Assembly: GCA_963651875.1 (NCBI GenBank) | Contig: CAVJSA010000001.1 | Location: 26,534-90,533, forward strand | Reading direction: 5' to 3' | DNA: 64,000 nucleotides | Source: Lachnospiraceae bacterium | GTDB lineage: Bacteria > Spirochaetota > Spirochaetia > Treponematales > Treponemataceae | Shown: one piece after another, positions 1 to 64,000 of the stretch | Layout: every line of letters starts with the position of its first letter | Numbering within the stretch: position 1 is the first letter of the stretch | Made by a program: the position numbers and the translations under genes | Notes under the pieces: generated by a model | What the model was told of the DNA's origin: nothing | The model's database searches: none | Seen by the model: the letters and a program-made list of their open reading frames with translations, nothing else

Positions 1-1125
1 CATCCTGTAAGGACTGCCACTATTTATACAAAAAACGAACATAAAATTCCTTTAGAAAAAATTGACCCGGACTGCCTGCGTGTCGTTACGCATTTAAAAG
101 ACTGCGGTTTTGACACATATATTGTAGGCGGAGCTGTAAGAGATTTACTGGCTCATAAAACTCCAAAAGATTTTGATGTCGTTACAAGCGCCACTCCAAG
201 CAAAATAAAGAAGCTTTTTAGAAATTCCCGCATAATCGGAAAAAGATTCCGCCTTGTTCATGTTTTTTTTGGCGATAAGATTTTTGAAGTTTCTACGTTC
301 CGTTCAATTGTTGACGGCAGTGTAGGAAACAGTTTTGGTTCGATTGAAGAAGATGTCCAGCGCCGGGATTTTTCTTTAAACGCTCTTTACTACGATCCAA
401 TCAAAGAACAGATAATCGACTATGTTGGTGGAGTTCAGGACATAAAAAATCATGTTTTGCGCCCAGTTATTCCAATGGACAGAATTTTTGAAGAAGATCC
501 AGTAAGAATGCTGCGTGCAGTAAAATATGGAGCAACCTGTAACTGCAAGATGAGTTTTGCCTTAAAACGCAAGATAAGAAAGAGTGCACACCTTCTTTTG
601 CCTGTAAGCCCAAGCCGCCTGACAGAAGAAATGCTTAAAATTTTAAATTCCGGGCACGCTTACGACATTGTGACAGCCTGCTTAAAAACTGACCTTTACA
701 TGTATTTGCAGCCGAACGCTACGAGCCTTATGTATCAGTCTAAGGAATTTGAAAAAAAATACATGCAAAATCTTAGCGAACTCGATAGTCTCGTGCAAAA
801 AGACAAAACTTTGCGCCTTGGTCAAAAGCTTGTATTTTTGATTACGGATTTTATTGATTCTCTTACTGACTGGAAAAAAGAAATCTCAACAAAAAGCGCA
901 ACTGGCGAGCTTTATTTAAAAACCTGGTCGCAGGTTCGCAATTTTGTTCTTCCAATCAATCCGCAGCGCACAGAACTTGAATATGCAATCCGTCTGGCAT
1001 TAAAAAATCTTGGAGTCGCAATAAAAATTCCAAAGGGTGCCTTTAAGGAACGCAAACCAAAAAAGATTCTGCTTGAAGAAACAGTTGTAGCAGAAGAAAA
1101 AACGCTTTCTGTTGCTGCAAATTAA
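1..1125 (+). CDS. pcnB: poly(A) polymerase (5' end outside window)
   Basis: Frame +1 is open from base 1. It contains YIVGGAVRDLL..KDFDV, the PAP-type signature IIGKRFRLVHV, RRDFSLNAL and EDPVRMLRAV. Confidence 0.85.
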   Translation, partial: HPVRTATIYTKNEHKIPLEKIDPDCLRVVTHLKDCGFDTYIVGGAVRDLLAHKTPKDFDVVTSATPSKIKKLFRNSRIIGKRFRLVHVFFGDKIFEVSTFRSIVDGSVGNSFGSIEEDVQRRDFSLNALYYDPIKEQIIDYVGGVQDIKNHVLRPVIPMDRIFEEDPVRMLRAVKYGATCNCKMSFALKRKIRKSAHLLLPVSPSRLTEEMLKILNSGHAYDIVTACLKTDLYMYLQPNATSLMYQSKEFEKKYMQNLSELDSLVQKDKTLRLGQKLVFLITDFIDSLTDWKKEISTKSATGELYLKTWSQVRNFVLPINPQRTELEYAIRLALKNLGVAIKIPKGAFKERKPKKILLEETVVAEEKTLSVAAN

Positions 1126-1155
1126 AACGATAAACTAAAACGACAAAATATTTTT

Positions 1156-2076
1156 TTAAGCTGATTTTGAATCCGGCATTAAAATGTGGTCAACGATAAT
1201 TGAAATGTCTTCCACAAAAATGCCGGTATCTTTTTCTATAGACTTGATTACATAATTTTTAAGGTTTTTGCTAAGCTCGGTAAGGGATTCTCCAAAAGGA
1301 ACATCAATCGTTATAAAAAATTTGTAGCCGGACTTGTCTGTCTTTATGTTTAAGTTTTTGAGGCGGATTATGCTGTTGAATTTTCCAATTGAAGCTGAAG
1401 CAAGTCGGGCAACATAAGCCTGCGAAATGCTTTTTCTTGAAGTGACAGAGAAAGCAGGGCGAACGACAGATTTTTCGAAAAGTTTTGTATTTACATCCGG
1501 TTGAGTTTTTTTATATTCATCTTTAAAAAAGTGCTTGAACAGTTTCTGTTTTGAAAGGCTTACCTTTATTTTAGAAACAAAAATCCGCGAATAGTTTCCG
1601 GCTTCCTTTACTTCGTAGGCACGAACTGGAATTACGTGTTTTCCTTCAATCTGGCGACTGATTCTTGCAGCTTCTATCTGTTCAGGAGTGGCAATATCTT
1701 CGATTTTTATATATTTTTCTGGAATCGGAAGCTGAAGACGCATGGCAATCTTGTTTACCATTTTTTCGCTTGTTCCGAGTAGAAGAATTTTCTTTAACTG
1801 TTTTTGTTGAATTGCCCGGGCTACGCTGTCGCGGTGTTCCTTGTCGTCAAAAAGGGCAACACGAACAGCTCCCATATAGCTGTCTTCAAGTTTTGCAGAA
1901 CGTCCAGCCAAAATATTGTCTTCGTAAATTAAAAGACCGTCGTCGATTATTGCTTTTATATGATATTTTTGAGCAACAAGTTTTGCCCTAAAACTCTTTC
2001 CTGTTCCAGACGGACCATAAAATGCGAAAACTTTGATTGCTTTTTGCTTTAATCCAAAAACTTCTCCAAAACTCAT
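1156..2076 (-). CDS. P-loop protein with Asp23/Gls24-like C-terminus
   Basis: GPSGTGKS Walker A; C-terminal ...IEKDTGIFVEDISIIV resembles the Asp23 family. Confidence 0.55.
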   Translation of the reverse strand: MSFGEVFGLKQKAIKVFAFYGPSGTGKSFRAKLVAQKYHIKAIIDDGLLIYEDNILAGRSAKLEDSYMGAVRVALFDDKEHRDSVARAIQQKQLKKILLLGTSEKMVNKIAMRLQLPIPEKYIKIEDIATPEQIEAARISRQIEGKHVIPVRAYEVKEAGNYSRIFVSKIKVSLSKQKLFKHFFKDEYKKTQPDVNTKLFEKSVVRPAFSVTSRKSISQAYVARLASASIGKFNSIIRLKNLNIKTDKSGYKFFITIDVPFGESLTELSKNLKNYVIKSIEKDTGIFVEDISIIVDHILMPDSKSA

Positions 2077-2083
2077 ACAAAAA

Positions 2084-3070
2084 TTATAATTCCTGAGGTA
2101 ATTTTATCAAGCACGTATCTAAAATTGAAACAAAATTTTCTCCAAGAGGACAGATTATTTTTTGCGGTATGCCAAGAGAATTTTCCGGGAGAATTAAAGT
2201 CCAGGCGTGTAAAAAAAGTGTCTGCTTTTCGTTTATTTTTTGTGCTCCGTAGGCAGTGTCTCCTAAAAGTGGATGTCCATGAAAAGCACTTGAAGCCCTG
2301 ATCTGATGAGTTCGGCCGGTTTTTATATTGAATTTTACAAGCGTTACACTTTTTTTTAAGTAAGTTCCGTGCGCTAAAGGAATTGCCTGAGTTATGCTTT
2401 CTTTTGAATTTTCGTCATTTGAATTTACTTTTACTGTATGAAAAGTCTTTATTTTTTGACTCTCATCTTCTTTTAAAATTTTATCTGTCCACAATTGAGG
2501 TTTTTCGAGAGTGCCTTCTACGAGAGCAAGATAGTTTTTTTGAATTTTGTGTTCGCGTACAATTTGAGAAAACCACTGTGCGCCTTTTAAATCTTGGCTG
2601 AATGCAATGATTCCAGTAGTTTTTTTGTCGAGCCGGTGAAGCGGGCCTGTTTTAAAAGAAAGGCTTGTTTTTTTTGAATTAAAAAAATCGTAATCCTTTT
2701 GAACAAGTTCATTTAAGGAAGTTTCACCAGCATGGGATTTTTGAACACTTAAATCATAAGGTTTGTTTATAAAGACAAGACTTTGATTTTTAAAGATTAT
2801 CCATTCGACAGGCAAAGGAGAAGCTTCGTTTGCTTTTTCTTCTTTTTTGTGGAAATCACTTTTTAACGTAAGAAAATCTGCAATGCAAATGTCATCGCCA
2901 GAAGTGATTCTGTATTCGCCCTTTTGTTTTTTGCCGTTTACTTTTATTAAACCGCTTCGAATAGCCTTGTAAAGCCCGGAAAGATTTTCTTCAGAGAGCA
3001 GGTTACGTACAATTTTGTCTAATCTTCTGCCGTTATCATCTTTACCGGCAGAAAAATGTATAAATTCCAT
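2084..3070 (-). CDS. RluA-family 23S rRNA pseudouridine synthase (RluC-like, S4 domain)
   Basis: GRRLDK S4-like N-terminus, catalytic HRLD, TGRTHQIR, LLGDTAYG, FLHAW. Confidence 0.9.
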   Translation of the reverse strand: MEFIHFSAGKDDNGRRLDKIVRNLLSEENLSGLYKAIRSGLIKVNGKKQKGEYRITSGDDICIADFLTLKSDFHKKEEKANEASPLPVEWIIFKNQSLVFINKPYDLSVQKSHAGETSLNELVQKDYDFFNSKKTSLSFKTGPLHRLDKKTTGIIAFSQDLKGAQWFSQIVREHKIQKNYLALVEGTLEKPQLWTDKILKEDESQKIKTFHTVKVNSNDENSKESITQAIPLAHGTYLKKSVTLVKFNIKTGRTHQIRASSAFHGHPLLGDTAYGAQKINEKQTLFLHAWTLILPENSLGIPQKIICPLGENFVSILDTCLIKLPQEL

Positions 3071-3124
3071 AAAGGAGCATTATACCACCTAGACAAAAAA
3101 ACGTATACGAATAAAATATTGCGT

Positions 3125-3607
3125 ATGTTTAAAGTTTTATGGGAACAGATTTCTTCTCTTATTTCTTCGCCAACTTTTTTAGCCTGCGTTTTCAGCTGGT
3201 TTCTGGCTCAATTCTTAAAAACACTCATAAAACTCTTTGGTGGAAAAATTCACAGCGTAAAAGAACTTATTGAACTTTTAATCTGGCGTACCGGCGGAAT
3301 GCCTTCGAGCCACAGTGCTTTGGTTGCCTGCCTTTGTACCTGCGTCGGAATAAAATCCGGAATAAACTCTGACGTTTTTGTTCTTGCATTCTGCTTTTTT
3401 ATGGTTACAGTCCGCGATGCTGTCGGAGTAAGAAGGGCAAACGGAATCCAGGCAAACATGATTAACAGAATTGGTAACCTGTTAAAAGATCAGGGGCTGG
3501 TTCAGGAATATAAAAACCTTAAGGAAGTTCAGGGGCACAGCCCGATGGAAGTAATCATTGGTTCAATTCTTGGTTTTTTTGTCGGCATCGGTTTTCTTGT
3601 TTTATAG
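3125..3607 (+). CDS. divergent PAP2 family (DUF212) membrane protein
   Basis: TGGMPSSHSA, DAVGVRR and GHSPMEV motifs; start placed at ATG 3125. Confidence 0.85.
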   Translation: MFKVLWEQISSLISSPTFLACVFSWFLAQFLKTLIKLFGGKIHSVKELIELLIWRTGGMPSSHSALVACLCTCVGIKSGINSDVFVLAFCFFMVTVRDAVGVRRANGIQANMINRIGNLLKDQGLVQEYKNLKEVQGHSPMEVIIGSILGFFVGIGFLVL

Positions 3608-3613
3608 ACTGCA

Positions 3614-5029
3614 ATGAAGTATTCAAAAAAACTCATTTTCTCCGCCCTTATTTTTCTTATTTCTGTTCTTGCGTCGTTTTGCTTTCATACTGTTCCAGAA
3701 AGTCAGTTATGGAAAGGTTATAAAATTCTTTATGTAAAATCAGAAAAACTTTCAGAAGAAAATATTTATTCAATCCTGTTAAAAAATAAATGCACTGATG
3801 TTGTAAGCCGGGTAAATCAGAAAATTCCGATTTCTTCAAAAATGGCGCCAGTTCAGGTTCAGGGCAAAACTTCTTATCTTTTTACACGCGACAATTTTTT
3901 TACAGACAAATCAAAAGAATTTTTTGTCTTTTATGTTCCAGATAAAAACACTCAAAATTTAGCAGATTCCGTTTTAGAAATAAAAGGCTATCCACAGACG
4001 ACGGTTTCTACCGACAGTGGAAGTGTTTTTCCGTGGATTTGTCCGGTTGTAGCCATTATTTTTGCAGGAATCTTAATTTACTTAGCAGGCAAAAAACTAA
4101 ATCTTATTCTTGTCTTTATTCCGCTTATTTTATTGAGCCTTTGCCGGCCGTGGTATACGGTTTGTGCTGCGATTTGTCCAGCGCTCTTTGCAGATTATCT
4201 TTTACTAAAGATTTATAAACGAAAGGGACTTTTTAACGATTTTACAAACGGAATTTTTATTCTTCCGCTTGTAGTTTTGCCTCTGCTGGTTCTCTTTTTT
4301 TCTTCTCCTTTAAGCGCGTTTTTATTTGCCCTTAATTTTTGTGGTGGCTGGGCTTTATTAAGACTTTACGAAGAGGTTTATTCTCTTATTTTTTTGAATT
4401 CAACTGACACAAAATTCAATTTTGTATATATAAAAAATTCTTCTGCAGTAAAAACCGTAAACAAAAAAACCGTAATTCTGCTTGCTTCTGTTTTTGCCTG
4501 CACGCTAATTCTTTTTGCTTTTTCTTCTGTTTTTAGAGGGATTTCTGCTCCGACAGATTCTTCTGTGCGTCCGTTTCTTCCAGGTCCATTAACTCAAAAA
4601 ACAAATTCAACTGACTCATTGCCTGATTTGAATGATTTTATGGACTGGAGCTGGCAGACAGTTTCTTTTCCTTTTAAAAAATTGAATTCTAACAATAACG
4701 AAAAAAAAGACCTGTTTGGCGAAACTGTTTTTATTCCCGAATACAAAAAAAATGCAGACGGTCTTATTTATAAAAACTCAACAAAGGTTTTAAGCTATGA
4801 TTCTTCCTTTGTGCGCTCAATTTATGATAAACTTGAAGAAAATGATTATCCTTCACTAGAAAAGCTTATGCTTTCGCAGGGTAAAAATACAACTTACGGA
4901 TATACAAAAAATACAGGAACAAGTTCAGAAAAAGCGGTTTCTTTTGTTTTAATATTTTTAGCCGCAATTCCTTTAACTTTATGCCTGTATTTTATTGCGA
5001 GTAACATAAAAAATGAGACCTATATATAG
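3614..5029 (+). CDS. multi-pass membrane protein, unknown function
   Basis: 471-aa ORF with several hydrophobic segments, tightly coupled to neighbouring genes. Confidence 0.7.
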   Translation: MKYSKKLIFSALIFLISVLASFCFHTVPESQLWKGYKILYVKSEKLSEENIYSILLKNKCTDVVSRVNQKIPISSKMAPVQVQGKTSYLFTRDNFFTDKSKEFFVFYVPDKNTQNLADSVLEIKGYPQTTVSTDSGSVFPWICPVVAIIFAGILIYLAGKKLNLILVFIPLILLSLCRPWYTVCAAICPALFADYLLLKIYKRKGLFNDFTNGIFILPLVVLPLLVLFFSSPLSAFLFALNFCGGWALLRLYEEVYSLIFLNSTDTKFNFVYIKNSSAVKTVNKKTVILLASVFACTLILFAFSSVFRGISAPTDSSVRPFLPGPLTQKTNSTDSLPDLNDFMDWSWQTVSFPFKKLNSNNNEKKDLFGETVFIPEYKKNADGLIYKNSTKVLSYDSSFVRSIYDKLEENDYPSLEKLMLSQGKNTTYGYTKNTGTSSEKAVSFVLIFLAAIPLTLCLYFIASNIKNETYI

Positions 5030-6305
5030 TTTTCTTTCTGAAGATGCTGGACTGATTACAAAAACTGTAAGCGGTTTTATTCCTTCAACAGCCTTTGTTC
5101 CTCTAAAAAAAATCGGGCAGGACGAAGTTGAAATTTTAGTAAAAAGCGGAGACTCTGTAAAAGAAGGGCAGGTTATTGCGCGTGCCACAGATTACTGCGT
5201 TCATTCGTCGATTCCGGGAACTGTAGAAAATATTGTTCATTGTGAATTTGCAGACGGAAGCGAAGGCTATGCTGCAAAAATAAATCTTGGTGGAACTTTT
5301 TCTTTTACAGGAAAAAAACTTCTTGAACTTGATTGGAAAGACAAGGACAGTTCTACAATCTGTTTTTTATTAAAAGAAAACGGCGTTGTAAATACTTTTT
5401 CTAAGCGACAGCCTTTAAACAGACAAATCCAGAATCTTGATAAAACAAGGCAGAGACTGCTTGCCGTAAGACTTTATTCAGAAGATCCGAGTCGCATTAC
5501 TGACGGCTTTGTAACTGAACATTATTTTGAAAAAATAAAAACAGGTTCTGCGATTGTTGCAAAGGCAATGAATGCAGCAGGAATTCTTTTTGCAAGAGAC
5601 GTAAATCAAAAAAATCTCGATTTTTCGATTGCAGACTCTAAAATTCCTGTAAGTGATATTGAAATTGATTCAAAAGGCTATCCGAACGGTTTTATTCATG
5701 AAATTTCAAGCAAAGCAAAATCTTTATTAAAAAATACACCTTTTGCAAATGCAGGAATCAGGGATTTATACATCGACAGCGTAACCGCCTTAAACGTTTA
5801 TAATGCAGTTGTCTTAAATAAAAGTCAGATAACGGCAAATGTTCATGTAAGTGGCGACTGCCTTAATGCAGCCTGCGTAATTGAAGTAAAAACAGGAACT
5901 ACACTCGGAGAACTCGCAAAACAGTCGGGCGGATTTAAAAGGCCTGTCGGAAAAATCATTATTAACGGAAAACTCACTGGAAATTCTGTTGCCGCAATGG
6001 ATATTCCTGTTTCTAAAGGAGTAAAGTCAGTTGCTTTTATTCCCTTTAATCAGTTACCGGATCAAAAAGAGCAGAACTGCATTCGCTGCGGAAACTGTCT
6101 TAAAATCTGTCCGTTAAACCTTTACCCGGAAAGTCTTTTTAGATGTTACAAAAACAGGGATTTTAAAGATTCTTCGTTAGAACTTATTCAAAAAACTGCC
6201 GTACTTTGCACAGAATGTTCTCTTTGTAATTCTGTCTGCCCAGCAAGATTGCCTTTAAGCCAGACAATTGCAAAACTAAAAAAAGGAAACTTTGATGAAA
6301 AATAA
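5013..6305 (+). CDS. rnfC: RnfC/RsxC-like electron transport subunit (divergent)
   Basis: VKSGDSVKEGQVIA..VHSSIPGTV N-terminus, SLBB-like region, two CxxCxxCxxxCP motifs. Confidence 0.75.
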   Translation: MRPIYSFLSEDAGLITKTVSGFIPSTAFVPLKKIGQDEVEILVKSGDSVKEGQVIARATDYCVHSSIPGTVENIVHCEFADGSEGYAAKINLGGTFSFTGKKLLELDWKDKDSSTICFLLKENGVVNTFSKRQPLNRQIQNLDKTRQRLLAVRLYSEDPSRITDGFVTEHYFEKIKTGSAIVAKAMNAAGILFARDVNQKNLDFSIADSKIPVSDIEIDSKGYPNGFIHEISSKAKSLLKNTPFANAGIRDLYIDSVTALNVYNAVVLNKSQITANVHVSGDCLNAACVIEVKTGTTLGELAKQSGGFKRPVGKIIINGKLTGNSVAAMDIPVSKGVKSVAFIPFNQLPDQKEQNCIRCGNCLKICPLNLYPESLFRCYKNRDFKDSSLELIQKTAVLCTECSLCNSVCPARLPLSQTIAKLKKGNFDEK

Positions 6306-7353
6306 AATATCAATAACGTTAAAACCTTTTACTTTTTTATTTTCTTCTTCAAAAACAAATTCTCTTTTTATATTGTTTTTTTTATCGCCACAGATTTTTA
6401 TGCTGTTTTTAACAAAAAGCTGGTCAAACCTGCTTATTATTTTATTAACTACGATTGCAGGTCTTGGGGCAGAATTTTTTGAAAAACTCTATAAAAAAGA
6501 CAAAACTGAATATCACTTTATTCTTGCAATAATCCAGGGATTATTGACCGGGCTTTTTTTGCCGGCTTCTTATCCGCTGGTTTCTGCATTTTTTATTACT
6601 TTTTTTGTAACTATAACCGCCCGCTTTTTTATAGGAGGCTTTGCAGACAACTGGATAAATATTCCCTGCCTTGCAGTCTGTGTCTGCTGGCTTACAGGAG
6701 CAGCTTTTTTTCCAGATTATCAGATTACGCATGAAATTCTCCTTTCTAAAAATCCAGCTCTTTCTTTAATTCAAAATGGAACTTTTCCAATGAATGCCCT
6801 CGACAGCAGAATTACAGCTTCCTTAAACAGAACTGTTTTTTCTTTTTTTGGTGTTTCGATTCCTGACGGATATATTTCTCTTTTTTGGGATTCTTCTTCA
6901 GTTATTCCGGCATTCCGCTTTAACTTTATAACACTTGTAACATCAATAATTTTAATTTCTCTCGATGTTATAAAAGCTTTTATTCCAGCAGTTTTTGTCT
7001 TAGTTTATTCACTTTTAATTTACTTTGTTTCTCCTTATTTTTACGACTCAACAATACACGGCGACCTGCTTTTAGGACTGTGCACGAGTGGACTTTTGAC
7101 TGCAACCTTATTTTTGCTTCAGTTTGCAGGGACAACGCCACTGACTTTAACAGGCAAACTTGTTTATGCCATACTTGCAGGAATTTCTGCCTTTTTAATA
7201 ATTGGAGCAGGGACTTCGCCGGCAGGTGCTGTTTTTACGATTTTATGCATGAACGTTATAAGCCTTTTTATTCAGCATATTGAACATATTGTAGAATTAC
7301 ACAGAACTAAAACTCTTCTTTATGCGCGCATAAAAGAAATGGAAGAAGCTTAA
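6295..7353 (+). CDS. rnfD: RnfD/NqrB-like membrane subunit (divergent)
   Basis: GGFADNWIN, TTPLTLTGKLVYAILAG and ILCMN motifs; follows rnfC. Confidence 0.75.
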   Translation: MKNKISITLKPFTFLFSSSKTNSLFILFFLSPQIFMLFLTKSWSNLLIILLTTIAGLGAEFFEKLYKKDKTEYHFILAIIQGLLTGLFLPASYPLVSAFFITFFVTITARFFIGGFADNWINIPCLAVCVCWLTGAAFFPDYQITHEILLSKNPALSLIQNGTFPMNALDSRITASLNRTVFSFFGVSIPDGYISLFWDSSSVIPAFRFNFITLVTSIILISLDVIKAFIPAVFVLVYSLLIYFVSPYFYDSTIHGDLLLGLCTSGLLTATLFLLQFAGTTPLTLTGKLVYAILAGISAFLIIGAGTSPAGAVFTILCMNVISLFIQHIEHIVELHRTKTLLYARIKEMEEA

Positions 7354-7423
7354 TTTTGAGTAACTGATTTTTTATAGTTTTTTAACTTTTGACTTTTGAT
7401 TAAATGATTTTTTGGAGGAATAA

Positions 7424-7900
7424 ATGCTTAGCGAAAAGAATAAAACGCTCTTAATAAAATTCGGAATTCTTTTTGGAGCATTTGTCGTTGTGTCAGCAAT
7501 TCTTGTCAGCATGAGTTTTTTGAGCAGAGGATTTAAAAAATCTGCCTTAAAAGCAAATGTTGAACAGACTTTAGAAAATTATGCGCCAGGAGAATACAAA
7601 CTAGGCAATTATGTTGAATTAAAATCGCAGATTTCAAACGATTCTGCTGTTTTTGAATGTTCTACATCTAAAAAAAATTCAACTAAGCTTTATGCAATAA
7701 TTTTAAGAATTTCGACACTTGCAGGCTCAACGCCAGCCGTTTTTATATGTTCACAATATTCCTGCGACTTTGCAGGTTTTGCCATAGAAAATGGAAAAGT
7801 GAGCAAACTTTTAAATCCGGATTTTAAGGAAATTCATATTGACTACTGGCAGAACGCTCTTCCTAAAATTTTAATGAATGCGGGGCTTTTTAATGACTAA
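7424..7900 (+). CDS. membrane-anchored protein in the RnfG position
   Basis: N-terminal TM helix, position between rnfD-like and rnfE-like genes, GGAGG RBS. No TGAT flavinylation motif seen. Confidence 0.45.
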   Translation: MLSEKNKTLLIKFGILFGAFVVVSAILVSMSFLSRGFKKSALKANVEQTLENYAPGEYKLGNYVELKSQISNDSAVFECSTSKKNSTKLYAIILRISTLAGSTPAVFICSQYSCDFAGFAIENGKVSKLLNPDFKEIHIDYWQNALPKILMNAGLFND

Positions 7901-8489
7901 TTGCAATAAACAAATTACATTTTTATGTACTTCTCTTGCTCTTCTTCTTCCGTTTCCAGGAAGAATTGCCTTTGGAATTTTTGCCCTAGTTCATTTTAAT
8001 GTCTGTGTTATTCTTTTAACTCTTATTCTGCATGCGATAAAAAAATTAGGCTTTGAAAAAATCCGCCTGGGAATCTGTGCAATGGAATTAGTTGCACTTA
8101 CAATTTTGTACAAACAACTTATTGCAATTTTATGTCCGATAGCCTCTCTTACCCTCGGATTTTCGCTTTATTTAAGCGCAGCTTCTAGCGTTAGTGTTGT
8201 TTTATTGAATTTTCATAATAAAAATTCAATAAAAGCAGATTGTCTTGAAAAATTCACAAATGCAGTTTATATCTCTGCATTTGTGCTTATAATCTATGTT
8301 CTCCGGGACATTTTAGGTTTTGGAACAGTTTCTTTACCTGCCTGGAAGAATCTTTTTATCGTAAAAATTCCTGTATTATTAAATCAAACTTCGTTTACAG
8401 ACTTTTTTGCAACAATTCCGGGTTGTATGCTTTTAATAACTCTTGTTTTTTTTGCTTATACAAAGCTTTTGGGAGAAAAAAATGCTTAA
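7893..8489 (+). CDS. RnfE-like membrane subunit
   Basis: LRDILGFGT and FFATIPG resemble RnfE (REILG.G, PPG.F); hydrophobic. Confidence 0.6.
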   Translation: MTNCNKQITFLCTSLALLLPFPGRIAFGIFALVHFNVCVILLTLILHAIKKLGFEKIRLGICAMELVALTILYKQLIAILCPIASLTLGFSLYLSAASSVSVVLLNFHNKNSIKADCLEKFTNAVYISAFVLIIYVLRDILGFGTVSLPAWKNLFIVKIPVLLNQTSFTDFFATIPGCMLLITLVFFAYTKLLGEKNA

Positions 8490-9039
8490 AATTATTTTCT
8501 TTTATCTTTTTTCAGGCTCTCTAGTTTTGTTTTACGGACTTGGTTTAGACCAGGAACTGACATTAAAGAAAAACGTTTTAAGTTGGCTAAAAAACATTTT
8601 AAAAACGCTTTTACTTACGGTTTCGACAACTTCTCTAACATATTTTTTTAACAAATTTGTTTTATTAAGCCTTGGAGTAGAAGAAATACTTCCGTTTATT
8701 ATGGCTCTCTTTTTTGCAGGAATAACTTTTGGACTAAAACTAATCTTTAAATCAAATTATTTTTCGCTTTCTGAAGAATTTATAATTCCTTTTTTAATTA
8801 TTTTAGTCAGTTTAAGCGAAGGATTTTCGTTCTTGAGCACAATTTTAGTCTGTGTCTGCTGTGTTTTTTCTTTTTATCTTTTTATGATTTTAGTTTTTTC
8901 AATCAGAAAAAGATTTTCGTTGTACCAGAAAGATTCAGGCTTAAAACCTTTTTATATTTTACTTTTAAGTCTTGCCGCTGTTTTTGTTGCAATATATGGA
9001 TTTAATTCTTCGTGGCTGATGCTCGGATTAAAATCATAA
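8482..9039 (+). CDS. RnfA-like membrane subunit
   Basis: Hydrophobic ~185 aa; VLFYGLG and FSIRKR motifs; position after the rnfE-like gene; GGAGA RBS. Confidence 0.5.
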   Translation: MLKIIFFYLFSGSLVLFYGLGLDQELTLKKNVLSWLKNILKTLLLTVSTTSLTYFFNKFVLLSLGVEEILPFIMALFFAGITFGLKLIFKSNYFSLSEEFIIPFLIILVSLSEGFSFLSTILVCVCCVFSFYLFMILVFSIRKRFSLYQKDSGLKPFYILLLSLAAVFVAIYGFNSSWLMLGLKS

Positions 9040-9157
9040 AAGAAAAATAAAAGTTTTTATAAAAAATATCCGGCATTTTTAAAACCTGCGTTTTTGCTAT
9101 TTCATTTTTTACTGTTTTTGATGTAGACTGTTAGAACGCTTTTTTTAGTATAAGGGG

Positions 9158-11152
9158 TTGAATGTGAAAGTTTTAAATTTTTGCTTTTCTTTAACGGCAA
9201 ATTCAACGGTGCTTTCTACTTCTTCAACTCCAGAACAGCAATATCAGAAAGTTTACAAAAAAATAATTTCGTTTTTATACCAGAATCCAGAATGTAAAAT
9301 GAGTTTTTCTTTTTCAGGTCCGCAGCTTGAGTGGTTTGAAAAAAAACATCCTGAAATTTTACAGATTTTTAGAGAACTCGTTGCAAGAAAACAAGTTGAA
9401 CTTTTAGGCGGAGGCTATTACAATCCGGTTTTTCCGTTTTTAGCTCCGGTTGACCGTTCCGGCCAGATTGAACTTCTTACGGCAGAATTAAGGCGAATTA
9501 CAGGAAAAAGACCGCGGGGACTTTCTATTTTAAGTTCTGTCTGGGACAATTCTTTAATTCCGTGCTTTCAAAACTGCGGAATGGAATGGATTCAATTAGA
9601 TTCTTCACTTATTCAGGAAAAAAACATTTATTATCTTCCGCTCATTTTAAGTGAACAGGGAAAAATTATGAAAATTCTTCCTGCTTACAGAAATCTTGAT
9701 TCAACAAAAACTCCGGAAGAATATTTAAAAGACATTTTTAATAAGATTGAAGAAAAAACAAAAGACGACGAATACTCTTCTTACGTAAGCGAAAGAACAA
9801 TTTTAGTTAATCTTGAACTTGAAAAATGCGAAAACATTGTTTCAAATGGCTGGCTTGAATCTTTTTTTAAAACCGTAAAAGAAAAGTTTAGCGAAAACGT
9901 AAAAATCTGCCTTCCTACCGAATATATCCACAAAGCCCAGGACTTTGTTCCTTCATTTATTGCAAGAGGAATCCGCGACGATGTAGCAAAATGGGCAGAC
10001 AAGCCATACGAACAGACACAAAAAGAAGGCGAAGTTCCTGTTTTAATAAACAATTTTCTTTTAACTTACAACCGTTGTCGTTCTCTTTACAATCGTGAAC
10101 TTTATATTTCAATGCTTATTTCTAACTGCCACGGCGACAAAGCCCGAAAAAACTGTGCACGTTCTTCTTTATGGAAGGCCCAGGCAGGAGAAACGATTTT
10201 GTGCTCGCCTGAAGGAATTTTTGCTGACAATGAATTAAGGCAGAATGCTTATAAAAACCTTACAGAAGCAGAAAAATTTGTTCGGGACGCAGCAGAATTT
10301 AAAGAATCAGTAACGAGTTTTGACTACAACGCAGACGGACACAATGAATACATCTGCTCGATGGAAAAATACACAGCCTGCATAAGCAGAAGATCCGGCC
10401 AGGTAAAAGAACTGAACATTATCCATAACAGTGGAAACTATGCTGACAATTTGCGCCGGATTAAAAAATTTGACGGAATAAACGACGACTACGAACGGGG
10501 ACTTTTTGTTGACCACATCTTTAGTAACGAAGAATTTGAAGATTACAAAAAAGGTCTTGAAAGTGGAGACGGTGTTTTTTCAAAGGTTTTATTTAAAGAA
10601 CAGGAATTTAACGGATTAAAACGAGAAATAAAAATAAGAGGCGAAGGCACATATTCTCTTTTGAATCTTCCGGTAAGTTTAAAAAAGCGATATTCGATTA
10701 ATTCAAATGGATTTACGGTTCAGTATATTTTAAAGAATGAAGGACCGATTCCTTTTAGCGGAACATTTGCAGTTGAATCAAATTTTGCACAAATGGATTT
10801 TTCTTCTCCAAAGACAAGTTCCTATAAATTAGATTTAATTTCTGCGGAAAACGGACTTTCTTACGAACCTGGTCAAACCGAAGTAAGTTTGAATGAAGTT
10901 TCTTTTATGCAGATTACAGACCTTTCTAACAATGTTTCTTTTGTTTACGAACCAAATGAAGAAGCAGGAATTGCATGCAGAACCCTGTATTTAAAACGTC
11001 CGACAGTAACTTCTCCACAGGCGCAGATTTCTGAAAACACATTTGTAGCTTCTCTTTACTGGAAAGTTGACCTTGCCGCCGGAATGGAAATGGAAAAAAC
11101 AATCAATTTTTCAATCATAATTCCAAAAAAACGCCGGGCAAAGAACAGCTGA
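9158..11152 (+). CDS. GH57-like alpha-amylase/4-alpha-glucanotransferase homologue with C-terminal beta domain
   Basis: SFSGPQLEW, QVELLGGGYYNP, DYNADGHNE and RGLFVDH motifs. Catalytic residues look altered. Confidence 0.75.
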   Translation: MNVKVLNFCFSLTANSTVLSTSSTPEQQYQKVYKKIISFLYQNPECKMSFSFSGPQLEWFEKKHPEILQIFRELVARKQVELLGGGYYNPVFPFLAPVDRSGQIELLTAELRRITGKRPRGLSILSSVWDNSLIPCFQNCGMEWIQLDSSLIQEKNIYYLPLILSEQGKIMKILPAYRNLDSTKTPEEYLKDIFNKIEEKTKDDEYSSYVSERTILVNLELEKCENIVSNGWLESFFKTVKEKFSENVKICLPTEYIHKAQDFVPSFIARGIRDDVAKWADKPYEQTQKEGEVPVLINNFLLTYNRCRSLYNRELYISMLISNCHGDKARKNCARSSLWKAQAGETILCSPEGIFADNELRQNAYKNLTEAEKFVRDAAEFKESVTSFDYNADGHNEYICSMEKYTACISRRSGQVKELNIIHNSGNYADNLRRIKKFDGINDDYERGLFVDHIFSNEEFEDYKKGLESGDGVFSKVLFKEQEFNGLKREIKIRGEGTYSLLNLPVSLKKRYSINSNGFTVQYILKNEGPIPFSGTFAVESNFAQMDFSSPKTSSYKLDLISAENGLSYEPGQTEVSLNEVSFMQITDLSNNVSFVYEPNEEAGIACRTLYLKRPTVTSPQAQISENTFVASLYWKVDLAAGMEMEKTINFSIIIPKKRRAKNS

Positions 11153-11154
11153 TT

Positions 11155-11390
11155 GCGTTGAGCTTTCGCGTTAAGGATTTTTGCGTGCAAGCGTTAAGGA
11201 TTTTTGCGTGCAAGCACGCTGCGAGTTTGCGTTGCAAACTCTTTATTTACGTGTGCGCTAAAGCGCACGGCTTAACGCTTTCGCGTTAAGGATTGTAGTG
11301 GCGCCGAAGGCGTTGCGTAGCAATGTAGGCGCGTTAGGCGCCGGAACCACGGAAAGCCTGACCGACGCTTTAGCGGCGGGAACGCCCGAA
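11155..11390. repeat. GC-rich multi-hairpin intergenic element (MITE/REP-like) with internal 23-bp tandem duplication
   Basis: GCGTTAAGGATTTTTGCGTGCAA twice (11168-11213); hairpins GAGTTTGC-GTT-GCAAACTC, GTGCGCT-AA-AGCGCAC and CTTAACGC-TTTC-GCGTTAAG; partial similarity to 30752-30860. Confidence 0.6.
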
Positions 11391-11452
11391 TTAAAAAATC
11401 CAAAAATTCAATCATTTGTATAAGAGCTTGAAATTTACTATAATTTTGCTCT

Positions 11453-13783
11453 ATGAAAAATATAAAGACTAAACGGCTTATCACTTCGGCTTTGCCTTAT
11501 GTAAACAATATTCCGCACCTTGGAAACCTTATCCAGATGCTTTCTGCAGATGTTTTTGCGCGTTTTTGCCGTTCACGCGGTTATGAGACGATGTATGTTT
11601 GTGGAACTGACGAATACGGAACTGCGACTGAAACAAAGGCCCTGCAGGACAAAAAAACTCCACGCGAACTTTGCGACTATTATTACAAGATTCACAAAGA
11701 AATTTATGAATGGTTCAATATCGCTTTTGACAAATTCGGACGCACTTCCAACGAAGAATGCACTCAGATTACTCAGTCAATTTTTAACGACCTGGACAAG
11801 AACGGCTTTATAAAAGAGCACACAAGCCAGCAGCTTTTCTGCCCAAAATGCAATATGTTCCTTGCCGACCGCTATGTTGACGGAACATGTCCTAAATGCG
11901 GAGCTACAGACGCAAGAGGAGATCAGTGCGACAGCTGCGGAACTCTCCTTGACCCGACTCAGCTTTTACAGCCTAGATGCCACACCTGCGGCTCAACTCC
12001 GGAAGTAAGGGAGACAAAACATCTTTACATTGACCTTCCTTCAATCGCTCCAAAACTTGAAGAATGGATGCAGGAGACAAGCGTAAAAGGAAAATGGGCT
12101 GCAAACGCAATCCAGATGACAAAGGCCTGGATCCGCGACGGCTTGAACGAGCGCGCAATTACACGCGACTTAAAATGGGGAATTCCTGTTCCAAAGGCAG
12201 GCTACGAAAACAAGGTTTTCTATGTCTGGTTCAACGCACCGATCGGTTATATGTCGATCACAAAACAGCTTGAAGACGAGCTTAAGGCTCAGGGAAAGCC
12301 TGGCTTTGACTGGCGAAAATGGTGGCTTCCTTCTGAAAGCACAGAAAAGTTTGCCGACGACGAAAATATCGAGCTTTTCCAGTTTATCGGCAAAGACAAT
12401 ATTCCGTTCCATACTGTTGTTTTCCCTTGCTCTGAAATCGGAACTGGCAAAGACTACACAAAACTCTATCATATGTCTTCGACAGAGTTTTTGAACTATG
12501 AAGACGGAAAGTTTTCAAAGTCGAAAGGTGTCGGAGTTTTTGGCTCGGACGCAAAAGAAAGCGGAATTCCTGCTGACGGCTGGAGATTCTACATTTACTA
12601 CAACAGACCAGAAAACCAGGACTACCAGTTTACATGGAAGGATTTTCAGGAAAAATACAATAAAGAGCTTATCGGAAACCTCGGAAACCTCGTAAACCGC
12701 ACGCTTTTATTTATCAATAAAAATTACGGTGGAAAAATTCCTGAAGGAAAAAAAGACGAGGCATTGTGGCAGCAGGTGATAGAAAAAGAAAAGAAGGCGA
12801 CGGAGCTTTTGGAATGGGCTGAGCTTAAAGACGCCCTCCACGTTATTCTTGAAATTTCTGACCTTTGCAACAAGGCTTTCCAGAGCGCAGAGCCGTGGAA
12901 GGCAATCAAGGAAAACAAGGAAGTTTCTGACAATGTTCTCTACAATCTTGCCTATGTTATTAAAGACCTTATGATTCTCCTTGAGCCTTATCTTCCGACA
13001 TACACTCAGGTTGTCGCAGGCTATCTCGGAAAGAAAATTCATTCTTCTACATTCGCTTGCCCTTGTGTTGAGCCTTGTCTTAGCTGGGACGACCTTGGAA
13101 AAATGGAAGGATTGAGCACGATTTCTGAAACTTCTGTATTCTTTACACCGCTCGACAACAAGACTGTAGACGCTTTCCGCGCAAAATTTGCAGGAAAGAA
13201 AGACGACAGCGAAAAGAAAGACAAAAAAGAAAAAAAGCAGCAGAAAAAAGCAGAACCAAAACCAGTCCTGACTCCAGAACAGCAGATTGAATTCTTCAAT
13301 AAAAACATTGAGCTTCGTGTTGCAAAAATTATTGACGTAAAGCCGAATCCGGAAGGCGAAAAACTTTATATCGAAACTCTCGACGACGGAAGCGGAAAAC
13401 CGCGCACAATCCAGTCAGGGCTTAGAATGTACTTAAAGGAAAGCGATCTTCTTGGAAAGCACGTTGTAATAGCTGCAAACCTTGCGCCACGCAAAATGCG
13501 CGGAGTAGAAAGCTATGGAATGCTTTTGGCAGGCGACTACAAGGACAAGGACGGCAAAGACTGTGTTGAAGTTCTCGACGCTTCGTGGGCAGAGCCTGGA
13601 ACAAAGGTTGTTCTCGAGGGCGCAGACGAAAATGTGGCTAAAAAAGAAGAAATTACAGGCAACGAATTCTTTAGTGTAAATATCAACGCTGTAAACGGCA
13701 TTGTTGAAATTGCAGGAAAAAAACTTCTCGCTTCTCAAAAAGAAATAAAGACTGTAAACGCAGTTAATTCACAGATCGGCTAA
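11453..13783 (+). CDS. metG: methionyl-tRNA synthetase with C-terminal tRNA-binding domain
   Basis: TSALPYVN..HLGN, Zn-knuckle CxxC pairs, GKDNIPFH, KFSKS, C-terminal NLAPRKMRGVESYGM. Confidence 0.97.
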   Translation: MKNIKTKRLITSALPYVNNIPHLGNLIQMLSADVFARFCRSRGYETMYVCGTDEYGTATETKALQDKKTPRELCDYYYKIHKEIYEWFNIAFDKFGRTSNEECTQITQSIFNDLDKNGFIKEHTSQQLFCPKCNMFLADRYVDGTCPKCGATDARGDQCDSCGTLLDPTQLLQPRCHTCGSTPEVRETKHLYIDLPSIAPKLEEWMQETSVKGKWAANAIQMTKAWIRDGLNERAITRDLKWGIPVPKAGYENKVFYVWFNAPIGYMSITKQLEDELKAQGKPGFDWRKWWLPSESTEKFADDENIELFQFIGKDNIPFHTVVFPCSEIGTGKDYTKLYHMSSTEFLNYEDGKFSKSKGVGVFGSDAKESGIPADGWRFYIYYNRPENQDYQFTWKDFQEKYNKELIGNLGNLVNRTLLFINKNYGGKIPEGKKDEALWQQVIEKEKKATELLEWAELKDALHVILEISDLCNKAFQSAEPWKAIKENKEVSDNVLYNLAYVIKDLMILLEPYLPTYTQVVAGYLGKKIHSSTFACPCVEPCLSWDDLGKMEGLSTISETSVFFTPLDNKTVDAFRAKFAGKKDDSEKKDKKEKKQQKKAEPKPVLTPEQQIEFFNKNIELRVAKIIDVKPNPEGEKLYIETLDDGSGKPRTIQSGLRMYLKESDLLGKHVVIAANLAPRKMRGVESYGMLLAGDYKDKDGKDCVEVLDASWAEPGTKVVLEGADENVAKKEEITGNEFFSVNINAVNGIVEIAGKKLLASQKEIKTVNAVNSQIG

Positions 13784-13792
13784 AAATTTTTA

Positions 13793-13848
13793 TGAAACGG
13801 GTTTAGAGATTCTTATCAAGAGCTTTAAGCCCGTTTCAATTCTTTTTT
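13793..13848 (+). terminator. probable intrinsic terminator after metG
   Basis: TGAAACGGGTTTAGAG...CTTTAAGCCCGTTTCA stem followed by a T-rich tract. Confidence 0.6.
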
Positions 13849-13891
13849 AAATCTAAAAACGGCTGATTTTTGCGCAACATAAAAAAACACT

Positions 13892-15199
13892 ATGGCTATT
13901 GAAGTTTACATTTTTGACTGTGACGGCGTTATTATTGATTCTGCCGAGGATATTGCAGATTCTGTAAATGCGTCGCTAAAACAAAGCGGCTATTGGACTG
14001 TTCCTCTTGAAAAAATAAAGGAATTTGTCGGAGACGGAACAGAAAAACTTTTGCTGCGCTCTCTTAAATTCTCCACAAAAAACAAATTTGACGAAAATTC
14101 AAGCTACGGAAAAGAAAGTTTTGACAAAATCCTAAAATTCTATCTTGAATATTATTATTCGCACGCAGTTGAAAAAACTCATCTTTATGCCGGAATAAAA
14201 GAGCTGTTGCGTGTCTTAAAATCAAAAGGAAAAAAAGTCTGCCTTCTTACAAACAAGCCTCAAAAAATCGCCGAGGTAATCTTAAACAAACTTGAAGTCC
14301 TTGAATATTTTGACTTTATAACTGGCCCTGATACCTTAGACGAAAACGGAAACAAAATCCCAAAAAAGCCAGAGCCGGACGGGTTAGCCTACAGTGTAAA
14401 AAAAATAAACGAAAAGTACAAAACTTCCTACAACGCTAAAAACGCAATAATGTTTGGAGACAGCGCGCAGGACATAATCGCAGGAAAAGCCTTTGGATGC
14501 ACGACTGTTGCCTGCCGTGGCGGAATCGGAAACACAAAGCTTTTGCTTGAACAGAATGCCGACCTTTGTTTTTCTGTCGCAAGTGAAGCAGAAAAGTTTA
14601 TCGACATTCTTTCTAAAGACGACGCCCTTACAGAAATTGAAAAATACGCAATGAAAAACGAAGTGCCTGTCTTACAGGACGAAGGAAGCGGTTTTATTGC
14701 AGATTATATCAAAGACAACAACGTAAAAACGATTCTCGAAATAGGAACTGCGATTGGAACTTCTTCAATCCGCTTTGCAAAGCTTAGAAAAGACATTCAT
14801 GTAACGACGATTGAAATTGACAAGGCGCGATACGAGCAGGCTGTAGAAAATGTAAAAAACGCAGGGCTGGAAAGTCAGATAACTTTGCTCTTTGGAGACG
14901 CGCTCACCGCAGATATTACTGGAAGTTTTGACCTTATTTTTATTGACGCGGCAAAAGCGCAGTACATCAATTTTTTTAACAGGTTTTCTCCATTGCTTTC
15001 TAAAAACGGAGTTATAATAAGCGACAATCTTTCGTTTCATGGAATGGTTGAAGACCTTAGCCTGACGCACAATTACAGCACAATAAAACTTGTAAAAAAA
15101 ATCAGAAAATATATTGAATTCTTAAAAACAAACGAAGATTTTGAAACTAACTTTTTTAAAATCGGAGACGGAATTTCAATCAGCAGAAAAAAAAATTAG
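13892..15199 (+). CDS. HAD phosphatase (phosphoglycolate phosphatase-like) fused to a class I O-methyltransferase (TrmR/YrrM-like)
   Basis: N-terminal FDCDGV, LTNKP, KPEP, MFGDS; C-terminal LEIGTAIGTS, FIDAAKAQY, SDN. Confidence 0.85.
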   Translation: MAIEVYIFDCDGVIIDSAEDIADSVNASLKQSGYWTVPLEKIKEFVGDGTEKLLLRSLKFSTKNKFDENSSYGKESFDKILKFYLEYYYSHAVEKTHLYAGIKELLRVLKSKGKKVCLLTNKPQKIAEVILNKLEVLEYFDFITGPDTLDENGNKIPKKPEPDGLAYSVKKINEKYKTSYNAKNAIMFGDSAQDIIAGKAFGCTTVACRGGIGNTKLLLEQNADLCFSVASEAEKFIDILSKDDALTEIEKYAMKNEVPVLQDEGSGFIADYIKDNNVKTILEIGTAIGTSSIRFAKLRKDIHVTTIEIDKARYEQAVENVKNAGLESQITLLFGDALTADITGSFDLIFIDAAKAQYINFFNRFSPLLSKNGVIISDNLSFHGMVEDLSLTHNYSTIKLVKKIRKYIEFLKTNEDFETNFFKIGDGISISRKKN

Positions 15200-15322
15200 G
15201 AAATTCTGATTACTTTTAACCTTCGTTCAAAAGGCAAATCGCAACTGTGCCGAACACATCTCAAAACAATGGCGTTTATTGTTACAAGTTAAAATTTCTG
15301 TTAAACTTTGTTCGGTATTTTT

Positions 15323-16396
15323 ATGACAACACGTTTTCAACAGTCTGACTTCTGGCGCGATTTTAAATGCGCTCATGGATGGAATTCCTTTAATACAGAT
15401 AAAATCAATGTTCTTTACAGAACTTTTTCAAAAGGCCCGTTAAATTTTTCTTTATGCTACGTTCCGATGGCGCCTGAATATAACCCAAAGTCTTTGGTTC
15501 CGGGCTTTGCTGAACAGGCAGAAGGGGAAGTTCAATATATAAAAAGCCTTAACGACTTTGCTCAAAAAATAAAACCTAGCCTTCCGAAAAACACGCTTTG
15601 TGTGCGTTTTGACATTCCTCTCGACATGCCGACAGTAGAAGTCCGAAACGATTATCTTTTCAGATTGCCAGAGCTTTCAAAAACTGCAAAAGTTGAATTA
15701 AAAAAGCCTGCAGCAGACATTCAGCCTCCGGACAGCACTTTTCTTGACCTTTCATTAACGCAAGACGAGCTTTTAGCGAACATGAAGAACAAGTGGCGAT
15801 ACAATATCCGCTATGCGCAAAAACATTCTGTAAAGGTAAGGGCAGTTACCGCAAGTTCGCCGGATTTTGAAAAAGACTTAGACTCATTTTATTCTCTCTA
15901 CAAAGAAACCGCCGAGAGGGACGGAATAGGGCTGCATCCGCTTTCGTATTATAAAGACCTTTTAGTGCGCGGAGAAACTTCAACTGGCACAGACTGCGAA
16001 ACAAAAATCACTCTTTATATTGCAAATCACGAAGAAGAAGATTTGGCTGCAATCATTACGCTTTTCCAGAAAGACGAGGCAATTTATCTTTACGGCTGCT
16101 CTTCAAACAAAAAACGTAACCTTATGCCAAATTACCTTGTTCAATGGACAGCAATCACAGACGCAAAAAACTACGGCTCAAAGATTTATGATTTTTACGG
16201 AATTCCTCCGACAGGAAGCGAAAATCATCCGATGCATGGACTCTATCTTTTTAAGACGGGATTCGGCGGAAGAGAAGTTCACCGGCCGGGAAGCGTTGAT
16301 ATTCCGCTGAGACGTTTTTACAGGCTCTATGTTTTTGCGGAAAACCTTCGCGCGTTCTGGCACAAAAAAGTAATGAAGAAAATCAGGGGAAGATAA
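15323..16396 (+). CDS. FemAB/FemX-family peptidoglycan bridge aminoacyltransferase
   Basis: FQQSDFW, KWRYNIR, YLYGCSS, NYLVQW, YDFYGI, GLYLFKTGFGG. Confidence 0.9.
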   Translation: MTTRFQQSDFWRDFKCAHGWNSFNTDKINVLYRTFSKGPLNFSLCYVPMAPEYNPKSLVPGFAEQAEGEVQYIKSLNDFAQKIKPSLPKNTLCVRFDIPLDMPTVEVRNDYLFRLPELSKTAKVELKKPAADIQPPDSTFLDLSLTQDELLANMKNKWRYNIRYAQKHSVKVRAVTASSPDFEKDLDSFYSLYKETAERDGIGLHPLSYYKDLLVRGETSTGTDCETKITLYIANHEEEDLAAIITLFQKDEAIYLYGCSSNKKRNLMPNYLVQWTAITDAKNYGSKIYDFYGIPPTGSENHPMHGLYLFKTGFGGREVHRPGSVDIPLRRFYRLYVFAENLRAFWHKKVMKKIRGR

Positions 16397-16402
16397 TAAT
16401 TT

Positions 16403-17323
16403 ATGGAAGCATTTGTTTTAGGCTGCGGAGGCATGATGCCTCTTCCTTACCGCCACTTAACTTCAGTTTTGCTAAGACGAAAAGGCGATTTATTTTTGTT
16501 TGACTGCGGAGAGGGAACCCAGGTTTCTCTAAAAAGACTGAACTTAAAATGGAAAAAGATTGACGCGATTTTTATTTCGCATACTCATGCTGACCATGTT
16601 ACGGGCCTGCCTGGAATTTTAATGCTCAATTCCCAGGTAGAACGAAAAGAGCCACTTTACATTTACGGACCTCCAAAAATAAAGGAATATGTAGAAACAA
16701 GCAGAAGCGTTCTTGACATGTACATAAACTATCCGATTATCGTAAAAGAAATTACAGCTCCGACAGTTGTTCACTCAGGAGACGGATTTTATGTAAGGGC
16801 TTTTCCTTTGCAGCACACAAAAACCTGCGTAGGCTACACACTCGAAGAACTCGACAGACCGGGAGAATTCAACGTAGAAAAGGCTCTTGCACTTGGACTA
16901 AAGCCTGGTCCTGTTTTTGGAAAACTGCAGAAAGGCGAGACAGTTGTTCTTGAAGACGGAAGGACAATAAAACCAGAAGATGTAATGGGCGAAAAACGAA
17001 GCGGAAGAAAATTCAGCTTTGTGACAGACACTCTTTATCTTCCGTCGATTGCAAAGGAAGTTCAGGGAAGCGACCTTTTAATCTGTGAAGGAATGTTTGC
17101 CGACGACTGCGAAGACCAGGCAAGAGAAAAAAAGCACATGACAAGCCGCCAGTCTGCGACTATTGCCCGGGATTCTGCCTCAAAGAGAATGGCGATGATT
17201 CATTACAGCCCGCGTTATACAGACAAGGAACTGTCAGTTTTGCTTGAACAGGCACAGCAGGTTTACCCGAATGCAGAACTCACTCATGACAGAATGCATT
17301 TTGAAATTCCTTTTGAAGACTGA
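16403..17323 (+). CDS. rnz: ribonuclease Z
   Basis: FDCGEGTQ, SHTHADH, exosite GLKPGP, KKHMT, IHYSPRY. Confidence 0.93.
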   Translation: MEAFVLGCGGMMPLPYRHLTSVLLRRKGDLFLFDCGEGTQVSLKRLNLKWKKIDAIFISHTHADHVTGLPGILMLNSQVERKEPLYIYGPPKIKEYVETSRSVLDMYINYPIIVKEITAPTVVHSGDGFYVRAFPLQHTKTCVGYTLEELDRPGEFNVEKALALGLKPGPVFGKLQKGETVVLEDGRTIKPEDVMGEKRSGRKFSFVTDTLYLPSIAKEVQGSDLLICEGMFADDCEDQAREKKHMTSRQSATIARDSASKRMAMIHYSPRYTDKELSVLLEQAQQVYPNAELTHDRMHFEIPFED

Positions 17324-17329
17324 TTTAAC

Positions 17330-18049
17330 ATGATAAAGTTAGAAAATTTTACAAAGGTTTACGGCAATTTTACGGCTTTAGATAAAATTAACTGCACGTT
17401 CGAAGATAATCTTATTACAGGAATTTTAGGGCCAAACGGAGCAGGAAAGACAACCTTATTAAAAGCAATTTGTGGACGTCACTGTGCTTCAGATGGAAAA
17501 ATTCTTGTAACTACAAACCAGGGGGCAGAAATTGACGCTAGCGAAGAAATTCAAAAAATCCGGAATCTTACAGGCTTTGTCCAGGAAGCAGCGGAGTTTC
17601 CCGGCGAATATACAGTAAAAGAATTTTTAACTTTAGTATGTGAACTTCATAATTATCCTAAAGAAAATATTGAAGAATGTATAAAACTTTTTTCGCTGAA
17701 TGATGTTTTATATAAAAAGACAGGAACTCTTTCTAAAGGTTATAAAGAAAGACTGAACTTTGCCCAGGCATTTGTCTATAAACCGGAAATTCTTGTTTTA
17801 GATGAACCTGCAAGCGGATTAGATCCACAGCAGATAATAAACATGAGGCAAAGTGTAAAACTTTTGGCAAAGACTCACACGATTATTCTTTCTACGCATC
17901 TTATGCAGGAAGCTGAAAGCCTTTGCGACAAAATTATTATTCTCAACCATGGAAAGATTCTTGCCAGCGGAACAATAGAAGAGATTTTATTAAAAACAAA
18001 ATGCAGCAAACTAGAAGAAGCTTTTTTTAAGCTTATTCAAAATTCTTAA
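17330..18049 (+). CDS. ABC transporter ATP-binding protein (GldA-like)
   Basis: GPNGAGKTT, LSKGYKER, LDEPASGLDP, STH. Confidence 0.9.
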   Translation: MIKLENFTKVYGNFTALDKINCTFEDNLITGILGPNGAGKTTLLKAICGRHCASDGKILVTTNQGAEIDASEEIQKIRNLTGFVQEAAEFPGEYTVKEFLTLVCELHNYPKENIEECIKLFSLNDVLYKKTGTLSKGYKERLNFAQAFVYKPEILVLDEPASGLDPQQIINMRQSVKLLAKTHTIILSTHLMQEAESLCDKIIILNHGKILASGTIEEILLKTKCSKLEEAFFKLIQNS

Positions 18050-18075
18050 AAAAACTGCGAAAAAAATTAAAAAAT

Positions 18076-20295
18076 ATGAACAAAGCACTTTATAAACATT
18101 CACTTTATTCTTTTTTTATAGATCCTCTTTTTTACGCATGCTCGGCAGTTACCATTTTTTATACTGCCTTTATGTTTTTTTTTGCAAACAGATTTTTTTC
18201 GATAGAAAGCGGTTCTACAAGTTTAACGCCTTTTTTTAACGCAATTGCAGGAATTTCAATTTTAACAATTCCGCTTTTAACATTCCGTATCCGCTACTTT
18301 ATAAACGAGGACTCAATTCCAATTTCAGAAACCAGACGCTTTTTTACGCTTGCTTTTTCTGTTTTTACAGTCTGTGCAATTCCTCTTATTCTTCTTTCTG
18401 CAATTCCAGTTTGTGTAAGCTTTTTTGGAAGTGTTGACGCAGGCCAGGTTTTTACTGGATATTTTTCTTTATTTTTCTATTTTTTTACTTCGATTCTGCT
18501 TGTTCTGTTTTTATTTTCTGCTTTTAAAACTTCTAAAAGTACACTGAGCATTCTTTTTAGTGTAGTTATTTTATTCTGCTTTAATTTTATACATATAATT
18601 CCTTCGTTTTTAAAAACGAACGACAGTTTTTCTTTATTTTTACAGAAAATAAGTTTTGCATGGCGTTTTAATTCTTTTTCAAAGGGAATTTTTGATTCGC
18701 GCGACCTTGCTTTTTATGTTTTAACTTCAATTATTCTTCTCTTATTGTGCGTTTTTTTTAAATTCAAAAAAACTGAACGAAAAATAAATAAACTTACGGT
18801 TTTTCTTTTTTTGCTTACTTTCGTTTTTTCAGGAATTTCTTTAGACAGGCTTTACTTCAGACTCGATTTTACAAAAGACAAAAGATATTCAGTTTCCCCC
18901 GTAAGTCGTCAGCTTTGTTCAGCCTTAGACAATCCATTAAGAATTACATATTTCCGTTCAAAAGAATTAAGGCAATTCTATCCGCAGACTCAGGACGTAA
19001 GCGAATATCTTACAGCCTTTGCTTCTTCCAGCAAAAATATTTTTTTTACAGCAGAAAAAGCAGATCCGCAAAAACTTGAACGCTTAAATATCGCAGGAAG
19101 GCAGATGCGCTCTCAAAATTCAACAAAGGTTGAATACAATTACGTTTATTCTGCAATTTTGCTTCAGTATCTCGATAAGTCGGCAATTATTCCATTTGTA
19201 ATTTCTACAAAAAACTTAGAATACGACTTGACCCAAAGAATACAGCAGCTTATTACAGGTTATGAGCGCAAACTCTACGTTATTACAGGAAATGATTTTT
19301 CTTTGGAAGACGATTATTCTTATGTTGCGCCCTGGCTTTCTGCACGTGGTTTTTCTGTTCAAAACCTTCCGTTATCGCAAATTACGACAGTTTTGGATCA
19401 TATTGAAAGTTCTAAAGCAAAAGATACGGAAATTTTACTTTTAGGCTCTTCAAATTTAACTTTGGAACAATGCCAGTCTATAAAAAATGCTGCAGAAAAC
19501 GGCTGTGCCTTATTTGCAATGACTTCGCCTTATACCGTAAACATAAAAGATGAATGGAAGGTTAGTTCTAAAACAAATGAGGCATTTTTAAGAGTATTAA
19601 ACGGCTGGGGAATCAGCTTTGACAACAGTCTTGCACAAGACCTTTCAAATTTTCCGCTGACATTAACTTCTGGAGAAGGCGTAAACACAACATACAAAAC
19701 AATGAATTATCCGCTTTGGATTTCTGTTCTTCCACAAAACGAAGCTTTTGAAGGACTTATTGTAAGCTGGGCAAGCCCGATAAACTGCTATCTTGATGCA
19801 AAACCGCTTTTACTTACAAGCCCTTATGCGTGGAAGCAAAACAGTTCAAATGACAGTTCTTCTCCATTTTTAATTGACCCGTTTAACCTCGCACAGACAG
19901 CACAGTCAGCAGGAACTACAAACCGGACATTAACTCTTGCAGCAATAATCCAGAACGAAAAACTGAATGTTGCCGTTATTTCTGACCAGTTCTTTTTAAG
20001 TTCACTCATGACAGGCTTTACGAGCACTTCTGAACAGGGCGATTTTAGAAATTATGACTGGACAGCCAGCATTCTATTAAAATTACGCGGAGAAGAAAAA
20101 ATTGCACAGTTGATGCAAAAAACTTCTGTAAATAATTCACTTTATAAAATCGTAGACGAAATCTCTTTCTTAAAAGCAAAAAAAATTGTTCTGGCAGTTA
20201 ATTTTATAGTTTTACCGCTAGTCATTCTTTTAACAGCCCTTGCTTTTATTTTTATAAGAAAGCGGTGTAATAGCCAAAAGGTCGAGATGCAATAA
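18076..20295 (+). CDS. ABC-2 permease fused to a GldG-like auxiliary domain
   Basis: FSKGIFDSRDLAFY (GldF-like) followed by RLDFTKDKRYSVS and LEYDLT (GldG-like). Confidence 0.75.
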   Translation: MNKALYKHSLYSFFIDPLFYACSAVTIFYTAFMFFFANRFFSIESGSTSLTPFFNAIAGISILTIPLLTFRIRYFINEDSIPISETRRFFTLAFSVFTVCAIPLILLSAIPVCVSFFGSVDAGQVFTGYFSLFFYFFTSILLVLFLFSAFKTSKSTLSILFSVVILFCFNFIHIIPSFLKTNDSFSLFLQKISFAWRFNSFSKGIFDSRDLAFYVLTSIILLLLCVFFKFKKTERKINKLTVFLFLLTFVFSGISLDRLYFRLDFTKDKRYSVSPVSRQLCSALDNPLRITYFRSKELRQFYPQTQDVSEYLTAFASSSKNIFFTAEKADPQKLERLNIAGRQMRSQNSTKVEYNYVYSAILLQYLDKSAIIPFVISTKNLEYDLTQRIQQLITGYERKLYVITGNDFSLEDDYSYVAPWLSARGFSVQNLPLSQITTVLDHIESSKAKDTEILLLGSSNLTLEQCQSIKNAAENGCALFAMTSPYTVNIKDEWKVSSKTNEAFLRVLNGWGISFDNSLAQDLSNFPLTLTSGEGVNTTYKTMNYPLWISVLPQNEAFEGLIVSWASPINCYLDAKPLLLTSPYAWKQNSSNDSSSPFLIDPFNLAQTAQSAGTTNRTLTLAAIIQNEKLNVAVISDQFFLSSLMTGFTSTSEQGDFRNYDWTASILLKLRGEEKIAQLMQKTSVNNSLYKIVDEISFLKAKKIVLAVNFIVLPLVILLTALAFIFIRKRCNSQKVEMQ

Positions 20296-20353
20296 AATAA
20301 ATTAGGCATTTGAGCATTAAAAAAAATCGAACTTGAGAATAACAGGAAACAAA

Positions 20354-21205
20354 ATGAAACAGAAAAAAATAAATCTATTTTTGACATTTACAACAATATT
20401 TTCGTTTTTGCTTTTTGTTTTTTCTTTTTTTAATGTGAATAAAACAGAAAACAAAGCTATAAAATCAGCCCTGGTAAATCCTTCTTACAGCGAAAAAATA
20501 AAGACTGTAATAATACAAAATCCTCAGGAACTTTTAACACTAAGAAAGCAGGAAAACTACTGGACCTGCGAAAAAAGCGGAATTTATACTTTTGCCGACA
20601 CAAAGAGTATAGAAAAGTTTACATCTTATCTAACAAAAATAAGAAATATGTATAAAATTTCAGACAGTAAAGATGCAAAAATTGACTTAAAACTAACGGA
20701 AGATAGCGCAACAATTATTACGATCATTGACGAAAACTCAAAAATTCTTTCCAGACTTTATTTTGGCAATGACGATGCATTAACTTCAAGAATCACTGTC
20801 ACTACAGAAAAAGGAAAAATCTGTTACGAAACCCAGGATGATTTTTCGCCATATTTAAAAACAGACTTAAACTTTTGGGCAATTCCAGAAATCTTTTTTG
20901 CAATAAAAAATCCTTCAAACTTAAAGCTTTCGGTTTCTGATCTGCATACTTTTCAAAGCTTAAGGCACGGAAAAATCTTTGAATCCGCATCGCTTCCTGT
21001 TAACGCACAGTTTGTAAAATCAATAACACTTTACGGCCAATATGATTCTTCCCAAAGAATCGACTTTTACGAATACACAGCCAGACAGGAAGAAGGAAAA
21101 CACTATCTTTATACGCTGACAGTTGAACCACAGATTTTTTACAATAATGCGATTTTTGAATTGAGCAGCTGGACTTACGACAAAATCAAAGAACTGCTGA
21201 AATAA
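20354..21205 (+). CDS. DUF4340-like exported protein of the Gld-type ABC cluster
   Basis: N-terminal TM helix, LRKQENYW and LYFGN motifs, position after the GldG-like gene. Confidence 0.55.
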   Translation: MKQKKINLFLTFTTIFSFLLFVFSFFNVNKTENKAIKSALVNPSYSEKIKTVIIQNPQELLTLRKQENYWTCEKSGIYTFADTKSIEKFTSYLTKIRNMYKISDSKDAKIDLKLTEDSATIITIIDENSKILSRLYFGNDDALTSRITVTTEKGKICYETQDDFSPYLKTDLNFWAIPEIFFAIKNPSNLKLSVSDLHTFQSLRHGKIFESASLPVNAQFVKSITLYGQYDSSQRIDFYEYTARQEEGKHYLYTLTVEPQIFYNNAIFELSSWTYDKIKELLK

Positions 21206-21845
21206 AAACCGTAAAAAGATTATAAAAAAAGTGAATTCCGCTAGAAATCCAGATATTTTTAGTTTTAACAAAGAGCAGACGCAAAATTGAACCGCAGATA
21301 AGTGCATTAAAAATTCCACAGAGCCCAAGATAGCGGTGCGAAAAAGCAAAAACAATAATCGCAAAAAGTTCAAAAAAAAGGGTGAATTTTTTATCAAAAA
21401 AAGAAGAAACAACGTCAGGAATAAAAAAACGGTATAAAAATTCTTCATTAAATGACATAAAACCCAAAGAAAAAAGAAGACTAAGCCAGCCCAAAACCGA
21501 AGAAGGAAACAAAACGCCAGAACCTGCAATTTCTCCGCTTTTACGAATTAAAAAAACAGAGAGGGCTTGAAAAACTGCAGAAACCAAAACTAAGATTCCA
21601 AAACCAATCAAAATAAGTGAATGTAAAAGCAAAATATTTGTTTTAGGCGAGTTCAGATATTTTTTAGAATAAAATTCAAAATGAATTAAAAACAAAAAAA
21701 CGCAGGAAATAAACATTCCAACAGAATATGCAGACAGTTTTATTTGTAATAGTTGAATATTTTTTTGTGGACCAACAAAGAGAGGCGGAAGAATAAAAAT
21801 AAAAAAAACAAAAAGAATTTCTATGGTCGAAAGCAATTTTTTCAT
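21186..21845 (-). CDS. CPBP (Abi/CAAX) intramembrane protease
   Basis: EEFLYR, FAFSH and H..YN motifs. Confidence 0.85.
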   Translation of the reverse strand: MKKLLSTIEILFVFFIFILPPLFVGPQKNIQLLQIKLSAYSVGMFISCVFLFLIHFEFYSKKYLNSPKTNILLLHSLILIGFGILVLVSAVFQALSVFLIRKSGEIAGSGVLFPSSVLGWLSLLFSLGFMSFNEEFLYRFFIPDVVSSFFDKKFTLFFELFAIIVFAFSHRYLGLCGIFNALICGSILRLLFVKTKNIWISSGIHFFYNLFTVFISAVL

Positions 21846-21850
21846 TTAAA

Positions 21851-23119
21851 ATGTATAGTATTATAAAAAGCGAGAGTAAAAAAGTGGGTTATGCATTTTT
21901 TATAATTATCATAGTAGCTGTAATTTTTATACGATGCCTGGTTGTTTATGAAGATGTAATAAAATTCTTTACGACAGGAAATGATAACGGTTTTAAGTTT
22001 AAGGAAAGTTACGTTCTGTGGAAGCTTGCAAAATTTTCAAAAGTTCAGGAACCGATTTCACTTTTTATTTCTGTTCCGTCGCTAAATAATGCTATTTCAA
22101 CCCTTATTGCAGATACAAGAAGACGCGGTGTTGAAAATACCGATAAAGTTCAGAATTTTCTTACAAAACTCTACAAATTCCGCACAGAACTAAATTTAAG
22201 ACACGAAAACAACAAAGGAATTGAATCTACAAAATATTTACCAAAAAACCAGAAACTTAGAATTATATGCGAAGACACTAAAGGCGTTTTTACTTCCAGG
22301 ATTTTAAATAACGGCTACGAAATTATAATAAACCTTCCTGTTCAAAATAACATTGCAACTCTCCATAGCGATGACTGGCTAAACAAAAATGTAAGTGTTT
22401 ATCTTTGGAAAAAAGGCGATGCTGCCTACGTTTTTGATACGCACGTTACAAATGCGGGAGTCTTTAACGGACAGACAGCCCTTTATCTGGCCCAAACAAA
22501 TAACCTTCTTAGAATTCAAAAAAGAAAATCAGTTCGCTGCGAATGCAGTCTTAATGCAGACATGTATTTTATAAATTCTGCAAATGTAGACTTTAACCTT
22601 GTAGAAACAGAGCGCGGATTCAAAGTTGTTCTCGAAGATATTTCCGAAGATGGTGCTATGATTCGAGTTGGAGGCAAAGGAGTTGAAAATGCCCAGATAA
22701 AGCTGCAGTTTATGCTCAACGATGTCTTGATTTTGATGTTTGGAATTGTCAGGGCAGTTGAATACAATAAAGAAATAAATCAATCAAGGCTTCATTTTGA
22801 ATGTGTTCATCTTGAAAAAGAAATGCGAAATGCAATTTTAAGTTTTGTTTATAATATACTTCCACAAAATGAACAGAATATTTTTGATGCCCTCAACGCA
22901 ACTCAGGAAGACAAAGAAACAGACGAAAAACTTGCTGGTCTTAATAAAGAAGTTGAAGAATTACAGGGAATTTATAAAAATATACAGGAAAATCAGGGAG
23001 AACCTCAGATAAATACAGAGATTCAGCCACAGGCACAACAAATAGACACTTATTTAGAAAACGACAGTAATTCAACTGCCTCAAACGATATTTTTATTGA
23101 TCCGAAAATTGATTTATAA
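21851..23119 (+). CDS. PilZ-domain c-di-GMP receptor (YcgR/flagellar brake-like)
   Basis: QKRKSVR (RxxxR) and DISEDG (DxSxxG); N-terminal TM helix. Confidence 0.75.
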   Translation: MYSIIKSESKKVGYAFFIIIIVAVIFIRCLVVYEDVIKFFTTGNDNGFKFKESYVLWKLAKFSKVQEPISLFISVPSLNNAISTLIADTRRRGVENTDKVQNFLTKLYKFRTELNLRHENNKGIESTKYLPKNQKLRIICEDTKGVFTSRILNNGYEIIINLPVQNNIATLHSDDWLNKNVSVYLWKKGDAAYVFDTHVTNAGVFNGQTALYLAQTNNLLRIQKRKSVRCECSLNADMYFINSANVDFNLVETERGFKVVLEDISEDGAMIRVGGKGVENAQIKLQFMLNDVLILMFGIVRAVEYNKEINQSRLHFECVHLEKEMRNAILSFVYNILPQNEQNIFDALNATQEDKETDEKLAGLNKEVEELQGIYKNIQENQGEPQINTEIQPQAQQIDTYLENDSNSTASNDIFIDPKIDL

Positions 23120-23128
23120 GGATTTTAT

Positions 23129-24292
23129 ATGAAAAAATTGATTTTTATTTTTGCTGTTTTATTTATTTTTGCTGCAAATGCAGAAATTTCAGATTCTCAA
23201 AAAAAATTTATAAAAGGAAACATTCAGGATAAAACAAGTGCCGTAAAAGAAGCAGAAAATAACGATGCAATTATTCTTCCCCAAAAAAGCATTGATTTTG
23301 TTCTTTCTAATGCGCAGGACTTTGCTCTTGACCGTGATTTTTGCGCACTTGCCTTAGCATCTGTTTTAAAACTTCCAAAGGACAGCAAAAACTTAGAAAA
23401 GAATTTTAGTGGAATTACAGACGATTTAATTCAACTTTTTACGCTTTTTAATGACGAAACTGTAAGGATTGCAATTATTGATAAATTTGATTCAATTCAA
23501 AATTCCAGCGAAAAGGCAAATTTTGTTACTTTGTTGAATAATTACATAAAAAGCCTAAATGCACAGACAAAAGATTCTGCCGTAACAAAAAATGTAATTG
23601 AATGTCTTGGCAAAAACGGAAACAACGAATCTTTTGCCTTGCTTTATGGACTTTGGAAAAATAAAATCTGCGAAAATTTTACGAGCGAAGTTGAAAAATC
23701 ACTTTTAATGCTCACGGATTCTCATATAAATGAATGCATAAAACTCATTTCAAGAAGTTCTGTTAAAGATATTGGAGATTTTTTTAATTTAATAAAGAAT
23801 TCCCAGGAAATTCACCTTAATTTTAAAGCAGAAATTGCTGAAAATGCACTTTTAGCGACAATTAATAATACAGAAGGTGATTCAAAAAATTCTGCACAGA
23901 CAATTGCACTTGAGTTAGATGCCCTGCAAACTTTGTCGGATGCACAATGGACGAGAAGTGCTTCTCTTTCTGTTCAATACTTTTTAATTGCAAAAGAGCA
24001 GTACAAAAAAAATATTTTAAAAGAAGAACAGTTTATTCAGGTTATAAACTGCATAACAAATCTTTCTTCTCCTGATGCAGCACAGAATCTTTCAAATTAC
24101 CTTGCAGAAATAAATTCTCTTTCAGAAAAGAATGTCGTTTCTGCTCAGAATGTTGTTCTGGCTGTAATTAATTCTTTAGGAGCGTTAGGAGATAAAACTG
24201 CATTTGACAATCTTCTTTACGTTACTTATTTAAATTACTCAGAAGAAATTAAAAATGCAGCAAGAACTTCTCTTGCAAAGCTTAAGTGGTAA
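23129..24292 (+). CDS. exported HEAT-repeat protein
   Basis: Signal peptide; helical repeats; AVINSLGALGD. Confidence 0.6.
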   Translation: MKKLIFIFAVLFIFAANAEISDSQKKFIKGNIQDKTSAVKEAENNDAIILPQKSIDFVLSNAQDFALDRDFCALALASVLKLPKDSKNLEKNFSGITDDLIQLFTLFNDETVRIAIIDKFDSIQNSSEKANFVTLLNNYIKSLNAQTKDSAVTKNVIECLGKNGNNESFALLYGLWKNKICENFTSEVEKSLLMLTDSHINECIKLISRSSVKDIGDFFNLIKNSQEIHLNFKAEIAENALLATINNTEGDSKNSAQTIALELDALQTLSDAQWTRSASLSVQYFLIAKEQYKKNILKEEQFIQVINCITNLSSPDAAQNLSNYLAEINSLSEKNVVSAQNVVLAVINSLGALGDKTAFDNLLYVTYLNYSEEIKNAARTSLAKLKW

Positions 24293-25581
24293 AAAAGCAG
24301 TTAAAACTAATTCTTTCATTATTTACAGTTAATCCCGTTTTTAGTGCGGCTTTTATCTGTGCAATAATGTTTTACAGTGATTTTATAAAAGTAAAAGACA
24401 AAAATACTTTTGTAAGCCTTATTCCTTTTAATCAAATTTACAGAATTGAAGGAAAAATTGTTTCAAATCCAGTAAAATCTTCGACTGGCAAAAACACTTA
24501 TTCAGCAGACTTTCAGGTAACTCAAGTTTTAGGCAAAAACGGCGCAGAAAGTTCTGCCAAAGGGAATATAAAACTGCTTTTGCCTGCCGAAATGACAGAA
24601 AAATACTATCCCGGAAAACTCTTTTCAACGATAAAGCAAAAAAATTGTAAACCTCTTATTTTTGAAACAGGCAATGTCTTTACCTTAAGTGGAAAAATCA
24701 TACAGGGCGAACTTTTGTTTTTTAAGGTTGAAGATGCCGTTTCGCTTGGTTTTTCAAATAATTTTTATGGCAGAATACAAAAATTGCGTTCATTGTGCCG
24801 GATTCAATTTAAAAGACTTATGTACGGCTGGGGAAATGCCGGTGGGTTACTGCTTGCTCTTTTATCAGGTTCAAGAGAATACACAGAACAAATTACTGTT
24901 GAAGGTTTTAAAAACGCTGGCCTTTCTCATATTTTAGCCTTGTCTGGCATGCATTTAAGCCTTTTTGGAGGAATTGCTTTTTTATTTGGAAGCGCAATTA
25001 CCAGACGCAGCGTTGCAGATTTTTTACAGTTAAGTGCCGTTATTTTTTTTGTCTGGTTTGCAGGGCTTTCGCCTTCGCTTTTTAGGGCAATGGTCAGTTC
25101 GTTTATTGTTTTTTGTAATTCACTTTTAAGAATGAGCCGTTTTAAGGGGCTTACAGTTTTATCAGCAACGTTTTTAATTCATCTTGTAATTTTTCCAGAA
25201 CATTTAACTTCTCCAGCGTTTATGCTTTCTTATGGAGCACTTGCAGGAATTATGAGCATAGGACAGATTATAAAATTCTTTTTAGGAAAGAGAATTTTTC
25301 CAAAAATTTCTTCTGCCTTAAGCGACAGCGCCGGAGCCCAGTTTTTTACAGCCCCAATAACATTAAGCCTTTTTGGAAAACTAATGCCAATCGGAATTAT
25401 TTCGTCTGTAATCGTAAGTCCTGTTGTAATTTTTTTTCTGTACACGGGTCTTGTTGCAACCCTGCTTTGTCTTTTTATGCCTTTTCTTAGCAGTGGTTTT
25501 AATGTTATTATGAACTTCATTTATTCAATTTTAAAAGAAACAGTTTTGTTTTTTGCTCATTTTCCACAAATCAGCATATAA
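24286..25581 (+). CDS. comEC: ComEC/Rec2 competence membrane protein
   Basis: AGLSHILALSGMHL, SPSLFRA, FMLSY. Confidence 0.85.
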   Translation: MVKKQLKLILSLFTVNPVFSAAFICAIMFYSDFIKVKDKNTFVSLIPFNQIYRIEGKIVSNPVKSSTGKNTYSADFQVTQVLGKNGAESSAKGNIKLLLPAEMTEKYYPGKLFSTIKQKNCKPLIFETGNVFTLSGKIIQGELLFFKVEDAVSLGFSNNFYGRIQKLRSLCRIQFKRLMYGWGNAGGLLLALLSGSREYTEQITVEGFKNAGLSHILALSGMHLSLFGGIAFLFGSAITRRSVADFLQLSAVIFFVWFAGLSPSLFRAMVSSFIVFCNSLLRMSRFKGLTVLSATFLIHLVIFPEHLTSPAFMLSYGALAGIMSIGQIIKFFLGKRIFPKISSALSDSAGAQFFTAPITLSLFGKLMPIGIISSVIVSPVVIFFLYTGLVATLLCLFMPFLSSGFNVIMNFIYSILKETVLFFAHFPQISI

Positions 25582-25600
25582 ACAAATTAAGGACTCACTT

Positions 25601-26470
25601 ATGCAGCATCCAGACTATAATTCACCAAGCGCATTAAAAACTTTTATGGACGAAAATAATATGGCAATGCAAAAAAAATTCGGACAGAATTTTCTTGTAA
25701 ATGCAGATGCCAGAAAACGTCTTATCGATACTCTCGATGTCGAAAGCGAAATGTCTGTTTGGGAAGTAGGGCCTGGACTTGGAAGCATGACAAGCGAACT
25801 CCTTGAACGTGGCGTAAACCTTACAGTTTTTGAAATTGACCATGGCTTTGCCCGTCTTTTACCTCAGTTTTTTAAGGAATATGAAGAAAGCGGACATTTT
25901 ACGCTTGTAGAAGGCGATGTCTTAAAAACCTGGCCAAAATTTGCAGAAGGAAAACAGGCTCCAAAAAGATTTTTCGGGAATCTTCCATACAACGTGGCAG
26001 CTACGATTATTGCGGACACAATAACCAAAGGCTTTAGATTTGATAAAGCAGTTTTTACAATTCAAAAAGAAGTAGGTCAAAGAATGAATGCGAAACCGGG
26101 AACAGACGATTATTCATCTTTTAGTGTTTTGTGTCAGTGGGCTTACGATGTAAAACCTGTAATGGATTTAGCTGGCGGAAACTTTTGGCCGGTTCCAAAC
26201 GTTGCAAGCAGAGCCGTTCTTATGACAAAAAAAGAAAATTTTCCTTGCTGCAATAATCCTCAGTTATTCTTAAAAATGGTAAGACAGATTTTTGCTCTAC
26301 GCAGAAAAACATTAAGAAACAATCTCTGCCGTTTTGTAAATGCACAAACCTGCGACGAAGCTCTTAAAATTTGTGGAATTGAACCAACAGTCAGGGCGGA
26401 AAACTTAAACCTTCAAAAACTGCTTGAATTGTCCGACGCCTTAAATTCAGTTATAATGAAAGACAATTAA
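25601..26470 (+). CDS. rsmA: 16S rRNA m6,2A dimethyltransferase
   Basis: KKFGQNFL, EVGPGLG, GNLPYN, RRKTLRNN, RAENL. Confidence 0.95.
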   Translation: MQHPDYNSPSALKTFMDENNMAMQKKFGQNFLVNADARKRLIDTLDVESEMSVWEVGPGLGSMTSELLERGVNLTVFEIDHGFARLLPQFFKEYEESGHFTLVEGDVLKTWPKFAEGKQAPKRFFGNLPYNVAATIIADTITKGFRFDKAVFTIQKEVGQRMNAKPGTDDYSSFSVLCQWAYDVKPVMDLAGGNFWPVPNVASRAVLMTKKENFPCCNNPQLFLKMVRQIFALRRKTLRNNLCRFVNAQTCDEALKICGIEPTVRAENLNLQKLLELSDALNSVIMKDN

Positions 26471-26484
26471 AAAAGAGATTCAAA

Positions 26485-27165
26485 ATGTCTGCAATTAAAG
26501 AAAACTTAAATTCAATTTTAAAAAATATTCCAGAAAACGTAAAACTTGTTGCTGTAAGCAAATTTCATCCAGCACAAAACGTAATTGAAGCCATAAATGC
26601 CGGGCAAACTCTTTTTGGAGAAAACCGCGTACAGGAAGCCGCTCAAAAATTTGACGAAATCAGACAGCAGGGCTACAATCCAGAACTTCATATTATTGGT
26701 TCTTTACAGAGAAACAAGGTAAAAGAAGCTGTCAGAATTGCTTCTATGATTGAATCTGTCGATAGAATCGAACTTCTTGATGAAATCGAAAAACAGTGTT
26801 CGAAAATTCAAAAAAACATTGAAATTTTATTTGAAATGCACACCGGAGAAGAAAGCAAGTCGGGCTTTGAGTCAAAAGAAGCTCTTGAAAATGCACTAAA
26901 TAATTTTGAAAAAGGTATGTATCCTCATATAACTATAAAAGGTTTTATGACGATGGCACCTTTTACCAAAGATGAAGAATTGATTAGAAAGTCTTTCAGA
27001 ACGTTAAAAGAGCTTCAGGGCGAATTCCAGAAAAAATATCCTGCTTACGATTTTAGTGAACTTTCTATGGGAATGAGCGGAGACTATAAAATTGCAATTG
27101 AAGAAGGTTCTACAATGGTAAGAATCGGAACTTCAATTTTTGGAGAACGAGATTATTCTAAATGA
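26485..27165 (+). CDS. yggS: PLP homeostasis protein, YggS/PROSC family
   Basis: VAVSK, FGENRVQE, HIIGSLQRNK, LSMGMSGDY, VRIGTSIFG. Confidence 0.93.
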   Translation: MSAIKENLNSILKNIPENVKLVAVSKFHPAQNVIEAINAGQTLFGENRVQEAAQKFDEIRQQGYNPELHIIGSLQRNKVKEAVRIASMIESVDRIELLDEIEKQCSKIQKNIEILFEMHTGEESKSGFESKEALENALNNFEKGMYPHITIKGFMTMAPFTKDEELIRKSFRTLKELQGEFQKKYPAYDFSELSMGMSGDYKIAIEEGSTMVRIGTSIFGERDYSK

Positions 27166-27710
27166 ATAAATTAAGAAGATTCCTATGTCTGCTGACAGTT
27201 CTTGTATTCTCTGCAAATTTTATTTTTGCCGCAGATACAAGTTCTTCTTCAAAATACGATGATATAAATTTTCCTCAGTGGGCAAAGGATTTAAGACGAA
27301 CCGAAATAATTACCTTTGGTTCGCTTCCGTTTGTAACCTTGTGGACTTCTACAGCTTATGGACTTGCTGTTCAGGGAAGTTTTCATAATCCCTTGGATAA
27401 ATCTACTTCAAGTTATACAGAAAGCCAGCAAAAACAGATTATGGTAATTGCAGCAGCTGCAAGTTTAGGGCTTGGACTGACTGATTTAATCATAAACTTA
27501 ATTAGCCGGAATATAAAAATATCAAAACAAAAAAAGGCTGAAAAAGCGATTCTGGTAATTCCATTTAGTGAACAGCAGCACGACAACAATGACAATAAGA
27601 TAAACATTTATGACCAGGAAAACGAAGAAGATCTTCCACCTCCGGATATTCAAATAGAAAAAACGGAAAAAATTTATTTGATAAAGGGACTAGAAGATGC
27701 AGTTTTTTAA
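27162..27710 (+). CDS. conserved hypothetical membrane protein
   Basis: Signal peptide, FPQWAKDLRRTEIITFGSLPF motif; overlaps both neighbours. Confidence 0.65.
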   Translation: MNKLRRFLCLLTVLVFSANFIFAADTSSSSKYDDINFPQWAKDLRRTEIITFGSLPFVTLWTSTAYGLAVQGSFHNPLDKSTSSYTESQQKQIMVIAAAASLGLGLTDLIINLISRNIKISKQKKAEKAILVIPFSEQQHDNNDNKINIYDQENEEDLPPPDIQIEKTEKIYLIKGLEDAVF

Positions 27711-29421
27711 TGAATCAGTTCCAGAAGATTTTGAAGGAACAGAAAGACTCGATAAATATATTGCCAGCATTCCAAACGGAATGAACCGCTCAAAATTAAA
27801 GACGGGCGTTGCAGAAATCCTCGTAAATGGAAAAGAAGCAAAGCTGAATACAAAAGTAAAGGCAAAAGATAAGATTTTTCTTCAATGGGAAGATAAAATT
27901 CCAGATGATATTGAACCACAAAATATTCCGTTGAATATTATTTATGAAGATGAAAATGTTACTGTCGTAAATAAAGCTCAGGGAATGGTTACACATCCGG
28001 CGGCAGGCAACTGGGATTCAACTCTTGTAAATGCTCTTTTGTTCCATTGGGGAAGAAAGGCAGTTCCTCAGCAAAAAGAGGGTAGCACTGTAAAAACAAT
28101 CGAAGGTCGCCGGCCGGGAATTGTTCACAGACTTGATAAAGACACTTCTGGCGTAATAATTACGGCAAAAAACCGGGAAACAGAAGAATTTTTAGGAAAT
28201 CAATTTAAAAATCACAGGGCGCTTTCAAAAATTTATATCTGCATCTGTCAGGGACATCCGCCTGTAAGACAGGGAATTATAAAAACAAAACTTACCCGTG
28301 ATCCATACGACAGAAAAAAATTTAAGGCTGTAGACTTAGAAAGCAACGGAAAAATTGCAATAACAAAGTTCAAATGCATTGCCTGCTATGGACCTTACAG
28401 TTTAATGAAAGTAAAAATCTATACAGGCCGAACTCACCAGATCCGCGTTCATTTAAAATTTATCGGCTGCCCGATTCTTGGAGACAAAGTATATTCAAAG
28501 TCAAAAAGTTCAATTTTTGAAAAAGCAGGCTTAATGCTTCATGCCTATAAGTTAAAAATCCGCATTCCAGGGCAAACAGAAAGATCTGTTTTTAAGGCAG
28601 AAGTTCCTTTGCGTTTTAAAAAAGTAATAAAAAAACTGCATTCCTCGTTTGAAAAATCTCTTCCACCTCAAAATCTTTCGATAAAGCTTCCTGTCGAAAA
28701 AACTACGATTGAAGGGGAACAGCCTCTTTTTCTGGCAAAAAAAAGGTTATGGACAATGGCAAAAATAAAAATTCTACAAGGAGAAGGTTTTCTTCATCCG
28801 TTTCTTGTTGTTTATAAACCGTCAGGACTTGCCAGCGCACCACTTTTTGAAGGAGAAGAAAGCGCCTTAACGCAGGCAATTGAACAGTTTCCGCAAATAA
28901 AAAACGTTGTCGGAAAAAAGAAAATTGAATACGGCCTTATACACAGAATTGACACTGCAACTTCTGGGCTTTTGCTGATTGCAACAACCCAGGATTTTTA
29001 CGATTTTTTACAAAATGAACAAAAAAAAGGGAATTTTATAAAGCATTACAGGGCATTAGTTGAATACGAAGGAGAGAAAATTCAAAAAGAGTTTAGGATT
29101 ACTTCAAAATTCCGCTCGTATGGACCAGGCGGAAAACTTGTAAAGCCGGTTTTTGAAAATGCCTCGACTGCGGACAAAAAAAAAGCTGGAGACAAAATAT
29201 ATTCAACTTTTGTAAAAATTGAAGGCAAAAAAGCATTTTGTTCAATTACGGAAGGATACAGGCATCAGGTAAGGGCGCATTTGTCTTATTCAGGATTTCC
29301 GATAAAAGGGGACTTTTTATATAATAAAAACTATAAAGAGGGCGAATCGTTAGAATTTGAAGCTTTTAAAATTGAATTTAAGAATCCTTTAACTAATAAA
29401 AACGAAACTTACGAGATTTAA
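27697..29421 (+). CDS. rluD: RluD-like pseudouridine synthase fused to a second RluA-family domain
   Basis: Domain 1: RLDKY, VNKAQGMVTHP, RPGIVHRLDKDTSG, TGRTHQIR. Domain 2: YKPSG, IHRIDTATSG, GYRHQVR. Confidence 0.8.
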   Translation: MQFFNESVPEDFEGTERLDKYIASIPNGMNRSKLKTGVAEILVNGKEAKLNTKVKAKDKIFLQWEDKIPDDIEPQNIPLNIIYEDENVTVVNKAQGMVTHPAAGNWDSTLVNALLFHWGRKAVPQQKEGSTVKTIEGRRPGIVHRLDKDTSGVIITAKNRETEEFLGNQFKNHRALSKIYICICQGHPPVRQGIIKTKLTRDPYDRKKFKAVDLESNGKIAITKFKCIACYGPYSLMKVKIYTGRTHQIRVHLKFIGCPILGDKVYSKSKSSIFEKAGLMLHAYKLKIRIPGQTERSVFKAEVPLRFKKVIKKLHSSFEKSLPPQNLSIKLPVEKTTIEGEQPLFLAKKRLWTMAKIKILQGEGFLHPFLVVYKPSGLASAPLFEGEESALTQAIEQFPQIKNVVGKKKIEYGLIHRIDTATSGLLLIATTQDFYDFLQNEQKKGNFIKHYRALVEYEGEKIQKEFRITSKFRSYGPGGKLVKPVFENASTADKKKAGDKIYSTFVKIEGKKAFCSITEGYRHQVRAHLSYSGFPIKGDFLYNKNYKEGESLEFEAFKIEFKNPLTNKNETYEI

Positions 29422-29460
29422 TAAAGTCCCCAGCTTGAGCAGGGAACCTCTTTACACAAT

Positions 29461-29569
29461 AGATTGTCGGGTCTAACCCGACAATGACAACCTCACAAGA
29501 GATTGTCGGGTCAAGATGAGACAATGACAAGCATACTAGAGATTGTCGGGCTTGACCCGACAATGACAA
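29461..29569. repeat. three tandem REP-like palindromic units
   Basis: AGATTGTCGGG-N5-CCCGACAATGACAA at ~29461, ~29499 (degenerate arm) and ~29539, between convergent genes. Confidence 0.85.
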
Positions 29570-29573
29570 GCAA

Positions 29574-30686
29574 TTAGAAAACAGATTTATAAATTTCTAA
29601 AACCTGGTCGGCATTAAACTGAATATAACCGTTTTGTGTCAGGCGGGTTTGGGCTTCGACTGTATTTTTTGTAAATACAGGAAGTTCTTCTTCTTTTACT
29701 CCATATTCACTCATTGGTTTTAGTGGCAAAACTGAATTAAGAACCTTATCGAGTTCTTCGTAAACTGCCTCTTCTGAACAGTTCATAATTTGTGCAAGTT
29801 TTTTATTGAGAGAAGCTATAAAACCTTTTGAATTTAGTTTCTGATATGTTTTAAAAACTGCCATAAAAAGAACGTAGTTTGCTTCGCCGTGTGGAACGTG
29901 GTAAGTTGCACCAAAAGAATAACTCATTGCATGAACATAGCCAGTTCCTGCATTACCGAATGCAATGCCAGCGTAGTTTGAACCGGCAAGAAAATCTGTC
30001 AGAAGATTTTTGTATTCAGCCTGACCTTTTTCCTGCATTTTTATATAACCGCCGAGAATAAGTTCAATCGCCATAAAGCTGAATTTTCTTGAAAGTGTAG
30101 TTGCCTTTGGCGAAAGATAACTTTCCATTGCATGCACGAGAGCGTCTATTGAACTTGTTGCAAAGAATTTATAAGGAAGGTCGGTTAAAAGTTCCGGGAT
30201 TAAAACAGCAAAATCAGGGTAGAGCGGGTCAACAGCAAGGCCAAGTTTTGTATGTCTTACAGTAAGTTCCAGAATTGAAATATTTGTAACTTCGCTTCCT
30301 GTGCCGCATGTTGTAGGAACAATTACAAGACCTTTATCGCGTACTGCAGGAATTTTTTTATCGTAAAGATCTACTACCGGGTGGAATGTTTTTAAGGCAA
30401 GGAGTTTTGCAACGTCAAGAATTGTTCCTCCGCCAATTGCAATTACGCGTTTGTAAGGAATATCTTTTATATCTTCGTAGATTTTTTCAACCATAACATC
30501 GGTTGGCTCTCCGCTGCCATAATCGCCACGGTAAATAACGTGTGCGCCGTTGAGTTTTCCTTCAAAATATTTTTCTGATGATTTACTTAAAAAAACAAGA
30601 TCGTCTTTTCCGATTTCAAATTCAAGGCAAAAATCCTGTGTATTTGAATATTCTACGACCTGTGGAACTAATTTAAATGTTTTCAT
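29574..30686 (-). CDS. iron-containing alcohol dehydrogenase, probable 4-hydroxybutyrate dehydrogenase
   Basis: GGGTILDVAK, PTTCGTGSE, DALVHAMES, HAMSY, HGEAN; lies downstream of gabT. Confidence 0.8.
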   Translation of the reverse strand: MKTFKLVPQVVEYSNTQDFCLEFEIGKDDLVFLSKSSEKYFEGKLNGAHVIYRGDYGSGEPTDVMVEKIYEDIKDIPYKRVIAIGGGTILDVAKLLALKTFHPVVDLYDKKIPAVRDKGLVIVPTTCGTGSEVTNISILELTVRHTKLGLAVDPLYPDFAVLIPELLTDLPYKFFATSSIDALVHAMESYLSPKATTLSRKFSFMAIELILGGYIKMQEKGQAEYKNLLTDFLAGSNYAGIAFGNAGTGYVHAMSYSFGATYHVPHGEANYVLFMAVFKTYQKLNSKGFIASLNKKLAQIMNCSEEAVYEELDKVLNSVLPLKPMSEYGVKEEELPVFTKNTVEAQTRLTQNGYIQFNADQVLEIYKSVF

Positions 30687-30751
30687 AAAAAGCCTCTAAA
30701 TTGAATTTTTTAGAATTTAACCTGGTAATTATAACACTCAATTGTAAAAAT

Positions 30752-30860
30752 TTAACGCGCAAAGGATAGGAAGGACGCGCAAAGCGCGGTGCACAGCACC
30801 GAAGGCGAAAGCCGTAGTCCTGGATAGCCTGGTCTGCTGCAAGGCAGCAGATGCGCCCAA
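30752..30860. repeat. GC-rich multi-hairpin intergenic element related to 11271-11390
   Basis: TTAACGC..AAGGAT.G.AG.G ... CCGAAGGCG ... AGCCTG ... CGCCC blocks shared with the 11.3-kb element; hairpins CGCGC-AAA-GCGCG and TCTGCTGC-AAG-GCAGCAGA. Confidence 0.55.
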
Positions 30861-30864
30861 ATTA

Positions 30865-30903
30865 CAAAAAAAAAGCCTCCTGCCACATTTTTTAGCAGGA
30901 GAC
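30865..30903 (-). terminator. probable terminator after gabT
   Basis: CTCCTGC...GCAGGAG stem with a T9 tract on the minus strand. Confidence 0.5.
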
Positions 30904-30914
30904 CATTTTTTAGT

Positions 30915-32270
30915 TTATTTTGAACATTCTTTTATTGCGTCTTCGTAAATTTTAAGACCGGCTTCGAGCTGAGCGTCTGTCATTACAAGAGGAGCAAGGA
31001 AGCGGATTACATTGTTGTAAGTTCCGGCATTTTCCATTAAAAGTCCGTGATGTGCTGCATACTGAATAATGTCAGAAACCAGTTTTGCATTTGGGGCCTT
31101 TGATTTTTTATCAGTTACAAATTCAACACCAATCATTGCACCAAGCCCACGAACGTCGCCGACACATTCATACTTTTCTTTCCATTCGTTGAATGTTTTT
31201 GTAATTTTTGCGCCAATTTCGTTTGCACGTGCAAGAAGATTTTCTTTGTCGATTACTTCGAGAACTTTTAAACCAGCAGCGCAGGCGAGGGCATTTCCGC
31301 CATAAGTTCCACCGATTACACCGCCTGGAACACTGTCGAAAATTTCATCTCTTGCGATGATTGCTGCAAGAGGAACGCCACCTGCAATTGATTTTGCAGT
31401 TGCAATAATATCTGGAGCACAACCAGCTTCTTTCCAGTATTCGCTTGCAAAAAGTTTTCCTGAACGGCCAAATCCAGACTGAACTTCGTCTGCTACAAGC
31501 ATGATTCCGTTTTCGTCACAGATTTTTCTTACGGCTTTTACGTATTCAATTGGAGCTGGAATAAAACCACCTTCGCCCTGAATTGGTTCAATTACGATTG
31601 CTGCAATTGTATCTGCGGCTGCACATTCTTCAAAAACAGAAGTCAACTTTGAAACATAATAGTCAATTGCCTTGTCGTCCGGCATTCCTTCCGGCTTTCT
31701 GTAAAGATATGGGAATTCTGCGCGATAGATTCCACCTGGCAAAGTTCCCTGACCGGCAGCATAAGCCTTTTTTGATGTCATTGCCATTGTAAGGAGGGTT
31801 CTTCCGTGGAATGCACCGCTCATTACGATAATATTTGATCTTTTTGTAAATGCCTTTGCAATTTTTACTGCGTTTTCGTCTGCTTCTGCACCAGAATTGG
31901 CAAACATTACTTTATTGTGGCTTCCTTTTACAGGAACACGAGGACCGAGTTTTTCTGCAAGTTCAACGTAACCTTCGTGAGTTACAATATTGAACATTCC
32001 ATGAAAATATTTTTCTGCCTGAGCTTTTACGGCTTCGACCAAAGCAGGATGTGCGTGTCCAACATTTAAAACGCCAACACCGCCAACCCAGTCAAGGAAA
32101 ATGTTACCATCAGGATCCTGAATCATTGCGCCTGCAGCTTTTTCAATTACACAAGGATAAATACAACGGATTGCTTTAGGAACTACAGCCTCGCGGCGAG
32201 CAATAATAGCCGCAGATTTTGGACCAGGAACGCTACCGTTAATTTTAGGAAGTTCATCTTTTAATGCCAT
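30915..32270 (-). CDS. gabT: 4-aminobutyrate aminotransferase (class III PLP)
   Basis: NSGAEADENAVKIA, FHGRT, EPIQGEGGF, DEVQSGFGRSG, AKSIAGG, GGTYGGN. Confidence 0.88.
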   Translation of the reverse strand: MALKDELPKINGSVPGPKSAAIIARREAVVPKAIRCIYPCVIEKAAGAMIQDPDGNIFLDWVGGVGVLNVGHAHPALVEAVKAQAEKYFHGMFNIVTHEGYVELAEKLGPRVPVKGSHNKVMFANSGAEADENAVKIAKAFTKRSNIIVMSGAFHGRTLLTMAMTSKKAYAAGQGTLPGGIYRAEFPYLYRKPEGMPDDKAIDYYVSKLTSVFEECAAADTIAAIVIEPIQGEGGFIPAPIEYVKAVRKICDENGIMLVADEVQSGFGRSGKLFASEYWKEAGCAPDIIATAKSIAGGVPLAAIIARDEIFDSVPGGVIGGTYGGNALACAAGLKVLEVIDKENLLARANEIGAKITKTFNEWKEKYECVGDVRGLGAMIGVEFVTDKKSKAPNAKLVSDIIQYAAHHGLLMENAGTYNNVIRFLAPLVMTDAQLEAGLKIYEDAIKECSK

Positions 32271-32287
32271 AATTTTTTCCTCCAGAC

Positions 32288-32366
32288 AAAAAAAAAGGCG
32301 ACGGATACATAAATCCGTCGCCTTTGACTAATTCTTTATAAGCTTTTTTATACGAAGAATATAGCA
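32288..32366 (-). promoter_or_regulatory. gabT leader: extended -10, two small hairpins and an intrinsic terminator before the RBS (ANTAR-like attenuator)
   Basis: Minus strand reads TGcTATATT, TATAA-AAAAGC-TTATA, then GTC-AAAGGC-GAC overlapping AAAGGCGACGGAT..ATCCGTCGCC-T9, then GGAGG and the ATG. Confidence 0.6.
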
Positions 32367-32535
32367 CCGTAATTAAAATTCAAAAATAGCATAATGCACA
32401 AAATTTTAAAATATTTTTAGTTATTTTAAACAAATATTTTTTTTTGTAAGGAGAATAAAAGTTGTTTTTGAAAAAGAACTAGCGACAGTCAGTGTCGCTG
32501 AAGTTTAGTATAAAGAAGAAAGGATAGAGAAAAAA

Positions 32536-32845
32536 ATGCAACTTGGCTGGGTAGATTTTTCTGATAATGATAGAAAAAAAGAGCTGGAAAGTAATTAACC
32601 TTTTAAGAGAAAAAGGTGCAGTAGATGAATTATGTTTTGGAATAATCAGAGACGGGTTTGCTGATTATTTTTTCCCCGGAACCTCAACCGTTCAAACCAG
32701 GGCAAAATATTATCTGCTGGTTCCATATATTTTAAAAGAGACCGTAAAACAGGAAAAACCAGAACGTTATCTTGAAGCAACAGAAAAAGAAGTTGCAGTA
32801 GAAATGTTTAATAAAAAAATGAAAGACGGTCTAGTCGGAGAATAA
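32536..32845 (+). pseudogene. frameshifted, truncated DUF6361-like gene
   Basis: MQLGWVDFSD from ATG 32536 stops after 20 codons. GAVDEL..IRDGFADYFFPGTSTVQTRAKY continues in another frame and ends 8 bp before the dif-like site. Confidence 0.6.
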
Positions 32846-32853
32846 AACAAAAT

Positions 32854-32881
32854 ACTCATCATAATGCATATTATGTTGAAT
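32854..32881 (+). other. dif-like XerC/D recombination site, probable attL of the element
   Basis: ACTCATCATAA-TGCATA-TTATGTTGAAT has an 11-6-11 layout; the right arm is 1 mismatch from the XerD arm TTATGTTAAAT. Confidence 0.8.
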
Positions 32882-32978
32882 TTAAGTAGAAATACGCATT
32901 CACAGTTCGGATATGCACTTCTTTTATTGTCTGAAGAAAACAATATTATCTAAACTAAAAAAAAGCAAGAGCAATTTT

Positions 32979-33641
32979 TTATTTTTTGAAAAAATTATTT
33001 TTGATAAAATTGTTCTCAGTGATTTTGTTTAATGAAGTTTTTTCAAGTTGCGATATTGAAATCGCTTTTTTTATAATTTCTTTTCGTTCATAGTAGCTGC
33101 CGTTGATATGTCCCCAAAAGCGACCGACACGTGTCGGTTCAAAATTAAAGGACAGGCAAAAGTCATAAAAAATATCTGAAAGATTTTCTTTTTCAATTTT
33201 TGTAATTGTAATTTTTGTTGATGAAAGTTTTTTCCAGATATAATTACAAATGAACAGAGTTTGTTTATCGGTGTAGTTAAGTTTTAAATTTGAAATTATT
33301 TCAATCTGAACTTTTCCTTCAACGATATTTTTTTTCCAGATAAAAAGCGGTATTTTAATTTTAGAATTTCGCCATTTTTCATTGGAAAGGGAACGACAGA
33401 ATGATTTTACTTTTTTAAAAAATTCATTCTGATTTTCTAGTTCAACTGCCTCAAAGAGAATAGTATATTTGGGACTGAACGATACTAAAGAATCAACATA
33501 AAAACATAATCTTTTTATGCTTGAGCGTGAAAGTTTTTTAATTTTTCCTCGTTTGTTGTTTTTTAGGTTTTCCGAATAACCTCCGCCAGTACAAATTTCA
33601 ACAAAATGTTTTGTTGTTAAGTAATAAGAATTTTTTTTCAT
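32979..33641 (-). CDS. degenerate rolling-circle Rep-like protein
   Basis: RGKIKKLSRSSIKRL, FIWKK and GRFWG recall RCR initiators. No HUH or catalytic YxxK seen. AAGGAG RBS. Confidence 0.45.
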   Translation of the reverse strand: MKKNSYYLTTKHFVEICTGGGYSENLKNNKRGKIKKLSRSSIKRLCFYVDSLVSFSPKYTILFEAVELENQNEFFKKVKSFCRSLSNEKWRNSKIKIPLFIWKKNIVEGKVQIEIISNLKLNYTDKQTLFICNYIWKKLSSTKITITKIEKENLSDIFYDFCLSFNFEPTRVGRFWGHINGSYYERKEIIKKAISISQLEKTSLNKITENNFIKNNFFKK

Positions 33642-33694
33642 TTTCTTAAATCTCCTTTAAGAAAATGATTTTTAATAAAGAGATTTTATACGAT

Positions 33695-34582
33695 ATGAAT
33701 TTGCAAAATATTTTTGACACTCATTTTCTTGTAACTCGCTATCTTTGTCCTAATACAAGGCTTACGTATTCTGCTTATGTAAAACGCTTTTTGAATTTTT
33801 TAGAAATTCGCCAGATTGAAATTCAAGCTGTAGATATAAAAGTTCTTATTACTTTTTTTACGACACTGCCAAAAAGTATTAGTTCTAATAGACTTATGAT
33901 TTCTGCATTAAGAAAATTTGGAGAAGTTCTTGTCTTTGAAAAAATTATTTCTGAAAATATTTTTTTGATTTTAGATTTACCAAGACGTGAAAAAACTTTG
34001 GCACGTGTTTATGAAGAAGATGAAGTTAATGCTTTTTTAGATTGTATTGACGATTCAACAATTATTGGTAAGCGTGATAAAGCATTATTTGAATTGATTT
34101 ATTCAGCAGGTCTAAGGGCAAGTGAAGCTGGAGATGTAGAAACGGCAAGCCTGCATCTTTATGATAAATTCTTATTTGTTACAGGCAAAGGAAGAAAAGA
34201 AAGAATGGTTTGTTTTGGTGATATTTGCCGTAATTATTTAGAAGAATATCTGGATTATAGCCGACCATTTTTATTAAAAAATAAAAACTCTAAATATCTT
34301 TTTGTAAGTACACAACAAAATAAATTAAATCGAAATGAAATATGGTATAGATTTAAAAAATACCGAGAAAAGGTAGGTTTGCGCTACGGCACAGTCCATA
34401 CTTTAAGGCATAGTTTTGCAACACATCTTTACAAGCACGGAATGGGATTAGAAAACATAAGTCTTTTGTTAGGACACGAAAATTTAGAAACAACCTGCAT
34501 TTATACCCATTTAGACGGTTCGTATTTAAGAGAAGTTCATAGAAAGTATTTCCCAGGGCGTCCATTAGATGAAGATGAGTAA
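33695..34582 (+). CDS. XerC/XerD-like tyrosine recombinase
   Basis: RDKALFELIYSAGLRASE, GKGRKER, HTLRHSFATH, LLGH, TTCIYTH. Start may instead be 33665. Confidence 0.92.
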   Translation: MNLQNIFDTHFLVTRYLCPNTRLTYSAYVKRFLNFLEIRQIEIQAVDIKVLITFFTTLPKSISSNRLMISALRKFGEVLVFEKIISENIFLILDLPRREKTLARVYEEDEVNAFLDCIDDSTIIGKRDKALFELIYSAGLRASEAGDVETASLHLYDKFLFVTGKGRKERMVCFGDICRNYLEEYLDYSRPFLLKNKNSKYLFVSTQQNKLNRNEIWYRFKKYREKVGLRYGTVHTLRHSFATHLYKHGMGLENISLLLGHENLETTCIYTHLDGSYLREVHRKYFPGRPLDEDE

Positions 34583-34617
34583 GTTTTCGACCGACACGTG
34601 TCGGTCAAAAGAAAATG

Positions 34618-36699
34618 TTATTTATTCTCGAAGATTCTTGCAAGACGATAATTTGAATCCAGTATAAAACGGCATTCGTAAGTTTTACCTTCTTTACTGG
34701 TACATTTTTTTATTCCTGTTTTTTTACCTGTACAAAGATTTTTTACATCGCTTTTTGTAAAACTTGTTCCGCTGGAATTTTTCCAGATTGACGGAAAGTT
34801 ACAACCTTCTTTATATCCACTACAGAAAAAATTTTTTGCAGATTCTCTAATCGGCTTTTGACAAATTGGACAAAGAGTATCATCTGTTTTTATAGCGGAA
34901 AGTTCGATATTAAATTTTTGAGATACTGAAGTTCTTACAAAGTTTTTAATGTCGCTTATAAACGCAACAGGATTATTCTGTAGTTCTTCTTCCCAGTCTG
35001 TTGTTTGCGAAATATCAGCAGTTTTTGCAATCGATGAATTTCTTACTGCACAGAGAAATTCTTTTCCTAATTGAGTACAGATAAAATTCTTTTTTAAAAC
35101 TTCTATATATCCTAATTTAATAAGTTTTGGAATAAATGTATGTCTTGTTGCAGGAGTTCCCAAGCCTGCAAGTTTTGAACCGACACGTGTCGGTTCACTT
35201 TCGTCTGAATCATCTGCGACCGACACGTGTCGGTCGTACTTTGGATTTTCCATAAAAGAAAGAATACTTGCTTCATTGTAATATTTTGGAGGCTTAGTCC
35301 ATTTTTCAACTGTTTGTATGTCTGTTAAAACTAAATTATTCCAGTCGATATTTGAAAATTCCTGCGTTTCTTCCTCAGAATCTTCCTTTTGAACCGACAC
35401 GTGTCGGTCGAACATTACCGGTAAAATTTTAGAAAAGTTTTTATTGTTCCAGCCATATTCTGTAATGTTTTTTCCTATAATTTTAAAAGTATTATTATCA
35501 ACATTAAGAATAACTGTTGTTTTTTGATATTTTTGAGCTGGAAGAAATGCTGTTAAAAAACGTTCGTATATTAGTTGATAGATTTTTTTCTGTTCAGCGC
35601 TTGCTTGTGCAGAAATCTTTTTTAATGGAATTAAAGCGTGGTGAGCTTCAAGTTTTGCATCATTGAAACATCTTTTATTACTTAGAGAAAAATCTTCTAA
35701 TTCTTTTAATTGATTTAATTCGGAATTTTCTGTACAGAACTGATTAAAAATATTTTGACAAAGTTCTGTGTTTTTACTTCCCATAACTCTACTTGGAGTT
35801 CTTGGATAAGAAACACATTTTAATTCTTCATACAGACTTTGAAGAATTTTTAGAGTTTTTGCAGCGTCAAATTCAAAATATTTAAAAGCATCTTTTTGAA
35901 GTTCATTCAAATTATACAGTTGTGGTGGCAGTGTTTCTTTGTTTTCTGTTTGAAAATCCTGTAATTTTGCTTGAGTTCCAATACAGGTTTTTAATGATAA
36001 CTCTAATGAACTGTCTTTGAATTTTGTTCCAGAAAGATTAAAAACAATACCTTTTACTTTTGTGTTTGAACCGACACGTGTCGGTTCAAAATATCCGTAA
36101 TGCTCATAATATTTTTCTGGAACAAAGTTTTTAATTAAATCACACCTTGTTTCAATGGCAGAAAGAATTGCTGTTTGAACTCTGCCGACTGACAATTTTC
36201 TGTTTGCAGCAGAAGAAACGTATCTTGAAAAATTCATACCAACAAGCCAGTCTGCCCTTTGTCTTGCAAATCCTTGAGAAGCAAGTTCATTGTAATTTGT
36301 TAAAGGTTGTGCATTTTGAATTCCAGTTTTTATAACCTCTGGAGTTAATGCTTGTGATACCCAGAATCTTTTTATTTTGGAAAAATCTTTAATACCAGCC
36401 ATAAAAAGACATTCACGAGCGATAATTTCACCTTCTCGGTCAGCGTCAGTTGCAATCAAAATATCTGAATTTGCATTTTCTTTTAGCAACTTAATAACAA
36501 GTTTTGTTTGCTCAACTGTTTTTGGATTGATAGTGTAATCAAATCGTTCTGGAATAATTGGAATTTCAGAGCCGTAATGTTTTGGTTCTTCCAGTTGAAA
36601 AAGATGTCCGATGCAGTAAGAAATTATTAAATTTGGCATTCCTTGCAAGGCATTTTTAAAGTCTTTTGCAACGCTAGGTTTTTCCGCAAGTATAAACAT
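34618..36699 (-). CDS. topB: type IA DNA topoisomerase III (mobile-element type)
   Basis: LAEKPSVA, ATDADREGE, SVGRVQT, SYPRT, AHHALIP, GLGTPATR, C-terminal CPICQ..CSGYKEGC. Confidence 0.92.
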   Translation of the reverse strand: MFILAEKPSVAKDFKNALQGMPNLIISYCIGHLFQLEEPKHYGSEIPIIPERFDYTINPKTVEQTKLVIKLLKENANSDILIATDADREGEIIARECLFMAGIKDFSKIKRFWVSQALTPEVIKTGIQNAQPLTNYNELASQGFARQRADWLVGMNFSRYVSSAANRKLSVGRVQTAILSAIETRCDLIKNFVPEKYYEHYGYFEPTRVGSNTKVKGIVFNLSGTKFKDSSLELSLKTCIGTQAKLQDFQTENKETLPPQLYNLNELQKDAFKYFEFDAAKTLKILQSLYEELKCVSYPRTPSRVMGSKNTELCQNIFNQFCTENSELNQLKELEDFSLSNKRCFNDAKLEAHHALIPLKKISAQASAEQKKIYQLIYERFLTAFLPAQKYQKTTVILNVDNNTFKIIGKNITEYGWNNKNFSKILPVMFDRHVSVQKEDSEEETQEFSNIDWNNLVLTDIQTVEKWTKPPKYYNEASILSFMENPKYDRHVSVADDSDESEPTRVGSKLAGLGTPATRHTFIPKLIKLGYIEVLKKNFICTQLGKEFLCAVRNSSIAKTADISQTTDWEEELQNNPVAFISDIKNFVRTSVSQKFNIELSAIKTDDTLCPICQKPIRESAKNFFCSGYKEGCNFPSIWKNSSGTSFTKSDVKNLCTGKKTGIKKCTSKEGKTYECRFILDSNYRLARIFENK

Positions 36700-36817
36700 T
36701 TTTACCCCTAAACTCGACCGACACGTGTCGGTCGAAACTCATAAAAGAATTTTAGAAAAATAATAAAAACAATGCAAATATAAAATAATAATAACTAAAC
36801 AAAAAAACGTAAAAAAA

Positions 36818-36893
36818 CGCCTAACTCTATGACGCAAGATAAAGGTTTGTCGTACAAACACAAATAATTATATAAGTAATATAGAGTTAGGCG
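36818..36893. other. long-range inverted repeat in the divergent intergenic region
   Basis: CGCCTAACTCTAT (36818-36830) pairs with ATAGAGTTAGGCG (36881-36893) and encloses GTTTGT-CGT-ACAAAC. Confidence 0.6.
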
Positions 36894-37170
36894 GAGCACA
36901 GTGCTTTTTTGCGTGGTATTTTGTATTTTTCTACTATATTATGCTTGTGGTACATAATAAGAATATAGTATAATAAAAACAATACAAAAGACTATTGAAA
37001 TAAAAATGTAAAAAAGTTAATTTTGTATTAAAAGCCAATTAGTCAGATGATAATACCTATTTTTTTTGAAAAATCTATAAAATACAGAATTTTTTTAGGC
37101 TAAAAGCCTAAAATGTCAGATTTTAGTACTTAATTTTGAACCGACACGTGTCGGTCGTAAGGAGTAATAA

Positions 37171-37509
37171 TTGGAAATCGAAACAGGTCGTAATTATTCA
37201 ATGGCAGAAATCTGTTCATTACTGAATTACAACGAAAAAACAATAACTAAGAAAATTAAAAAACTGGAAATAAAGCCTGTTGGAAAAATAGGCAACAAAC
37301 GTGTATTTAGTGCGGAAGATGTCCAGAAAATAGAAAAATATAAACCAATGGCATTTAATCCTAAAACGGAATTTTTTAGAGTAAGTGTTTTAATTGGGAA
37401 TCACTGGATTGTAAAAAATGCAGGATTAACAAAAAAACAGGCTGGGGAGCGTATAAAAAAATTTAAGGCAGACGGTTATTTTGCGCAGTGCCGTAGTTGT
37501 AAAAAATGA
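37171..37509 (+). CDS. small HTH DNA-binding protein (MerR/excisionase-like)
   Basis: YSMAEICSLLNYNEKTI..RVFSAEDV; TTG start after TAAGGAG. Confidence 0.65.
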   Translation: MEIETGRNYSMAEICSLLNYNEKTITKKIKKLEIKPVGKIGNKRVFSAEDVQKIEKYKPMAFNPKTEFFRVSVLIGNHWIVKNAGLTKKQAGERIKKFKADGYFAQCRSCKK

Positions 37510-37542
37510 ACCGACACGTGTCGGTCGTAAGGGATTAAATAA

Positions 37543-38121
37543 ATGGCAGGCGGATATTTTTCTAAAAACGTTAAAAAGACTTTTGCAGAAGAAATAAAAC
37601 AAAGTAAAAACTTTTTTTATGAATTAAAACTTGGAATCGGAAAATGTGGTTTTCCTGAGTTACCAGAAGTTATTGAATATTTATTTGTGGAAATGGAAAT
37701 TCTGCATAGACAGCGTTCAAGGTTTATGAAAAAGAATAAAGGATTTATAAAACGATTCTTTATAAAGTATGACAATTTAACTGATATGTACGAACCTTAT
37801 TTTAATTTTCTTTTACTTTCTAATAAAACAAAAGAAAACTCAGAAATTTTTAAACTTCATTTACAAAATTATCATCAATGGCATAATGTCTGGTGCTTGA
37901 TTCATAAAAATTTTGATGATGTTGTAGTAAAACTTGAACCACTTGAAAATGAAAATGCAGAAACAATTATAAATGACTTTTTTAAGCAGCCGACAATCGA
38001 AGAAACTCCAATGCTTGGTGAAGAACAACAAAAAGAAATTCTTAAAAATCACAGGACTGTTTCTTTAGGTGGCATTTTTAAGGAAATCAAGAACCGACAC
38101 GTGTCGGTCGTAAGGGATTAA
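37543..38121 (+). CDS. Rep_1-like protein lacking the HUH motif, paralogue 1
   Basis: GFIKRF...YEPYFNFLL in place of HPHFH; RTVSLGGIFKEIK matches the Rep_1 C-terminal motif. Confidence 0.5.
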   Translation: MAGGYFSKNVKKTFAEEIKQSKNFFYELKLGIGKCGFPELPEVIEYLFVEMEILHRQRSRFMKKNKGFIKRFFIKYDNLTDMYEPYFNFLLLSNKTKENSEIFKLHLQNYHQWHNVWCLIHKNFDDVVVKLEPLENENAETIINDFFKQPTIEETPMLGEEQQKEILKNHRTVSLGGIFKEIKNRHVSVVRD

Positions 38122-38125
38122 AAAA

Positions 38126-38701
38126 GTGGCAGGCGGATATTTTTCTAAAGAATTAAAAAAATCTTTTGCCAAAAAAATAAAAACAAGTGAAAACTTTTTT
38201 TGCAAAATAAAACTTTCGATTGGACTGTGTGATTTTGTTGAATTACAAACGGTTTGCAAATATTTGTTCGGTATAAATGAACTTCTTGATAAAAAGAAAT
38301 TTTACTTTATTAGTGGACAAAGTTTTATTAAGAGATTTTTTATTCTCTATGACAAAATGACAGGAATGTTTGAACCGTGTTTTATTCTTCTTTTACTTTC
38401 TACTAAAAGCAGGATAAAAAGCGAAATATATAAAATTCGTGTAAGTATTTATATTCGCTATCTTAGTTTATGGTGCAGGTTGAATAAAAGTTTTTATGAA
38501 AACTCAGTTGTTGTTGACCAATTAGAAAACGGAATGGCAGAAGAAATTATCAATGAATTTTTAAAAAAAACAACAATCGAAGAAAATTCAATGATTGATG
38601 AAGAAACCTTAAAAACTAATTGCAAAAATTATCCTAGCGTTACATTGACAGGAAGTTTTAAAAGTATAAAACAAAGATACTTGTCAGCGGTTGAACGATA
38701 G
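38126..38701 (+). CDS. Rep_1-like protein lacking the HUH motif, paralogue 2
   Basis: GTG start, identical MAGGYFSK, colinear similarity to 37543-38121. Confidence 0.5.
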   Translation: MAGGYFSKELKKSFAKKIKTSENFFCKIKLSIGLCDFVELQTVCKYLFGINELLDKKKFYFISGQSFIKRFFILYDKMTGMFEPCFILLLLSTKSRIKSEIYKIRVSIYIRYLSLWCRLNKSFYENSVVVDQLENGMAEEIINEFLKKTTIEENSMIDEETLKTNCKNYPSVTLTGSFKSIKQRYLSAVER

Positions 38702-38794
38702 AAAATGTTCGACCGACACGTGTCGGTCGAAAGTAAGTGAGTTTTGTAATTTTGCCCCCGATTGTATTCAATTTTACAGCAGCAAAAAAGAGCC

Positions 38795-38849
38795 AATGGC
38801 GAGTTAGGACAAGTTAGAGCGACAAAATGGCAAATTAGGACGAGTTAGA
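38795..38849 (+). repeat. 24-bp direct repeat just upstream of the relaxase (candidate oriT or operator)
   Basis: AATGGCGAGTTAGGACAAGTTAGA versus AATGGCAAATTAGGACGAGTTAGA, 21/24 identical. Confidence 0.6.
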
Positions 38850-38869
38850 AAAAAAAGGAAGAAATTATT

Positions 38870-40054
38870 ATGTTGTCAAAAAATATATTTACAGATAAAT
38901 GGGAAGAAGATTTATACAAGATTAAAAAAGCGTATAAAAAAGACGATGTAAGTTATCTTAATAACCTGTTAAAAAAACTCAGCCGACCGACACGTGTCGG
39001 TCGTAAAGGTTCTAAAAGTTTTTCTGGCGGTAACGCAGTCTTTTTTGAACCGACACGTGTCGGTTCAATGGATTCTAAACAGCAACGTGTAACTTTTAAA
39101 ATGACTTATAGTAATTCAAAGCAAGCTCACGACAAATATCTTAATACCTATATGACGCAACAAAACAGAGAAGAAGTAACTCAAAAACCTGTTCTTTTTG
39201 GTACAGAGGTAGATGTTTATAATGAAAATCAAGTTGATAACCATTTTAAGTGTATTATTTCCCCAGAGAATCAAAACGCAGACCTTGAGATTTTGACAAG
39301 AACGTTTGTAAAACATCTTGAAGCCCAGACTGGATATAAATTTTACTGGCAGGCAGCTATTCATAGCAACACTGAACATAAGCACGCTCATTTATGTATA
39401 AACGGAAAAGACCAGAACGGAAAGGACGTTTATTTTCAAAAAGAAATGATAAAAAGAACAATGCGAGAAACTCTTTCAAATATTGCAACAAAACTGTTAG
39501 GCAATAGAACGGAAGCAGAAATTCAAGCTGGAAGAAAAAATCTTATAACAGCTATGCGCTGGACTGAACTTGATGAACGTATAAAGAATTCTGCATCGTT
39601 GTTTTTTCCTACATTAGATTCTGTATTACAAAATCGTATTGCGTTTTTAATCCAGAATAATCTTGCATCTAAAAATGATGAAAATTGTTCTTTAAGGGAA
39701 GAGTGGGAAGACGTATTAAAAGCAACTGGACGGTACAATACTTATTTTGAAAAATATCAAAAATTGAATGGAAATCTTGAACTTTATTCTGGTGGTAGCG
39801 TTATTGGAAAAGTTGTTGATTTAATCAGTTTTGATAAAGATGAAAGTTGGAATGATGCTTTAATAATCAATGATGGACAGAAAAATATTTATGTTCCAAT
39901 TTATCAGCTGCAAAAAGAAGATTTAATCGGCAAAACTGTGTCTGTAAAAGGTGGAAACAGGAAACTTGCCAGACAGATAAAAAATTCTGATATTAGAGTT
40001 TTAGACGAAAATAAAAATATTCAAAATCTTAAAAACAAGAATATAAAAAGATAA
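38870..40054 (+). CDS. MOBP/VirD2-like relaxase
   Basis: QRVTFK, HFKCIISPE and AAIHSNTEHKHAHLCING (H...HxH). Confidence 0.85.
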   Translation: MLSKNIFTDKWEEDLYKIKKAYKKDDVSYLNNLLKKLSRPTRVGRKGSKSFSGGNAVFFEPTRVGSMDSKQQRVTFKMTYSNSKQAHDKYLNTYMTQQNREEVTQKPVLFGTEVDVYNENQVDNHFKCIISPENQNADLEILTRTFVKHLEAQTGYKFYWQAAIHSNTEHKHAHLCINGKDQNGKDVYFQKEMIKRTMRETLSNIATKLLGNRTEAEIQAGRKNLITAMRWTELDERIKNSASLFFPTLDSVLQNRIAFLIQNNLASKNDENCSLREEWEDVLKATGRYNTYFEKYQKLNGNLELYSGGSVIGKVVDLISFDKDESWNDALIINDGQKNIYVPIYQLQKEDLIGKTVSVKGGNRKLARQIKNSDIRVLDENKNIQNLKNKNIKR

Positions 40055-40090
40055 TTGAACCGACACGTGTCGGTCGTAAGGAAAAGAAAA

Positions 40091-40321
40091 ATGCTTATTA
40101 AAATTATATCAATCGGCTTTTTATGTATTGCAATACTTTTGCTGTTTGTTTTTTTAATTCACTTAATAAGAAACAGGGTGCACTGGACTTTTTTAATAGG
40201 CACTTTATTTTTTATGGGAGCTTTTTCTTACATTGCATATACAATTTATAAAACACCAGAATCTGAAATTTACAGAAATGTAAATGTCGCTTCGTTTATA
40301 AATGAAAATGCAGAAAATTAA
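40091..40321 (+). CDS. small two-TM membrane protein
   Basis: ATG 40091 after TAAGGA; flanked by two palindrome copies. Confidence 0.6.
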   Translation: MLIKIISIGFLCIAILLLFVFLIHLIRNRVHWTFLIGTLFFMGAFSYIAYTIYKTPESEIYRNVNVASFINENAEN

Positions 40322-40447
40322 CAAATGAACCGACACGTGTCGGTCGGATTATCCGTAATGTTCTGTATTTATATTATTTTGACATTGTACAATATTTAAT
40401 ATAAACTCTTTTATAAGTATCTGCTTCGCCCAATTTAGAGGATACTT

Positions 40448-41152
40448 ATGAGTATAAAAAACTACCAGCCAGAAGGAAAGGTTATTACACCTTTCAATTT
40501 GCAGTTATCCCATTACGATATGCTGTGTGGTGAAAAAGACAAACAGATAAAAATACTGCGTTTTGTTGTTGTTATTGCCTGTCTGTCTTTTTTTCTTTCA
40601 CTTGGAATTACTTTTTATGCTGTTAATCTGCCAGAATCTATTCCAGTTTTAGTAACAATGAATGATTTTGGAGAAACTTCTTATGTCGGTGCAGTAAGCC
40701 GAAAAAACTTTCAGAATTTTAATGTTCCAGAAATTGCAGTTGAATATCAAGTAAAAAAATTCATTGAACTTTATTACACGTTAAGTACGGATAAAGTTGT
40801 TATGAAATCAAATCTAGCAACTGTATACCATTTATTGAATACCCAGTCTGCACAAAAGCTAAATATTTTAACAAAAGAAACCAATCATTATGCAGACTTT
40901 GGAGATTATACAAGAGAAGTATTTTTTCAGACAGAACCGTTAAAACTATCAAAAGACAGTTATCAAGTTGATTTTGAAGTTACAAAACGAACATTGAGTG
41001 GCGAAACACAGGATAAGTTTTATTACCGTTGTGTTTTGACCGTTCGGATGCTAAAGCCTACTGACGATGACATAAAATTTAATCCGTTAGGAATCTATAT
41101 AACCAACTTTGACTTTAAAGAAATTCAACAGCAAAAGACAGGAAGAAAATAA
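40448..41152 (+). CDS. trbF: T4SS TrbF/VirB8
   Basis: Single TM helix, SYQVDF, NPLGIYITNF. Confidence 0.85.
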   Translation: MSIKNYQPEGKVITPFNLQLSHYDMLCGEKDKQIKILRFVVVIACLSFFLSLGITFYAVNLPESIPVLVTMNDFGETSYVGAVSRKNFQNFNVPEIAVEYQVKKFIELYYTLSTDKVVMKSNLATVYHLLNTQSAQKLNILTKETNHYADFGDYTREVFFQTEPLKLSKDSYQVDFEVTKRTLSGETQDKFYYRCVLTVRMLKPTDDDIKFNPLGIYITNFDFKEIQQQKTGRK

Positions 41153-42247
41153 ATGAAAAAAAGTATATTTACATTAAAAATAGTACCACTGATTTTTTTA
41201 GTATCAGCGTGTGTAAGTTCAAAAGACCTTGAAAAAGACGTAAACGAAAATGATTTTTTTGAAGATACAAAAAATATTGAAGAAGAAGAACAGAAAAACG
41301 AAAGTGAATTAAAGGGCATTTATGTACAAGAAGAACTAAAAGTTCAAGATGTGGAAAACACAGTCGTTTATATTGATAGACCTGTTTACGTACCAGAACA
41401 GAAAAATGTTCCAGAATTAGAACGCAATAATAAAAGTGGCTATGAAGCTGCCGTTGAAAGTCAAAAACGTGCTACAAAATCACCAGAGCGTTACAAGGAA
41501 GGAACTTTTTTTTATACATATAGTGAAGATTTAGTTTTTGAAGTTTATGCACAGCCATATCATTTAACGGACATTATTCTTGAAGCTGGTGAAATTGTTA
41601 ATGCAACTCCGTTACTTTCTGAAGGTGAAGAAGTCTGGGAATTAACAGCAGGTGTTGCTAAAGACCCATTAACTCAACAAGACATTCAGCATATTTTTAT
41701 TAAACCTGCGTATTCAAAATTGGATTCAAGCCTTGTAATTATTACAAATCGCAGAGTTTACCATTTTAGGATAAGGTCGTTTGCAGACACTCATATGGCA
41801 ATGGTCAAATTCACCTATCCAAACAAATTCAATCAGTGGGCAGGGAAAAACTCAAGTTTAAATTCTTCTGTTGAAAGTGATTTTGTACGCATAACAAATC
41901 CAGAACTTCTTTCGTTTGACTATAAGATGTCTTATTCAATGTGGAAAAAGCCAGAGTTTTTACCGACACGTGTCTATGATGACGGACAGTCAACTTATAT
42001 TCAAGTTACAGATTCTGTCTTGCAGAAAAAACTTCCTGTACTTTTTAACGAGAAAAACGAAATTATAAATTACAGCGTAAAGCGTAATATTTTTGTAATT
42101 CCTCGTTTAATTAACAAAGTTACTTTAAGGCTTGGTAAAGAAAAGGTAACTATTCAAAAGAAAAAAACAAAAGCAGTTGTAGTTGAACAAAAAGAGGAAA
42201 GTACAAATGGAAGACCAGACACAAAAACAACAGCAAGCGGAAAATAA
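41153..42247 (+). CDS. trbG: T4SS TrbG/VirB9, lipoprotein-like
   Basis: TDIILEAGE, HIFIKP, ITNRRVYH, PTRVYDDG; LVSAC lipobox. Confidence 0.85.
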   Translation: MKKSIFTLKIVPLIFLVSACVSSKDLEKDVNENDFFEDTKNIEEEEQKNESELKGIYVQEELKVQDVENTVVYIDRPVYVPEQKNVPELERNNKSGYEAAVESQKRATKSPERYKEGTFFYTYSEDLVFEVYAQPYHLTDIILEAGEIVNATPLLSEGEEVWELTAGVAKDPLTQQDIQHIFIKPAYSKLDSSLVIITNRRVYHFRIRSFADTHMAMVKFTYPNKFNQWAGKNSSLNSSVESDFVRITNPELLSFDYKMSYSMWKKPEFLPTRVYDDGQSTYIQVTDSVLQKKLPVLFNEKNEIINYSVKRNIFVIPRLINKVTLRLGKEKVTIQKKKTKAVVVEQKEESTNGRPDTKTTASGK

Positions 42248-43658
42248 CAGCGAAAATCCTAATCAGTTTGCAGCAGCAAGCATAAACAAATCAGACTTTT
42301 CCGCAGACGATATTGCTACTGACAGTCAAGAAGACGGAGACTTGCCACCTCCAGAAGATGAAAACGAAGCTACTCAAATAAACGTAAGTGCAATTTTTGG
42401 AGCTTTTTTTATCTTAGTTTTTTTGATTATTTGTATTTTTCTTATTTTTGGACATAAAAAGCAAAAAGTTAAAAATACTGATATGGAAAAGGCTAGTTCA
42501 AAATATGGCTACAATTTTGACTTAAAAGAAATGGATAAAGAAGAAAAAAAGCCTGTAAATACTTTTGAAAATTCTATATCTCAAGAAAATCCAGCAGAAA
42601 GTAACACTATGACGGACGAGCAGATACAAAAAGAACTAGAGGCTTTTGAAGGTGATGACACTCCAGCCTATACTTATAATACTAATAGTGGCAAAGCACC
42701 AGTAAGAGCAGTTGGTTCAAATTATTCAAATGTTGAACGTCCCGATACAAGAAATTCAAAATCGCCTAGAAAAATAGACGGATTAAAAGGGCAGAGTTCT
42801 CCAGACGCAAACAAAAGTATTGTCAGTGCAGCATTAAATGGTAGTGGCACAACTTCTCAAAATGAAAGAATGACAAAAGAAGATTATATTTTGCAGATGA
42901 TGAATCGAACTCAACAGATTCAAAATCAAGTTTATGGAAGCAATACATCGTCTGGCAGTTTTGGTTCAAATTCAAGTTATGACTATCAAGGCAATAAAGA
43001 ATCTTTCTTTACTAACAATACTGGCAATGGAGCAGGAAGTGGTACTTATCTTTCTTATAATTCTCTTTGGGACGGAACGATTATCAGCGGTGCTTTAGTT
43101 ACTGGCATAAATACGGATAACCCAGGAGTTGTAATTGCTCGTGTAACAGAAAATATCTATTCAAGTTATGACCACTCTTTTCTTTTAATTCCAGAAGGTT
43201 CTTTGCTTTATGCAACTTATAACAGTTCTGTCAGTTATGGGCAGGATTCTGTTCAAGTCGCTTGGAATCTTTTAATCCGACCAGACGGTTATCGAATATC
43301 ACTAGGAAATATGAACGGTGTTGATTCGCAGGGAATGAGCGGTTACGAAGGAAAAGTAAATAATCACAACTGGCAGATGATGAAGGCTTTTGGACTTATT
43401 GCTGTTTATTCAATGATTCAGACAGAAATCAGTAACGATATTTCAAATACGAATAATGAATATCTGCAAAACGCTATGACAGACGTTTATACCGAAGCAA
43501 AAAAACTTGGTAACAAAATTGTTGACCGTGCGCTTGATATAAAACCAACCATAACGATAAAAGCAGGCACAGAAATTAAGTTAATTACAAATATTCCTTT
43601 GGAACTGCCTCCAGTTGAGATCCCAAAGGCTAGTCAAAAATATGTCAGAACAAAATAA
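42207..43658 (+). CDS. trbI: T4SS TrbI/VirB10
   Basis: GTIISGALVTGINTDNPG, LLIPEGS, IRPDG, DSQGMSG, IKPTITIKAG. Confidence 0.9.
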   Translation: MEDQTQKQQQAENNSENPNQFAAASINKSDFSADDIATDSQEDGDLPPPEDENEATQINVSAIFGAFFILVFLIICIFLIFGHKKQKVKNTDMEKASSKYGYNFDLKEMDKEEKKPVNTFENSISQENPAESNTMTDEQIQKELEAFEGDDTPAYTYNTNSGKAPVRAVGSNYSNVERPDTRNSKSPRKIDGLKGQSSPDANKSIVSAALNGSGTTSQNERMTKEDYILQMMNRTQQIQNQVYGSNTSSGSFGSNSSYDYQGNKESFFTNNTGNGAGSGTYLSYNSLWDGTIISGALVTGINTDNPGVVIARVTENIYSSYDHSFLLIPEGSLLYATYNSSVSYGQDSVQVAWNLLIRPDGYRISLGNMNGVDSQGMSGYEGKVNNHNWQMMKAFGLIAVYSMIQTEISNDISNTNNEYLQNAMTDVYTEAKKLGNKIVDRALDIKPTITIKAGTEIKLITNIPLELPPVEIPKASQKYVRTK

Positions 43659-43664
43659 AAAAGT

Positions 43665-43877
43665 ATGAAAAGAAATTGGTTCAGTAACTTTGAATTACAG
43701 GTTATGGAATTAAACGAAAGATTTAATGAATTTGAAAAACTGTCTGAAGATTTTGCTGATGTTGTAAAAAGACTTACGGTTAATTTGCAGGAGAATTCAA
43801 GAGTTAACTATGAATCTTTTAGACCAGCACAAGAGAATCAAAATTTTAAGAAAGTAAAAGATAAGGAGATTTTATGA
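43665..43877 (+). CDS. small coiled-coil hypothetical protein
   Basis: 70-aa ORF filling the gap; ATGA overlap with the next gene. Confidence 0.5.
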   Translation: MKRNWFSNFELQVMELNERFNEFEKLSEDFADVVKRLTVNLQENSRVNYESFRPAQENQNFKKVKDKEIL

Positions 43878-46800
43878 AAAGGAAAACAAAGCAAAGCTTT
43901 TTTTATGCTTTTATTGCTGTAATTGCAATGGCTGTCTTTATTACAGGTTGCAGTTTTTTTTCTAGTTTTACAGATAAAGATGAAAGTGATGTTGAAATAA
44001 CTTCATTAAGTCTAGGAAAAAGCACTTTATCACTAAAAGTTGGCGGACTTGATTATGTTTCGTTAAAAATCACCCCTATAACAAGTCAAAAAGATGTAAA
44101 AGTAAATTGGACTTACGACAGTTCAATTATCGAAGGAGAAACTTCCAACTATGGAATAACAATAAAAGCACTTGCAGAAGGAACAACAGTCTTAAAGGCA
44201 AGTTATGGAAGTTATGAATCTGTTTGTATTATTAGCGTGTCTGGATATGAAGACGGATACGTAGAAACAACAGACCCATATATTTATTCAAATACAAGTA
44301 TTTTACAGACAAGCATAGGTATTACCGAAAAAGTATTTGTTTCTCTTCATGGCGGTAGTGCAGCTGATATTGACGGTTATACTTGGAGCAATGAAAACAG
44401 TTCTGTTGCAGAAATTCAAGCGACTGGTCAATACTGCCTTATTACGGCTAAAAGTACTGGATACTCAAGAATTAAAATTACACATTCAAAGGCAACATAT
44501 CCTTATTATATTGGTGTTTATGTTTTTAGCGATAATACAAAAGTTCCTTATATTACAACTTCAAACAATATTCTTACCTTAAATAAAGATGATGCAGAGC
44601 AGACTATCAGCTGTAATCTTGTTGACGGAAGCGACAGTGCAAAAGACAGTTATTTTTCTTGGGAAATTTTGTCTTCTGATAGTGCACAAGTTCCTGTCAG
44701 TATTTCGTCTAATGCAAATAAGGCTGTAGTAACTCCAAAAGCAGAAGGAAGCTGTACAATCCGAATTACTCACCCAGAAGCAACATATCCGCTGGATATT
44801 CTTTGTCGTGTAATTACCATTGTTAAAAATGTTTATATTGAACCAGACAATACTATTGTTACTCTAAGTGGCGAAAACGAACAGATAATCAGTTCAACGC
44901 TAAAAAATATTGATACAAGCGAATATTCAATCGACGATTACGAATATAAACTTGATGATTATGATGTTGCAGAAATTGTCGGTTACAGTGGTAACCAAGT
45001 AATTTTAAAAGGAAAGGCAAACGGAAGCTGTAAACTCATTATTTCGCACCCGAAATCTGTTTATTCAAGAGAAGTTCTTTGTATTGTAAACGGTCAGTTA
45101 AAAGACGCTGTAGATTCTTCCGTTTATATTACGACTACTCAAAACTATATCCGAACAAAAGTTGGAAACGATGCAACAACATTAAATATTTCGCTAAAAG
45201 GCGGAGAAGACGGTGATGAAGGAAACTTTACTTGGACTGTAAAAAGTACGGCAGTTGACGGTAGCAGCGATGTAATTCAACTTGAAACAGCAAATGGAAG
45301 TGTAATTAGTTCAAGAGTGGCAGCTTCTACCTATGCTTATGGAACGGCAGTAATTACGCCAAAGGCAGAAGGAACAGCCGTTATTACAATTACTCACCCG
45401 AAAGTTGTTTATCCTACAGAAATTCTTGTAAAAGTTTTAGATTCTTCAGCTGTACTTGAAAATCCGCTTTATTTTAGTGGAGAAGGTCTTGTAAAAATCT
45501 TAAATGGCGAAAGTGCAGATTATACTGTAAATCTAAAAGGCGACAGTAAAAAAGATAGTGATGATAACAACATTAGTTATGAAATCAGCGATTCAAGACT
45601 TTCTTTAATTGCCAGTGCAAACACTGTAAATATTACAGCCCCAGCATTAAATACAGGTTGCACAACTTCGACAATGACAATTTCGCACCCGAAAGTTGAT
45701 ACTTCTAAAACTGTTGTTGTAATGACAGCCGATGACGAAGAAACTTTGGATTCAATGAAAGCTCTTTATGCAGACAAGAATTATTACAATCTTGAATATG
45801 GCGCAAGCGTTATTGTAACTGTTAATACAGTTGGTTTTGACGGTGAAGATTCTAGTTATGATTATTCAAAAGCAAATTGGACAACGACAGATTCTACTGT
45901 AATTTCTGTAGAAAAAAATTCTACAGACGGTCGAATGTGCACTGTAAAAGCACTAAAGGCTGGAAGTGTTAATCTTACTGTAAGTATCGAAGATTATTCT
46001 TATACGTTCAAAATAACCGTTTATCCAGAAGGAGCAATTCAGACAGACCCAGAAGTTTATTTTACGACTACCCAGAATGTTGTAAATTTAATTGGCGAAG
46101 GCAGCACAAAAACTGTAAGTATTACGGCATTAAATCTTTCTTCAAGTGAATATTCTAATATTACTTGGGAAGTTGAAGATTCTAATGTTGCAACTGTAAT
46201 TCCAAATGGAACTAAAGCGACAATAACGGCAGTTGCGGACGGTGAAACTGTAATAAAAGTAAATCATTCAAATTCTCAAAATGAACTTAAAATCTATGTA
46301 AGAGTAGGCAGCGAATACGTTATTCCAGAGGTTGACCCTACCGTTTATATTTCTGCGCAGGACGTTATTACAATGCTAAAAGACGATTCTGTTCAAAAGT
46401 TGCAGGCAGTCCTAGTAAATTACAGCGAAGCAGATTCAAACGGATTTAAGTTTTCGATTGATAATGAAGACATTGCAAAAATCTCAACGCAATCTGTAAA
46501 TGGAATTGCCTATATAAAGCCTGTAAGTGCAGGGCAGGCAGAAATTAGTATTACTCACCCAGCAACTTCTATTGTAAAACACGTTCTTGTTGTTGTCGGA
46601 AACACCGCAGAAGACCTTGCAGCGTATCAATATTTGACGACAAGCACAAACGTTGTTGCTATTGGCGAAGGCAGCACAAAAACTGTAAGTGTAAGTGTTA
46701 AAAATTCAGCGGAAGTAATTGTTGACGGTTACAGCTGGTCTAGTGAAGATTTAAACATTGTTGATATAACGACAACAAACGGTGCAACGGCAGTTTTTAA

Positions 46801-49800
46801 AGCCAATAAATGCGGAACAACTACTGTAAAAGTAAGAAATACAGCGTGTTCTTATCCGCTTGAAATTATCGTACAGGTTGTTGACCCGATAGCAGCAGCG
46901 GCAAATCCTTATATTCAGCTTAGTTCAAGTGTTTTAACATTAAATGTTAGTTCAACTTATACAAATATTACGGCAGACTTAGTTGGTGGCAGTGAAGAAG
47001 ATTATTCAGACTTTATATGGAGCGTAAATGACAGTTCAATTTGTAGCGTTTATGGTCAAAACGAAGTTGGAAAAATAAAGGCATTAAAAGCAGGAACAAC
47101 TTATGTAACTGTTTCTCACCCAAAGGCAATGTATACAGCTCAACTTCTTGTTGTTTGCGATGAAGTAGCCGCAACTGAATGTTATATAAGCGTACCGTCA
47201 AGCATTATTGCAATGAAACCAACGGATTCAAGCCAGACTATTACGGCAAGCCTTGTAAATGGTTCAACTAACGATAAATACAATTTTACTTGGTCGCTTG
47301 ATGTTTACGATATTATTGATTTTCAATACTCAGCTAATGTCTGCACAATTACACCAAAGTCAACTGGAAGCGTAACTATTACAATTTCGCACCCAAAGGC
47401 AGCGTATGACCAGCAGATAATTGTAAACGTTCAGCAGTATTCAACTTTTGGATTTCCAGATACAAATTTAACGACAACACAAGGAAACGTTAAATTTTTG
47501 ACAATGCAAGTTCCTACAACAAATGCGACAACATATATTTCTTATTCTGTTGATGATTCAAGTATTTGCTCAATTACAGGAACAAAGAGTGTCGCTCAAC
47601 TAACGGCTATCAGTGCAGGAACAACAACTATTCGTGCTGACCTTATTGCAAGCTCTACTGGAGTTGTTCAAGCAAGTTCGGAATGTATGGTTTATGTACA
47701 AAAAAAATCTGTTGATACGGCTTATATTTCAAGTTCAACAACAATTTATACCGTACAGAAAGGAAAAAGCCAGACTATTACGGCAACTATTTCTGGTACA
47801 GATGTTGAAACTAACGATTCTGCAAGTCTAAAATGGACAACATCGGATAGCGATATTGTTTCCGTTACAGGAATTTCTTCTGACGGTTATGTTACAGGAA
47901 AATCAATCTACGTAACGGCAAAAGCAGCAGGCGAAGCAATTATTACCTGTACTCACGAAAAAGCAGCTAGCGCATTGCAGTTTTATGTAGTAGTGCCTGG
48001 CTCTTCTTCTAAAGTTGTTACGTTGAACAAGTCTTACATAACTTTAACAAACGGAAGCAGTGGAACTACAATTTCTGCAACTGTTGAAAACGCAGAAAGT
48101 AACGAAGATTACAATAATCTTGAATGGAAACTCGAAAGCCTTAATACTGTTGATGAAATTGCAAGAGTAATGGGAAGTGGTAAAACTGTAACAATTTATC
48201 CGATTAAAACAGGCGAAGCTACTTTGACTGTTTCTTTGCCAGACAGCGCAAGCACAGCAAAATGTAGTGTAATTGTTGAAGCAAACAAAAGTTTAACTTT
48301 TGATACAAGCAGTGTAAGTGTCCAGCCAGCACATACAAAGACAATCGGCTATAAAGTAAGTCCAGCAAACGCAACCTTAAATTGGGTGTATACATATCAA
48401 TCTACAGGAGGAGGAACGCAGGATGTTTTTTCTTTCCGTGATTTAGGCTGTGATTCTGACGGTAACGGTAAAGTAGAAATTATTGGCGAAGCAATAGGCA
48501 GCGGAACACTAGCGGCAACAACTGACGGAAATGCAAAAGGGCAGATGTCGGTTCGTGTAGCGTGGGATTATAGTTTTAGCGTTAAAGGAAGTTCTACATT
48601 TAGTTGTGAACCCAACGAAGTAAAAACGTTTAATTACACAGTAAATCCAGCAGACGCTGATGTTTATATTGATTCAACAGACGCAGGAGATATTTTTAAT
48701 TATTCTGTAACCGACAATGGCGATGGAACAGGCACTATAGAAATTACAGGATTAAAAGAAACTTCAACCGATGTTTCTATAAAAGTAATTGCCACCAATC
48801 CAAACAATAATGACGAAGAAATTGGTACAAAAAAGATTACTGGAAAATTTAGGTATGGAAGTGTTAGTGCAACTGTAAACGTTACTAACCTTGACGGAAA
48901 TTTTTCTGAGTATGACAGCGGTATTCTTTATGTTGGTGATGGCGAAAAAGTAAAACTTAATGTTGGATTAACGCCAGTTGGCGCAAATATTTCTAATGTT
49001 ACAATGACTTTTTCAAATAACTCAGATGTTAGCAAAAATTTGTTGTCTGGTGGAAGCAACAATGAATGGACTTTTACAAGTCCAAGTGAAGATATTACAG
49101 AAAATGAGTATTTGATTAACAGTTGCTATTTACCGTGCCTTGACGGAACTGTAATAGCAACTTGGGATACATCTTTTAACTGGTATGTAGGAAATCACAA
49201 GCACGGTGATTCTACAGATTGTACAGAAATTGTTCAGATTTATAACGGTAACAGTTTTAATTTTAATACAAGTTATTGTATGAGAGGCTATACATATAAT
49301 GTTGTTTCTTATGACGATGACGATAGTGCAAACTATGGAAGAATTGCAGAACAAACTGCGTGTGAAAAATTTTTAAAAGAGCATTATGGCTATCGTATGT
49401 TTTTTAGCGATTATCATTATAGCAAACAATATAGAGGAAAAACTCCAGATTGGAAAACAAACAATGTTACATTTTCGTTAAAAGAAGCTCCAGAACTAGC
49501 AGGAAAGATTTATTCTCAAAAAGAATTTGAAAAAATCGGTTGGTTTTATTGTGTAGGAACTCTTTCAAATAAAACAGGTACACTTCAAAATTATGATGAA
49601 GGAGATGCATATCTTTTGAAAAATAGCGGTACGTGGGGAGTAAATGCTTCTTTAGTTGAAGACGGTTACCTTAATTGTATTGATGATAAGGAAGGACATT
49701 GGGTTTGCGTTTATCCACACGTTTTAACGGACGTTGTTGATGCTACGTTACGAACTTCAACAGATACAAAAACTGTAAGTACACAGCAGATTGGAACTTT

Positions 49801-49894
49801 AGTAATTTCTTATACGCACAATGACGAAGAAAGTAAAGTTAATATTCCTGTTTACTCTGTTGTAAGAAACTGTCAGAAAAATCTGAGTAACTAA
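43874..49894 (+). CDS. giant lipoprotein with tandem Ig-like (Big_2-type) repeats, putative adhesin
   Basis: FITGC lipobox; recurring W.S.D.S(V/I)A...G...I(T/S)HPK units; Ser/Thr/Val-rich; AAGGAG RBS. Confidence 0.8.
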   Translation: MKRKTKQSFFYAFIAVIAMAVFITGCSFFSSFTDKDESDVEITSLSLGKSTLSLKVGGLDYVSLKITPITSQKDVKVNWTYDSSIIEGETSNYGITIKALAEGTTVLKASYGSYESVCIISVSGYEDGYVETTDPYIYSNTSILQTSIGITEKVFVSLHGGSAADIDGYTWSNENSSVAEIQATGQYCLITAKSTGYSRIKITHSKATYPYYIGVYVFSDNTKVPYITTSNNILTLNKDDAEQTISCNLVDGSDSAKDSYFSWEILSSDSAQVPVSISSNANKAVVTPKAEGSCTIRITHPEATYPLDILCRVITIVKNVYIEPDNTIVTLSGENEQIISSTLKNIDTSEYSIDDYEYKLDDYDVAEIVGYSGNQVILKGKANGSCKLIISHPKSVYSREVLCIVNGQLKDAVDSSVYITTTQNYIRTKVGNDATTLNISLKGGEDGDEGNFTWTVKSTAVDGSSDVIQLETANGSVISSRVAASTYAYGTAVITPKAEGTAVITITHPKVVYPTEILVKVLDSSAVLENPLYFSGEGLVKILNGESADYTVNLKGDSKKDSDDNNISYEISDSRLSLIASANTVNITAPALNTGCTTSTMTISHPKVDTSKTVVVMTADDEETLDSMKALYADKNYYNLEYGASVIVTVNTVGFDGEDSSYDYSKANWTTTDSTVISVEKNSTDGRMCTVKALKAGSVNLTVSIEDYSYTFKITVYPEGAIQTDPEVYFTTTQNVVNLIGEGSTKTVSITALNLSSSEYSNITWEVEDSNVATVIPNGTKATITAVADGETVIKVNHSNSQNELKIYVRVGSEYVIPEVDPTVYISAQDVITMLKDDSVQKLQAVLVNYSEADSNGFKFSIDNEDIAKISTQSVNGIAYIKPVSAGQAEISITHPATSIVKHVLVVVGNTAEDLAAYQYLTTSTNVVAIGEGSTKTVSVSVKNSAEVIVDGYSWSSEDLNIVDITTTNGATAVFKANKCGTTTVKVRNTACSYPLEIIVQVVDPIAAAANPYIQLSSSVLTLNVSSTYTNITADLVGGSEEDYSDFIWSVNDSSICSVYGQNEVGKIKALKAGTTYVTVSHPKAMYTAQLLVVCDEVAATECYISVPSSIIAMKPTDSSQTITASLVNGSTNDKYNFTWSLDVYDIIDFQYSANVCTITPKSTGSVTITISHPKAAYDQQIIVNVQQYSTFGFPDTNLTTTQGNVKFLTMQVPTTNATTYISYSVDDSSICSITGTKSVAQLTAISAGTTTIRADLIASSTGVVQASSECMVYVQKKSVDTAYISSSTTIYTVQKGKSQTITATISGTDVETNDSASLKWTTSDSDIVSVTGISSDGYVTGKSIYVTAKAAGEAIITCTHEKAASALQFYVVVPGSSSKVVTLNKSYITLTNGSSGTTISATVENAESNEDYNNLEWKLESLNTVDEIARVMGSGKTVTIYPIKTGEATLTVSLPDSASTAKCSVIVEANKSLTFDTSSVSVQPAHTKTIGYKVSPANATLNWVYTYQSTGGGTQDVFSFRDLGCDSDGNGKVEIIGEAIGSGTLAATTDGNAKGQMSVRVAWDYSFSVKGSSTFSCEPNEVKTFNYTVNPADADVYIDSTDAGDIFNYSVTDNGDGTGTIEITGLKETSTDVSIKVIATNPNNNDEEIGTKKITGKFRYGSVSATVNVTNLDGNFSEYDSGILYVGDGEKVKLNVGLTPVGANISNVTMTFSNNSDVSKNLLSGGSNNEWTFTSPSEDITENEYLINSCYLPCLDGTVIATWDTSFNWYVGNHKHGDSTDCTEIVQIYNGNSFNFNTSYCMRGYTYNVVSYDDDDSANYGRIAEQTACEKFLKEHYGYRMFFSDYHYSKQYRGKTPDWKTNNVTFSLKEAPELAGKIYSQKEFEKIGWFYCVGTLSNKTGTLQNYDEGDAYLLKNSGTWGVNASLVEDGYLNCIDDKEGHWVCVYPHVLTDVVDATLRTSTDTKTVSTQQIGTLVISYTHNDEESKVNIPVYSVVRNCQKNLSN

Positions 49895-49905
49895 TAAATA
49901 ATTAC

Positions 49906-49953
49906 AAAAAAAAACTCTCAGACGCTCGTAGATGCGTTTTGAGAGTTTTTTTT
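49906..49953. terminator. bidirectional intrinsic terminator
   Basis: A9-CTCTCA...TGAGAG-T8 between convergent genes. Confidence 0.8.
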
Positions 49954-49972
49954 GAAGACTGTTTCGTAAATA

Positions 49973-50782
49973 CTAATTATAAGTAATTGTAACTATTTTA
50001 TCTGTACCGTTTAATTGGATTTTTGCTGTTGGGTTTTCACTGTTATCGCAGGCTTCTCCGTCAAAAATTACAAAATAATCTGTAATACCTTTAATAATTT
50101 TAGAATTATCTTCAATTACGCTATACGTTTCTTTGCAATCTGAAGAATGGTATAAATATACAGAAGATTTTCCGTCCCATTCAAAAGTTGAGGTATTATC
50201 AAGATTTATAATTTGTGTTTTTTCTGAAGAATAGACAAATGTAAGTATGTCTTCATCATCGCCACTGCCAGTAATTGTACTAGCATCGTACTGTTCGTCA
50301 GTAGTATAAGTGTAAACTTCATCATCATAATTATCTTTTCCACCTTGCCATACTGTTTTTGTACTATACGGGGCTCTGTATACTGCAACTAACGAGTTAT
50401 CGGATTTTTTAAATTGCAAGTAATATGCTTTTGGGTCAGGCAGTGTAATATAATCATTTTCTGTACAAGAAACTTCATAATTGTCTTTTAATCCAGAAAA
50501 ACATTTATAGAAATATGTATCATCATCAGCAGGAAAATTTAACAAAAATTTGTATGTGTAACTTACAGGTTTTTCGATGTCAAAATGTTTTTCTACTGTT
50601 TCTGTAGTAGTTGATGCTGTTATTGTATTTGTATAAACCGTCTGTCCAGAACTTGATGTTCCGTTTGTGTCTGTATTTGTATTTTCCGAATCACTACTGT
50701 TTCCAGAATCCGAGCTTTCGTTTGAACAACTGAATAAGAATACAGCCGACAGTGCCATTAAAATTGCAAGTAATTTTTTCAT
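49973..50782 (-). CDS. lipoprotein, unknown function
   Basis: MKKLL...FLFSC lipobox, Ser/Thr/Asn linker, AAGGAG RBS. Confidence 0.75.
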   Translation of the reverse strand: MKKLLAILMALSAVFLFSCSNESSDSGNSSDSENTNTDTNGTSSSGQTVYTNTITASTTTETVEKHFDIEKPVSYTYKFLLNFPADDDTYFYKCFSGLKDNYEVSCTENDYITLPDPKAYYLQFKKSDNSLVAVYRAPYSTKTVWQGGKDNYDDEVYTYTTDEQYDASTITGSGDDEDILTFVYSSEKTQIINLDNTSTFEWDGKSSVYLYHSSDCKETYSVIEDNSKIIKGITDYFVIFDGEACDNSENPTAKIQLNGTDKIVTITYN

Positions 50783-50798
50783 TGTTTTTACTCCTTAA

Positions 50799-51434
50799 CT
50801 ATTGTTGTTTTATTACAATGTACATCTTTCTTAGATTTCGTTTTTGTACATCATAGTCATCTGTATAAAAAAGTATTGGAAAATAATCAAAATAGGTTGC
50901 CCTTTGAAGTTCTCCATTTTTTGTTCTTTTAGAATATTTAGGTAGACCTGTAAAATAAATTCCTTTGTCTTTTTGTCTTGCATCAAATCCACTTGTGTAA
51001 TTATCCGCAGTTACAATAAACCTTGAAAGAATAAAGCTGATTGTATTTTCTGGATTATCTACCGAAGTAGCATAGCCAGTAAAACCTACAACTCCGCCCT
51101 GTTTTTGCAGAGGAACAAAAATTCCGTCTGGTTTTGTGTATCCTATCTGGCGACGCATAAGAGAATCGAACTTATATGCGTAAACTTTACCGTTAAGGCA
51201 CAAATACTGTTCATCAAGAATTATGATTTTGTAATTATTATCGAATCTGTCGCAAGCAAAAATACTTATAATATAACTGTAGTTTTTAAGCATTCTGGAA
51301 GCCTTTTTGTTTACTTCTTCTGCTGATTCTGTAATGGCTACCGAATTATCAACTTTAGTAAAGCTTTCTAGCGTTGCGCAGGAACTAAAAAAAATACAAA
51401 TCGAAGCTACAACAAAGACAAAAGTTTTTTTCAT
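50799..51434 (-). CDS. lipoprotein, unknown function
   Basis: MKKTF...FFSSCAT lipobox. Confidence 0.75.
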   Translation of the reverse strand: MKKTFVFVVASICIFFSSCATLESFTKVDNSVAITESAEEVNKKASRMLKNYSYIISIFACDRFDNNYKIIILDEQYLCLNGKVYAYKFDSLMRRQIGYTKPDGIFVPLQKQGGVVGFTGYATSVDNPENTISFILSRFIVTADNYTSGFDARQKDKGIYFTGLPKYSKRTKNGELQRATYFDYFPILFYTDDYDVQKRNLRKMYIVIKQQ

Positions 51435-51436
51435 AA

Positions 51437-52042
51437 TTATCTGCTCATAATTTGTTCTTCAAGGTCGCTTTCTAGGTTGCCCCAAGCACATTCTAAATTT
51501 TCTTTTGTTAATTCCCAGTTTTCCCGATTGCAGACTGTAACTGCATACGCACCTGCCTGCATTGATGTAAGCACTGCACAGATTGCTGGATAAATCCTTT
51601 TTGAAATAGGATAAAGTTCCATTCCCATTTGCAATGGTGGACATTCTTTTGTGTCAAAATCTGGAATGAATTTTGACTTCATAAGATGATAATTTGGAAC
51701 AGGAATGTTATCGCTTGTTTTTATAAAAAACAATTTTGGATATTGTTTTTTCATCTGTTCAATGGTCATTTTTTCCTCCTTTAGAAAACTTTGTAATTTC
51801 AACAGAACCTTCTTTTTTTTATTTTCAAACTCATCGTCATAATAAAGAGGTCTGAGTCTGGTGTTTAATCGTAACTGTTTTAGTATAAAGTTACTTATAG
51901 TTACGCCAGCATCATATTCCGCACGCCATTTTAATTCAGCGGCTTCGTCCTTTGTAAGCGTCAAAGTTATGGTTTTGGTATTTTTGCCTGTAGGTTTTCT
52001 ACCGCTACCTTCTCTTTTTCCGCCCCAATTTCTATCGTTCAT
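51437..52042 (-). CDS. putative DNA-binding protein (RHH-like N-terminus)
   Basis: WGGKREGSGRK..TITLTLT..AGVTISNFI; start at 52042 after AGGAG. Confidence 0.55.
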   Translation of the reverse strand: MNDRNWGGKREGSGRKPTGKNTKTITLTLTKDEAAELKWRAEYDAGVTISNFILKQLRLNTRLRPLYYDDEFENKKKKVLLKLQSFLKEEKMTIEQMKKQYPKLFFIKTSDNIPVPNYHLMKSKFIPDFDTKECPPLQMGMELYPISKRIYPAICAVLTSMQAGAYAVTVCNRENWELTKENLECAWGNLESDLEEQIMSR

Positions 52043-52073
52043 CGTTCTTCTCCTGTCTGAACCCTCCTTATAA

Positions 52074-52128
52074 TTAAGAGCATATACTCTTATCTTGAAA
52101 AAAGCAACTATTTTATCTAGTTTTTTTA
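52074..52128 (-). promoter_or_regulatory. sigma70-type promoter, copy 1 of a duplicated ~55-bp block
   Basis: TTGCTT-17 nt-TATGCT; near-identical to 62411-62465. Confidence 0.7.
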
Positions 52129-52171
52129 TAATTTTTATCAGATTATTGAAATTAGTACAAATAATTATATA

Positions 52172-54418
52172 ATGTATACAAAACAACAAATCAAAAGTGC
52201 TTTGCCCAAAGACGCAGTTTTAAGGTTTGTTTTTGTGAAAAAAGAAGAATTTATACGCACCGATCCAAGCCGAAGCCATAAGTTTATTTTTCTTACTGCT
52301 TTAGTCTGGATTGTGCCTTTATCTGTTATTGTTGCAGGGATTTTTGTAAGTACACAGTCCTTTGCAGCAATGATGAATTATGATGCTGAAGTTATTGGCA
52401 ATCCGATATTCATAACAAAAAAAGGTTATTGTTTTTATAATCCGCTGGTATTCTTTTTAAGTATTTTTAAATATTTGTTTGACAATACTTATTCCTATTA
52501 TTTTTTTAAGGCAATACCAGCAACCTTTATCGGTTTTATTTTAGCTGCTCTTATTTTTTGCACTGCAAATATCCTAACTTCTCAGCAAAAAAATCAAGGT
52601 ATTTATGGTCGTGCTCGTTTTGGTCTTTTAAAAGACTTAATTAAAAACGGACTTTTACAAAAGTGCGGTGTTGTTTGCGGTCAGGTTGATACTGCCGATG
52701 TAAGTTTTTTTATTGATGAAAAAAAAGCGTCTATGACGCTGAATATGCCAAATCATTTTAAGTTAAAACTTCCAGTTGGCAATTCTTGGAAGTTCTGGGA
52801 ATTATCACCAAAAACAGCTCCACTTATATGTCATTCTGGAAGAACAAACACAATGCTTATTGCGCCTACAAGAAGTGGTAAAGGAGTAAGCTGTATTATT
52901 CCCACGCTTTTAAGTTACGGAGTTCCATTTTTTAACTGGGCAAAAGAAAAATCAAAAAACGGCAGAACAAAAAAAGTTAGGAAAGTTGAAGGCAGAGGTT
53001 CTATCGTCTGTTTTGACCCGAAAGGCGAAAACTGGGCTGCTACTGCTAGTTTTAGAAGTAAATTTTCTACTTGTATTCCGTTTGACCCACTCAACGCTTT
53101 AGGCACTGGTATATCTTGGCATTATAACCCTATGGCAGAAATTCCAGATGACCCGAGCGGTGCTTATGAATGGGCGGATATGATAGCCAATATTTTTTTT
53201 AGTGCAGAAAAAGGTAAGGGCGGAGGAGATGATGCGTCAAGCTACTTTAATAATGTAGCACGAGATATTTTTCGTGGCGTAGTTATGCACGTTCGTTTTG
53301 CCTTTCAATATGACGAAAAGGAAAGAAATCTTACAACTGTCTTAAAAATGTTTTCTAAACAGACAGAAAAGTCAGAAGGTGGCAATAGCGAAGACGGAAA
53401 CGATAATACTGGTGCAGCAATGATTGCCGAAATGAGAAATTCCATTCACATTGACGACAACGGCAACAAGGCAGAAAAACTGCACGAAATGATTGTCGAT
53501 ATGGCTAATCGTTCAGAAAGTCAAGTTCCCAAAGAAAGGGCTTCTACATATTCAACAGTTATTTCAAAAATCGGTCTTTTTCAAGATCCGAATATTGCAC
53601 AGACAACTGCTTATAGCGATTTTGGAGTTGATGACTTTGTAAGTGCAGAAACTGGAATTTCACTTTACCTTATCGTTCCTTATAACAATATTCAGCGTAT
53701 TGCACCTGTATTTAGAATGTTAATCACTTTTATGATTAAAAAATTCTCCGCAGGTACAACAAATGCTAATGCAGTAAAACTAAAAGTGCCCTGTATGTTT
53801 TTGCTGGATGAATTTCCTGTCCTTGGTTATTTTCCAGACATCGCACTTAATGCAGGTATTCTTGCTGGTTACGGTGTAACGTTTTTTATTGTCTGTCAGT
53901 CATTAAATCAGATTGTAGACGTTTATGGCGAAAATCACCCATTCCTTGACCATTGTAAAACGCTGATTCTATTTGCCCCGGGCAATATAAAAGACGCAAA
54001 GAGTTTTAGCGAAACTATCGGTAACCGTTCTGTATTGTTTGATAATTTATCTAACAGCGGTTCAAAATGGGAAGCTGGATTTAGTAGTGTTTCTAAAAGT
54101 TCACAGGAAGTATCAACAAGTCTTATTTCGCCAGACGAACTTATGAAGTTAGATTTTTCTAATGCGCTTGTTTTTAATCAAGGTATGCCTCCGTACAGGG
54201 CAAAAAAAGTTGTTTATTACAAAGACCCTAGATTTATGAAAAAAGCGTGGTTGCCAGAACCAGACAAAGATTTTCTTGATAATCGAAAAAAATATCTTCC
54301 GACACATCGAAATAAAAAAGAACGAAAGATAAGTCCAGAAATTGAAGAAGAAATAAAAAGAATGGAAGCAATAAATGCAATCGAAATTATTCCAGCAGAT
54401 TATTTATTTGATATTTAA
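52172..54418 (+). CDS. virD4: type IV coupling protein TraG/VirD4
   Basis: YGRARF, APTRSGKG, FDPKGE, YNPM, LLDEFP, QSLNQ, LISPDEL. Exact start uncertain. Confidence 0.92.
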   Translation: MYTKQQIKSALPKDAVLRFVFVKKEEFIRTDPSRSHKFIFLTALVWIVPLSVIVAGIFVSTQSFAAMMNYDAEVIGNPIFITKKGYCFYNPLVFFLSIFKYLFDNTYSYYFFKAIPATFIGFILAALIFCTANILTSQQKNQGIYGRARFGLLKDLIKNGLLQKCGVVCGQVDTADVSFFIDEKKASMTLNMPNHFKLKLPVGNSWKFWELSPKTAPLICHSGRTNTMLIAPTRSGKGVSCIIPTLLSYGVPFFNWAKEKSKNGRTKKVRKVEGRGSIVCFDPKGENWAATASFRSKFSTCIPFDPLNALGTGISWHYNPMAEIPDDPSGAYEWADMIANIFFSAEKGKGGGDDASSYFNNVARDIFRGVVMHVRFAFQYDEKERNLTTVLKMFSKQTEKSEGGNSEDGNDNTGAAMIAEMRNSIHIDDNGNKAEKLHEMIVDMANRSESQVPKERASTYSTVISKIGLFQDPNIAQTTAYSDFGVDDFVSAETGISLYLIVPYNNIQRIAPVFRMLITFMIKKFSAGTTNANAVKLKVPCMFLLDEFPVLGYFPDIALNAGILAGYGVTFFIVCQSLNQIVDVYGENHPFLDHCKTLILFAPGNIKDAKSFSETIGNRSVLFDNLSNSGSKWEAGFSSVSKSSQEVSTSLISPDELMKLDFSNALVFNQGMPPYRAKKVVYYKDPRFMKKAWLPEPDKDFLDNRKKYLPTHRNKKERKISPEIEEEIKRMEAINAIEIIPADYLFDI

Positions 54419-54437
54419 AGAAGCATAAGGATAAAAA

Positions 54438-54872
54438 ATGAACAATAAAAAACCAGACAGCGCAAAATTTTCTGTAAGTCAGAAAGTGCGCTTAACAGAA
54501 TATCAAAATAAAATTCTCAAAAGCAAAGCTCTTGAACAGAATACTACTGTAAGCGAAATCTTACGGACAGCAGTAACTAATTATATTGACCGCAATATGA
54601 CAGATACAGAAATTCTTTACGCAACTCTTACAGAGCAATCAAGAAAAATCCGCTATCTGGAAAATAAAGTTGAAGTATCGGCAATTCTTTTAACACAGAT
54701 GTTTAAATATTTTATAAAAGCACTGCCTGTTAATTCTGTAAATTCAAATGAATTTGTAGAAACCAAATTTGAAGATTTCAAAAAAGATTGTGCTCGGACG
54801 GTAAAAGAATATCACGGTGGATTCCTTGAAAGTTTTATTTTAGATATGTACGAAAAAGGTGTAGAAGAATAA
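54438..54872 (+). CDS. CopG/RHH-like protein
   Basis: KVRLT..NTTVSEILRTAV; position between traG and trbB. Confidence 0.6.
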   Translation: MNNKKPDSAKFSVSQKVRLTEYQNKILKSKALEQNTTVSEILRTAVTNYIDRNMTDTEILYATLTEQSRKIRYLENKVEVSAILLTQMFKYFIKALPVNSVNSNEFVETKFEDFKKDCARTVKEYHGGFLESFILDMYEKGVEE

Positions 54873-54876
54873 AGCA

Positions 54877-55860
54877 ATGGCAACTATTGACAGCTTCGGA
54901 CAGCAGGTAAAACAGGATAAATGGCTCAGAAATCTTGAAGATGATATGAAACTTATTATTCCGTATATTCACGATAAAAGAGTTACAGACATTGCAATCG
55001 GAAATGAAGGAGAACTGATTGTTGAAGGTATGGGCGGAATGGGAAAAGTTTTTACTGGAATCTACTTTGACGATACCACAATAACCAGAATTATCTATGC
55101 AAGTGCTGCCGTTTTAGGAATAAGCATTGACCCACATAATCCGATTGTAGAAGGTGTTTTACCGCTAGCAAATTATAAGGTTCGTATTGAAGGAATCCTT
55201 CCGCCACGTTCGGCTGTAAATCCAATGTATTTTATACGCAGACCGTCAAATCAGATTTTTTCGCTTGAAAGTTACCTTGAAGGCGGTCGAATGTCTAAAG
55301 AAAAATATGACCTTTTAATTGCACATATAAAAAAACGGTCAAACATAATTATTGGAGGCGAAACAGGAAGCGGAAAAACAACACTGTTAAATGCAATTAT
55401 CGACAAAATGCGAGAATTTACTCCAAACGACCGCTTTTACATTGTTGAAGACGCTGGAGAAATTCAATGCAAGGCAAAAGACCGTGTAAATATATGGGCA
55501 GAAGGTAAGGACTGCCTAAAAGCAGTCGGAATTGCACTTCGATGCAATGTTTCAAGAATTATCTTTGGTGAATTGCGCTATGGCGATGTTACTAACGAAG
55601 TATTAAAAGCGTGGAATACTGGACACACAGGAAACGCCAGCACAGTTCACGCAGACAGTTGTTTAAGTATGATTTCCAGATTAAGAGATTTACTAAGGGA
55701 AGTAATAAAAGGGGAACTTCCAGATATTTCACAATCGGTGCAGTTGCTCGTTCATCTTATACCGACTAGCAACGGCCCGATTGTAAACGAAATTATGGAA
55801 ACAAAATCTGTAAGCACGTCTACATTTATGGAACAACTTGAAGCAAACAAATTGATTTAA
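54877..55860 (+). CDS. trbB: T4SS ATPase TrbB/VirB11
   Basis: GETGSGKTT, VEDAGEI, GELR, AWNTGH, STVHADS. Confidence 0.92.
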   Translation: MATIDSFGQQVKQDKWLRNLEDDMKLIIPYIHDKRVTDIAIGNEGELIVEGMGGMGKVFTGIYFDDTTITRIIYASAAVLGISIDPHNPIVEGVLPLANYKVRIEGILPPRSAVNPMYFIRRPSNQIFSLESYLEGGRMSKEKYDLLIAHIKKRSNIIIGGETGSGKTTLLNAIIDKMREFTPNDRFYIVEDAGEIQCKAKDRVNIWAEGKDCLKAVGIALRCNVSRIIFGELRYGDVTNEVLKAWNTGHTGNASTVHADSCLSMISRLRDLLREVIKGELPDISQSVQLLVHLIPTSNGPIVNEIMETKSVSTSTFMEQLEANKLI

Positions 55861-56006
55861 GTTTTATTGAATAAAAAAGACTTGCAAGGAGGTAAAGAAA
55901 AATAAAATCAAAGTGATTTTGCGTGTTTTTTTATTGGAATATTGTTTTTAGTAAAATCACTTTTTTTGAACCATTGTTTTTTATAAGAAATATTTTTTTT
56001 AAGTTA

Positions 56007-56026
56007 CGACCGACACGTGTCGGTTG
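56007..56026. repeat. isolated palindrome copy directly before the pilin RBS
   Basis: TTACGACCGACACGTGTCGGTTGTAAGGAG...ATG. Confidence 0.95.
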
Positions 56027-56040
56027 TAAGGAGATTATTT

Positions 56041-56397
56041 ATGAACTCTATTACTTTAGCAGAAAGAATAAAAAATACTTTCTTTACAAAACAGTTCTTT
56101 TTATTTTGCATTTTTTCGACTTTATGCGTAAGCGGTGTTTTTGCTGGCGGCGATGGGATTGATACGCTTGATACTTGGGCTACTAAGATTTTGGATTTAC
56201 TTGGTGGCAGCTGGATTAAAGTTATCTGTATCGTTGCTTTAATTTTTGAAGCTATAGGCGTTGTGGCGGCTGGTAAAAATGGCGGTGGCGGACAGCTTAT
56301 AAAAGGCTTTATTCCGTGGATTGTCGGAACAATCATCCTTTTATCAGCATCTTCCATTATAAGTTACTTCCTCGAAGACTTGAGCTTTTCTGTATAA
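56041..56397 (+). CDS. trbC: pilin TrbC/VirB2
   Basis: Long signal peptide ending VFA, two hydrophobic helices, position before virB3/virB4; TAAGGAG RBS. Confidence 0.75.
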   Translation: MNSITLAERIKNTFFTKQFFLFCIFSTLCVSGVFAGGDGIDTLDTWATKILDLLGGSWIKVICIVALIFEAIGVVAAGKNGGGGQLIKGFIPWIVGTIILLSASSIISYFLEDLSFSV

Positions 56398-56401
56398 AAA
56401 T

Positions 56402-56665
56402 ATGACAGACGAAACAACTATCTATGATTATGCAGAACCTGTTTACAGAGTTTTGTTAAGCACAGACCAGCTTCTTGGAATTGGAACAATACCAGTAATG
56501 GCAATAGTTTTAATAACGATTCTTCTTATTAACCTCGTCAGTTTATGGTGTTTCCCAGTCGGAGTTGTTCTGCTTGCTATTGCAAAGTTTGTATGCAAAA
56601 AAGACCCATATATGTTGACGATTATTTTTAACAGAATTTTTTTACCTTCTATTTGGAGAGCATAA
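56402..56665 (+). CDS. trbD: TrbD/VirB3
   Basis: PVYRVL..LLGI, two TM helices, KKDP. Confidence 0.8.
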   Translation: MTDETTIYDYAEPVYRVLLSTDQLLGIGTIPVMAIVLITILLINLVSLWCFPVGVVLLAIAKFVCKKDPYMLTIIFNRIFLPSIWRA

Positions 56666-59260
56666 ATGAAAGCAAGATTTCCAAAGCTGGATTTATTTAA
56701 TGTGTGTAAGGAACTGATGAATCAGCTTAAATATACAACTCCTTACTCGTTAATAATACAGCCTAGCGTCTGTATGCTAAAAAATGGCGCAATAATGACT
56801 ACTTATCAAGTTGAATATCCAGACTTGGAATCTTCTTCTGGTTCATCTATTGCTAATATGGCTGAACTTTTTAACAGAAGCATTATGACTTTAGCGCAGG
56901 ATGAAGGTTGGGCAATCTTTTTTGATGCACGCAGATACAAAACAAAAGACTATCCAGCAGGCAATTATGACAATTTGCTAGGCTGGCTCATTGACCAGAA
57001 ACGTGCAGAAAATTACGAAAAATTCGGTGAACATTTTACTACAGATTATTTCATTACTTTTGTTTATCAGTTGCCAAGCGATGCAGAAGATAAAATTACT
57101 GGAACTTTTATAAAAAAGAACAATAAACCACAACAGGGGCAGCAGCCAGCTTTTGGAAAAACAGGTGTCTTAAATGTTGTTTCTAAGGAAATTGAGCAAT
57201 TCCTTGATGAAGTTGAAAAAGTAATGGGTACTGTAGGAACTAAAATCTGGAATCACAGACTTGATGACTCTCAGTTATTCACCTACATAAAACAAAACGT
57301 AAGTATGGAACAGCAGGAACTTATTTATCCAGACGGAACTTTTTTCTTTCTTGATAATTTTATCTGCGACCAAGACGTGCACACTACAATGCCCCTAAAA
57401 ATCGGTAAACAGTATGTTTGTGTTTTATCGGTAATGGATTTTCCTATGAAAACCTATCCTGCAATTTTTGATCGCCTAAACCGAACAATGCAGGAATACC
57501 GCTGGACTACAAGATACATTCCTTTGTCTAAAGAATCTTCAACAAAAGAAGCCGACAAATACCAGAAAAAAATGTACTCAAGCAGAAAAAGTTTAGGCAC
57601 ACTTCTTACAGAAATGGCTGCCAACGTTGAAATTGACCGTGAAAATCAAGGCGCAATCGAAATGGAAAGCGAAGCTGCACGGATTCAAGGTGATATTGCT
57701 TTAGGTGAATACACACTCGGCTATTACACAAGCAATATTATGTGCTGGGATTCTAATCTAAAAGTTGTAAAAGAAAAGACAAGAAAATTGCAGCAGATTG
57801 TTCGTTCCTGTGGTTTTTCAACAAAAGAAGAAACTTGGAACAATGTAGAAGCGTGGGAAGGTATGATGGCTGGCAATGTTTACGCAAACATAAGACGACC
57901 TTTAATTTCTACACGCAACTTGTCGCATATCATTCCTTTAAGTTCAGCGTGGGAAGGTATGCTTTACAACGATTTTACGCAAGAAACCTGCGGAAGTGCA
58001 GTTCCGCTTTTAATCTGTTCAACAAGTTACGGAACACCATTTTTTCTAAATCTTAATGTTAGAGATGTCGGACACACTTTCGTGTTCGGCCCGACAGGTG
58101 CTGGTAAATCAACGCTTTTAGCTTTAATGATGGCGCAAGCACTTAAATACAAAGATGCAAATATCATTTGTATTGATAAACAGCTTTCAAGCAGGGCTGT
58201 AATGGTTGCAGGCGGTGGTGTTTACGTTGAACCTGCAAAAGATGATGTTGCTTTTCAACCGCTGTCTGAATTACTAAATCCAGAAGAATGTAGCGAAAGT
58301 GAATATCGGGAAAGCATTATGTGGTGTCAGCAATTTATTGAAGGCTTGCTTGCTCAGCAAAATATCGAAACTACACCACAGATGAGTAAGGCAATCAATG
58401 AAACTCTAGTTCTTTTATCCCAGAAAGACGATTCAATGCACGATTTAACTTCGTTTCAAGGTTATGCAAATTACACGGATTCCCAAGGCAATAATACAAT
58501 AAGAATCGGACTTGACCCTTATTGTCGTGGTGGAGCTTTTGGCGCAATTTTTGACGCAGACAAAACAACTCTTAATTTGTCAAAACTTATGACAATCGAA
58601 ATGGGAAGTTTAATGCGCCTAAGTGAAAAAGCAGTTGCCCCAGCTTTAATGTACATTTTCCGTTACCTTGAAAAATTATGGACAGTACCGCACGGAGAAC
58701 ATCAGCCTTTAACTTTTTTGTTTCTTGACGAAGCGTGGCTTTATTTACAGCACCCGATTTTTGCAGGCTTTTTACAGGAATGGTTGAGAACTTTACGAAA
58801 GAAAAAGGTTTTCTGTATTTTTGCAACGCAGGAAGTAAGTGCAGCTTCAAAAAGTTCATTGCGAGATACGATTGTTCAGCAGTGTCTTACTAAAATTTAT
58901 CTTGCAGATGAATCTGCATTATCACTTGCAGAAAGTTATTCTGATTTTGGACTTACCGATAGTGAAATTTCAGCTTTAAGCCAAGCAACTATGAAACGTG
59001 ATTATTACTTTAAGAATCCGAACGGTTGCCGTATGTTTACACTTGATTTAGACCCATTCCAGCTTGCTCTTATTTCAAGCGACCACGAACTGCTTGATAA
59101 TCTTGAAAACAGATACGGCAGGAATACAACAGAACCGCTTGCTTTTGAATTGCTTGACGCAACAGCCGAAAAATACAGACAGATTGGCAAAGACAGTCGC
59201 TGTTTAGACTACAAAAAATATAAAGATTATATTCACGAACTTGCAAGCAAAGGAGTTTAA
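56666..59260 (+). CDS. trbE: T4SS ATPase TrbE/VirB4
   Basis: DVGHTFVFGPTGAGKS, FLDEAW, EWLRTLRKK, FATQ. Confidence 0.95.
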   Translation: MKARFPKLDLFNVCKELMNQLKYTTPYSLIIQPSVCMLKNGAIMTTYQVEYPDLESSSGSSIANMAELFNRSIMTLAQDEGWAIFFDARRYKTKDYPAGNYDNLLGWLIDQKRAENYEKFGEHFTTDYFITFVYQLPSDAEDKITGTFIKKNNKPQQGQQPAFGKTGVLNVVSKEIEQFLDEVEKVMGTVGTKIWNHRLDDSQLFTYIKQNVSMEQQELIYPDGTFFFLDNFICDQDVHTTMPLKIGKQYVCVLSVMDFPMKTYPAIFDRLNRTMQEYRWTTRYIPLSKESSTKEADKYQKKMYSSRKSLGTLLTEMAANVEIDRENQGAIEMESEAARIQGDIALGEYTLGYYTSNIMCWDSNLKVVKEKTRKLQQIVRSCGFSTKEETWNNVEAWEGMMAGNVYANIRRPLISTRNLSHIIPLSSAWEGMLYNDFTQETCGSAVPLLICSTSYGTPFFLNLNVRDVGHTFVFGPTGAGKSTLLALMMAQALKYKDANIICIDKQLSSRAVMVAGGGVYVEPAKDDVAFQPLSELLNPEECSESEYRESIMWCQQFIEGLLAQQNIETTPQMSKAINETLVLLSQKDDSMHDLTSFQGYANYTDSQGNNTIRIGLDPYCRGGAFGAIFDADKTTLNLSKLMTIEMGSLMRLSEKAVAPALMYIFRYLEKLWTVPHGEHQPLTFLFLDEAWLYLQHPIFAGFLQEWLRTLRKKKVFCIFATQEVSAASKSSLRDTIVQQCLTKIYLADESALSLAESYSDFGLTDSEISALSQATMKRDYYFKNPNGCRMFTLDLDPFQLALISSDHELLDNLENRYGRNTTEPLAFELLDATAEKYRQIGKDSRCLDYKKYKDYIHELASKGV

Positions 59261-59262
59261 AA

Positions 59263-60180
59263 ATGAAAAAGACAATAAGTTTAGTTCTTTTAAGTCTTGG
59301 GCTTTTTACAAAAGCGTTTTGTGGTGGTTATCCAGTATTTGACGTGTCAAATTGGCTTCAAGGACTTGATACGTTTTATACCACTTACGATATGTTAATG
59401 AATACCGTAACCCAGATTGAAAATCAGTATAAACAGATTCAACAGGCTGTCGAAAATGCAAAATCTATTGATTGGGATAATATTGAATTTGAAGGCGGAT
59501 TCGATATTAGAGATGATATTAAAAAAGTAAACAGAAGAATAAACCGAAGTTTAACGCAGGCAAATCGAATAAAAGACGCATTAACACAGGATACACTTCA
59601 AGTAGGTGATAATCGTTATTCTGTTGCCGACCTTTGCGGAAAAGGCGACCCAGACAAAAATCTTGCAAGAATTGGTGGTGAATATATCGGTTTTTTAACA
59701 GCCAATGCTCAAAAAACATTAAACGATATGGAAAAAGGTTTAACAAAAAAGCAAAAAGAAGCAATCTGGCAAAAATATGGTATTTCACCAAAGAACTATC
59801 TTTTAGTAGACCAGACAAAAAATTTTTTTAAGAGTGAAGCAGAAAAATTGATTCAAAAAGTTCAGCCAGCTATTACAGAGTTAGAACAGCAGGAAGAAGA
59901 AGCAGAAGATAGTGCACTTGAACAGGCTGTAAAATCACAGACAGATTCAAACGGAAACGTTACAGAAGGTTCCGATAGAGAAGGTACAAGAATTCTTTTA
60001 AGCCGCTTAAAAGAAAAATTTAGTCAACTTATAGACGATTTTAATGCTGGAGTTGCAATGTATTGCTCAAAAGTAATGGCAGACGAAGCACAAAAAGAAA
60101 CAGAAAAAGACGCAGCGGCATCGGCAGCAGAAACTAGCAATAATCAGCAAAGTAAAGTTGGTTCTAACTTTAAAAAATAA
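59263..60180 (+). CDS. trbJ: TrbJ/VirB5-like protein
   Basis: Signal peptide followed by PVFDVSN..QIENQ. Confidence 0.7.
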   Translation: MKKTISLVLLSLGLFTKAFCGGYPVFDVSNWLQGLDTFYTTYDMLMNTVTQIENQYKQIQQAVENAKSIDWDNIEFEGGFDIRDDIKKVNRRINRSLTQANRIKDALTQDTLQVGDNRYSVADLCGKGDPDKNLARIGGEYIGFLTANAQKTLNDMEKGLTKKQKEAIWQKYGISPKNYLLVDQTKNFFKSEAEKLIQKVQPAITELEQQEEEAEDSALEQAVKSQTDSNGNVTEGSDREGTRILLSRLKEKFSQLIDDFNAGVAMYCSKVMADEAQKETEKDAAASAAETSNNQQSKVGSNFKK

Positions 60181-60189
60181 GGAATTTTT

Positions 60190-62103
60190 ATGTCTTGGGT
60201 AGATTCTCCAGTATTATCGGCTTTTGAATATTTTAGCGGTGTAATGGCTACTTGTTATAATTGGGCGGTTAAATACGCTGCACTTTTTGGAACAATCGGA
60301 CTTGTCTGGCTGGCACTAAAACTTATTCTTAATAGAGAACAGGTAAAAAATGCGTGGTGGGATATTTTTTTTAAGTGGCTTGGTTTTGTTCTTGCAATGA
60401 CATTTTATCCAATGCTGTGTTTTGGTATGTCCAGTATCGGACACGAAATCGGTTTAACTGCAGGTGCTGGAAAAACAGTTGTTATAAGCGAACTAAAAAA
60501 ATTAAAGTCAGCGTGTGTAAAAGATTTACAACTTCAAAAAAAATGGGCAGAAGACCTTGTTGATGATATAGCAACTTCTGTAAATGATTTTTCTTTTAAT
60601 GCAAAATTTGAAAATACTTATAATTATGAAGATTTTTTAAATTCTCTAAAGTCTGAAGTTAAAAGCTATAACTGGAGCTGGAGTCAAAGTTCTGAAAAAA
60701 AAACTATTGAATCAAAAATAAAACAATACAGAGAAAATTCTCCAGATTTTAATGCACATAGTGCTGCAACTTTGGCAATTCTGAATAAAATTCTTGTTGA
60801 ACGTAATCTTGACGGAACAAGCGGTGATGATTTAACAAGTTCTTATATTGACCTTGATATTTTCTTAAAAGACGCAGACGGAAATGAAACAAATTATATT
60901 TCTGCAGCGGCACTTTTGCGCCTTGTTGCCTTAACAGCAACAGTTATGCAGGAAAAAACTGAAGTAATATATAACAATGTAAGCGATTCTGTAGCCGCAG
61001 AAGATATTGGTTTTATAAAAAGCGTAGCTGGAAACATTAAAAATTATTTCAATAAATTTCTTTCAATCTTAGAATGTTTTTTTTGTATTATAATTTTATT
61101 TTCTGCAACGGTTTTTTGTGCTATTCAATATGAAATGACGATTATTGAATACATCATTGTTACAGGACTTTTTGCAGTTTTTATGCCGTTAATGCTTTTT
61201 GATGGAACAAAGGATATTCCTAAAAAGTTTGTACCTGTATTAACAGCGTTTTTAATGAAAATAATAGTAATGACCTTATGTCTTATGTTTGTTTTTTACA
61301 TTATGGTTCAAATGTGTGTAAACGAAATGAAATATGACGGTGGTATGAATTTAACAAAAATTCTTGAAGTTCTTCTTTATAGTTTTCTTTGCTTTATTTT
61401 AACACAAAATGCACCAAAAATTGCTCAGACAATTATGACAGGTCAGCCACAGTTAAGTATGGGAGAAGCAATGCAGGCTGTTGGAAGTATGGGAGCTGGA
61501 GTGGCACTTGGTGTAAAAGGTGCAAAATTAGGTAAAAAGGCTGGTGTTGGTGCTGCAAAATTTACTGGTGCGGTTGGCAGGAAAATTGGAAACGGAATTG
61601 GTAGCGGAATAACTAAATTTGGGCAAATAAAGAGTGCTGTAAAAGGTGCTAAACAAGGCGTAAGAGATGTTGTAAGTCAAAATAAAGGTACATTTAGTGC
61701 AAAAGAAGCTAAAAAACTTGAAAACAGGGCTGCAAGAAGGGCGCTTGGGCGTGAATTAGTATTAGACCCATTAAACAATATGAAAAACGGAGTTGCTGGC
61801 GGAATAAATAACTTCTTCCATAATAATTCTAATAAAACTGCTGGTTCTGGTGGTGGAATGTCAAAAAGTGAAAGAAATCCTTATTCTAATCCAAACAGGA
61901 CTTTTAAAACTTCAAGAACAGCAGACGGAAAAAATGAAAAATTTTTGGATTTTAGTAAAAGACGAGCTAATGAAAGTTCAGAAAGGGCTAAAAATAATGC
62001 TACCAATTATGCAAATAAAGCTGTTGAAAAAAAACAGGAAGAAAAGAAACAATCAGATATTTCCGACCTTGCAACAGACAACAGAGCTTATGGCGAAGAT
62101 TAG
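60190..62103 (+). CDS. trbL: TrbL/VirB6
   Basis: Multi-TM core, IIEYII, APKIAQTIMTGQPQL, Gly/Ala-rich tail. Confidence 0.8.
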   Translation: MSWVDSPVLSAFEYFSGVMATCYNWAVKYAALFGTIGLVWLALKLILNREQVKNAWWDIFFKWLGFVLAMTFYPMLCFGMSSIGHEIGLTAGAGKTVVISELKKLKSACVKDLQLQKKWAEDLVDDIATSVNDFSFNAKFENTYNYEDFLNSLKSEVKSYNWSWSQSSEKKTIESKIKQYRENSPDFNAHSAATLAILNKILVERNLDGTSGDDLTSSYIDLDIFLKDADGNETNYISAAALLRLVALTATVMQEKTEVIYNNVSDSVAAEDIGFIKSVAGNIKNYFNKFLSILECFFCIIILFSATVFCAIQYEMTIIEYIIVTGLFAVFMPLMLFDGTKDIPKKFVPVLTAFLMKIIVMTLCLMFVFYIMVQMCVNEMKYDGGMNLTKILEVLLYSFLCFILTQNAPKIAQTIMTGQPQLSMGEAMQAVGSMGAGVALGVKGAKLGKKAGVGAAKFTGAVGRKIGNGIGSGITKFGQIKSAVKGAKQGVRDVVSQNKGTFSAKEAKKLENRAARRALGRELVLDPLNNMKNGVAGGINNFFHNNSNKTAGSGGGMSKSERNPYSNPNRTFKTSRTADGKNEKFLDFSKRRANESSERAKNNATNYANKAVEKKQEEKKQSDISDLATDNRAYGED

Positions 62104-62110
62104 TTAAAGC

Positions 62111-62150
62111 AAAAAAAAAGCTATGCTCTATTTTGAACATAGCTTTTTTT
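62111..62150. terminator. bidirectional intrinsic terminator
   Basis: A9-GCTATG...CATAGC-T7 between convergent genes. Confidence 0.8.
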
Positions 62151-62154
62151 GTTT

Positions 62155-62379
62155 TTATTTACCCCTCTTATCATTCACAATACTCAAAATTATTCCAATT
62201 ATAATCGTCAAAACAAAAAGTACGCCAATTCCTATTAACCCAATTTTTGCTATATGAATTACATCTTGAAAAAAGGTCGTATGATAAACGAGATGATTAT
62301 AAAATTTTATAACGCATCTTGCCCCAAAAACAAAAGCACAAAAAATCATTATAAGATAGCTACCAATTATCATTAACAT
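62155..62379 (-). CDS. small two-TM membrane protein
   Basis: 74 aa, GGAGG RBS, own promoter and terminator. Confidence 0.7.
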   Translation of the reverse strand: MLMIIGSYLIMIFCAFVFGARCVIKFYNHLVYHTTFFQDVIHIAKIGLIGIGVLFVLTIIIGIILSIVNDKRGK

Positions 62380-62410
62380 ATAAAACCTCCAGAAGAATTA
62401 TTTCTTACAT

Positions 62411-62465
62411 TTAAGAGCATATTACCTTATCTTGAAAAAAGCAACTATTTTTTCTAGTTTTTTTA
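62411..62465 (-). promoter_or_regulatory. sigma70-type promoter, copy 2 of the duplicated block
   Basis: TTGCTT-17 nt-TATGCT; near-identical to 52074-52128. Confidence 0.7.
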
Positions 62466-63200
62466 CATAAATATTTGCTGAATTGCTGTTAAAACTGTGC
62501 TTATTGTTTTTTCATCAAGACTTTCAATTAGTGCTGGAGGATTTTTATAGCAATATGTATTTATCGAATGATAGTTTATGTAGCCTTTTGTCGATAAATT
62601 TTCTAGTTTTAAGCCTTTTTCACAAGTTTGTGTAATATTGCAGCCTATAAAACTGTGTTCTTTTTCGTTTTGAATTTTGTTTGAAAGTACAAATACGCAG
62701 GTGTTATCAATACTTACAATATCACCTCGTTTTGCAACATAATTTTGTAAAACAGGAATATCACCGTCTGTAAAAAAATCTATGGGATTTACTTCCAGAC
62801 ACGCTTTTTTTATAAGTTCAACTGTTGGTTTTGCCCGATATGCAACAAAAATATTATAAGCCGACAGTTCAGAAAGTCCGTATTTTTCGCCAGTTGCCCT
62901 ATAGTCAAATTTATGCTGTTTTACAAATTTGCATATATTTTCAGCATTCCACTGTGGCACAAGTTGTGGAGGATAGGGAAGTTGTTCATCTGTAAAAAAC
63001 AGCCATTCTATCGGTGCTATTAAATGACATACAGAACTTATTATTCTGTAGGAAGGAAGTTGCTCTCCAAATGCAAGGCGATACATTGCCGAATGAGTAA
63101 GTCCATTGGCAGCGCACCATTTTCTTAACTCCCGATTTTCAATAAGTTTAATGATTTTTTGTTGTGCATACGTAATGCGAGAAGGAACAGGTTTTAACAT
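62463..63200 (-). CDS. tandem HTH-like domains fused to a PemK/MazF-like domain
   Basis: Two similar units (GLT/GLS..Y..P(S/T)..I..P(I)(E/D)(W/F)..T(D)); C-terminal KRGDIV..VLSN..N..IGCNIT. Confidence 0.55.
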   Translation of the reverse strand: MLKPVPSRITYAQQKIIKLIENRELRKWCAANGLTHSAMYRLAFGEQLPSYRIISSVCHLIAPIEWLFFTDEQLPYPPQLVPQWNAENICKFVKQHKFDYRATGEKYGLSELSAYNIFVAYRAKPTVELIKKACLEVNPIDFFTDGDIPVLQNYVAKRGDIVSIDNTCVFVLSNKIQNEKEHSFIGCNITQTCEKGLKLENLSTKGYINYHSINTYCYKNPPALIESLDEKTISTVLTAIQQIFM

Positions 63201-63301
63201 AGTTTTATCCCAAAATTCTTATTATGAAACAGCAAAATGCTGTTAAAAAAAAACAAAAAGATTTTAATACATTATTTTCGATAAAACAATATTGCAAAAT
63301 T

Positions 63302-63321
63302 GAACCGACACGTGTCGGTCG
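63302..63321. repeat. isolated palindrome copy
   Basis: GAACCGACACGTGTCGGTCG between the PilZ gene and the HTH-PemK gene. Confidence 0.95.
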
Positions 63322-63328
63322 AAAGGTT

Positions 63329-64000
63329 TTATTCTTCCTGCTGGAGCATTTTTATAACTCTGCTTTTCCATTGCAGATGAATAGGCTCAAGAATCTGACA
63401 GGAAATATTTAAGAATTTTTTTTCGCCAGTATTTGTTACTCGTGATTGTACTTGATGAAGAAGAAGAATGATTGTTTCTTTTGGATTTTCAAATTCAAGT
63501 TTTAATTTAAAAAGGGCAGTGTGTTTTAATAATTCTTCATTGTATAAAGTTAAAAGTTGAATTCCGTGTATGCTTACATCTACAAGCACGCAAGGTTGAA
63601 TTAACTTTATTCCTTCAAAAAAAATATATTGTTCCATTTTTTCAAGACCGAGATTTTTGTAATTTGCTGAATTGATTTTTATTCTTTTTTCTTTTCGTCT
63701 TGAAAAATGGGTAAAAATTATTTCCAGTTCAGAAAGTGTTTTTAATATTGAATTAAAACTTTCGCTTTTATATTTATCTTTTACATTTACACAACAGTAA
63801 TTATAACCGACTTCAATTACCGTTACTTGAACATCTGTATTTGCTTCTGGATTATCCTTAAAGTTTATGTGCAGATTTATTACATCGTTAATATTGAATT
63901 CTGTTGGACTTCCTGTAAAAAAAGTCCATTTTTGTTTTTCTACCTGTTGCAGGGTACAAAGTATTGATTGGCTTCCTTTATTAAAACTTAACGAGGCAAT
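63329..64000 (-). CDS. PilZ-like domain protein (5' end outside window)
   Basis: The minus frame is open from 64000 into ORF 63329-63637 and contains RRKEKR (RxxxR) and DVSIHG (DxSxxG). Confidence 0.6.
   Translation of the reverse strand: MASLSFNKGSQSILCTLQQVEKQKWTFFTGSPTEFNINDVINLHINFKDNPEANTDVQVTVIEVGYNYCCVNVKDKYKSESFNSILKTLSELEIIFTHFSRRKEKRIKINSANYKNLGLEKMEQYIFFEGIKLIQPCVLVDVSIHGIQLLTLYNEELLKHTALFKLKLEFENPKETIILLLHQVQSRVTNTGEKKFLNISCQILEPIHLQWKSRVIKMLQQEE

Follow-up and report, generated by a model that had tools for sequence, protein, structure and literature searches.

The treponeme chromosome studied here gives way at one point to the genes of a conjugative element, with a dif-like site at the switch and a gene for a Xer-like recombinase beside it. 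The locus raises the question of whether the element entered at the host's own dif, and of what an additional recombinase would do there. The window, that is, the whole stretch of DNA that was analysed, comprises 64,000 nucleotides of contig C1 of a binned genome assembled in 162 contigs (G000). Both the closest named homologues and Atlas taxa mark the host as a treponeme.

The element and its junctions

A sequence-only reading had placed a dif-like 28-mer at the switch from host to element genes, and ACTCATCATAA-TGCATA-TTATGTTGAAT is present at window positions 32854-32881 (C1:59387) as a single exact copy in the 2.65-Mb genome. At 32-33 kb of the window GC content drops to 0.30, from 0.38-0.40 before, and genes for TopB, a relaxase and a type IV secretion system (T4SS) follow. 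The next-best match to the 28-mer in the genome, with five mismatches, is a partner site on contig C35 (263-290), ACTCATCATAA-TGCATA-TTCTGTCTACC, which supplies the second dif-like copy expected at the right end. The junctions comprise the following features:

30915..32270, minus strand: host class III aminotransferase (gabT-like), left flank
32567..32845, plus strand: DUF6361 gene remnant of about 300 bp, between gabT and attL, missing from the empty site of G338
32843..32876, plus strand: left copy of a 34-bp direct repeat, 33/34 identical to C35:252-285, with 30 bp perfect
32854..32881, plus strand: attL, with a host-type XerC arm (32854-64), a 6-bp spacer (32865-70) and an element-specific XerD-type arm (32871-81)
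C35:252-285, outside the window: right copy of the direct repeat, containing the intact host dif (C35:263-290)

Identity between the junctions extends 11 bp past the XerC arm (32843-32864 and C35:252-273), and an 8-bp inverted repeat flanks the C35 dif. Species-specific changes were found at both junctions, in G000 and in the related genome G328, which suggests conversion during recombination. The orientation of dif, together with the element, relative to gabT and mfd (window 32270-32881) is inverted in G000 compared with G328 (C34/C57) and G338 (C74).

A 55-mer is common to the end of C1, which breaks off inside the start of parA, and the beginning of C35; joined there, the two contigs place the repeats 60,191 bp apart, with an element GC content of 0.333 versus 0.389 for the genome. 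A third contig, C134, also ends in the 55-mer joining C1 to C35; the join is therefore branched and the true length could be greater. C134 is either a branch or a rearranged version of the element's right end: in C134:1-500 the parA 5' region is followed by a truncated tyrosine recombinase that belongs to another element, which also has HTH repressor and peptidase-like genes and an IS at the far end. The features of the element are:

32854..64000: left 31 kb of the element, which runs on to the end of C1 and then into C35
32979..33641, minus strand: 220-aa ORF (orf220), between attL and xerD' and divergent from xerD'; candidate accessory factor
33665..34582, plus strand: XerD paralogue (XerD'), likely start 33695; R151, K175, H245, R248, H271 and Y280; helix RNEIWY at residues 223-228
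34618..36699, minus strand: type IA topoisomerase (TopB-like)
37543-38701: two tandem paralogous ORFs of about 190 aa each, no Pfam matches
38870..40054, plus strand: relaxase-like protein (MobA/VirD2-like), below curated cut-offs
40448..43658, plus strand: VirB8, VirB9 (CagX) and VirB10 (TrbI)
43874..49894, plus strand: 2006-aa Ig-like repeat lipoprotein
52172..54418, plus strand: VirD4 coupling protein
54877..62103, plus strand: VirB11-like ATPase, VirB2, VirB3, VirB4 and VirB6
C1:93031-108864 (L002): 5277-aa polyvalent protein with MuF-C, LPD3, PBECR1, methylase and SNF2 domains in the first 4656 aa, the part scanned

The right part of the element encodes ArdC-N proteins, SSB, an exonuclease, an HTH Rep-like protein, a ParB-like protein and ParA. 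Orf220 gave no Pfam match, no XafT-like match and, in the Atlas, a weak lead to REP_ORF2-G2P, at 14% of one cluster. Among 20 stretches of related elements, 8 have a homologue of the ~190-aa ORFs, placed between topB and the relaxase gene. A 16-bp palindrome, ACCGACACGTGTCGGT, which resembles parS, has 22 copies in the element (window 33120-40100 to C1:116370) and none elsewhere in the genome. Many of these copies lie in frame inside genes (EPTRVGS, DRHVSV), 15 fall within the 7.5 kb to the right of attL, and the palindrome also occurs in 12 of the 20 related-element stretches; the ParB-like protein of the element likely uses these copies as sites of the parS or operator type. A promoter scan yielded nothing above shuffled sequences.

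The host dif

A control-compared pattern search with the left arm and spacer alone matched 31 of 338 genomes versus 3 control matches, and at 5 of the 30 loci from this search the sequence continued with TTCTGTCTACC unasked (a sixth nearly so). With TTCTGTCTACC as the right arm, the pattern was found in 145 of the 163 genus genomes of at least 90% completeness, and this host dif pattern gave 253 matches versus about 37 control matches in 29 genomes, as counted by eye. The majority sequence over the 30 loci is ACTTCCTATAA-TGTATA-TTCTGTCTACC; the left arm varies between loci and the right arm hardly at all. The right arm formed part of the search pattern and left-arm positions 1-3 did not, and left-arm positions outside the pattern are also conserved (A in 26/30, C in 28/30). 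An E. coli-like dif was rejected as the host site, as it matched 14 of 61 relatives, the control level.

In the accessible parts of two earlier studies XerD arms are the more conserved of the two (PMC3025954, PMC2731167), and the conserved right arm is here taken as the XerD arm. Predicted Leptospira and Brachyspira dif sites, in the available supplement of PMC3025954, have a left-arm type like that of the host; the name Treponema is absent from the main text and two supplements of that genome-wide dif survey. The opposite orientation, in which the element's arm would replace the XerC arm, is disfavoured by arm conservation, by the XerD identity of the element's gene and by the published spirochaete predictions.

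In all five closed or near-closed genomes considered (G063, G065, G069, G070 and G071, with sizes rounded except for G065) dif lies about 48-54% of the genome away from dnaA. Of 10 stretches sampled on each side of dif in G065, 8 before it have a positive GC skew and 9 after it a negative one, although the skew is weak. In G000 the raw skew is +0.003 to the left and -0.086 to the right of the element, and third-position skew flips sign across it. The share of coding sequence pointing to the site is 65% over the left 59 kb, 89% in the nearest left 29 kb and 85% on the right. The skew switch proposed as a check was thus found, and the remark that host genes on the left mostly point towards the site holds.

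The comparison with an empty site, also suggested beforehand, came from the close relative G338, in which gabT, one dif and mfd lie within 340 bp and no element is present. The genus-wide motif, the terminus position and this empty site together identify the C35 copy as the working dif and the window copy as a hybrid attL. The sequence-only reading was therefore right that the element is integrated at dif and wrong in taking the window copy for that dif, which lies at the far end. As for its comparison with E. coli dif, the right arm of attL (hereafter the D' arm) has a single mismatch to the E. coli XerD arm, but this arm is the element's and not the host's, and it differs from the host XerD arm at 5 of 11 bases. 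By its sequence, the D' arm reads as a well-formed XerD-type arm that host dif does not use.

Additional dif-like sites, combining a host-type XerD arm with other spacers, were observed in G000 (C78:7206 on the minus strand, C100:1562 on the plus strand), in G338 (C4:63509) and at loci L157, L158, L165 and L166. They resemble plasmid or pdif-type modules, and many genomes of the genus have more than one.

A XerD paralogue encoded by the element

The recombinase ORF begins 784 bp downstream of the 28-mer, matching the distance of about 0.8 kb given earlier, and its product is a XerD-type paralogue, so that the element does encode a Xer subunit of its own. XerD' is closer to XerD than to XerC (47% identity to host XerD, 32% to XerC; 224 bits against the XerD profile TIGR02225 versus 208 against TIGR02224), with the curated TIGR02225 cut-off of 329.6 lying above the scores of both XerD' and host XerD (296). 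The recombinase phylogeny that had been called for places XerD' and its homologues in a long-branch clade beside treponemal XerDs and apart from XerC; a sister relationship to the host's own XerD was neither shown nor rejected (AU p 0.26, on a long branch). Host xerD (after ftsZ), xerC (in topA-xerC-hslVU) and FtsK-gamma (C11) are present and intact, and the genome has five PF00589 matches, with one tyrosine recombinase in the element.

Two homologues of XerD' appeared among the 120 matches listed, at 80% (P0002) and 60% (P0003) identity. The six catalytic residues R-K-H-R-H-Y are intact in XerD' and in P0002, across 20% divergence. P0003 has R-to-K, K-to-N and H-to-N changes at catalytic positions with an unchanged recognition helix, and is possibly a non-catalytic subunit.

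The recognition helix reads RNEIWY in all three XerD' homologues. At columns 221, 222 and 225 (E. coli numbering), 141 of 142 host-type XerDs have K/G/K, whereas the three element proteins have N/E/Y and E. coli has Q/T/H. In PMC2731167, as far as the available text goes, dif positions 23-24 are major determinants of XerD specificity and position 24 is the predicted contact of Q221; this position is C in the host site and T in both the element and E. coli sites. The D' arm and the changed helix were observed together in G000 only, and the pair thus represents one lineage and not independent co-variation.

The C-terminal tail of XerD docks on XerC. In XerD' the last 22 residues (284-305) are 73% identical to the XerDs of G000, G328 and G338, versus a median identity of 32% to 147 other XerDs. 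The same codon is used at 8 of the 15 residues in common with host-clade XerD, and the synonymous differences argue against recent DNA exchange. This likeness would fit selection to keep docking on host XerC. A reciprocal contact made by the XerC tail is discussed in the accessible part of PMC5052618. At the columns of E. coli E183/E184, which contact FtsK-gamma, XerD' has D/I and P0003 has D/V; host treponemal XerDs vary at both.

Related elements and distribution

One contig of G328 has the parA end, attR and host flank, and a second has attL and its flank; this arrangement lends independent support to the layout of the element. The D' arm is identical in G000 and G328, while neighbouring DNA is 83% alike; host and element genes show similar divergence between the two genomes (85-91% identical). 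Within G328, whose attL contig ends 254 bp past the site, xerD' was not found, and the relaxase near the parA end (L083:12549-13781, on C57) is a different one, at 43% identity. The two elements thus appear to have common ends and different interiors.

Counting G000, 69 of the 338 genus genomes have a related relaxase. None of 20 stretches around related relaxases (4-20 kb each, covering the xerD'-side flank) contained xerD', so that the backbone moves without it, and the element has the look of a conjugative backbone common among treponemes to which a XerD' module was added. In four of the 20 stretches a dif-like site, which combines the host D arm with a different spacer, lies within a few kb of topB, one of them on a 165-kb second replicon.

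No second XerD-like match was detected in the 337 other genus genomes (single-protein search) or in 200 genomes of the order (three-row profile). A broader six-row profile recovered no further xerD' carrier in 200 genus genomes; its one extra match, in G139, is a xerC-codY pair on a 2.5-kb contig and was set aside as probable contamination. Query A1 found no further carrier in genome_contigs or viral_contigs, viral matches with query A2 were 24-38% identical, and plasmid matches were all below 60% identity (15 listed at 32-37%). A search of 1.84 billion proteins returned one cluster, followed by a gap from 613 to 252 bits. The attL pattern gave three matches in a genome scan, two in unrelated bacteria and one an element end already counted; with two mismatches allowed, the genus-wide pattern was too loose to read. 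A metagenome scan for the site core gave one match, within phage-like structural genes, which was judged to be chance.

Four treponemal-XerD-like proteins on short contigs (P0136, P0142, P0168 and P0151) have altered recognition helices and are candidate independent XerD' lineages. Proteins of 620-710 aa with two tandem Xer-like domains (P0138-P0140, P0143-P0147 and others) were also among the best profile matches.

Integration model and alternatives

We favour, with moderate confidence, a mixed Xer complex in which host XerC would act on the shared arm, host XerD on the chromosomal arm and XerD' on the element arm. After conjugative entry, the attP of the circle (C arm and D' arm) would pair with dif (C arm and D arm) in a synapse formed by a C-D-C-D' tetramer, and the crossover would leave a working dif at the right end and a hybrid attL at the left. 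Given mismatches at 5 of 11 positions, the D' arm is likely a poor binding site for host XerD, in which case FtsK-driven XerCD would not excise the element at each division and excision would need expression of XerD'. A plain crossover in the spacer does not explain the extra 11 bp of identity at the junctions, and this counts against the model, as does the loss of three catalytic residues in P0003; its chief weakness is that the pairing of arm and helix comes from a single genome. In its boldest form the model would add a fourth way to exploit Xer: neither borrowing host XerCD nor activating it, the element would supply an orthogonal XerD subunit with reprogrammed arm specificity, build a three-protein C-D-C-D' synapse and control its own excision. 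We rate this as about as likely as not.

An attP with nearly symmetric arms invites a different view, in which XerD' would act mainly as a homomer, like XerS, XerH or Cre, resolving multimers of the free circle and perhaps taking the XerC position at integration, where host XerD would be confined to the chromosomal arm. The arms of attP differ at 2 of 11 positions in G000, compared with 6 for host dif. At positions 4 and 7 the left arm in G000 has left the genus consensus and moved closer to the D' arm, and the genes for ParA, a ParB-like and an HTH Rep-like protein suggest that the element passes through a plasmid-like state. However, attP in G328 has three arm-to-arm mismatches, the G000 left arm is still inside the range of host XerC arms, and XerD' has kept a tail like that of host-clade XerD despite divergence elsewhere in the protein, a likeness for which a homomer would have no use; we regard a homomer as unlikely. 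Somewhat less probable again is integration by host XerC and XerD only, perhaps with an activator such as orf220, XerD' being non-essential or a structural or blocking subunit that guards attL against excision. The anatomy of the site, with a common C arm and spacer and a divergent D arm, is that described for GGI and TLC in the accessible text of PMC5357621 and PMC9226527; TLC integrates via host XerD despite its divergent arm, the XafT and XafV genes adjoin attP as orf220 does, and P0003 is without three catalytic residues. On the other side stand the conserved catalytic residues of XerD' and P0002, a D' arm that has not decayed but stayed identical between G000 and G328 amid diverged neighbouring DNA, and the lack of a XafT-like match for orf220.

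It is very improbable that the locus is a fixed relic, or its layout an artefact of assembling a binned genome. The number of contigs and the entry of C134 into the joining 55-mer would allow an artefact, and the similar divergence of host and element genes fits long vertical inheritance. Against this reading are the junction contigs of G328, the empty site in G338, the open frames of the T4SS genes and xerD', and the species-specific changes at both junctions, together with the different relaxase beside parA in G328, which suggests continuing exchange.

Comparison with known Xer-dependent elements

Elements that exploit Xer recombination offer several points of comparison. The gonococcal genetic island (GGI), a 57-kb T4SS-bearing IMEX of Neisseria, resembles the element in size, T4SS cargo and integration at dif, and in having a common XerC arm and spacer, a divergent XerD arm at one end and an intact dif at the other (PMC5357621, PMC9226527, PMC6744903, as far as their text was available). 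It differs in being described there with host XerCD, no XafT-like factor and an arm called degenerate, whereas the element has a well-formed XerD-type arm and a XerD paralogue 0.8 kb away. Resistance of the GGI to FtsK-driven excision is reported in the accessible parts of PMC5357621 and PMC9226527. TLC-phi likewise has a divergent XerD arm at attP, and in TLC-phi-type phages a factor encoded beside attP frees integration from FtsK (PMC6744903, PMC9226527, 10.64898/2026.06.12.731946). In the available descriptions that factor is a small activator of host Xer and not a recombinase subunit, and these are small phages, not conjugative elements.

Other elements have recombinases of their own. Helicobacter pylori PZ1/TnPZ (tfs4, XerT/XerD) shares a T4SS, a topoisomerase and its own XerCD-family recombinase needed for excision, but it excises at a short duplicated motif and not at dif, and a dimer-resolution role was considered unlikely (PMC2952849, available portion). 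The element has no such short duplicated motif away from dif; its target is dif with a 34-bp repeat, and its enzyme is paralogous to the XerD of its host. Tailless Vibrio prophages are dif-resident and have their own integrase genes, with the integrating enzyme left open, but the accessible text of PMC11630473 neither describes these integrases as XerD paralogues nor reports an arm swap; among the sources covered they are the nearest precedent. In Coxiella burnetii a Xer gene, xerL, is located on a plasmid with a related dif-like site, but XerL is described as a single-recombinase system with the sole copy on the plasmid (PMC9765430, available text), whereas the element's host keeps both xerC and xerD.

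As in IMEXs, integration is at the chromosomal dif of a host with XerC, XerD and FtsK, with a dif mimic, an intact dif at one end and a modified site at the other; the element departs from IMEXs in encoding its own integrase. As in ICEs, there are matches to VirB2, 3, 4, 6, 8, 9, 10 and 11 and to VirD4 (the relaxase match being below cut-off), a recombinase beside an att end, direct repeats and an empty site elsewhere. The element is thus an IMEX/ICE variant of the GGI/TLC type, with the added XerD' and an arm of its own as what is new. No description of a dif-integrated element with its own XerD paralogue was found in the full-text literature searched, a scope that includes few subscription papers, and the replacement of one host Xer subunit, through which the element likely integrates and excises, is a strategy not encountered there.

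Implications

For a large treponeme genus the analysis provides a dif consensus, whose XerD arm is unusual. It also provides a host and element pair in which the arm (5 of 11 bases) and the helix (three otherwise nearly invariant residues) differ together, and which offers a ready test of the code by which XerD recognises dif, as well as an orthogonal subunit for integration at dif. How large dif islands such as the GGI enter and persist despite a poorly read XerD arm has long been elusive, according to the available part of PMC6744903, and the element offers a simple, testable answer, namely to bring a matching XerD. If true, this would be a swap of specificity made in nature, one that reveals how dif is read by the XerD helix, and the element may represent an intermediate between hijackers of the host Xer system and self-sufficient integrases.

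Follow-up and report, generated by a model that had tools for sequence, protein, structure and literature searches.

The 16-bp palindrome ACCGACACGTGTCGGT is repeated in 17 exact copies in the window (the whole 64-kb stretch of DNA that was analysed; positions refer to it unless contig C1 is named). We propose that it is the core of an 18-bp dyad, R-ACCGACA-CG-TGTCGGT-Y, which would be read as double-stranded DNA by an element-encoded, two-fold symmetric and probably dimeric protein. Every lineage of this family of Treponema conjugative elements would hold a private version of the site, and binding may build a nucleoprotein complex, with a regulatory or structural role, over the transfer-initiation region. 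We put the probability of this reading at roughly 55%.

Chance would supply 0.02 copies of such a 16-mer per window (100 dinucleotide shuffles; maximum 1). The preliminary description had also counted 17 identical copies, and the count is exact, but the true starts all lie 2 nt to the right of those it listed. As it had stated, the host DNA of the window (1-33122) holds no copy, and fifteen copies fall within 7,222 bp (33123-40344), at spacings of about 0.04-1.5 kb. It had also proposed an exact count over the whole genome (2,654,083 bp, 162 contigs), which yielded 22 exact copies and no one-mismatch variant. All 22 lie on contig C1 between 59656 and 116372 (the window being C1:26534-90533), inside a single T4SS conjugative element of roughly 60 kb, and the motif is therefore element-specific. 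The five copies beyond the window start at C1 100974, 110720, 112677, 113659 and 116357. All 22 genomic occurrences of the 12-bp core are likewise inside the element; plain CACGTG occurs 136 times genome-wide, with just 27 of these in the element. At the left junction of the element no tRNA was found. A DUF6361 gene is truncated and its missing remainder is absent from the genome, so that the right end of the element is not fixed; the contig stops at ParA. A full-text literature search with the 16-, 14- and 12-mers returned only an unrelated match, and a search on Treponema ICE/T4SS found nothing on such elements. One study (PMC13478746) reports that palindromes are not enriched in the leading regions of enterobacterial plasmids.

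At least eight of the 22 copies are in-frame within ORFs, eight lie immediately between a stop codon and the Shine-Dalgarno sequence that follows it, and a few are at operon heads (virB8, virB2 and exonuclease-SSB). Copy 1 (33123..33138) lies in a minus-strand 220-aa ORF, where it is read EPTRVG, and copy 2 (34590..34605) separates the convergent stops of the tyrosine integrase gene (33665..34582, plus strand) and the topoisomerase III gene (34618..36699, minus strand). The latter hosts four in-frame copies, namely copy 3 (35179..35194; aa 502, EPTRVG), copy 4 (35219..35234; aa 489, DRHVSV), copy 5 (35393..35408; aa 431, DRHVSV) and copy 6 (36070..36085; aa 205, EPTRVG), the last two in loops that carry a class-specific motif in seven and six classes, respectively. 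Copy 7 (36717..36732) precedes the minus-strand topoisomerase start codon by 18 nt and is followed by a Shine-Dalgarno sequence. Copy 8 (37140..37155) is immediately 5' of the Shine-Dalgarno sequence of an HTH_17 (excisionase-like) gene (37171..37509, plus strand), whose TGA stop is abutted by copy 9 (37510..37525), 18 nt upstream of the start of dead-Rep A. This gene (37543..38121, plus strand) encodes a Rep_1-like protein in which the HUH motif is replaced, with a predicted HUH/origin-binding-domain-like fold. Its last codons contain copy 10 (38093..38108, read NRHVSV), which is also 18 nt upstream of dead-Rep B (38126..38701, plus strand), a tandem paralogue 48% identical to dead-Rep A; copy 11 (38712..38727) lies 11 nt past the dead-Rep B stop.

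The MobA/VirD2-type relaxase ORF follows (38870..40054, plus strand), with a probable start at 39068. Copy 12 (38986..39001) is upstream of this ATG or in an N-terminal extension of the ORF, copy 13 (39049..39064) is 3 nt before the ATG, and copy 14 (40059..40074) comes just after the end of the relaxase ORF and before the Shine-Dalgarno sequence of a small membrane-protein ORF. A promoter-like TTGACA-17-TAAACT in front of virB8 has copy 15 (40329..40344) 35 bp upstream, and a degenerate copy with 2 mismatches, both in one arm, lies in virB9 (41962..41977). The two outlying copies are copy 16 (56009..56024), immediately 5' of the virB2 Shine-Dalgarno sequence at the head of a virB2-B3-B4-B6 run, and copy 17 (63304..63319), between two minus-strand genes with no function assigned. 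Genes for handling single-stranded DNA surround the cluster (relaxase, topoisomerase III, dead HUH Rep), with two SSB genes and an exonuclease gene further on. A consensus scan gave 24 promoter-like sites as against 36.5 in shuffles; since such sites are rarer than in shuffles, operator placement is not demonstrated.

Clusters of the motif, which we call class A, also occur in related elements in 22 of the 400 family genomes. The 89 exact class A copies across the present element and the fetched loci are invariant, while flanks and host proteins have diverged (the topoisomerases are 55-63% identical). The preliminary description had asked whether related Treponema elements carry co-varying palindromes, and this proved to be so: other relatives have different 16-bp dyads at orthologous places, which include the same two loops within the topoisomerase III gene. 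Altogether 43 locus-level families with at least three copies were found, on 10 distinct 6-bp arms. Class B is limited to one contig (G427:C19, 9 copies) and 2 copies in another genome (G466), and class C to a single contig (G231:C18, 8 copies). The two topoisomerase loops encode EPTRVGS/DRHVSV in class A, RPTAVGS/DRQLSV in class B, and GAKRFA/SETFRS, AQRC/ATLR, RRNVTA or LAPNGA in further classes; motif-less relatives have unrelated residues there. Since the loop peptides differ by site class, selection acts on the DNA and not on the peptide. A dyad family was present in 19 of 32 loci (L236-L267) as against 0 of 48 control loci around distant topoisomerases (27-35% identical, L268-L315), all of these being loci gathered with a topoisomerase alignment. 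Several classes have central 2-4 nt that differ from copy to copy in a single element (ATTT/AATT/AAAT, TTCG, GTTC). Five motif copies are also carried by a 5-kb mobilizable island (in genome G067), and plasmid pTRESU01, which has the backbone, lacks both the dead Rep and repeated palindromes. A search for single inverted repeats 5' of the relaxase in relatives that lack the motif gave nothing convincing. A comparison of the whole element with four others (two of class A and one each of classes B and C) singled out no class A-specific protein.

The bases at positions 7 and 10 complement each other in 255 of the 270 sites (122/136 without class A; 28/35 by distinct arm-plus-centre types), which carries the symmetry to within 2 bp of the centre and leaves a 2-bp centre that is too short for a hairpin loop. 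In all 88 tallied class A sites the centre is unchanged, with a purine at -1 and a pyrimidine at +1. The flanking pairs (A-T 23, A.C 37, G.T 17, G-C 11) reveal independent sides and no pairing, and the two sides of a 22-bp extension agree in 16 of the 88 sites versus 15.4 expected. This combination of symmetry near the centre and symmetric but unpaired flanks speaks for a protein-binding site with two-fold symmetry in duplex DNA rather than for a hairpin. The earlier proposal of a site for an element-encoded dimeric protein fits this symmetry; its suggestion that this protein may be ParB/KorB-like is not supported, as discussed below.

A hairpin in single-stranded DNA, either in the transferred strand in the recipient or in an extruded form, is nevertheless a serious though unlikely alternative. 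It could be read by an HUH-fold protein (dead Rep or relaxase), a primase or SSB, and might for example prime or organise complementary-strand synthesis of the region that enters first. The arm is GC-rich and 6-7 bp long, and a conserved arm around a centre that varies within an element, TTCG included, is a hairpin signature too. The predicted DNA folding energy is -4.7 kcal/mol for the 16-mer, and the 28-mer of stem and flanks is stable at -11.5 kcal/mol (z -4.6). The copies are spaced on the order of Okazaki fragments, and asymmetric centres are weakly biased to one strand within an element (5/5, 5/6, 5/7), their orientation relative to the gene strand being mixed. Moreover, the neighbouring relaxase, topoisomerase III, dead HUH Rep, two SSBs and exonuclease handle single-stranded DNA, and HUH proteins bind hairpins, the dead Rep having a middling fold match (Z 6.0) to a RAYT with its REP hairpin. 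On the other hand, complementarity of positions 7 and 10 is kept in 94% of sites, yet a 2-nt loop would not let them pair, the flanks are two-fold symmetric with the non-pairing A.C as their commonest combination, the class A centre does not vary, and the copies are packed in 7 kb instead of being distributed along the 60 kb that need copying. The duplex symmetry arguments apply equally to a hairpin at the RNA level, which would act between cistrons as an mRNA stabiliser or processing site, a translational operator or an antisense terminator. The stop-to-Shine-Dalgarno placement of 8/22 copies, which recurs in other classes, and the RNA folding energies (-7.9 kcal/mol for the 16-mer, -16.1 kcal/mol for the 28-mer) would suit such a role, and 10 of 12 terminator-like matches in 32.5-41 kb fall on motif copies (3.4 expected). 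Intrinsic terminators consist of a GC-rich stem with a U-run behind it on the transcribed strand. However, the 8 distinct terminator-like copies are mostly so on the strand antisense to genes, T-rich tails of this kind are common at 31% GC, and no Rfam family reaches its gathering score in 32000-64000. Neither the conserved in-frame copies in the topoisomerase loops and other ORFs nor a sequence invariance that goes beyond pairing would be explained, and we regard this reading as very improbable.

The motif might instead be the target of an element nuclease or methyltransferase (restriction-like, homing-like or serving epigenetic self-marking), or a selfish REP-like repeat moved by an HUH enzyme. 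The centres ACGT, AGCT, AATT and GATC are typical 4-6-bp restriction palindromes, small Mrr_cat proteins adjoin the topoisomerase in 6/6 long AGCGCC-class loci, one locus (L018) has a C5-methylase fragment, and ACGT centres have become ATGT/ACAT at 28 sites over 7 arms. Against this, no such enzyme was detected near the cluster in the element itself. The copies are orthologous and ancient rather than recent insertions, target duplications were not seen, both flank states are palindromic classes, and the Rep is catalytically dead. Both forms of the idea seem to us barely credible.

The preliminary description had offered a ParB/KorB-like clamp with new specificity, or else another regulator, coupling segregation or silencing to transfer, and had noted that no ParB is visible in the window. 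The latter is correct for the window itself, and the search of the rest of the element that it suggested did reveal a ParA/ParB-like pair about 26 kb past it. At the end of contig C1 (117455-119370), a ParA gene (L002:14532-15368; AAA_31, 3e-31) is followed by one for a 354-aa ParB/Srx-HTH protein, P0001, whose homologues (42-48% identity) carry PF02195 (E 0.11 for P0001 itself). The motif could then be a set of parS/OB-like loading sites for a ParB/KorB-family CTP clamp, with P0001 as the binder. A 16-bp palindrome that is clustered and tolerated within genes is parS-like, and CACGTG, which the preliminary description gave as the centre of parS, is common to classes A and C. Circularisation of the element would bring the pair next to the cluster across the junction, and in another genome (G234) the ParA-ParB-like genes are at most 6 kb from the cluster, with one copy between the two. 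The HTH of the ParB-like proteins does not, however, track the site class: the helix ERAKFV is common to class B and class C proteins, and the HTH of P0001 is closest to that of a motif-less locus (L017, genome G210), whose genome has no class A copy anywhere. Homologues of P0001 occur in 15/15 further genomes tested as well as in L017, and in four cases (G381, G259, G287 and L017) the topoisomerase locus lacks a repeated palindrome. The repeated dyad is absent from 12 of 15 loci fetched around ParB-like genes, two ParB-like loci have a different repeat (GGAACT..AGTTCC), and a search with P0001 found no homologue in G067, which has five copies. The CTP-binding box of ParB is arginine-rich (GERRxR) and lies in the N-terminal domain, whereas all 15 aligned homologues of P0001 have the box L-I-D-G-Y-T-R; their sole solved relatives are two 'ParB domain protein nuclease' sequences (5k5a, 5k5d; E about 1e-3). 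Since the HTH does not follow the motif class and motif-less relatives have homologues, the ParB/KorB reading is not supported. We consider it improbable, and P0001 is probably not the reader.

This points to an unrecognised DNA-binding family, possibly the dead HUH Rep. The HTH_17 protein encoded at 37171, the integrase and the 220-aa ORF are all unique to this element among the 33 loci compared, and therefore none of them can be the general binder. The NikA-like RHH protein (54438-54872) was also set aside, as its beta-strand residues do not track the site class. Each of the 16 dead-Rep genes found in loci with the motif is accompanied by a class-specific copy, which lies either no more than 40 nt before the start codon or at the 3' end of the gene or just beyond it, and besides an XRE-type HTH the dead Rep is the only gene that the G067 island has in common with the elements. 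In an alignment of 18 family members the HUH position is taken by a conserved Pro-x-Phe and lacks any conserved His/Tyr, from which we conclude that the protein is catalytically dead. The G067 homologue matches Rep_1 with an E of 3e-5, below the curated cut-off. A structural model (pLDDT 85) retrieved mostly HUH Rep domains in VIA-align, including MVM NS1 (Z 7.3), SIRV ORF119 (7.2), AAV5 Rep (6.3), RepB OBD (6.2) and the RAYT with REP hairpin (4er8, 6.0); the highest Z was 7.4, and values below 8 are middling by the grading of the tool. Foldseek against the PDB gave nothing at E 0.001 or better, and tblastn found no match to the dead Rep in plasmids. The dead Rep is the fastest evolving of five proteins compared pairwise across classes, which is not diagnostic. 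Two loci (L020, L244) have a dead Rep and no repeated dyad, and distant clades (L022-L027, L033, L036 and several metagenome loci) have dyads with no detectable dead Rep; moreover, the loci are kin to each other, and such counts are thus not independent. This catalytically dead Rep_1/HUH-fold protein from the middle of the cluster is the likeliest candidate binder, a tentative choice to which we give somewhat less than even odds.

Returning to our preferred reading of a duplex site for a two-fold symmetric protein, the sites would have evolved in place jointly with their binder. They are packed over 7 kb that take in the relaxase gene (with a presumed oriT), the topoisomerase gene and the dead-Rep genes, and most occupy gaps between a stop codon and a ribosome-binding site, or tolerant protein loops. 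Binding could assemble one nucleoprotein complex across the transfer-initiation and early-entry region, and this complex might throttle or co-ordinate the genes that it covers, as a roadblock or as an operator in 5' leaders. Private specificity would prevent cross-talk among related co-resident elements, and small mobilizable islands may copy the sites in order to plug into a helper system. A more specific version, a previously undescribed 'private address' system, is speculative and on balance doubtful. Here a dead rolling-circle Rep, cut down to its origin-binding domain, would read the dense array of 18-bp dyads over the oriT-proximal, early-entry region, the in-frame topoisomerase sites included. 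Binder and sites would have split jointly into many specificity classes, which would spare related elements that share a host from interference, and islands would parasitise the system by copying both the sites and the dead Rep. If true, an HUH domain, and not a ParB, RHH or HTH protein, would here be the basis of a new kind of scaffold (centromere-like, silencing or relaxosome).

Among known systems, the KorB-OB regulon of the IncP-1 plasmid RK2 (with KorA and TrbA), which has 12 OB sites, resembles the present motif in that copies of a single short palindrome are scattered over a conjugative backbone, at promoters and elsewhere. KorB reads OB, silencing genes and serving partition, and the OB oligo contains TTTAGCGGCTAAA (PMC11790492; see also PMC13584720, PMC13768133). 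In contrast, the ParB-family protein of the Treponema element shows no co-variation with the site, and the motif copies are 16-18 bp long, far denser (15 in 7.2 kb), conserved in-frame in a topoisomerase gene and diversified into at least ten arm types in one genus. ParB-parS shares the 16-bp palindrome, the CACGTG centre (classes A and C), the clustering and the intragenic tolerance, and lineage-specific switches of specificity are known in plasmid par systems. The Treponema cluster, however, is away from parAB in an integrated element, its ParB-like protein has no arginine-rich box, and motif-less relatives retain ParAB. In the IncC AcaCD system the helper's regulator sites are copied by an SGI1-type island without transfer genes of its own (PMC4605294, PMC5058578). 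The G067 island with its five motif copies is comparable. To our knowledge AcaCD is an activator with boxes at promoters only, whereas many of the Treponema sites lie within genes or between cistrons, and the island encodes a dead Rep as well.

REP/RAYT (TnpA-REP) systems likewise combine a short GC-rich inverted repeat in many copies with an HUH-fold protein, but REPs are imperfect repeats that lie outside genes all over the genome, are read as hairpins and go with an active HUH-Y1 transposase. The Treponema copies occur in a single element, do not vary, are often in-frame in genes and are symmetric to the centre, and the Rep-like family lacks the HUH histidines. In R388 (ArdK, and StbA at stbDR near oriT), repeated operators also govern leading-region and oriT-proximal genes, and the StbA sites beside oriT position the plasmid and restrain transfer. 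The R388 repeats are short direct or imperfect ones at few promoters, and we know of no in-gene copies or class diversification among them. Integron attC sites are imperfect, 57-141 bp long and placed at the 3' ends of cassettes, with an integron integrase; the Treponema core is 16-18 bp, copies lie within the topoisomerase and other genes, and the integrase is unique to this element, so we rejected this comparison. Repeated operators and centromeres of conjugative elements are known mostly from a handful of proteobacterial plasmids. The spirochaete family offers a natural experiment, with at least ten arm types of one dyad, private to lineages, at orthologous positions and copied by an island. 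Its natural site classes make a joint change of specificity in a binder and its dispersed sites directly testable and, once the binder is found, would provide a ready set of orthogonal protein-site pairs.

The 16-mer ACCGACACGTGTCGGT (hereafter the motif, or class A) was found in 17 exact copies in the window, against 0.02 expected from shuffled sequence, together with one two-mismatch copy at 41962. This number agrees with the preliminary description, but each copy lies 2 nt to the right of the start given there, the first being at 33123 and the last at 63304. The clustering of 15 copies within 7.2 kb was also borne out, as these are packed in 7,222 bp (33123-40344). Across the 2.65-Mb genome, in 162 contigs, there are 22 exact copies and no one-mismatch variants; all copies are on contig C1 between 59656 and 116372, the window being C1:26534-90533, showing the motif to be element-specific. 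Elsewhere the 16-mer turns up singly in many unrelated GC-rich genomes, in line with chance over 596 Gb, and likewise singly in a few gut or rumen MAG records titled Clostridia, Eubacteriales or Oscillospiraceae. Our literature search located no paper containing the motif.

The motif-bearing DNA is a T4SS conjugative element. It encodes a tyrosine integrase (33665-34582), topoisomerase III on the minus strand (34618-36699), an HTH_17 protein (37171), two tandem paralogues of a Rep_1-like protein, here called the dead Rep (37543 and 38126), and a MobA/VirD2-type relaxase (ORF from 38870, probable start 39068), followed in order by VirB8/9/10, a 2006-aa Ig-like protein, VirD4, VirB11 and VirB2/3/4/6. 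Beyond the window come two ArdC-N proteins, a 5277-aa protein, two SSBs and an exonuclease, then an HTH_36/zinc-ribbon protein, a 354-aa ParB/Srx-HTH protein and ParA; since the contig ends at ParA, the right end of the element is not delimited. The 5277-aa protein is a single ORF (C1:93031-108864, or L001:5031 to L002:4864 in the fetched loci) with one in-frame motif copy, and is a polyvalent protein of the conjugative-element kind, with LPD3, PBECR1, three MuF_C stretches, an Eco57I-type methylase, an SNF2 helicase and a RadC/JAB domain. In the stretch that separates motif copy 11 from the relaxase ORF, a direct repeat of about 24 bp (ATGGCRARTTAGGACRAGTTAGA) occurs twice (38785-38850) and may mark a site for an accessory protein at oriT. 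Immediately to the left of the element, a DUF6361 gene is cut to 92 aa (32567-32845; profile positions 16-81 of 388); no other pieces of it were found in the genome, and it may be a disrupted integration target. The titles of relatives are Treponema, and a plasmid form of the backbone is found in T. succinifaciens pTRESU01, whose relaxase is 50% identical; no description of Treponema elements of this kind was located in our literature search.

Eight copies (36717, 37140, 37510, 38093, 39049, 40059, 56009 and C1:116357) occupy the gap between a stop codon and the Shine-Dalgarno sequence that follows it, the motif often being abutted by TGA. At least eight are in-frame within ORFs, where they are always read as (E/R)PTRVG or (D/N)RHVSV; topoisomerase III holds four of these, in stretches that are variable or inserted in comparison with E. 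coli Topo III. The remaining copies are intergenic.

Of 400 other family genomes, 22 have exact copies, in clusters of 1-14: 21 of 238 in the same genus, 1 of 7 in one other genus and none in the other 22 genera. The flanks of orthologous copies have strongly diverged. In other relatives, whose loci were gathered around topoisomerase homologues, different dyads occupy the same kinds of places, and the co-varying palindromes that the preliminary description proposed to look for in related Treponema elements thus exist. These dyads are ACCGACAGCTGTCGGT, AGCGTCACGTGACGCT, AGCGCAACGTTGCGCT, AGCGAAACGTTTCGCT, AGCGCC-NNNN-GGCGCT, AGCGCA-GTTC-TGCGCT and AGCGCA-GATC-TGCGCT, GCCGTA-AYRT-TACGGC, and GTCGCA..., GTCGTA... 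and AGTGCC.... Counted with class A, there are 270 sites in 43 locus-level families (at least three copies each) with 10 distinct 6-bp arms. Classes B and C are each restricted to the contig of their own element. As a control, a dyad family was present in 0 of 48 loci around distant topoisomerases versus 19 of 32 closer loci; repeated dyads were absent from L017, L020, L032, pTRESU01 and several metagenome loci. At 28 sites of seven arm types (the GCCGTA, GTCGTA and GTCGCA classes and others) the centre ACGT varies to ATGT or ACAT, which is the transition pattern that a deaminating CpG would give. In one relative (L018) a fragment of a C5-cytosine methylase lies between the dead Rep and the topoisomerase.

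An alignment of 25 topoisomerases, which takes in elements only 35-40% identical to the protein of the window, revealed that the same two loops bear a class-specific motif in six or seven classes, while motif-less relatives have unrelated residues there. As the loop peptides change with class, selection must act on the DNA. Class A extends over three topoisomerase sub-clades (56-63% identity), and class B originated inside one of them; a sister clade (62-69% identity) has three different classes, and half-changed intermediates such as ACAGGTGT occur. Two loci, L003 and L009, are 97% identical in VirB8 and 83% in the relaxase and only 58% in the topoisomerase; these are mosaic elements, and modules therefore recombine between lineages having the class A site in common.

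Complementarity between positions 7 and 10 holds at 255 of 270 sites (at 122 of 136 once class A is set aside) and for 28 of the 35 distinct arm-plus-centre types, although these counts, like those for the flanks, overstate independence because the sites are related by descent. The 7/10 pair itself switches between classes (A..T or G..C), and for positions 8 and 9 the count of complementary sites is 185 of 270. The complementarity at 7/10 means that each arm is 7 bp long and that the centre is reduced to 2 bp, too few to form a loop. In the flanks of class A, position -1 is a purine and +1 a pyrimidine at 88 of 88 sites, and 90% of half-sites have G or C at +/-2. The -1/+1 combinations (A-T 23, A.C 37, G.T 17, G-C 11) are statistically independent between the sides (odds ratio 0.40, p 0.066), and the 22-bp extension is the same on both sides at 16 of 88 sites against 15.4 expected. 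Both half-sites are under like constraint, without selection for pairing.

The central symmetry and the unpaired flank constraint point towards a reader of two-fold symmetry that acts on duplex DNA. We give a probability of roughly 0.55 to the motif being a dyad that is read as duplex DNA by a symmetric binder encoded on the element. It is unlikely that the functional form is instead a hairpin in ssDNA: the motif sequences are able to fold, the centres of several classes vary within one element (TTCG included) and eight copies are terminator-like, mostly antisense to genes, but the symmetry runs into the 2-bp centre and the flanks are constrained without pairing. An RNA element seems very improbable, and a nuclease or methylase target, or a selfish repeat, more improbable still.

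Could the reader be a ParB? The preliminary description had named a ParB/KorB-like clamp as one possibility beside another regulator, and a search of the rest of the element did yield the 354-aa protein of the ParB/Srx N-domain family, with ParA at the contig end. The clamp was not upheld, and a ParB/KorB reading now looks improbable: the HTH of this protein varies independently of site class, and homologues were found in 15 of 15 further genomes tested and with L017 (G210), four of these having dyad-less topoisomerase loci. Its neighbourhood is usually without the dyad, two loci having another repeat instead, and in G067, a family genome with five motif copies, no homologue was found with this query. 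Just downstream of ParB-like genes, a GGAACT..AGTTCC inverted repeat at about 120-bp spacing (L038 7789/7909; L042 8958/9078/9126) could be the centromere actually used by the ParA/ParB-like pair. The HTH_17 protein (37171), the integrase and a 220-aa ORF were rejected as general readers, being unique to this element among 33 compared loci, and so was a NikA-like RHH protein (54438-54872), which does not track class. The topoisomerase and relaxase alone are common to almost every motif-bearing locus, and each is found in motif-less loci too.

The most likely candidate reader is the dead Rep. Using an iterative profile, it was detected in all class A, B, C, F and D12 loci covering the topoisomerase-relaxase interval, and in 16 of 16 such genes a class-specific copy was located either no more than 40 nt ahead of the start or at, or slightly beyond, the 3' end. 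The five copies in G067 lie in an island of about 5 kb with genes for an integrase, a CI-like repressor, a RelE-like pair and a dead Rep, of which only the dead Rep and an XRE-type HTH are common to the elements. The 3' end of the island dead Rep is tandemly duplicated (L008 7515-7725) in 98-bp units with one motif copy each. A T. socranskii ATCC 35535 record has five copies in 1.3 kb. The HUH histidines are no longer present in the dead-Rep family, and its AlphaFold model (pLDDT 85) aligned best, with middling Z, to HUH Rep and origin-binding domains. The association has exceptions: dyads are lacking in L020 and L244, where a dead Rep is present, and no dead Rep was detected in distant clades that have dyads. 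In loci of the AGCGCC clade, the topoisomerase instead adjoins a small Mrr_cat protein. This protein, of restriction-endonuclease fold, is present in every long locus of that class (L025, L026, L033, L255, L256, L259; also L258 and L265) and measures 181-188 aa in three Pfam-scanned loci; its vicinity also contains a ResIII helicase and a TraR/DksA-type zinc-finger protein.

On the duplex-site reading, the binder would form a nucleoprotein complex on the sites, which would co-ordinate or repress the oriT-proximal and early genes and through which each lineage would gain its private specificity. By the features tested, the motif was assigned to none of ParB-parS, REP/RAYT or attC sites; the terminator-like character of eight copies does not account for the invariance of the sequence. 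The systems most alike in working are either the oriT-proximal repeat systems of R388 or a plasmid regulon. If the dead HUH domain proves to be the reader, this would be more than a variation on known systems. The regulon in question is KorB-OB of RK2 (PMC11790492), and the G067 island has a parallel in the use of AcaCD boxes by SGI1 (PMC4605294, PMC5058578).

Follow-up and report, generated by a model that had tools for sequence, protein, structure and literature searches.

ParB-type sites on mobile elements, some of them intragenic, are already known (KorB/OB, BisD/bisS, intragenic parS). KorB of the IncP-1 plasmid RK2 binds the palindromic operator OB through a helix-turn-helix (PMC13768133), and BisD, a ParB-like protein of ICEclc, has two 23-bp bisS sites, both intragenic (inrR and ssb) (PMC12409273). 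Chromosomal ParB–parS and Noc–NBS use 16-bp palindromes, and a few residues switch their specificity (PMC7383237). For repABC, parS sites have been reported inside coding sequences, and selection there was proposed (PMC9040568). On NAH7, six dispersed palindromic parSNAH sites lie near transfer and partition genes, and ParB enhances conjugation (PMC12421886).

We analysed a 64-kb stretch of treponemal DNA (the window), in which the 16-bp palindrome ACCGACACGTGTCGGT occurs in 17 copies, with 22 copies in the whole genome. Palindromic DNA read in-frame within proteins is familiar from the Rickettsia palindromic elements, which are about 150 bp long and spread over the chromosome; whereas those are long and chromosomal, the present 16–22-bp site is confined to one element family and is constrained at the DNA level. 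RK2 resembles the treponemal element in carrying a ParB-family clamp and ParA on a conjugative element, and KorB is the best structural match of the predicted model of the element's ParB-like protein; OB, however, measures 13 bp against 16 bp (7+2+7) here, where the site is present in 22 copies, half of them in-frame, and has a different sequence in sister elements (PMC13768133). ICEclc likewise combines a ParB-like protein on a mobile element with sites within genes, but has two 23-bp sites against 22 16-bp sites (PMC12409273). The chromosomal systems share the 16-bp palindrome, whereas the treponemal site is element-specific (23/401 genomes) (PMC7383237). Location in coding sequence is shared with repABC parS, but the treponemal sites keep their loops while the sequence changes and bear signs of copying (PMC9040568). 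The NAH7 oriT region is bound by ParR, whereas here the candidate ParB-type sites themselves surround a nic-like motif (PMC12421886). A literature search, whose coverage excluded most subscription papers, returned no description of the treponemal palindromes or of in-place site swapping. What is new is that sites are swapped in place and copied, and that they cluster at the likely oriT.

Copies of the palindrome and their positions

The 14-bp core gave 17 exact matches and one match with two mismatches in the window, against an expectation of 0.06 from shuffles. The full 16-bp ACCGACACGTGTCGGT is shared by all 22 genome copies. They are spread over 59.6–116.4 kb of contig C1 and all (22/22) belong to a single Treponema-type conjugative element, with 0 exact copies elsewhere in 2.65 Mb. 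Each consists of 7-bp arms and a 2-bp centre, which is CG in 22/22 copies here, GC in 11/15 in genome G454 and CA in 7/8 in genome G298; the centre is likely tolerant of change. Conservation stops 2–4 bp outside the 16-mer, with no common flank and no evident target duplication. The 16-mer occurred in 23/401 family genomes (16/241 high-quality ones) and is therefore not a host site, which rules out a host chromosomal parS, a type of site expected close to the origin in the majority of the group's genomes. An assembly artefact was also ruled out, since a 98%-identical TopB on another contig carries the same four peptides, and copies were present in a 2-contig genome. Template-switch perfecting of the flanks was rejected; position 9 was symmetric in 13/22 copies by hand count, with no clear excess.

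Half of the copies (11/22) lie inside genes, three of them in genes beyond the window, and 11 are intergenic; the copy at 40059 was excluded from the in-gene count, lying inside ORF 40055 only if a TTG start is real. An earlier reading made from the sequence alone (the sequence-only reading) had placed four copies in topB, two in the relaxase gene and one each in ORF 37543 and ORF 32979, and all of these were recovered with their peptides (Table 1). Its statements that two reading frames are used and that the core has no stop codon in any frame agreed with our counts: the 11 in-gene copies read as PTRVG (7), RHVS (4) or TDTCR (0), and the core is stop-free in every frame.

The palindromes cluster around the nic-like motif TATCTTGC, with 15 copies at most 4 kb from it. 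The motif lies within a block conserved across related elements, which is likely oriT. ORF 37543, previously called Rep-like, is indeed Rep_1-like through a match (E 1e-14) to a protein that itself has a weak Rep_1 match. In the alignment, the Rep_1-like proteins lack the HUH and catalytic Tyr motifs as defined for Rep_1 proteins. No homologue of ORF 32979 was found among the loci compared. NikA-like, HTH_17 and HTH 62463 genes are also present on the element.

Table 1. Palindrome copies and associated features (window positions unless contig C1 is given)
Feature	Position	Strand	Basis or remark
Palindrome in ORF 32979, EPTRVG frame, residue 168	33123..33138		sequence match
Palindrome between convergent xerC-like gene and topB	34590..34605		sequence match
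Palindrome, topB site 4, SEPTRVGSK, residue 502, MENP–GLGT loop, predicted disordered	35179..35194		
Palindrome, topB site 3, YDRHVSVA, residue 489, MENP–GLGT loop	35219..35234		
Palindrome, topB site 2, FDRHVSVQ, residue 431, low-confidence loop	35393..35408		
Palindrome, topB site 1, FEPTRVGS, residue 205, beta-turn	36070..36085		
Palindrome immediately upstream of topB, ~117 bp off nic-like motif	36717..36732		
nic-like motif TATCTTGC	36834..36841	-	one mismatch to MOBP consensus YATCCTGY
Palindrome preceding ribosome-binding site of HTH_17 (Xis-like) gene	37140..37155		
Palindrome preceding ribosome-binding site of ORF 37543	37510..37525		
Palindrome in final codons of ORF 37543 (NRHVSV, residue 184), ahead of ORF 38126 start	38093..38108		
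Palindrome between ORF 38126 and relaxase gene	38712..38727		
Palindrome, relaxase N-terminal linker, SRPTRVGRK, residue 39	38986..39001		
Palindrome, relaxase N-terminal linker, FEPTRVGSM, residue 60	39049..39064		
Palindrome directly downstream of relaxase gene	40059..40074		
Palindrome upstream of virB8-like gene	40329..40344		
Palindrome upstream of likely start of trbC/virB2 pilin gene	56009..56024		
Intergenic palindrome	63304..63319		
topB, type IA topoisomerase, 693 aa	34618..36699	-	homologues show no change in the Toprim and SYPRT motifs
Relaxase	38870..40054	+	weak PF03432 MobA/VirD2-like match
Two tandem Rep_1-like genes, 48% identical, without HUH and Tyr motifs	37543..38701	+	
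ORF 32979	32979..33641	-	at most weak Rep_1-like family likeness, E 2e-4 to L049 protein
XerC-like tyrosine recombinase	33665..34582	+	
Element genes for type IV secretion and the coupling protein	40448..62103		
parA, parB-like and HTH_36 rep genes of the element, beyond the window	C1 116375-119368		
ParB-like protein gene	C1 117455-118519		

Constraint, gain and exchange of sites in TopB

Across 12 topB genes, fourfold-degenerate third positions differed in 37/537 comparisons inside the sites compared with 5580/11047 outside, in line with the earlier remark that synonymous positions are held constant; such conservation across diverged genes implies function. Repeat-less homologues sharing the peptides with variable codons had been named as the observation that would speak against selection on the DNA. 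TopB homologues without the repeat (84 of 120) proved to lack the peptides as well, so that reading survives. These results support selection on the palindromes at the DNA level, and the peptides are likely by-products of a DNA site carried in tolerant loops.

Most topB sites (64/72, from 46 genes) fell within three loops that make up 11.7% of the protein. TopB sites 2, 3 and 4 lie in the two long segments of the predicted model with pLDDT <50, whereas site 1 lies in a beta-turn with pLDDT of about 84. Alignment to homologues, suggested earlier as a means of telling insertion from substitution, revealed a clear insertion in the MENP–GLGT loop only, with about 7 extra residues (~21 bp) per palindrome copy; TopB site 1 and the relaxase linker showed little or no length gain. 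On the TopB tree, each loop had 6–8 gains or losses of sites.

Related elements carry other palindromes in the same TopB loops, giving the peptides SETFRS, SATLRS, RQLSV and ECHVAH, and other elements own distinct 7+2+7 palindromes, often in shared loops. Sister elements have different sequences at the same positions, e.g. L174 and L179, and homologous loops hold unrelated peptides or are shorter. An identical 36-bp block occurs in two unrelated TopB loops, and a 22-nt spacer joins the new and the old palindrome in loops 1 and 3 in L020, L167 and L168, and in loop 1 only in P0032. At the sequence level, the shared 36-bp block shows copying between sites. The active spreading proposed in the sequence-only reading looks like copying from one binding site to another rather than the work of a selfish transposon. 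An asymmetric variant makes up 4/4 copies in L174 and is present in both orientations within topB; one orientation gives a wobble pair, the other a C–A mismatch. Degenerate palindrome copies were also found inside several parB genes.

The ParB/KorB-like protein and competing readings

A ParB-like protein is encoded on the same element, 27 kb past the window, with a ParA ATPase gene directly upstream (AAA_31, E 3e-31). The GYTR motif (CTP-binding N-domain GxxR type) is invariant in the ParB-like proteins, and the predicted model matched RK2 KorB best in the PDB (8qa9, E 8e-8); chromosomal ParB and Noc ranked next. Its homologues carry PF02195; a Pfam search with the element's protein itself gave no match, and the ParB profile matched only pNOB8 ParB, weakly (E 0.004), among PDB sequences.

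We paired 47 ParB-like proteins with sites, omitting 30 of 77 sequences (29 without an assigned site in the DNA available, and one because its locus already had another ORF in the set). In nine pairs, ParB and site were linked by genome rather than by contig, and several pairs rested on a single site. Residue 169 was R with C at base 6 in 32/32 pairs and K with A in 11/11, with 4 changes each on the tree, and acidic residue 168 paired with C at base 3 in 35/36. The two residues were top-ranked of 287 ParB columns for bases 3 and 6. After correction for kinship, residue 169 retained 1 supported independent pair and residue 168 retained 4, too few for significance (median p 0.125), and a control column scan on the Rep_1-like protein scored equally high (0.81, 0.62 and 0.63). 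An advance prediction of ACCG-type sites on the ParB contig held in 4/5 genomes, three of the four having single sites, with 0–2 matches per genome for the reversed control; in G245, no ACCG-type site was present in 35 kb. A ParB of this family was absent from G067 (99% complete, five palindrome copies) and was not found in G247 and G013 (one copy each). The small element found in L049 combines five sites with the nic-like block and a Rep_1-like gene, and a ParB is not detectable in it.

Different palindromes in the same loops of related elements indicate that the palindromes are likely docking sites of each element's ParB/KorB-type protein. Overall, the palindrome is probably a parS/OB-type loading site of the element's ParB/KorB-like protein, with the peptides as by-products of that site. 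The protein would contact the palindrome via recognition-helix residues 168 and 169, as the pairing suggests. Sites may be added and homogenised through ectopic recombination between copies, with crossovers within the palindrome, and we propose that many positions would thereby switch when ParB specificity switches. Around oriT and parAB, the array would likely load ParB clamps in large numbers, and these may help to partition the excised element and to control or support transfer. A more elaborate version, which we consider doubtful, is a self-homogenising, oriT-centred ParB array that would be needed for transfer, in which bridging of the sites by ParB would drive recombination, place new copies in coding loops and convert array and peptides whenever the helix changes, while ParB-less satellites such as L049 would borrow a helper clamp.

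The same sites could instead be operators for a different protein of the element, for instance the catalytically degenerate Rep_1-like protein beside oriT or an HTH/RHH regulator, serving the relaxosome. Sites are found on either side of the Rep-like genes and are concentrated at the nic-like motif, the L049 element has sites and a Rep_1-like gene but no ParB, and covariation with the site is as strong for Rep-like columns as for ParB columns. Nevertheless, we regard this as unlikely: Rep-like proteins of ACCG-type elements diverge down to 15% identity with only F48, W113, H170 and F179 invariant (n=19), whereas almost every ParB in the group has SEKT[VI]ER as its recognition helix; no Rep-like homologue was detected at site-bearing loci L265, L267–L270 and L325, and the Xis-like gene had 2 matches among the loci searched. 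RNA or single-stranded DNA hairpins (terminators or processing signals) are highly improbable, even though the palindromes account for 10/13 terminator-like matches in 32.3–41 kb, one copy lies between convergent genes, and Firmicutes loci carry the same 16-mer between convergent genes with A/T tails. Half of the copies lie within reading frames, the asymmetric L174 variant is found in both orientations within topB, and structure alone would not demand a sequence that is constant per element and different between elements. Rfam gave no match in 30–64 kb of the window, and promoter consensus matches were not above shuffles (26 vs 36.9).

Insertion of a selfish mobile palindrome in-frame, like a Rickettsia palindromic element or a tiny MITE, would agree with the length gained per copy in one loop, the repeated gains or losses on the TopB tree and the duplicated block. 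We consider it very unlikely, as this reading is largely refuted by restriction to the element, with zero copies off it in 2.65 Mb, and by position-conserved swapping between sisters such as L174 and L179; flanks without shared sequence or evident target duplication and the function implied by synonymous conservation also argue against it. Close to negligible is the chance that the peptides are selected as protein, with the palindrome arising incidentally. In two Erysipelotrichaceae loci (L075 and L076), RpoA does contain EPTRVG encoded by the same 16-mer, but the copies here are read in two frames, 11 of them lie between genes and codons are invariant. Homologue peptides, loop comparison and codon invariance refute this reading.

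With the ParB/KorB-type loading site as the preferred reading, these elements would offer a natural series for a long-standing question, the joint change of specificity in a DNA-binding protein and its 10–20 sites: about a dozen palindrome types are paired with defined recognition helices, the sites keep fixed positions, and a copying event is visible. They would also provide protein loops whose amino-acid sequence a DNA signal dictates, and they suggest that ParB loading is connected with conjugative transfer, an idea open to testing.

A metagenome scan with TopB yielded 13 loci, mostly distant, and a plasmid collection search yielded 3 partial matches. Among the listed matches outside Treponema, Firmicutes copies lay mostly between convergent genes, terminator-like in 5/7 checked, or in rpoA, and were therefore treated as unrelated. 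Multi-copy contigs labelled Parabacteroides and Anaerovoracaceae, among the same listed matches, carry homologues of element genes.

Distribution of the palindrome and its genomic setting

The palindrome is a 16-bp repeat (7+2+7) whose 14-bp core, CCGACACGTGTCGG, occurred in 17 exact copies in the window, against 0.06 expected. The whole 2.65-Mb genome contained 22 copies, every one within the 59.6–116.4 kb stretch of contig C1, with 11 in intergenic positions and 11 inside genes (seven in the PTRVG frame and four in the RHVS frame); the positions of all copies named in the sequence-only reading were correct. Eight bases were invariant in 44/44 half-sites, half-site positions 9–10 were TC in 21 cases and CG in another 21, and the conservation had faded by position 12–13. 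The 16-mer was present in just 23 of 401 family genomes, so the site belongs to the element rather than to the host. Directly 3' of the palindrome at window positions 37141, 37511, 38094, 40060 and 56010 lay a ribosome-binding-site-like TAAGG(A/G), ahead of several gene starts. The same 16-mer with A/T-rich arms was also found in Firmicutes-labelled loci (L010, L011, L019, L029, L034, L048 and L073), in 5 of 7 between convergent genes, and these copies are probably bidirectional terminators.

The region is a conjugative element encoding a XerC-like recombinase, topB, a MobA/VirD2-like relaxase, VirB2/3/4/6/8/9/10/11 and a coupling protein; beyond the window it also carries a 5277-aa polyvalent protein, SSBs, an HTH_36 rep, a ParB-like gene and parA. 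The names of its homologues and of their loci indicated Treponema. Between topB and the relaxase genes, a nic-like motif, TATCTTGC, differed at a single base from the MOBP nick consensus of PMC3772185. The surrounding block was conserved in related elements, was shared by elements with differing palindromes and usually lay 50–250 bp from the nearest site; it is likely the oriT. Fifteen of the 22 palindromes lay less than 4 kb from the motif, and similar clustering was observed in other genomes (G216, 8/10; G196, 5/7; G151, 5/6; G234, 8/13; G129, 5/7; G298, 8/8; G363, 6/6). The motif was looked for in G027 and G420 and was not found there.

Features of the element and of compared loci (L-numbers)
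Feature	Coordinates	Observations
Left edge	window 32567-34582	DUF6361 fragment, orphan ORF and XerC-like gene, the last with no close homologue among the loci compared
nic-like block	window 36820-36895	TATCTTGC on minus strand at 36834; inside inverted repeat, between topB and Rep-like/relaxase genes
Tandem Rep_1-like genes	window 37543-38701	HUH and Tyr motifs absent; kept beside likely oriT across family; possibly a repurposed relaxosome accessory protein
2006-aa lipoprotein	window 43874-49894	Ig-like repeats; adjoins virB10; possible mating adhesin
Polyvalent protein region (L001/L002)	G000:C1:93031-108864	LPD3, PBECR1, MuF_C, Eco57I methylase, SNF2 helicase, RadC; one in-frame palindrome in the gene; two ArdC-like genes upstream
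Small integrative element	L049:9900-14600	Treponema socranskii; five palindromes; matches G067
Other repeat near distant topB	L275:8490-13530	five copies of TTAGCGCC-TTCG-GGCGCTAA; hairpin-like, not 7+2+7
Erysipelotrichaceae RpoA	L075:8337-9296; L076:9611-10570	EPTRVG encoded by exactly the same 16-mer, apparently a coincidence

Selection on the DNA and the site-bearing loops

Among the best 120 TopB homologues, PTRVG or RHVS was present in 36 and absent from 84, where the loops were shorter or read differently, for example as SETFRS, SATLRS, ERNVSL and DRQLSV. In the DNA, these peptides were other palindromes, each type repeated over its own element (AGCGAAACGTTTCGCT, AGCGCAACGTTGCGCT, TGTGCCACGTGGCACA, ACCGACAGCTGTCGGT, GTTGCAACGTTGCAAC and GCCGTAA-NN-TTACGGC, among others), and the site pattern had 0 perfect and 12 imperfect matches in 452,549 chromosomal bases. 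Three TopB loops making up 11.7% of the protein held 64 of 72 sites in 46 topB genes, with 8, 7 and 6 gains or losses per loop on a topB tree built with the loops left out. The sister topB genes of L174 and L179 both carried sites in loops 1 and 3, of different sequence. At fourfold third positions in 12 topB genes, 7% of comparisons differed within sites versus 51% outside. Other palindromes in the same loops, together with this difference, place the selection on the DNA, as the sequence-only reading had inferred.

That reading had also placed the gained sites in tolerant loops. In the structural model, TopB sites 2, 3 and 4 lay within the two long segments of pLDDT<50 (432–443 and 490–509), and site 1 lay in a beta-turn. 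The MENP–GLGT loop, which holds sites 3 and 4 and was measured in 45 of 47 topB genes, had a median of 8 residues without a site (n=29, including five outliers of 12–39 residues), 15 with one (n=12) and 22–24 with two (n=4), a growth of ~21 bp per copy, whereas site 1 was accompanied by a gain of only 0–3 residues, site 2 was variable, and the relaxase copies lay in a linker rich in Gly and Ser, whose length was much the same in homologues lacking a site. In TopB loop 1 of P0020 and P0026, a decayed site (PTCVGS / PTHVGS) was immediately followed by an insertion of 27 residues, which suggests that sites attract larger insertions.

Spread of sites within elements

In L020, L167 and L168, loops 1 and 3 each had a new palindrome and a 22-nt spacer ahead of an older palindrome, the duplicated blocks being ~890 bp apart with unlike outer flanks. 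The block must have been copied from one loop site to the other, with breakpoints within or at the palindromes. P0032, judged from the protein only, had the block in loop 1 and not in loop 3. An asymmetric variant was identical in 4/4 copies in L174, and the centre dinucleotide was uniform within elements and different between them (CG 22/22 in the window's element, GC 11/15 in G454, CA 7/8 in G298, AA 3/3 in G193), CG being commonest overall. Ectopic recombination between palindrome copies would provide the route of spread. A literature search returned no account of these treponemal elements, nor of in-place swapping of sites.

The ParB-like protein as likely reader

The element's ParB-like protein has an invariant GYTR, and its structural model matched RK2 KorB best (E 8e-8), followed by ParB and Noc. 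We paired 47 of 77 ParB-like sequences with a site type (29 had no site assigned in the DNA covered and one was a second ORF at its locus), nine of the 47 pairs being linked by the same genome only. Residue 169 was R with base-6 C in 32/32 and K with A in 11/11, and residue 168 was acidic with base-3 C in 35/36 and non-acidic with non-C in 9/11. These two recognition-helix residues ranked highest in a scan of 287 ParB columns (40 rows), run after the helix–base pattern had already been seen. In a control scan of the Rep_1-like protein, column scores were equally high, but the top columns were scattered and mostly hydrophobic. Only one (residue 169) and four (residue 168) independent pairs fell on supported branches, with P = 0.125 at best. 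A site prediction made beforehand for the ParB contig held in G412 (six sites) and, with a single site apiece, in G219, G424 and G210; it failed in G245.

ParB/Noc specificity has been switched by a few residues (PMC7383237), and the array resembles KorB/OB (PMC13768133) and the bisS sites of BisD within genes (PMC12409273). It also resembles the parS sites that repABC systems have inside coding sequences (PMC9040568) and those of NAH7, which lie close to transfer genes (PMC12421886). The repeat itself is real, and we consider it most likely, with fair assurance, a predicted ParB-type site array. Counting against this reading, G067 had five palindrome copies, and no ParB of the element's family was found in it. 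The small L049 element encodes an integrase, a CI-like protein, a RelE-like protein with an HTH partner and a degenerate Rep_1-like protein, and has a nic-like block; neither ParB nor a relaxase was among its genes. With five sites and a nic-like block but no ParB, it is either a candidate satellite that relies on the ParB of a helper or a sign that another protein reads the site.
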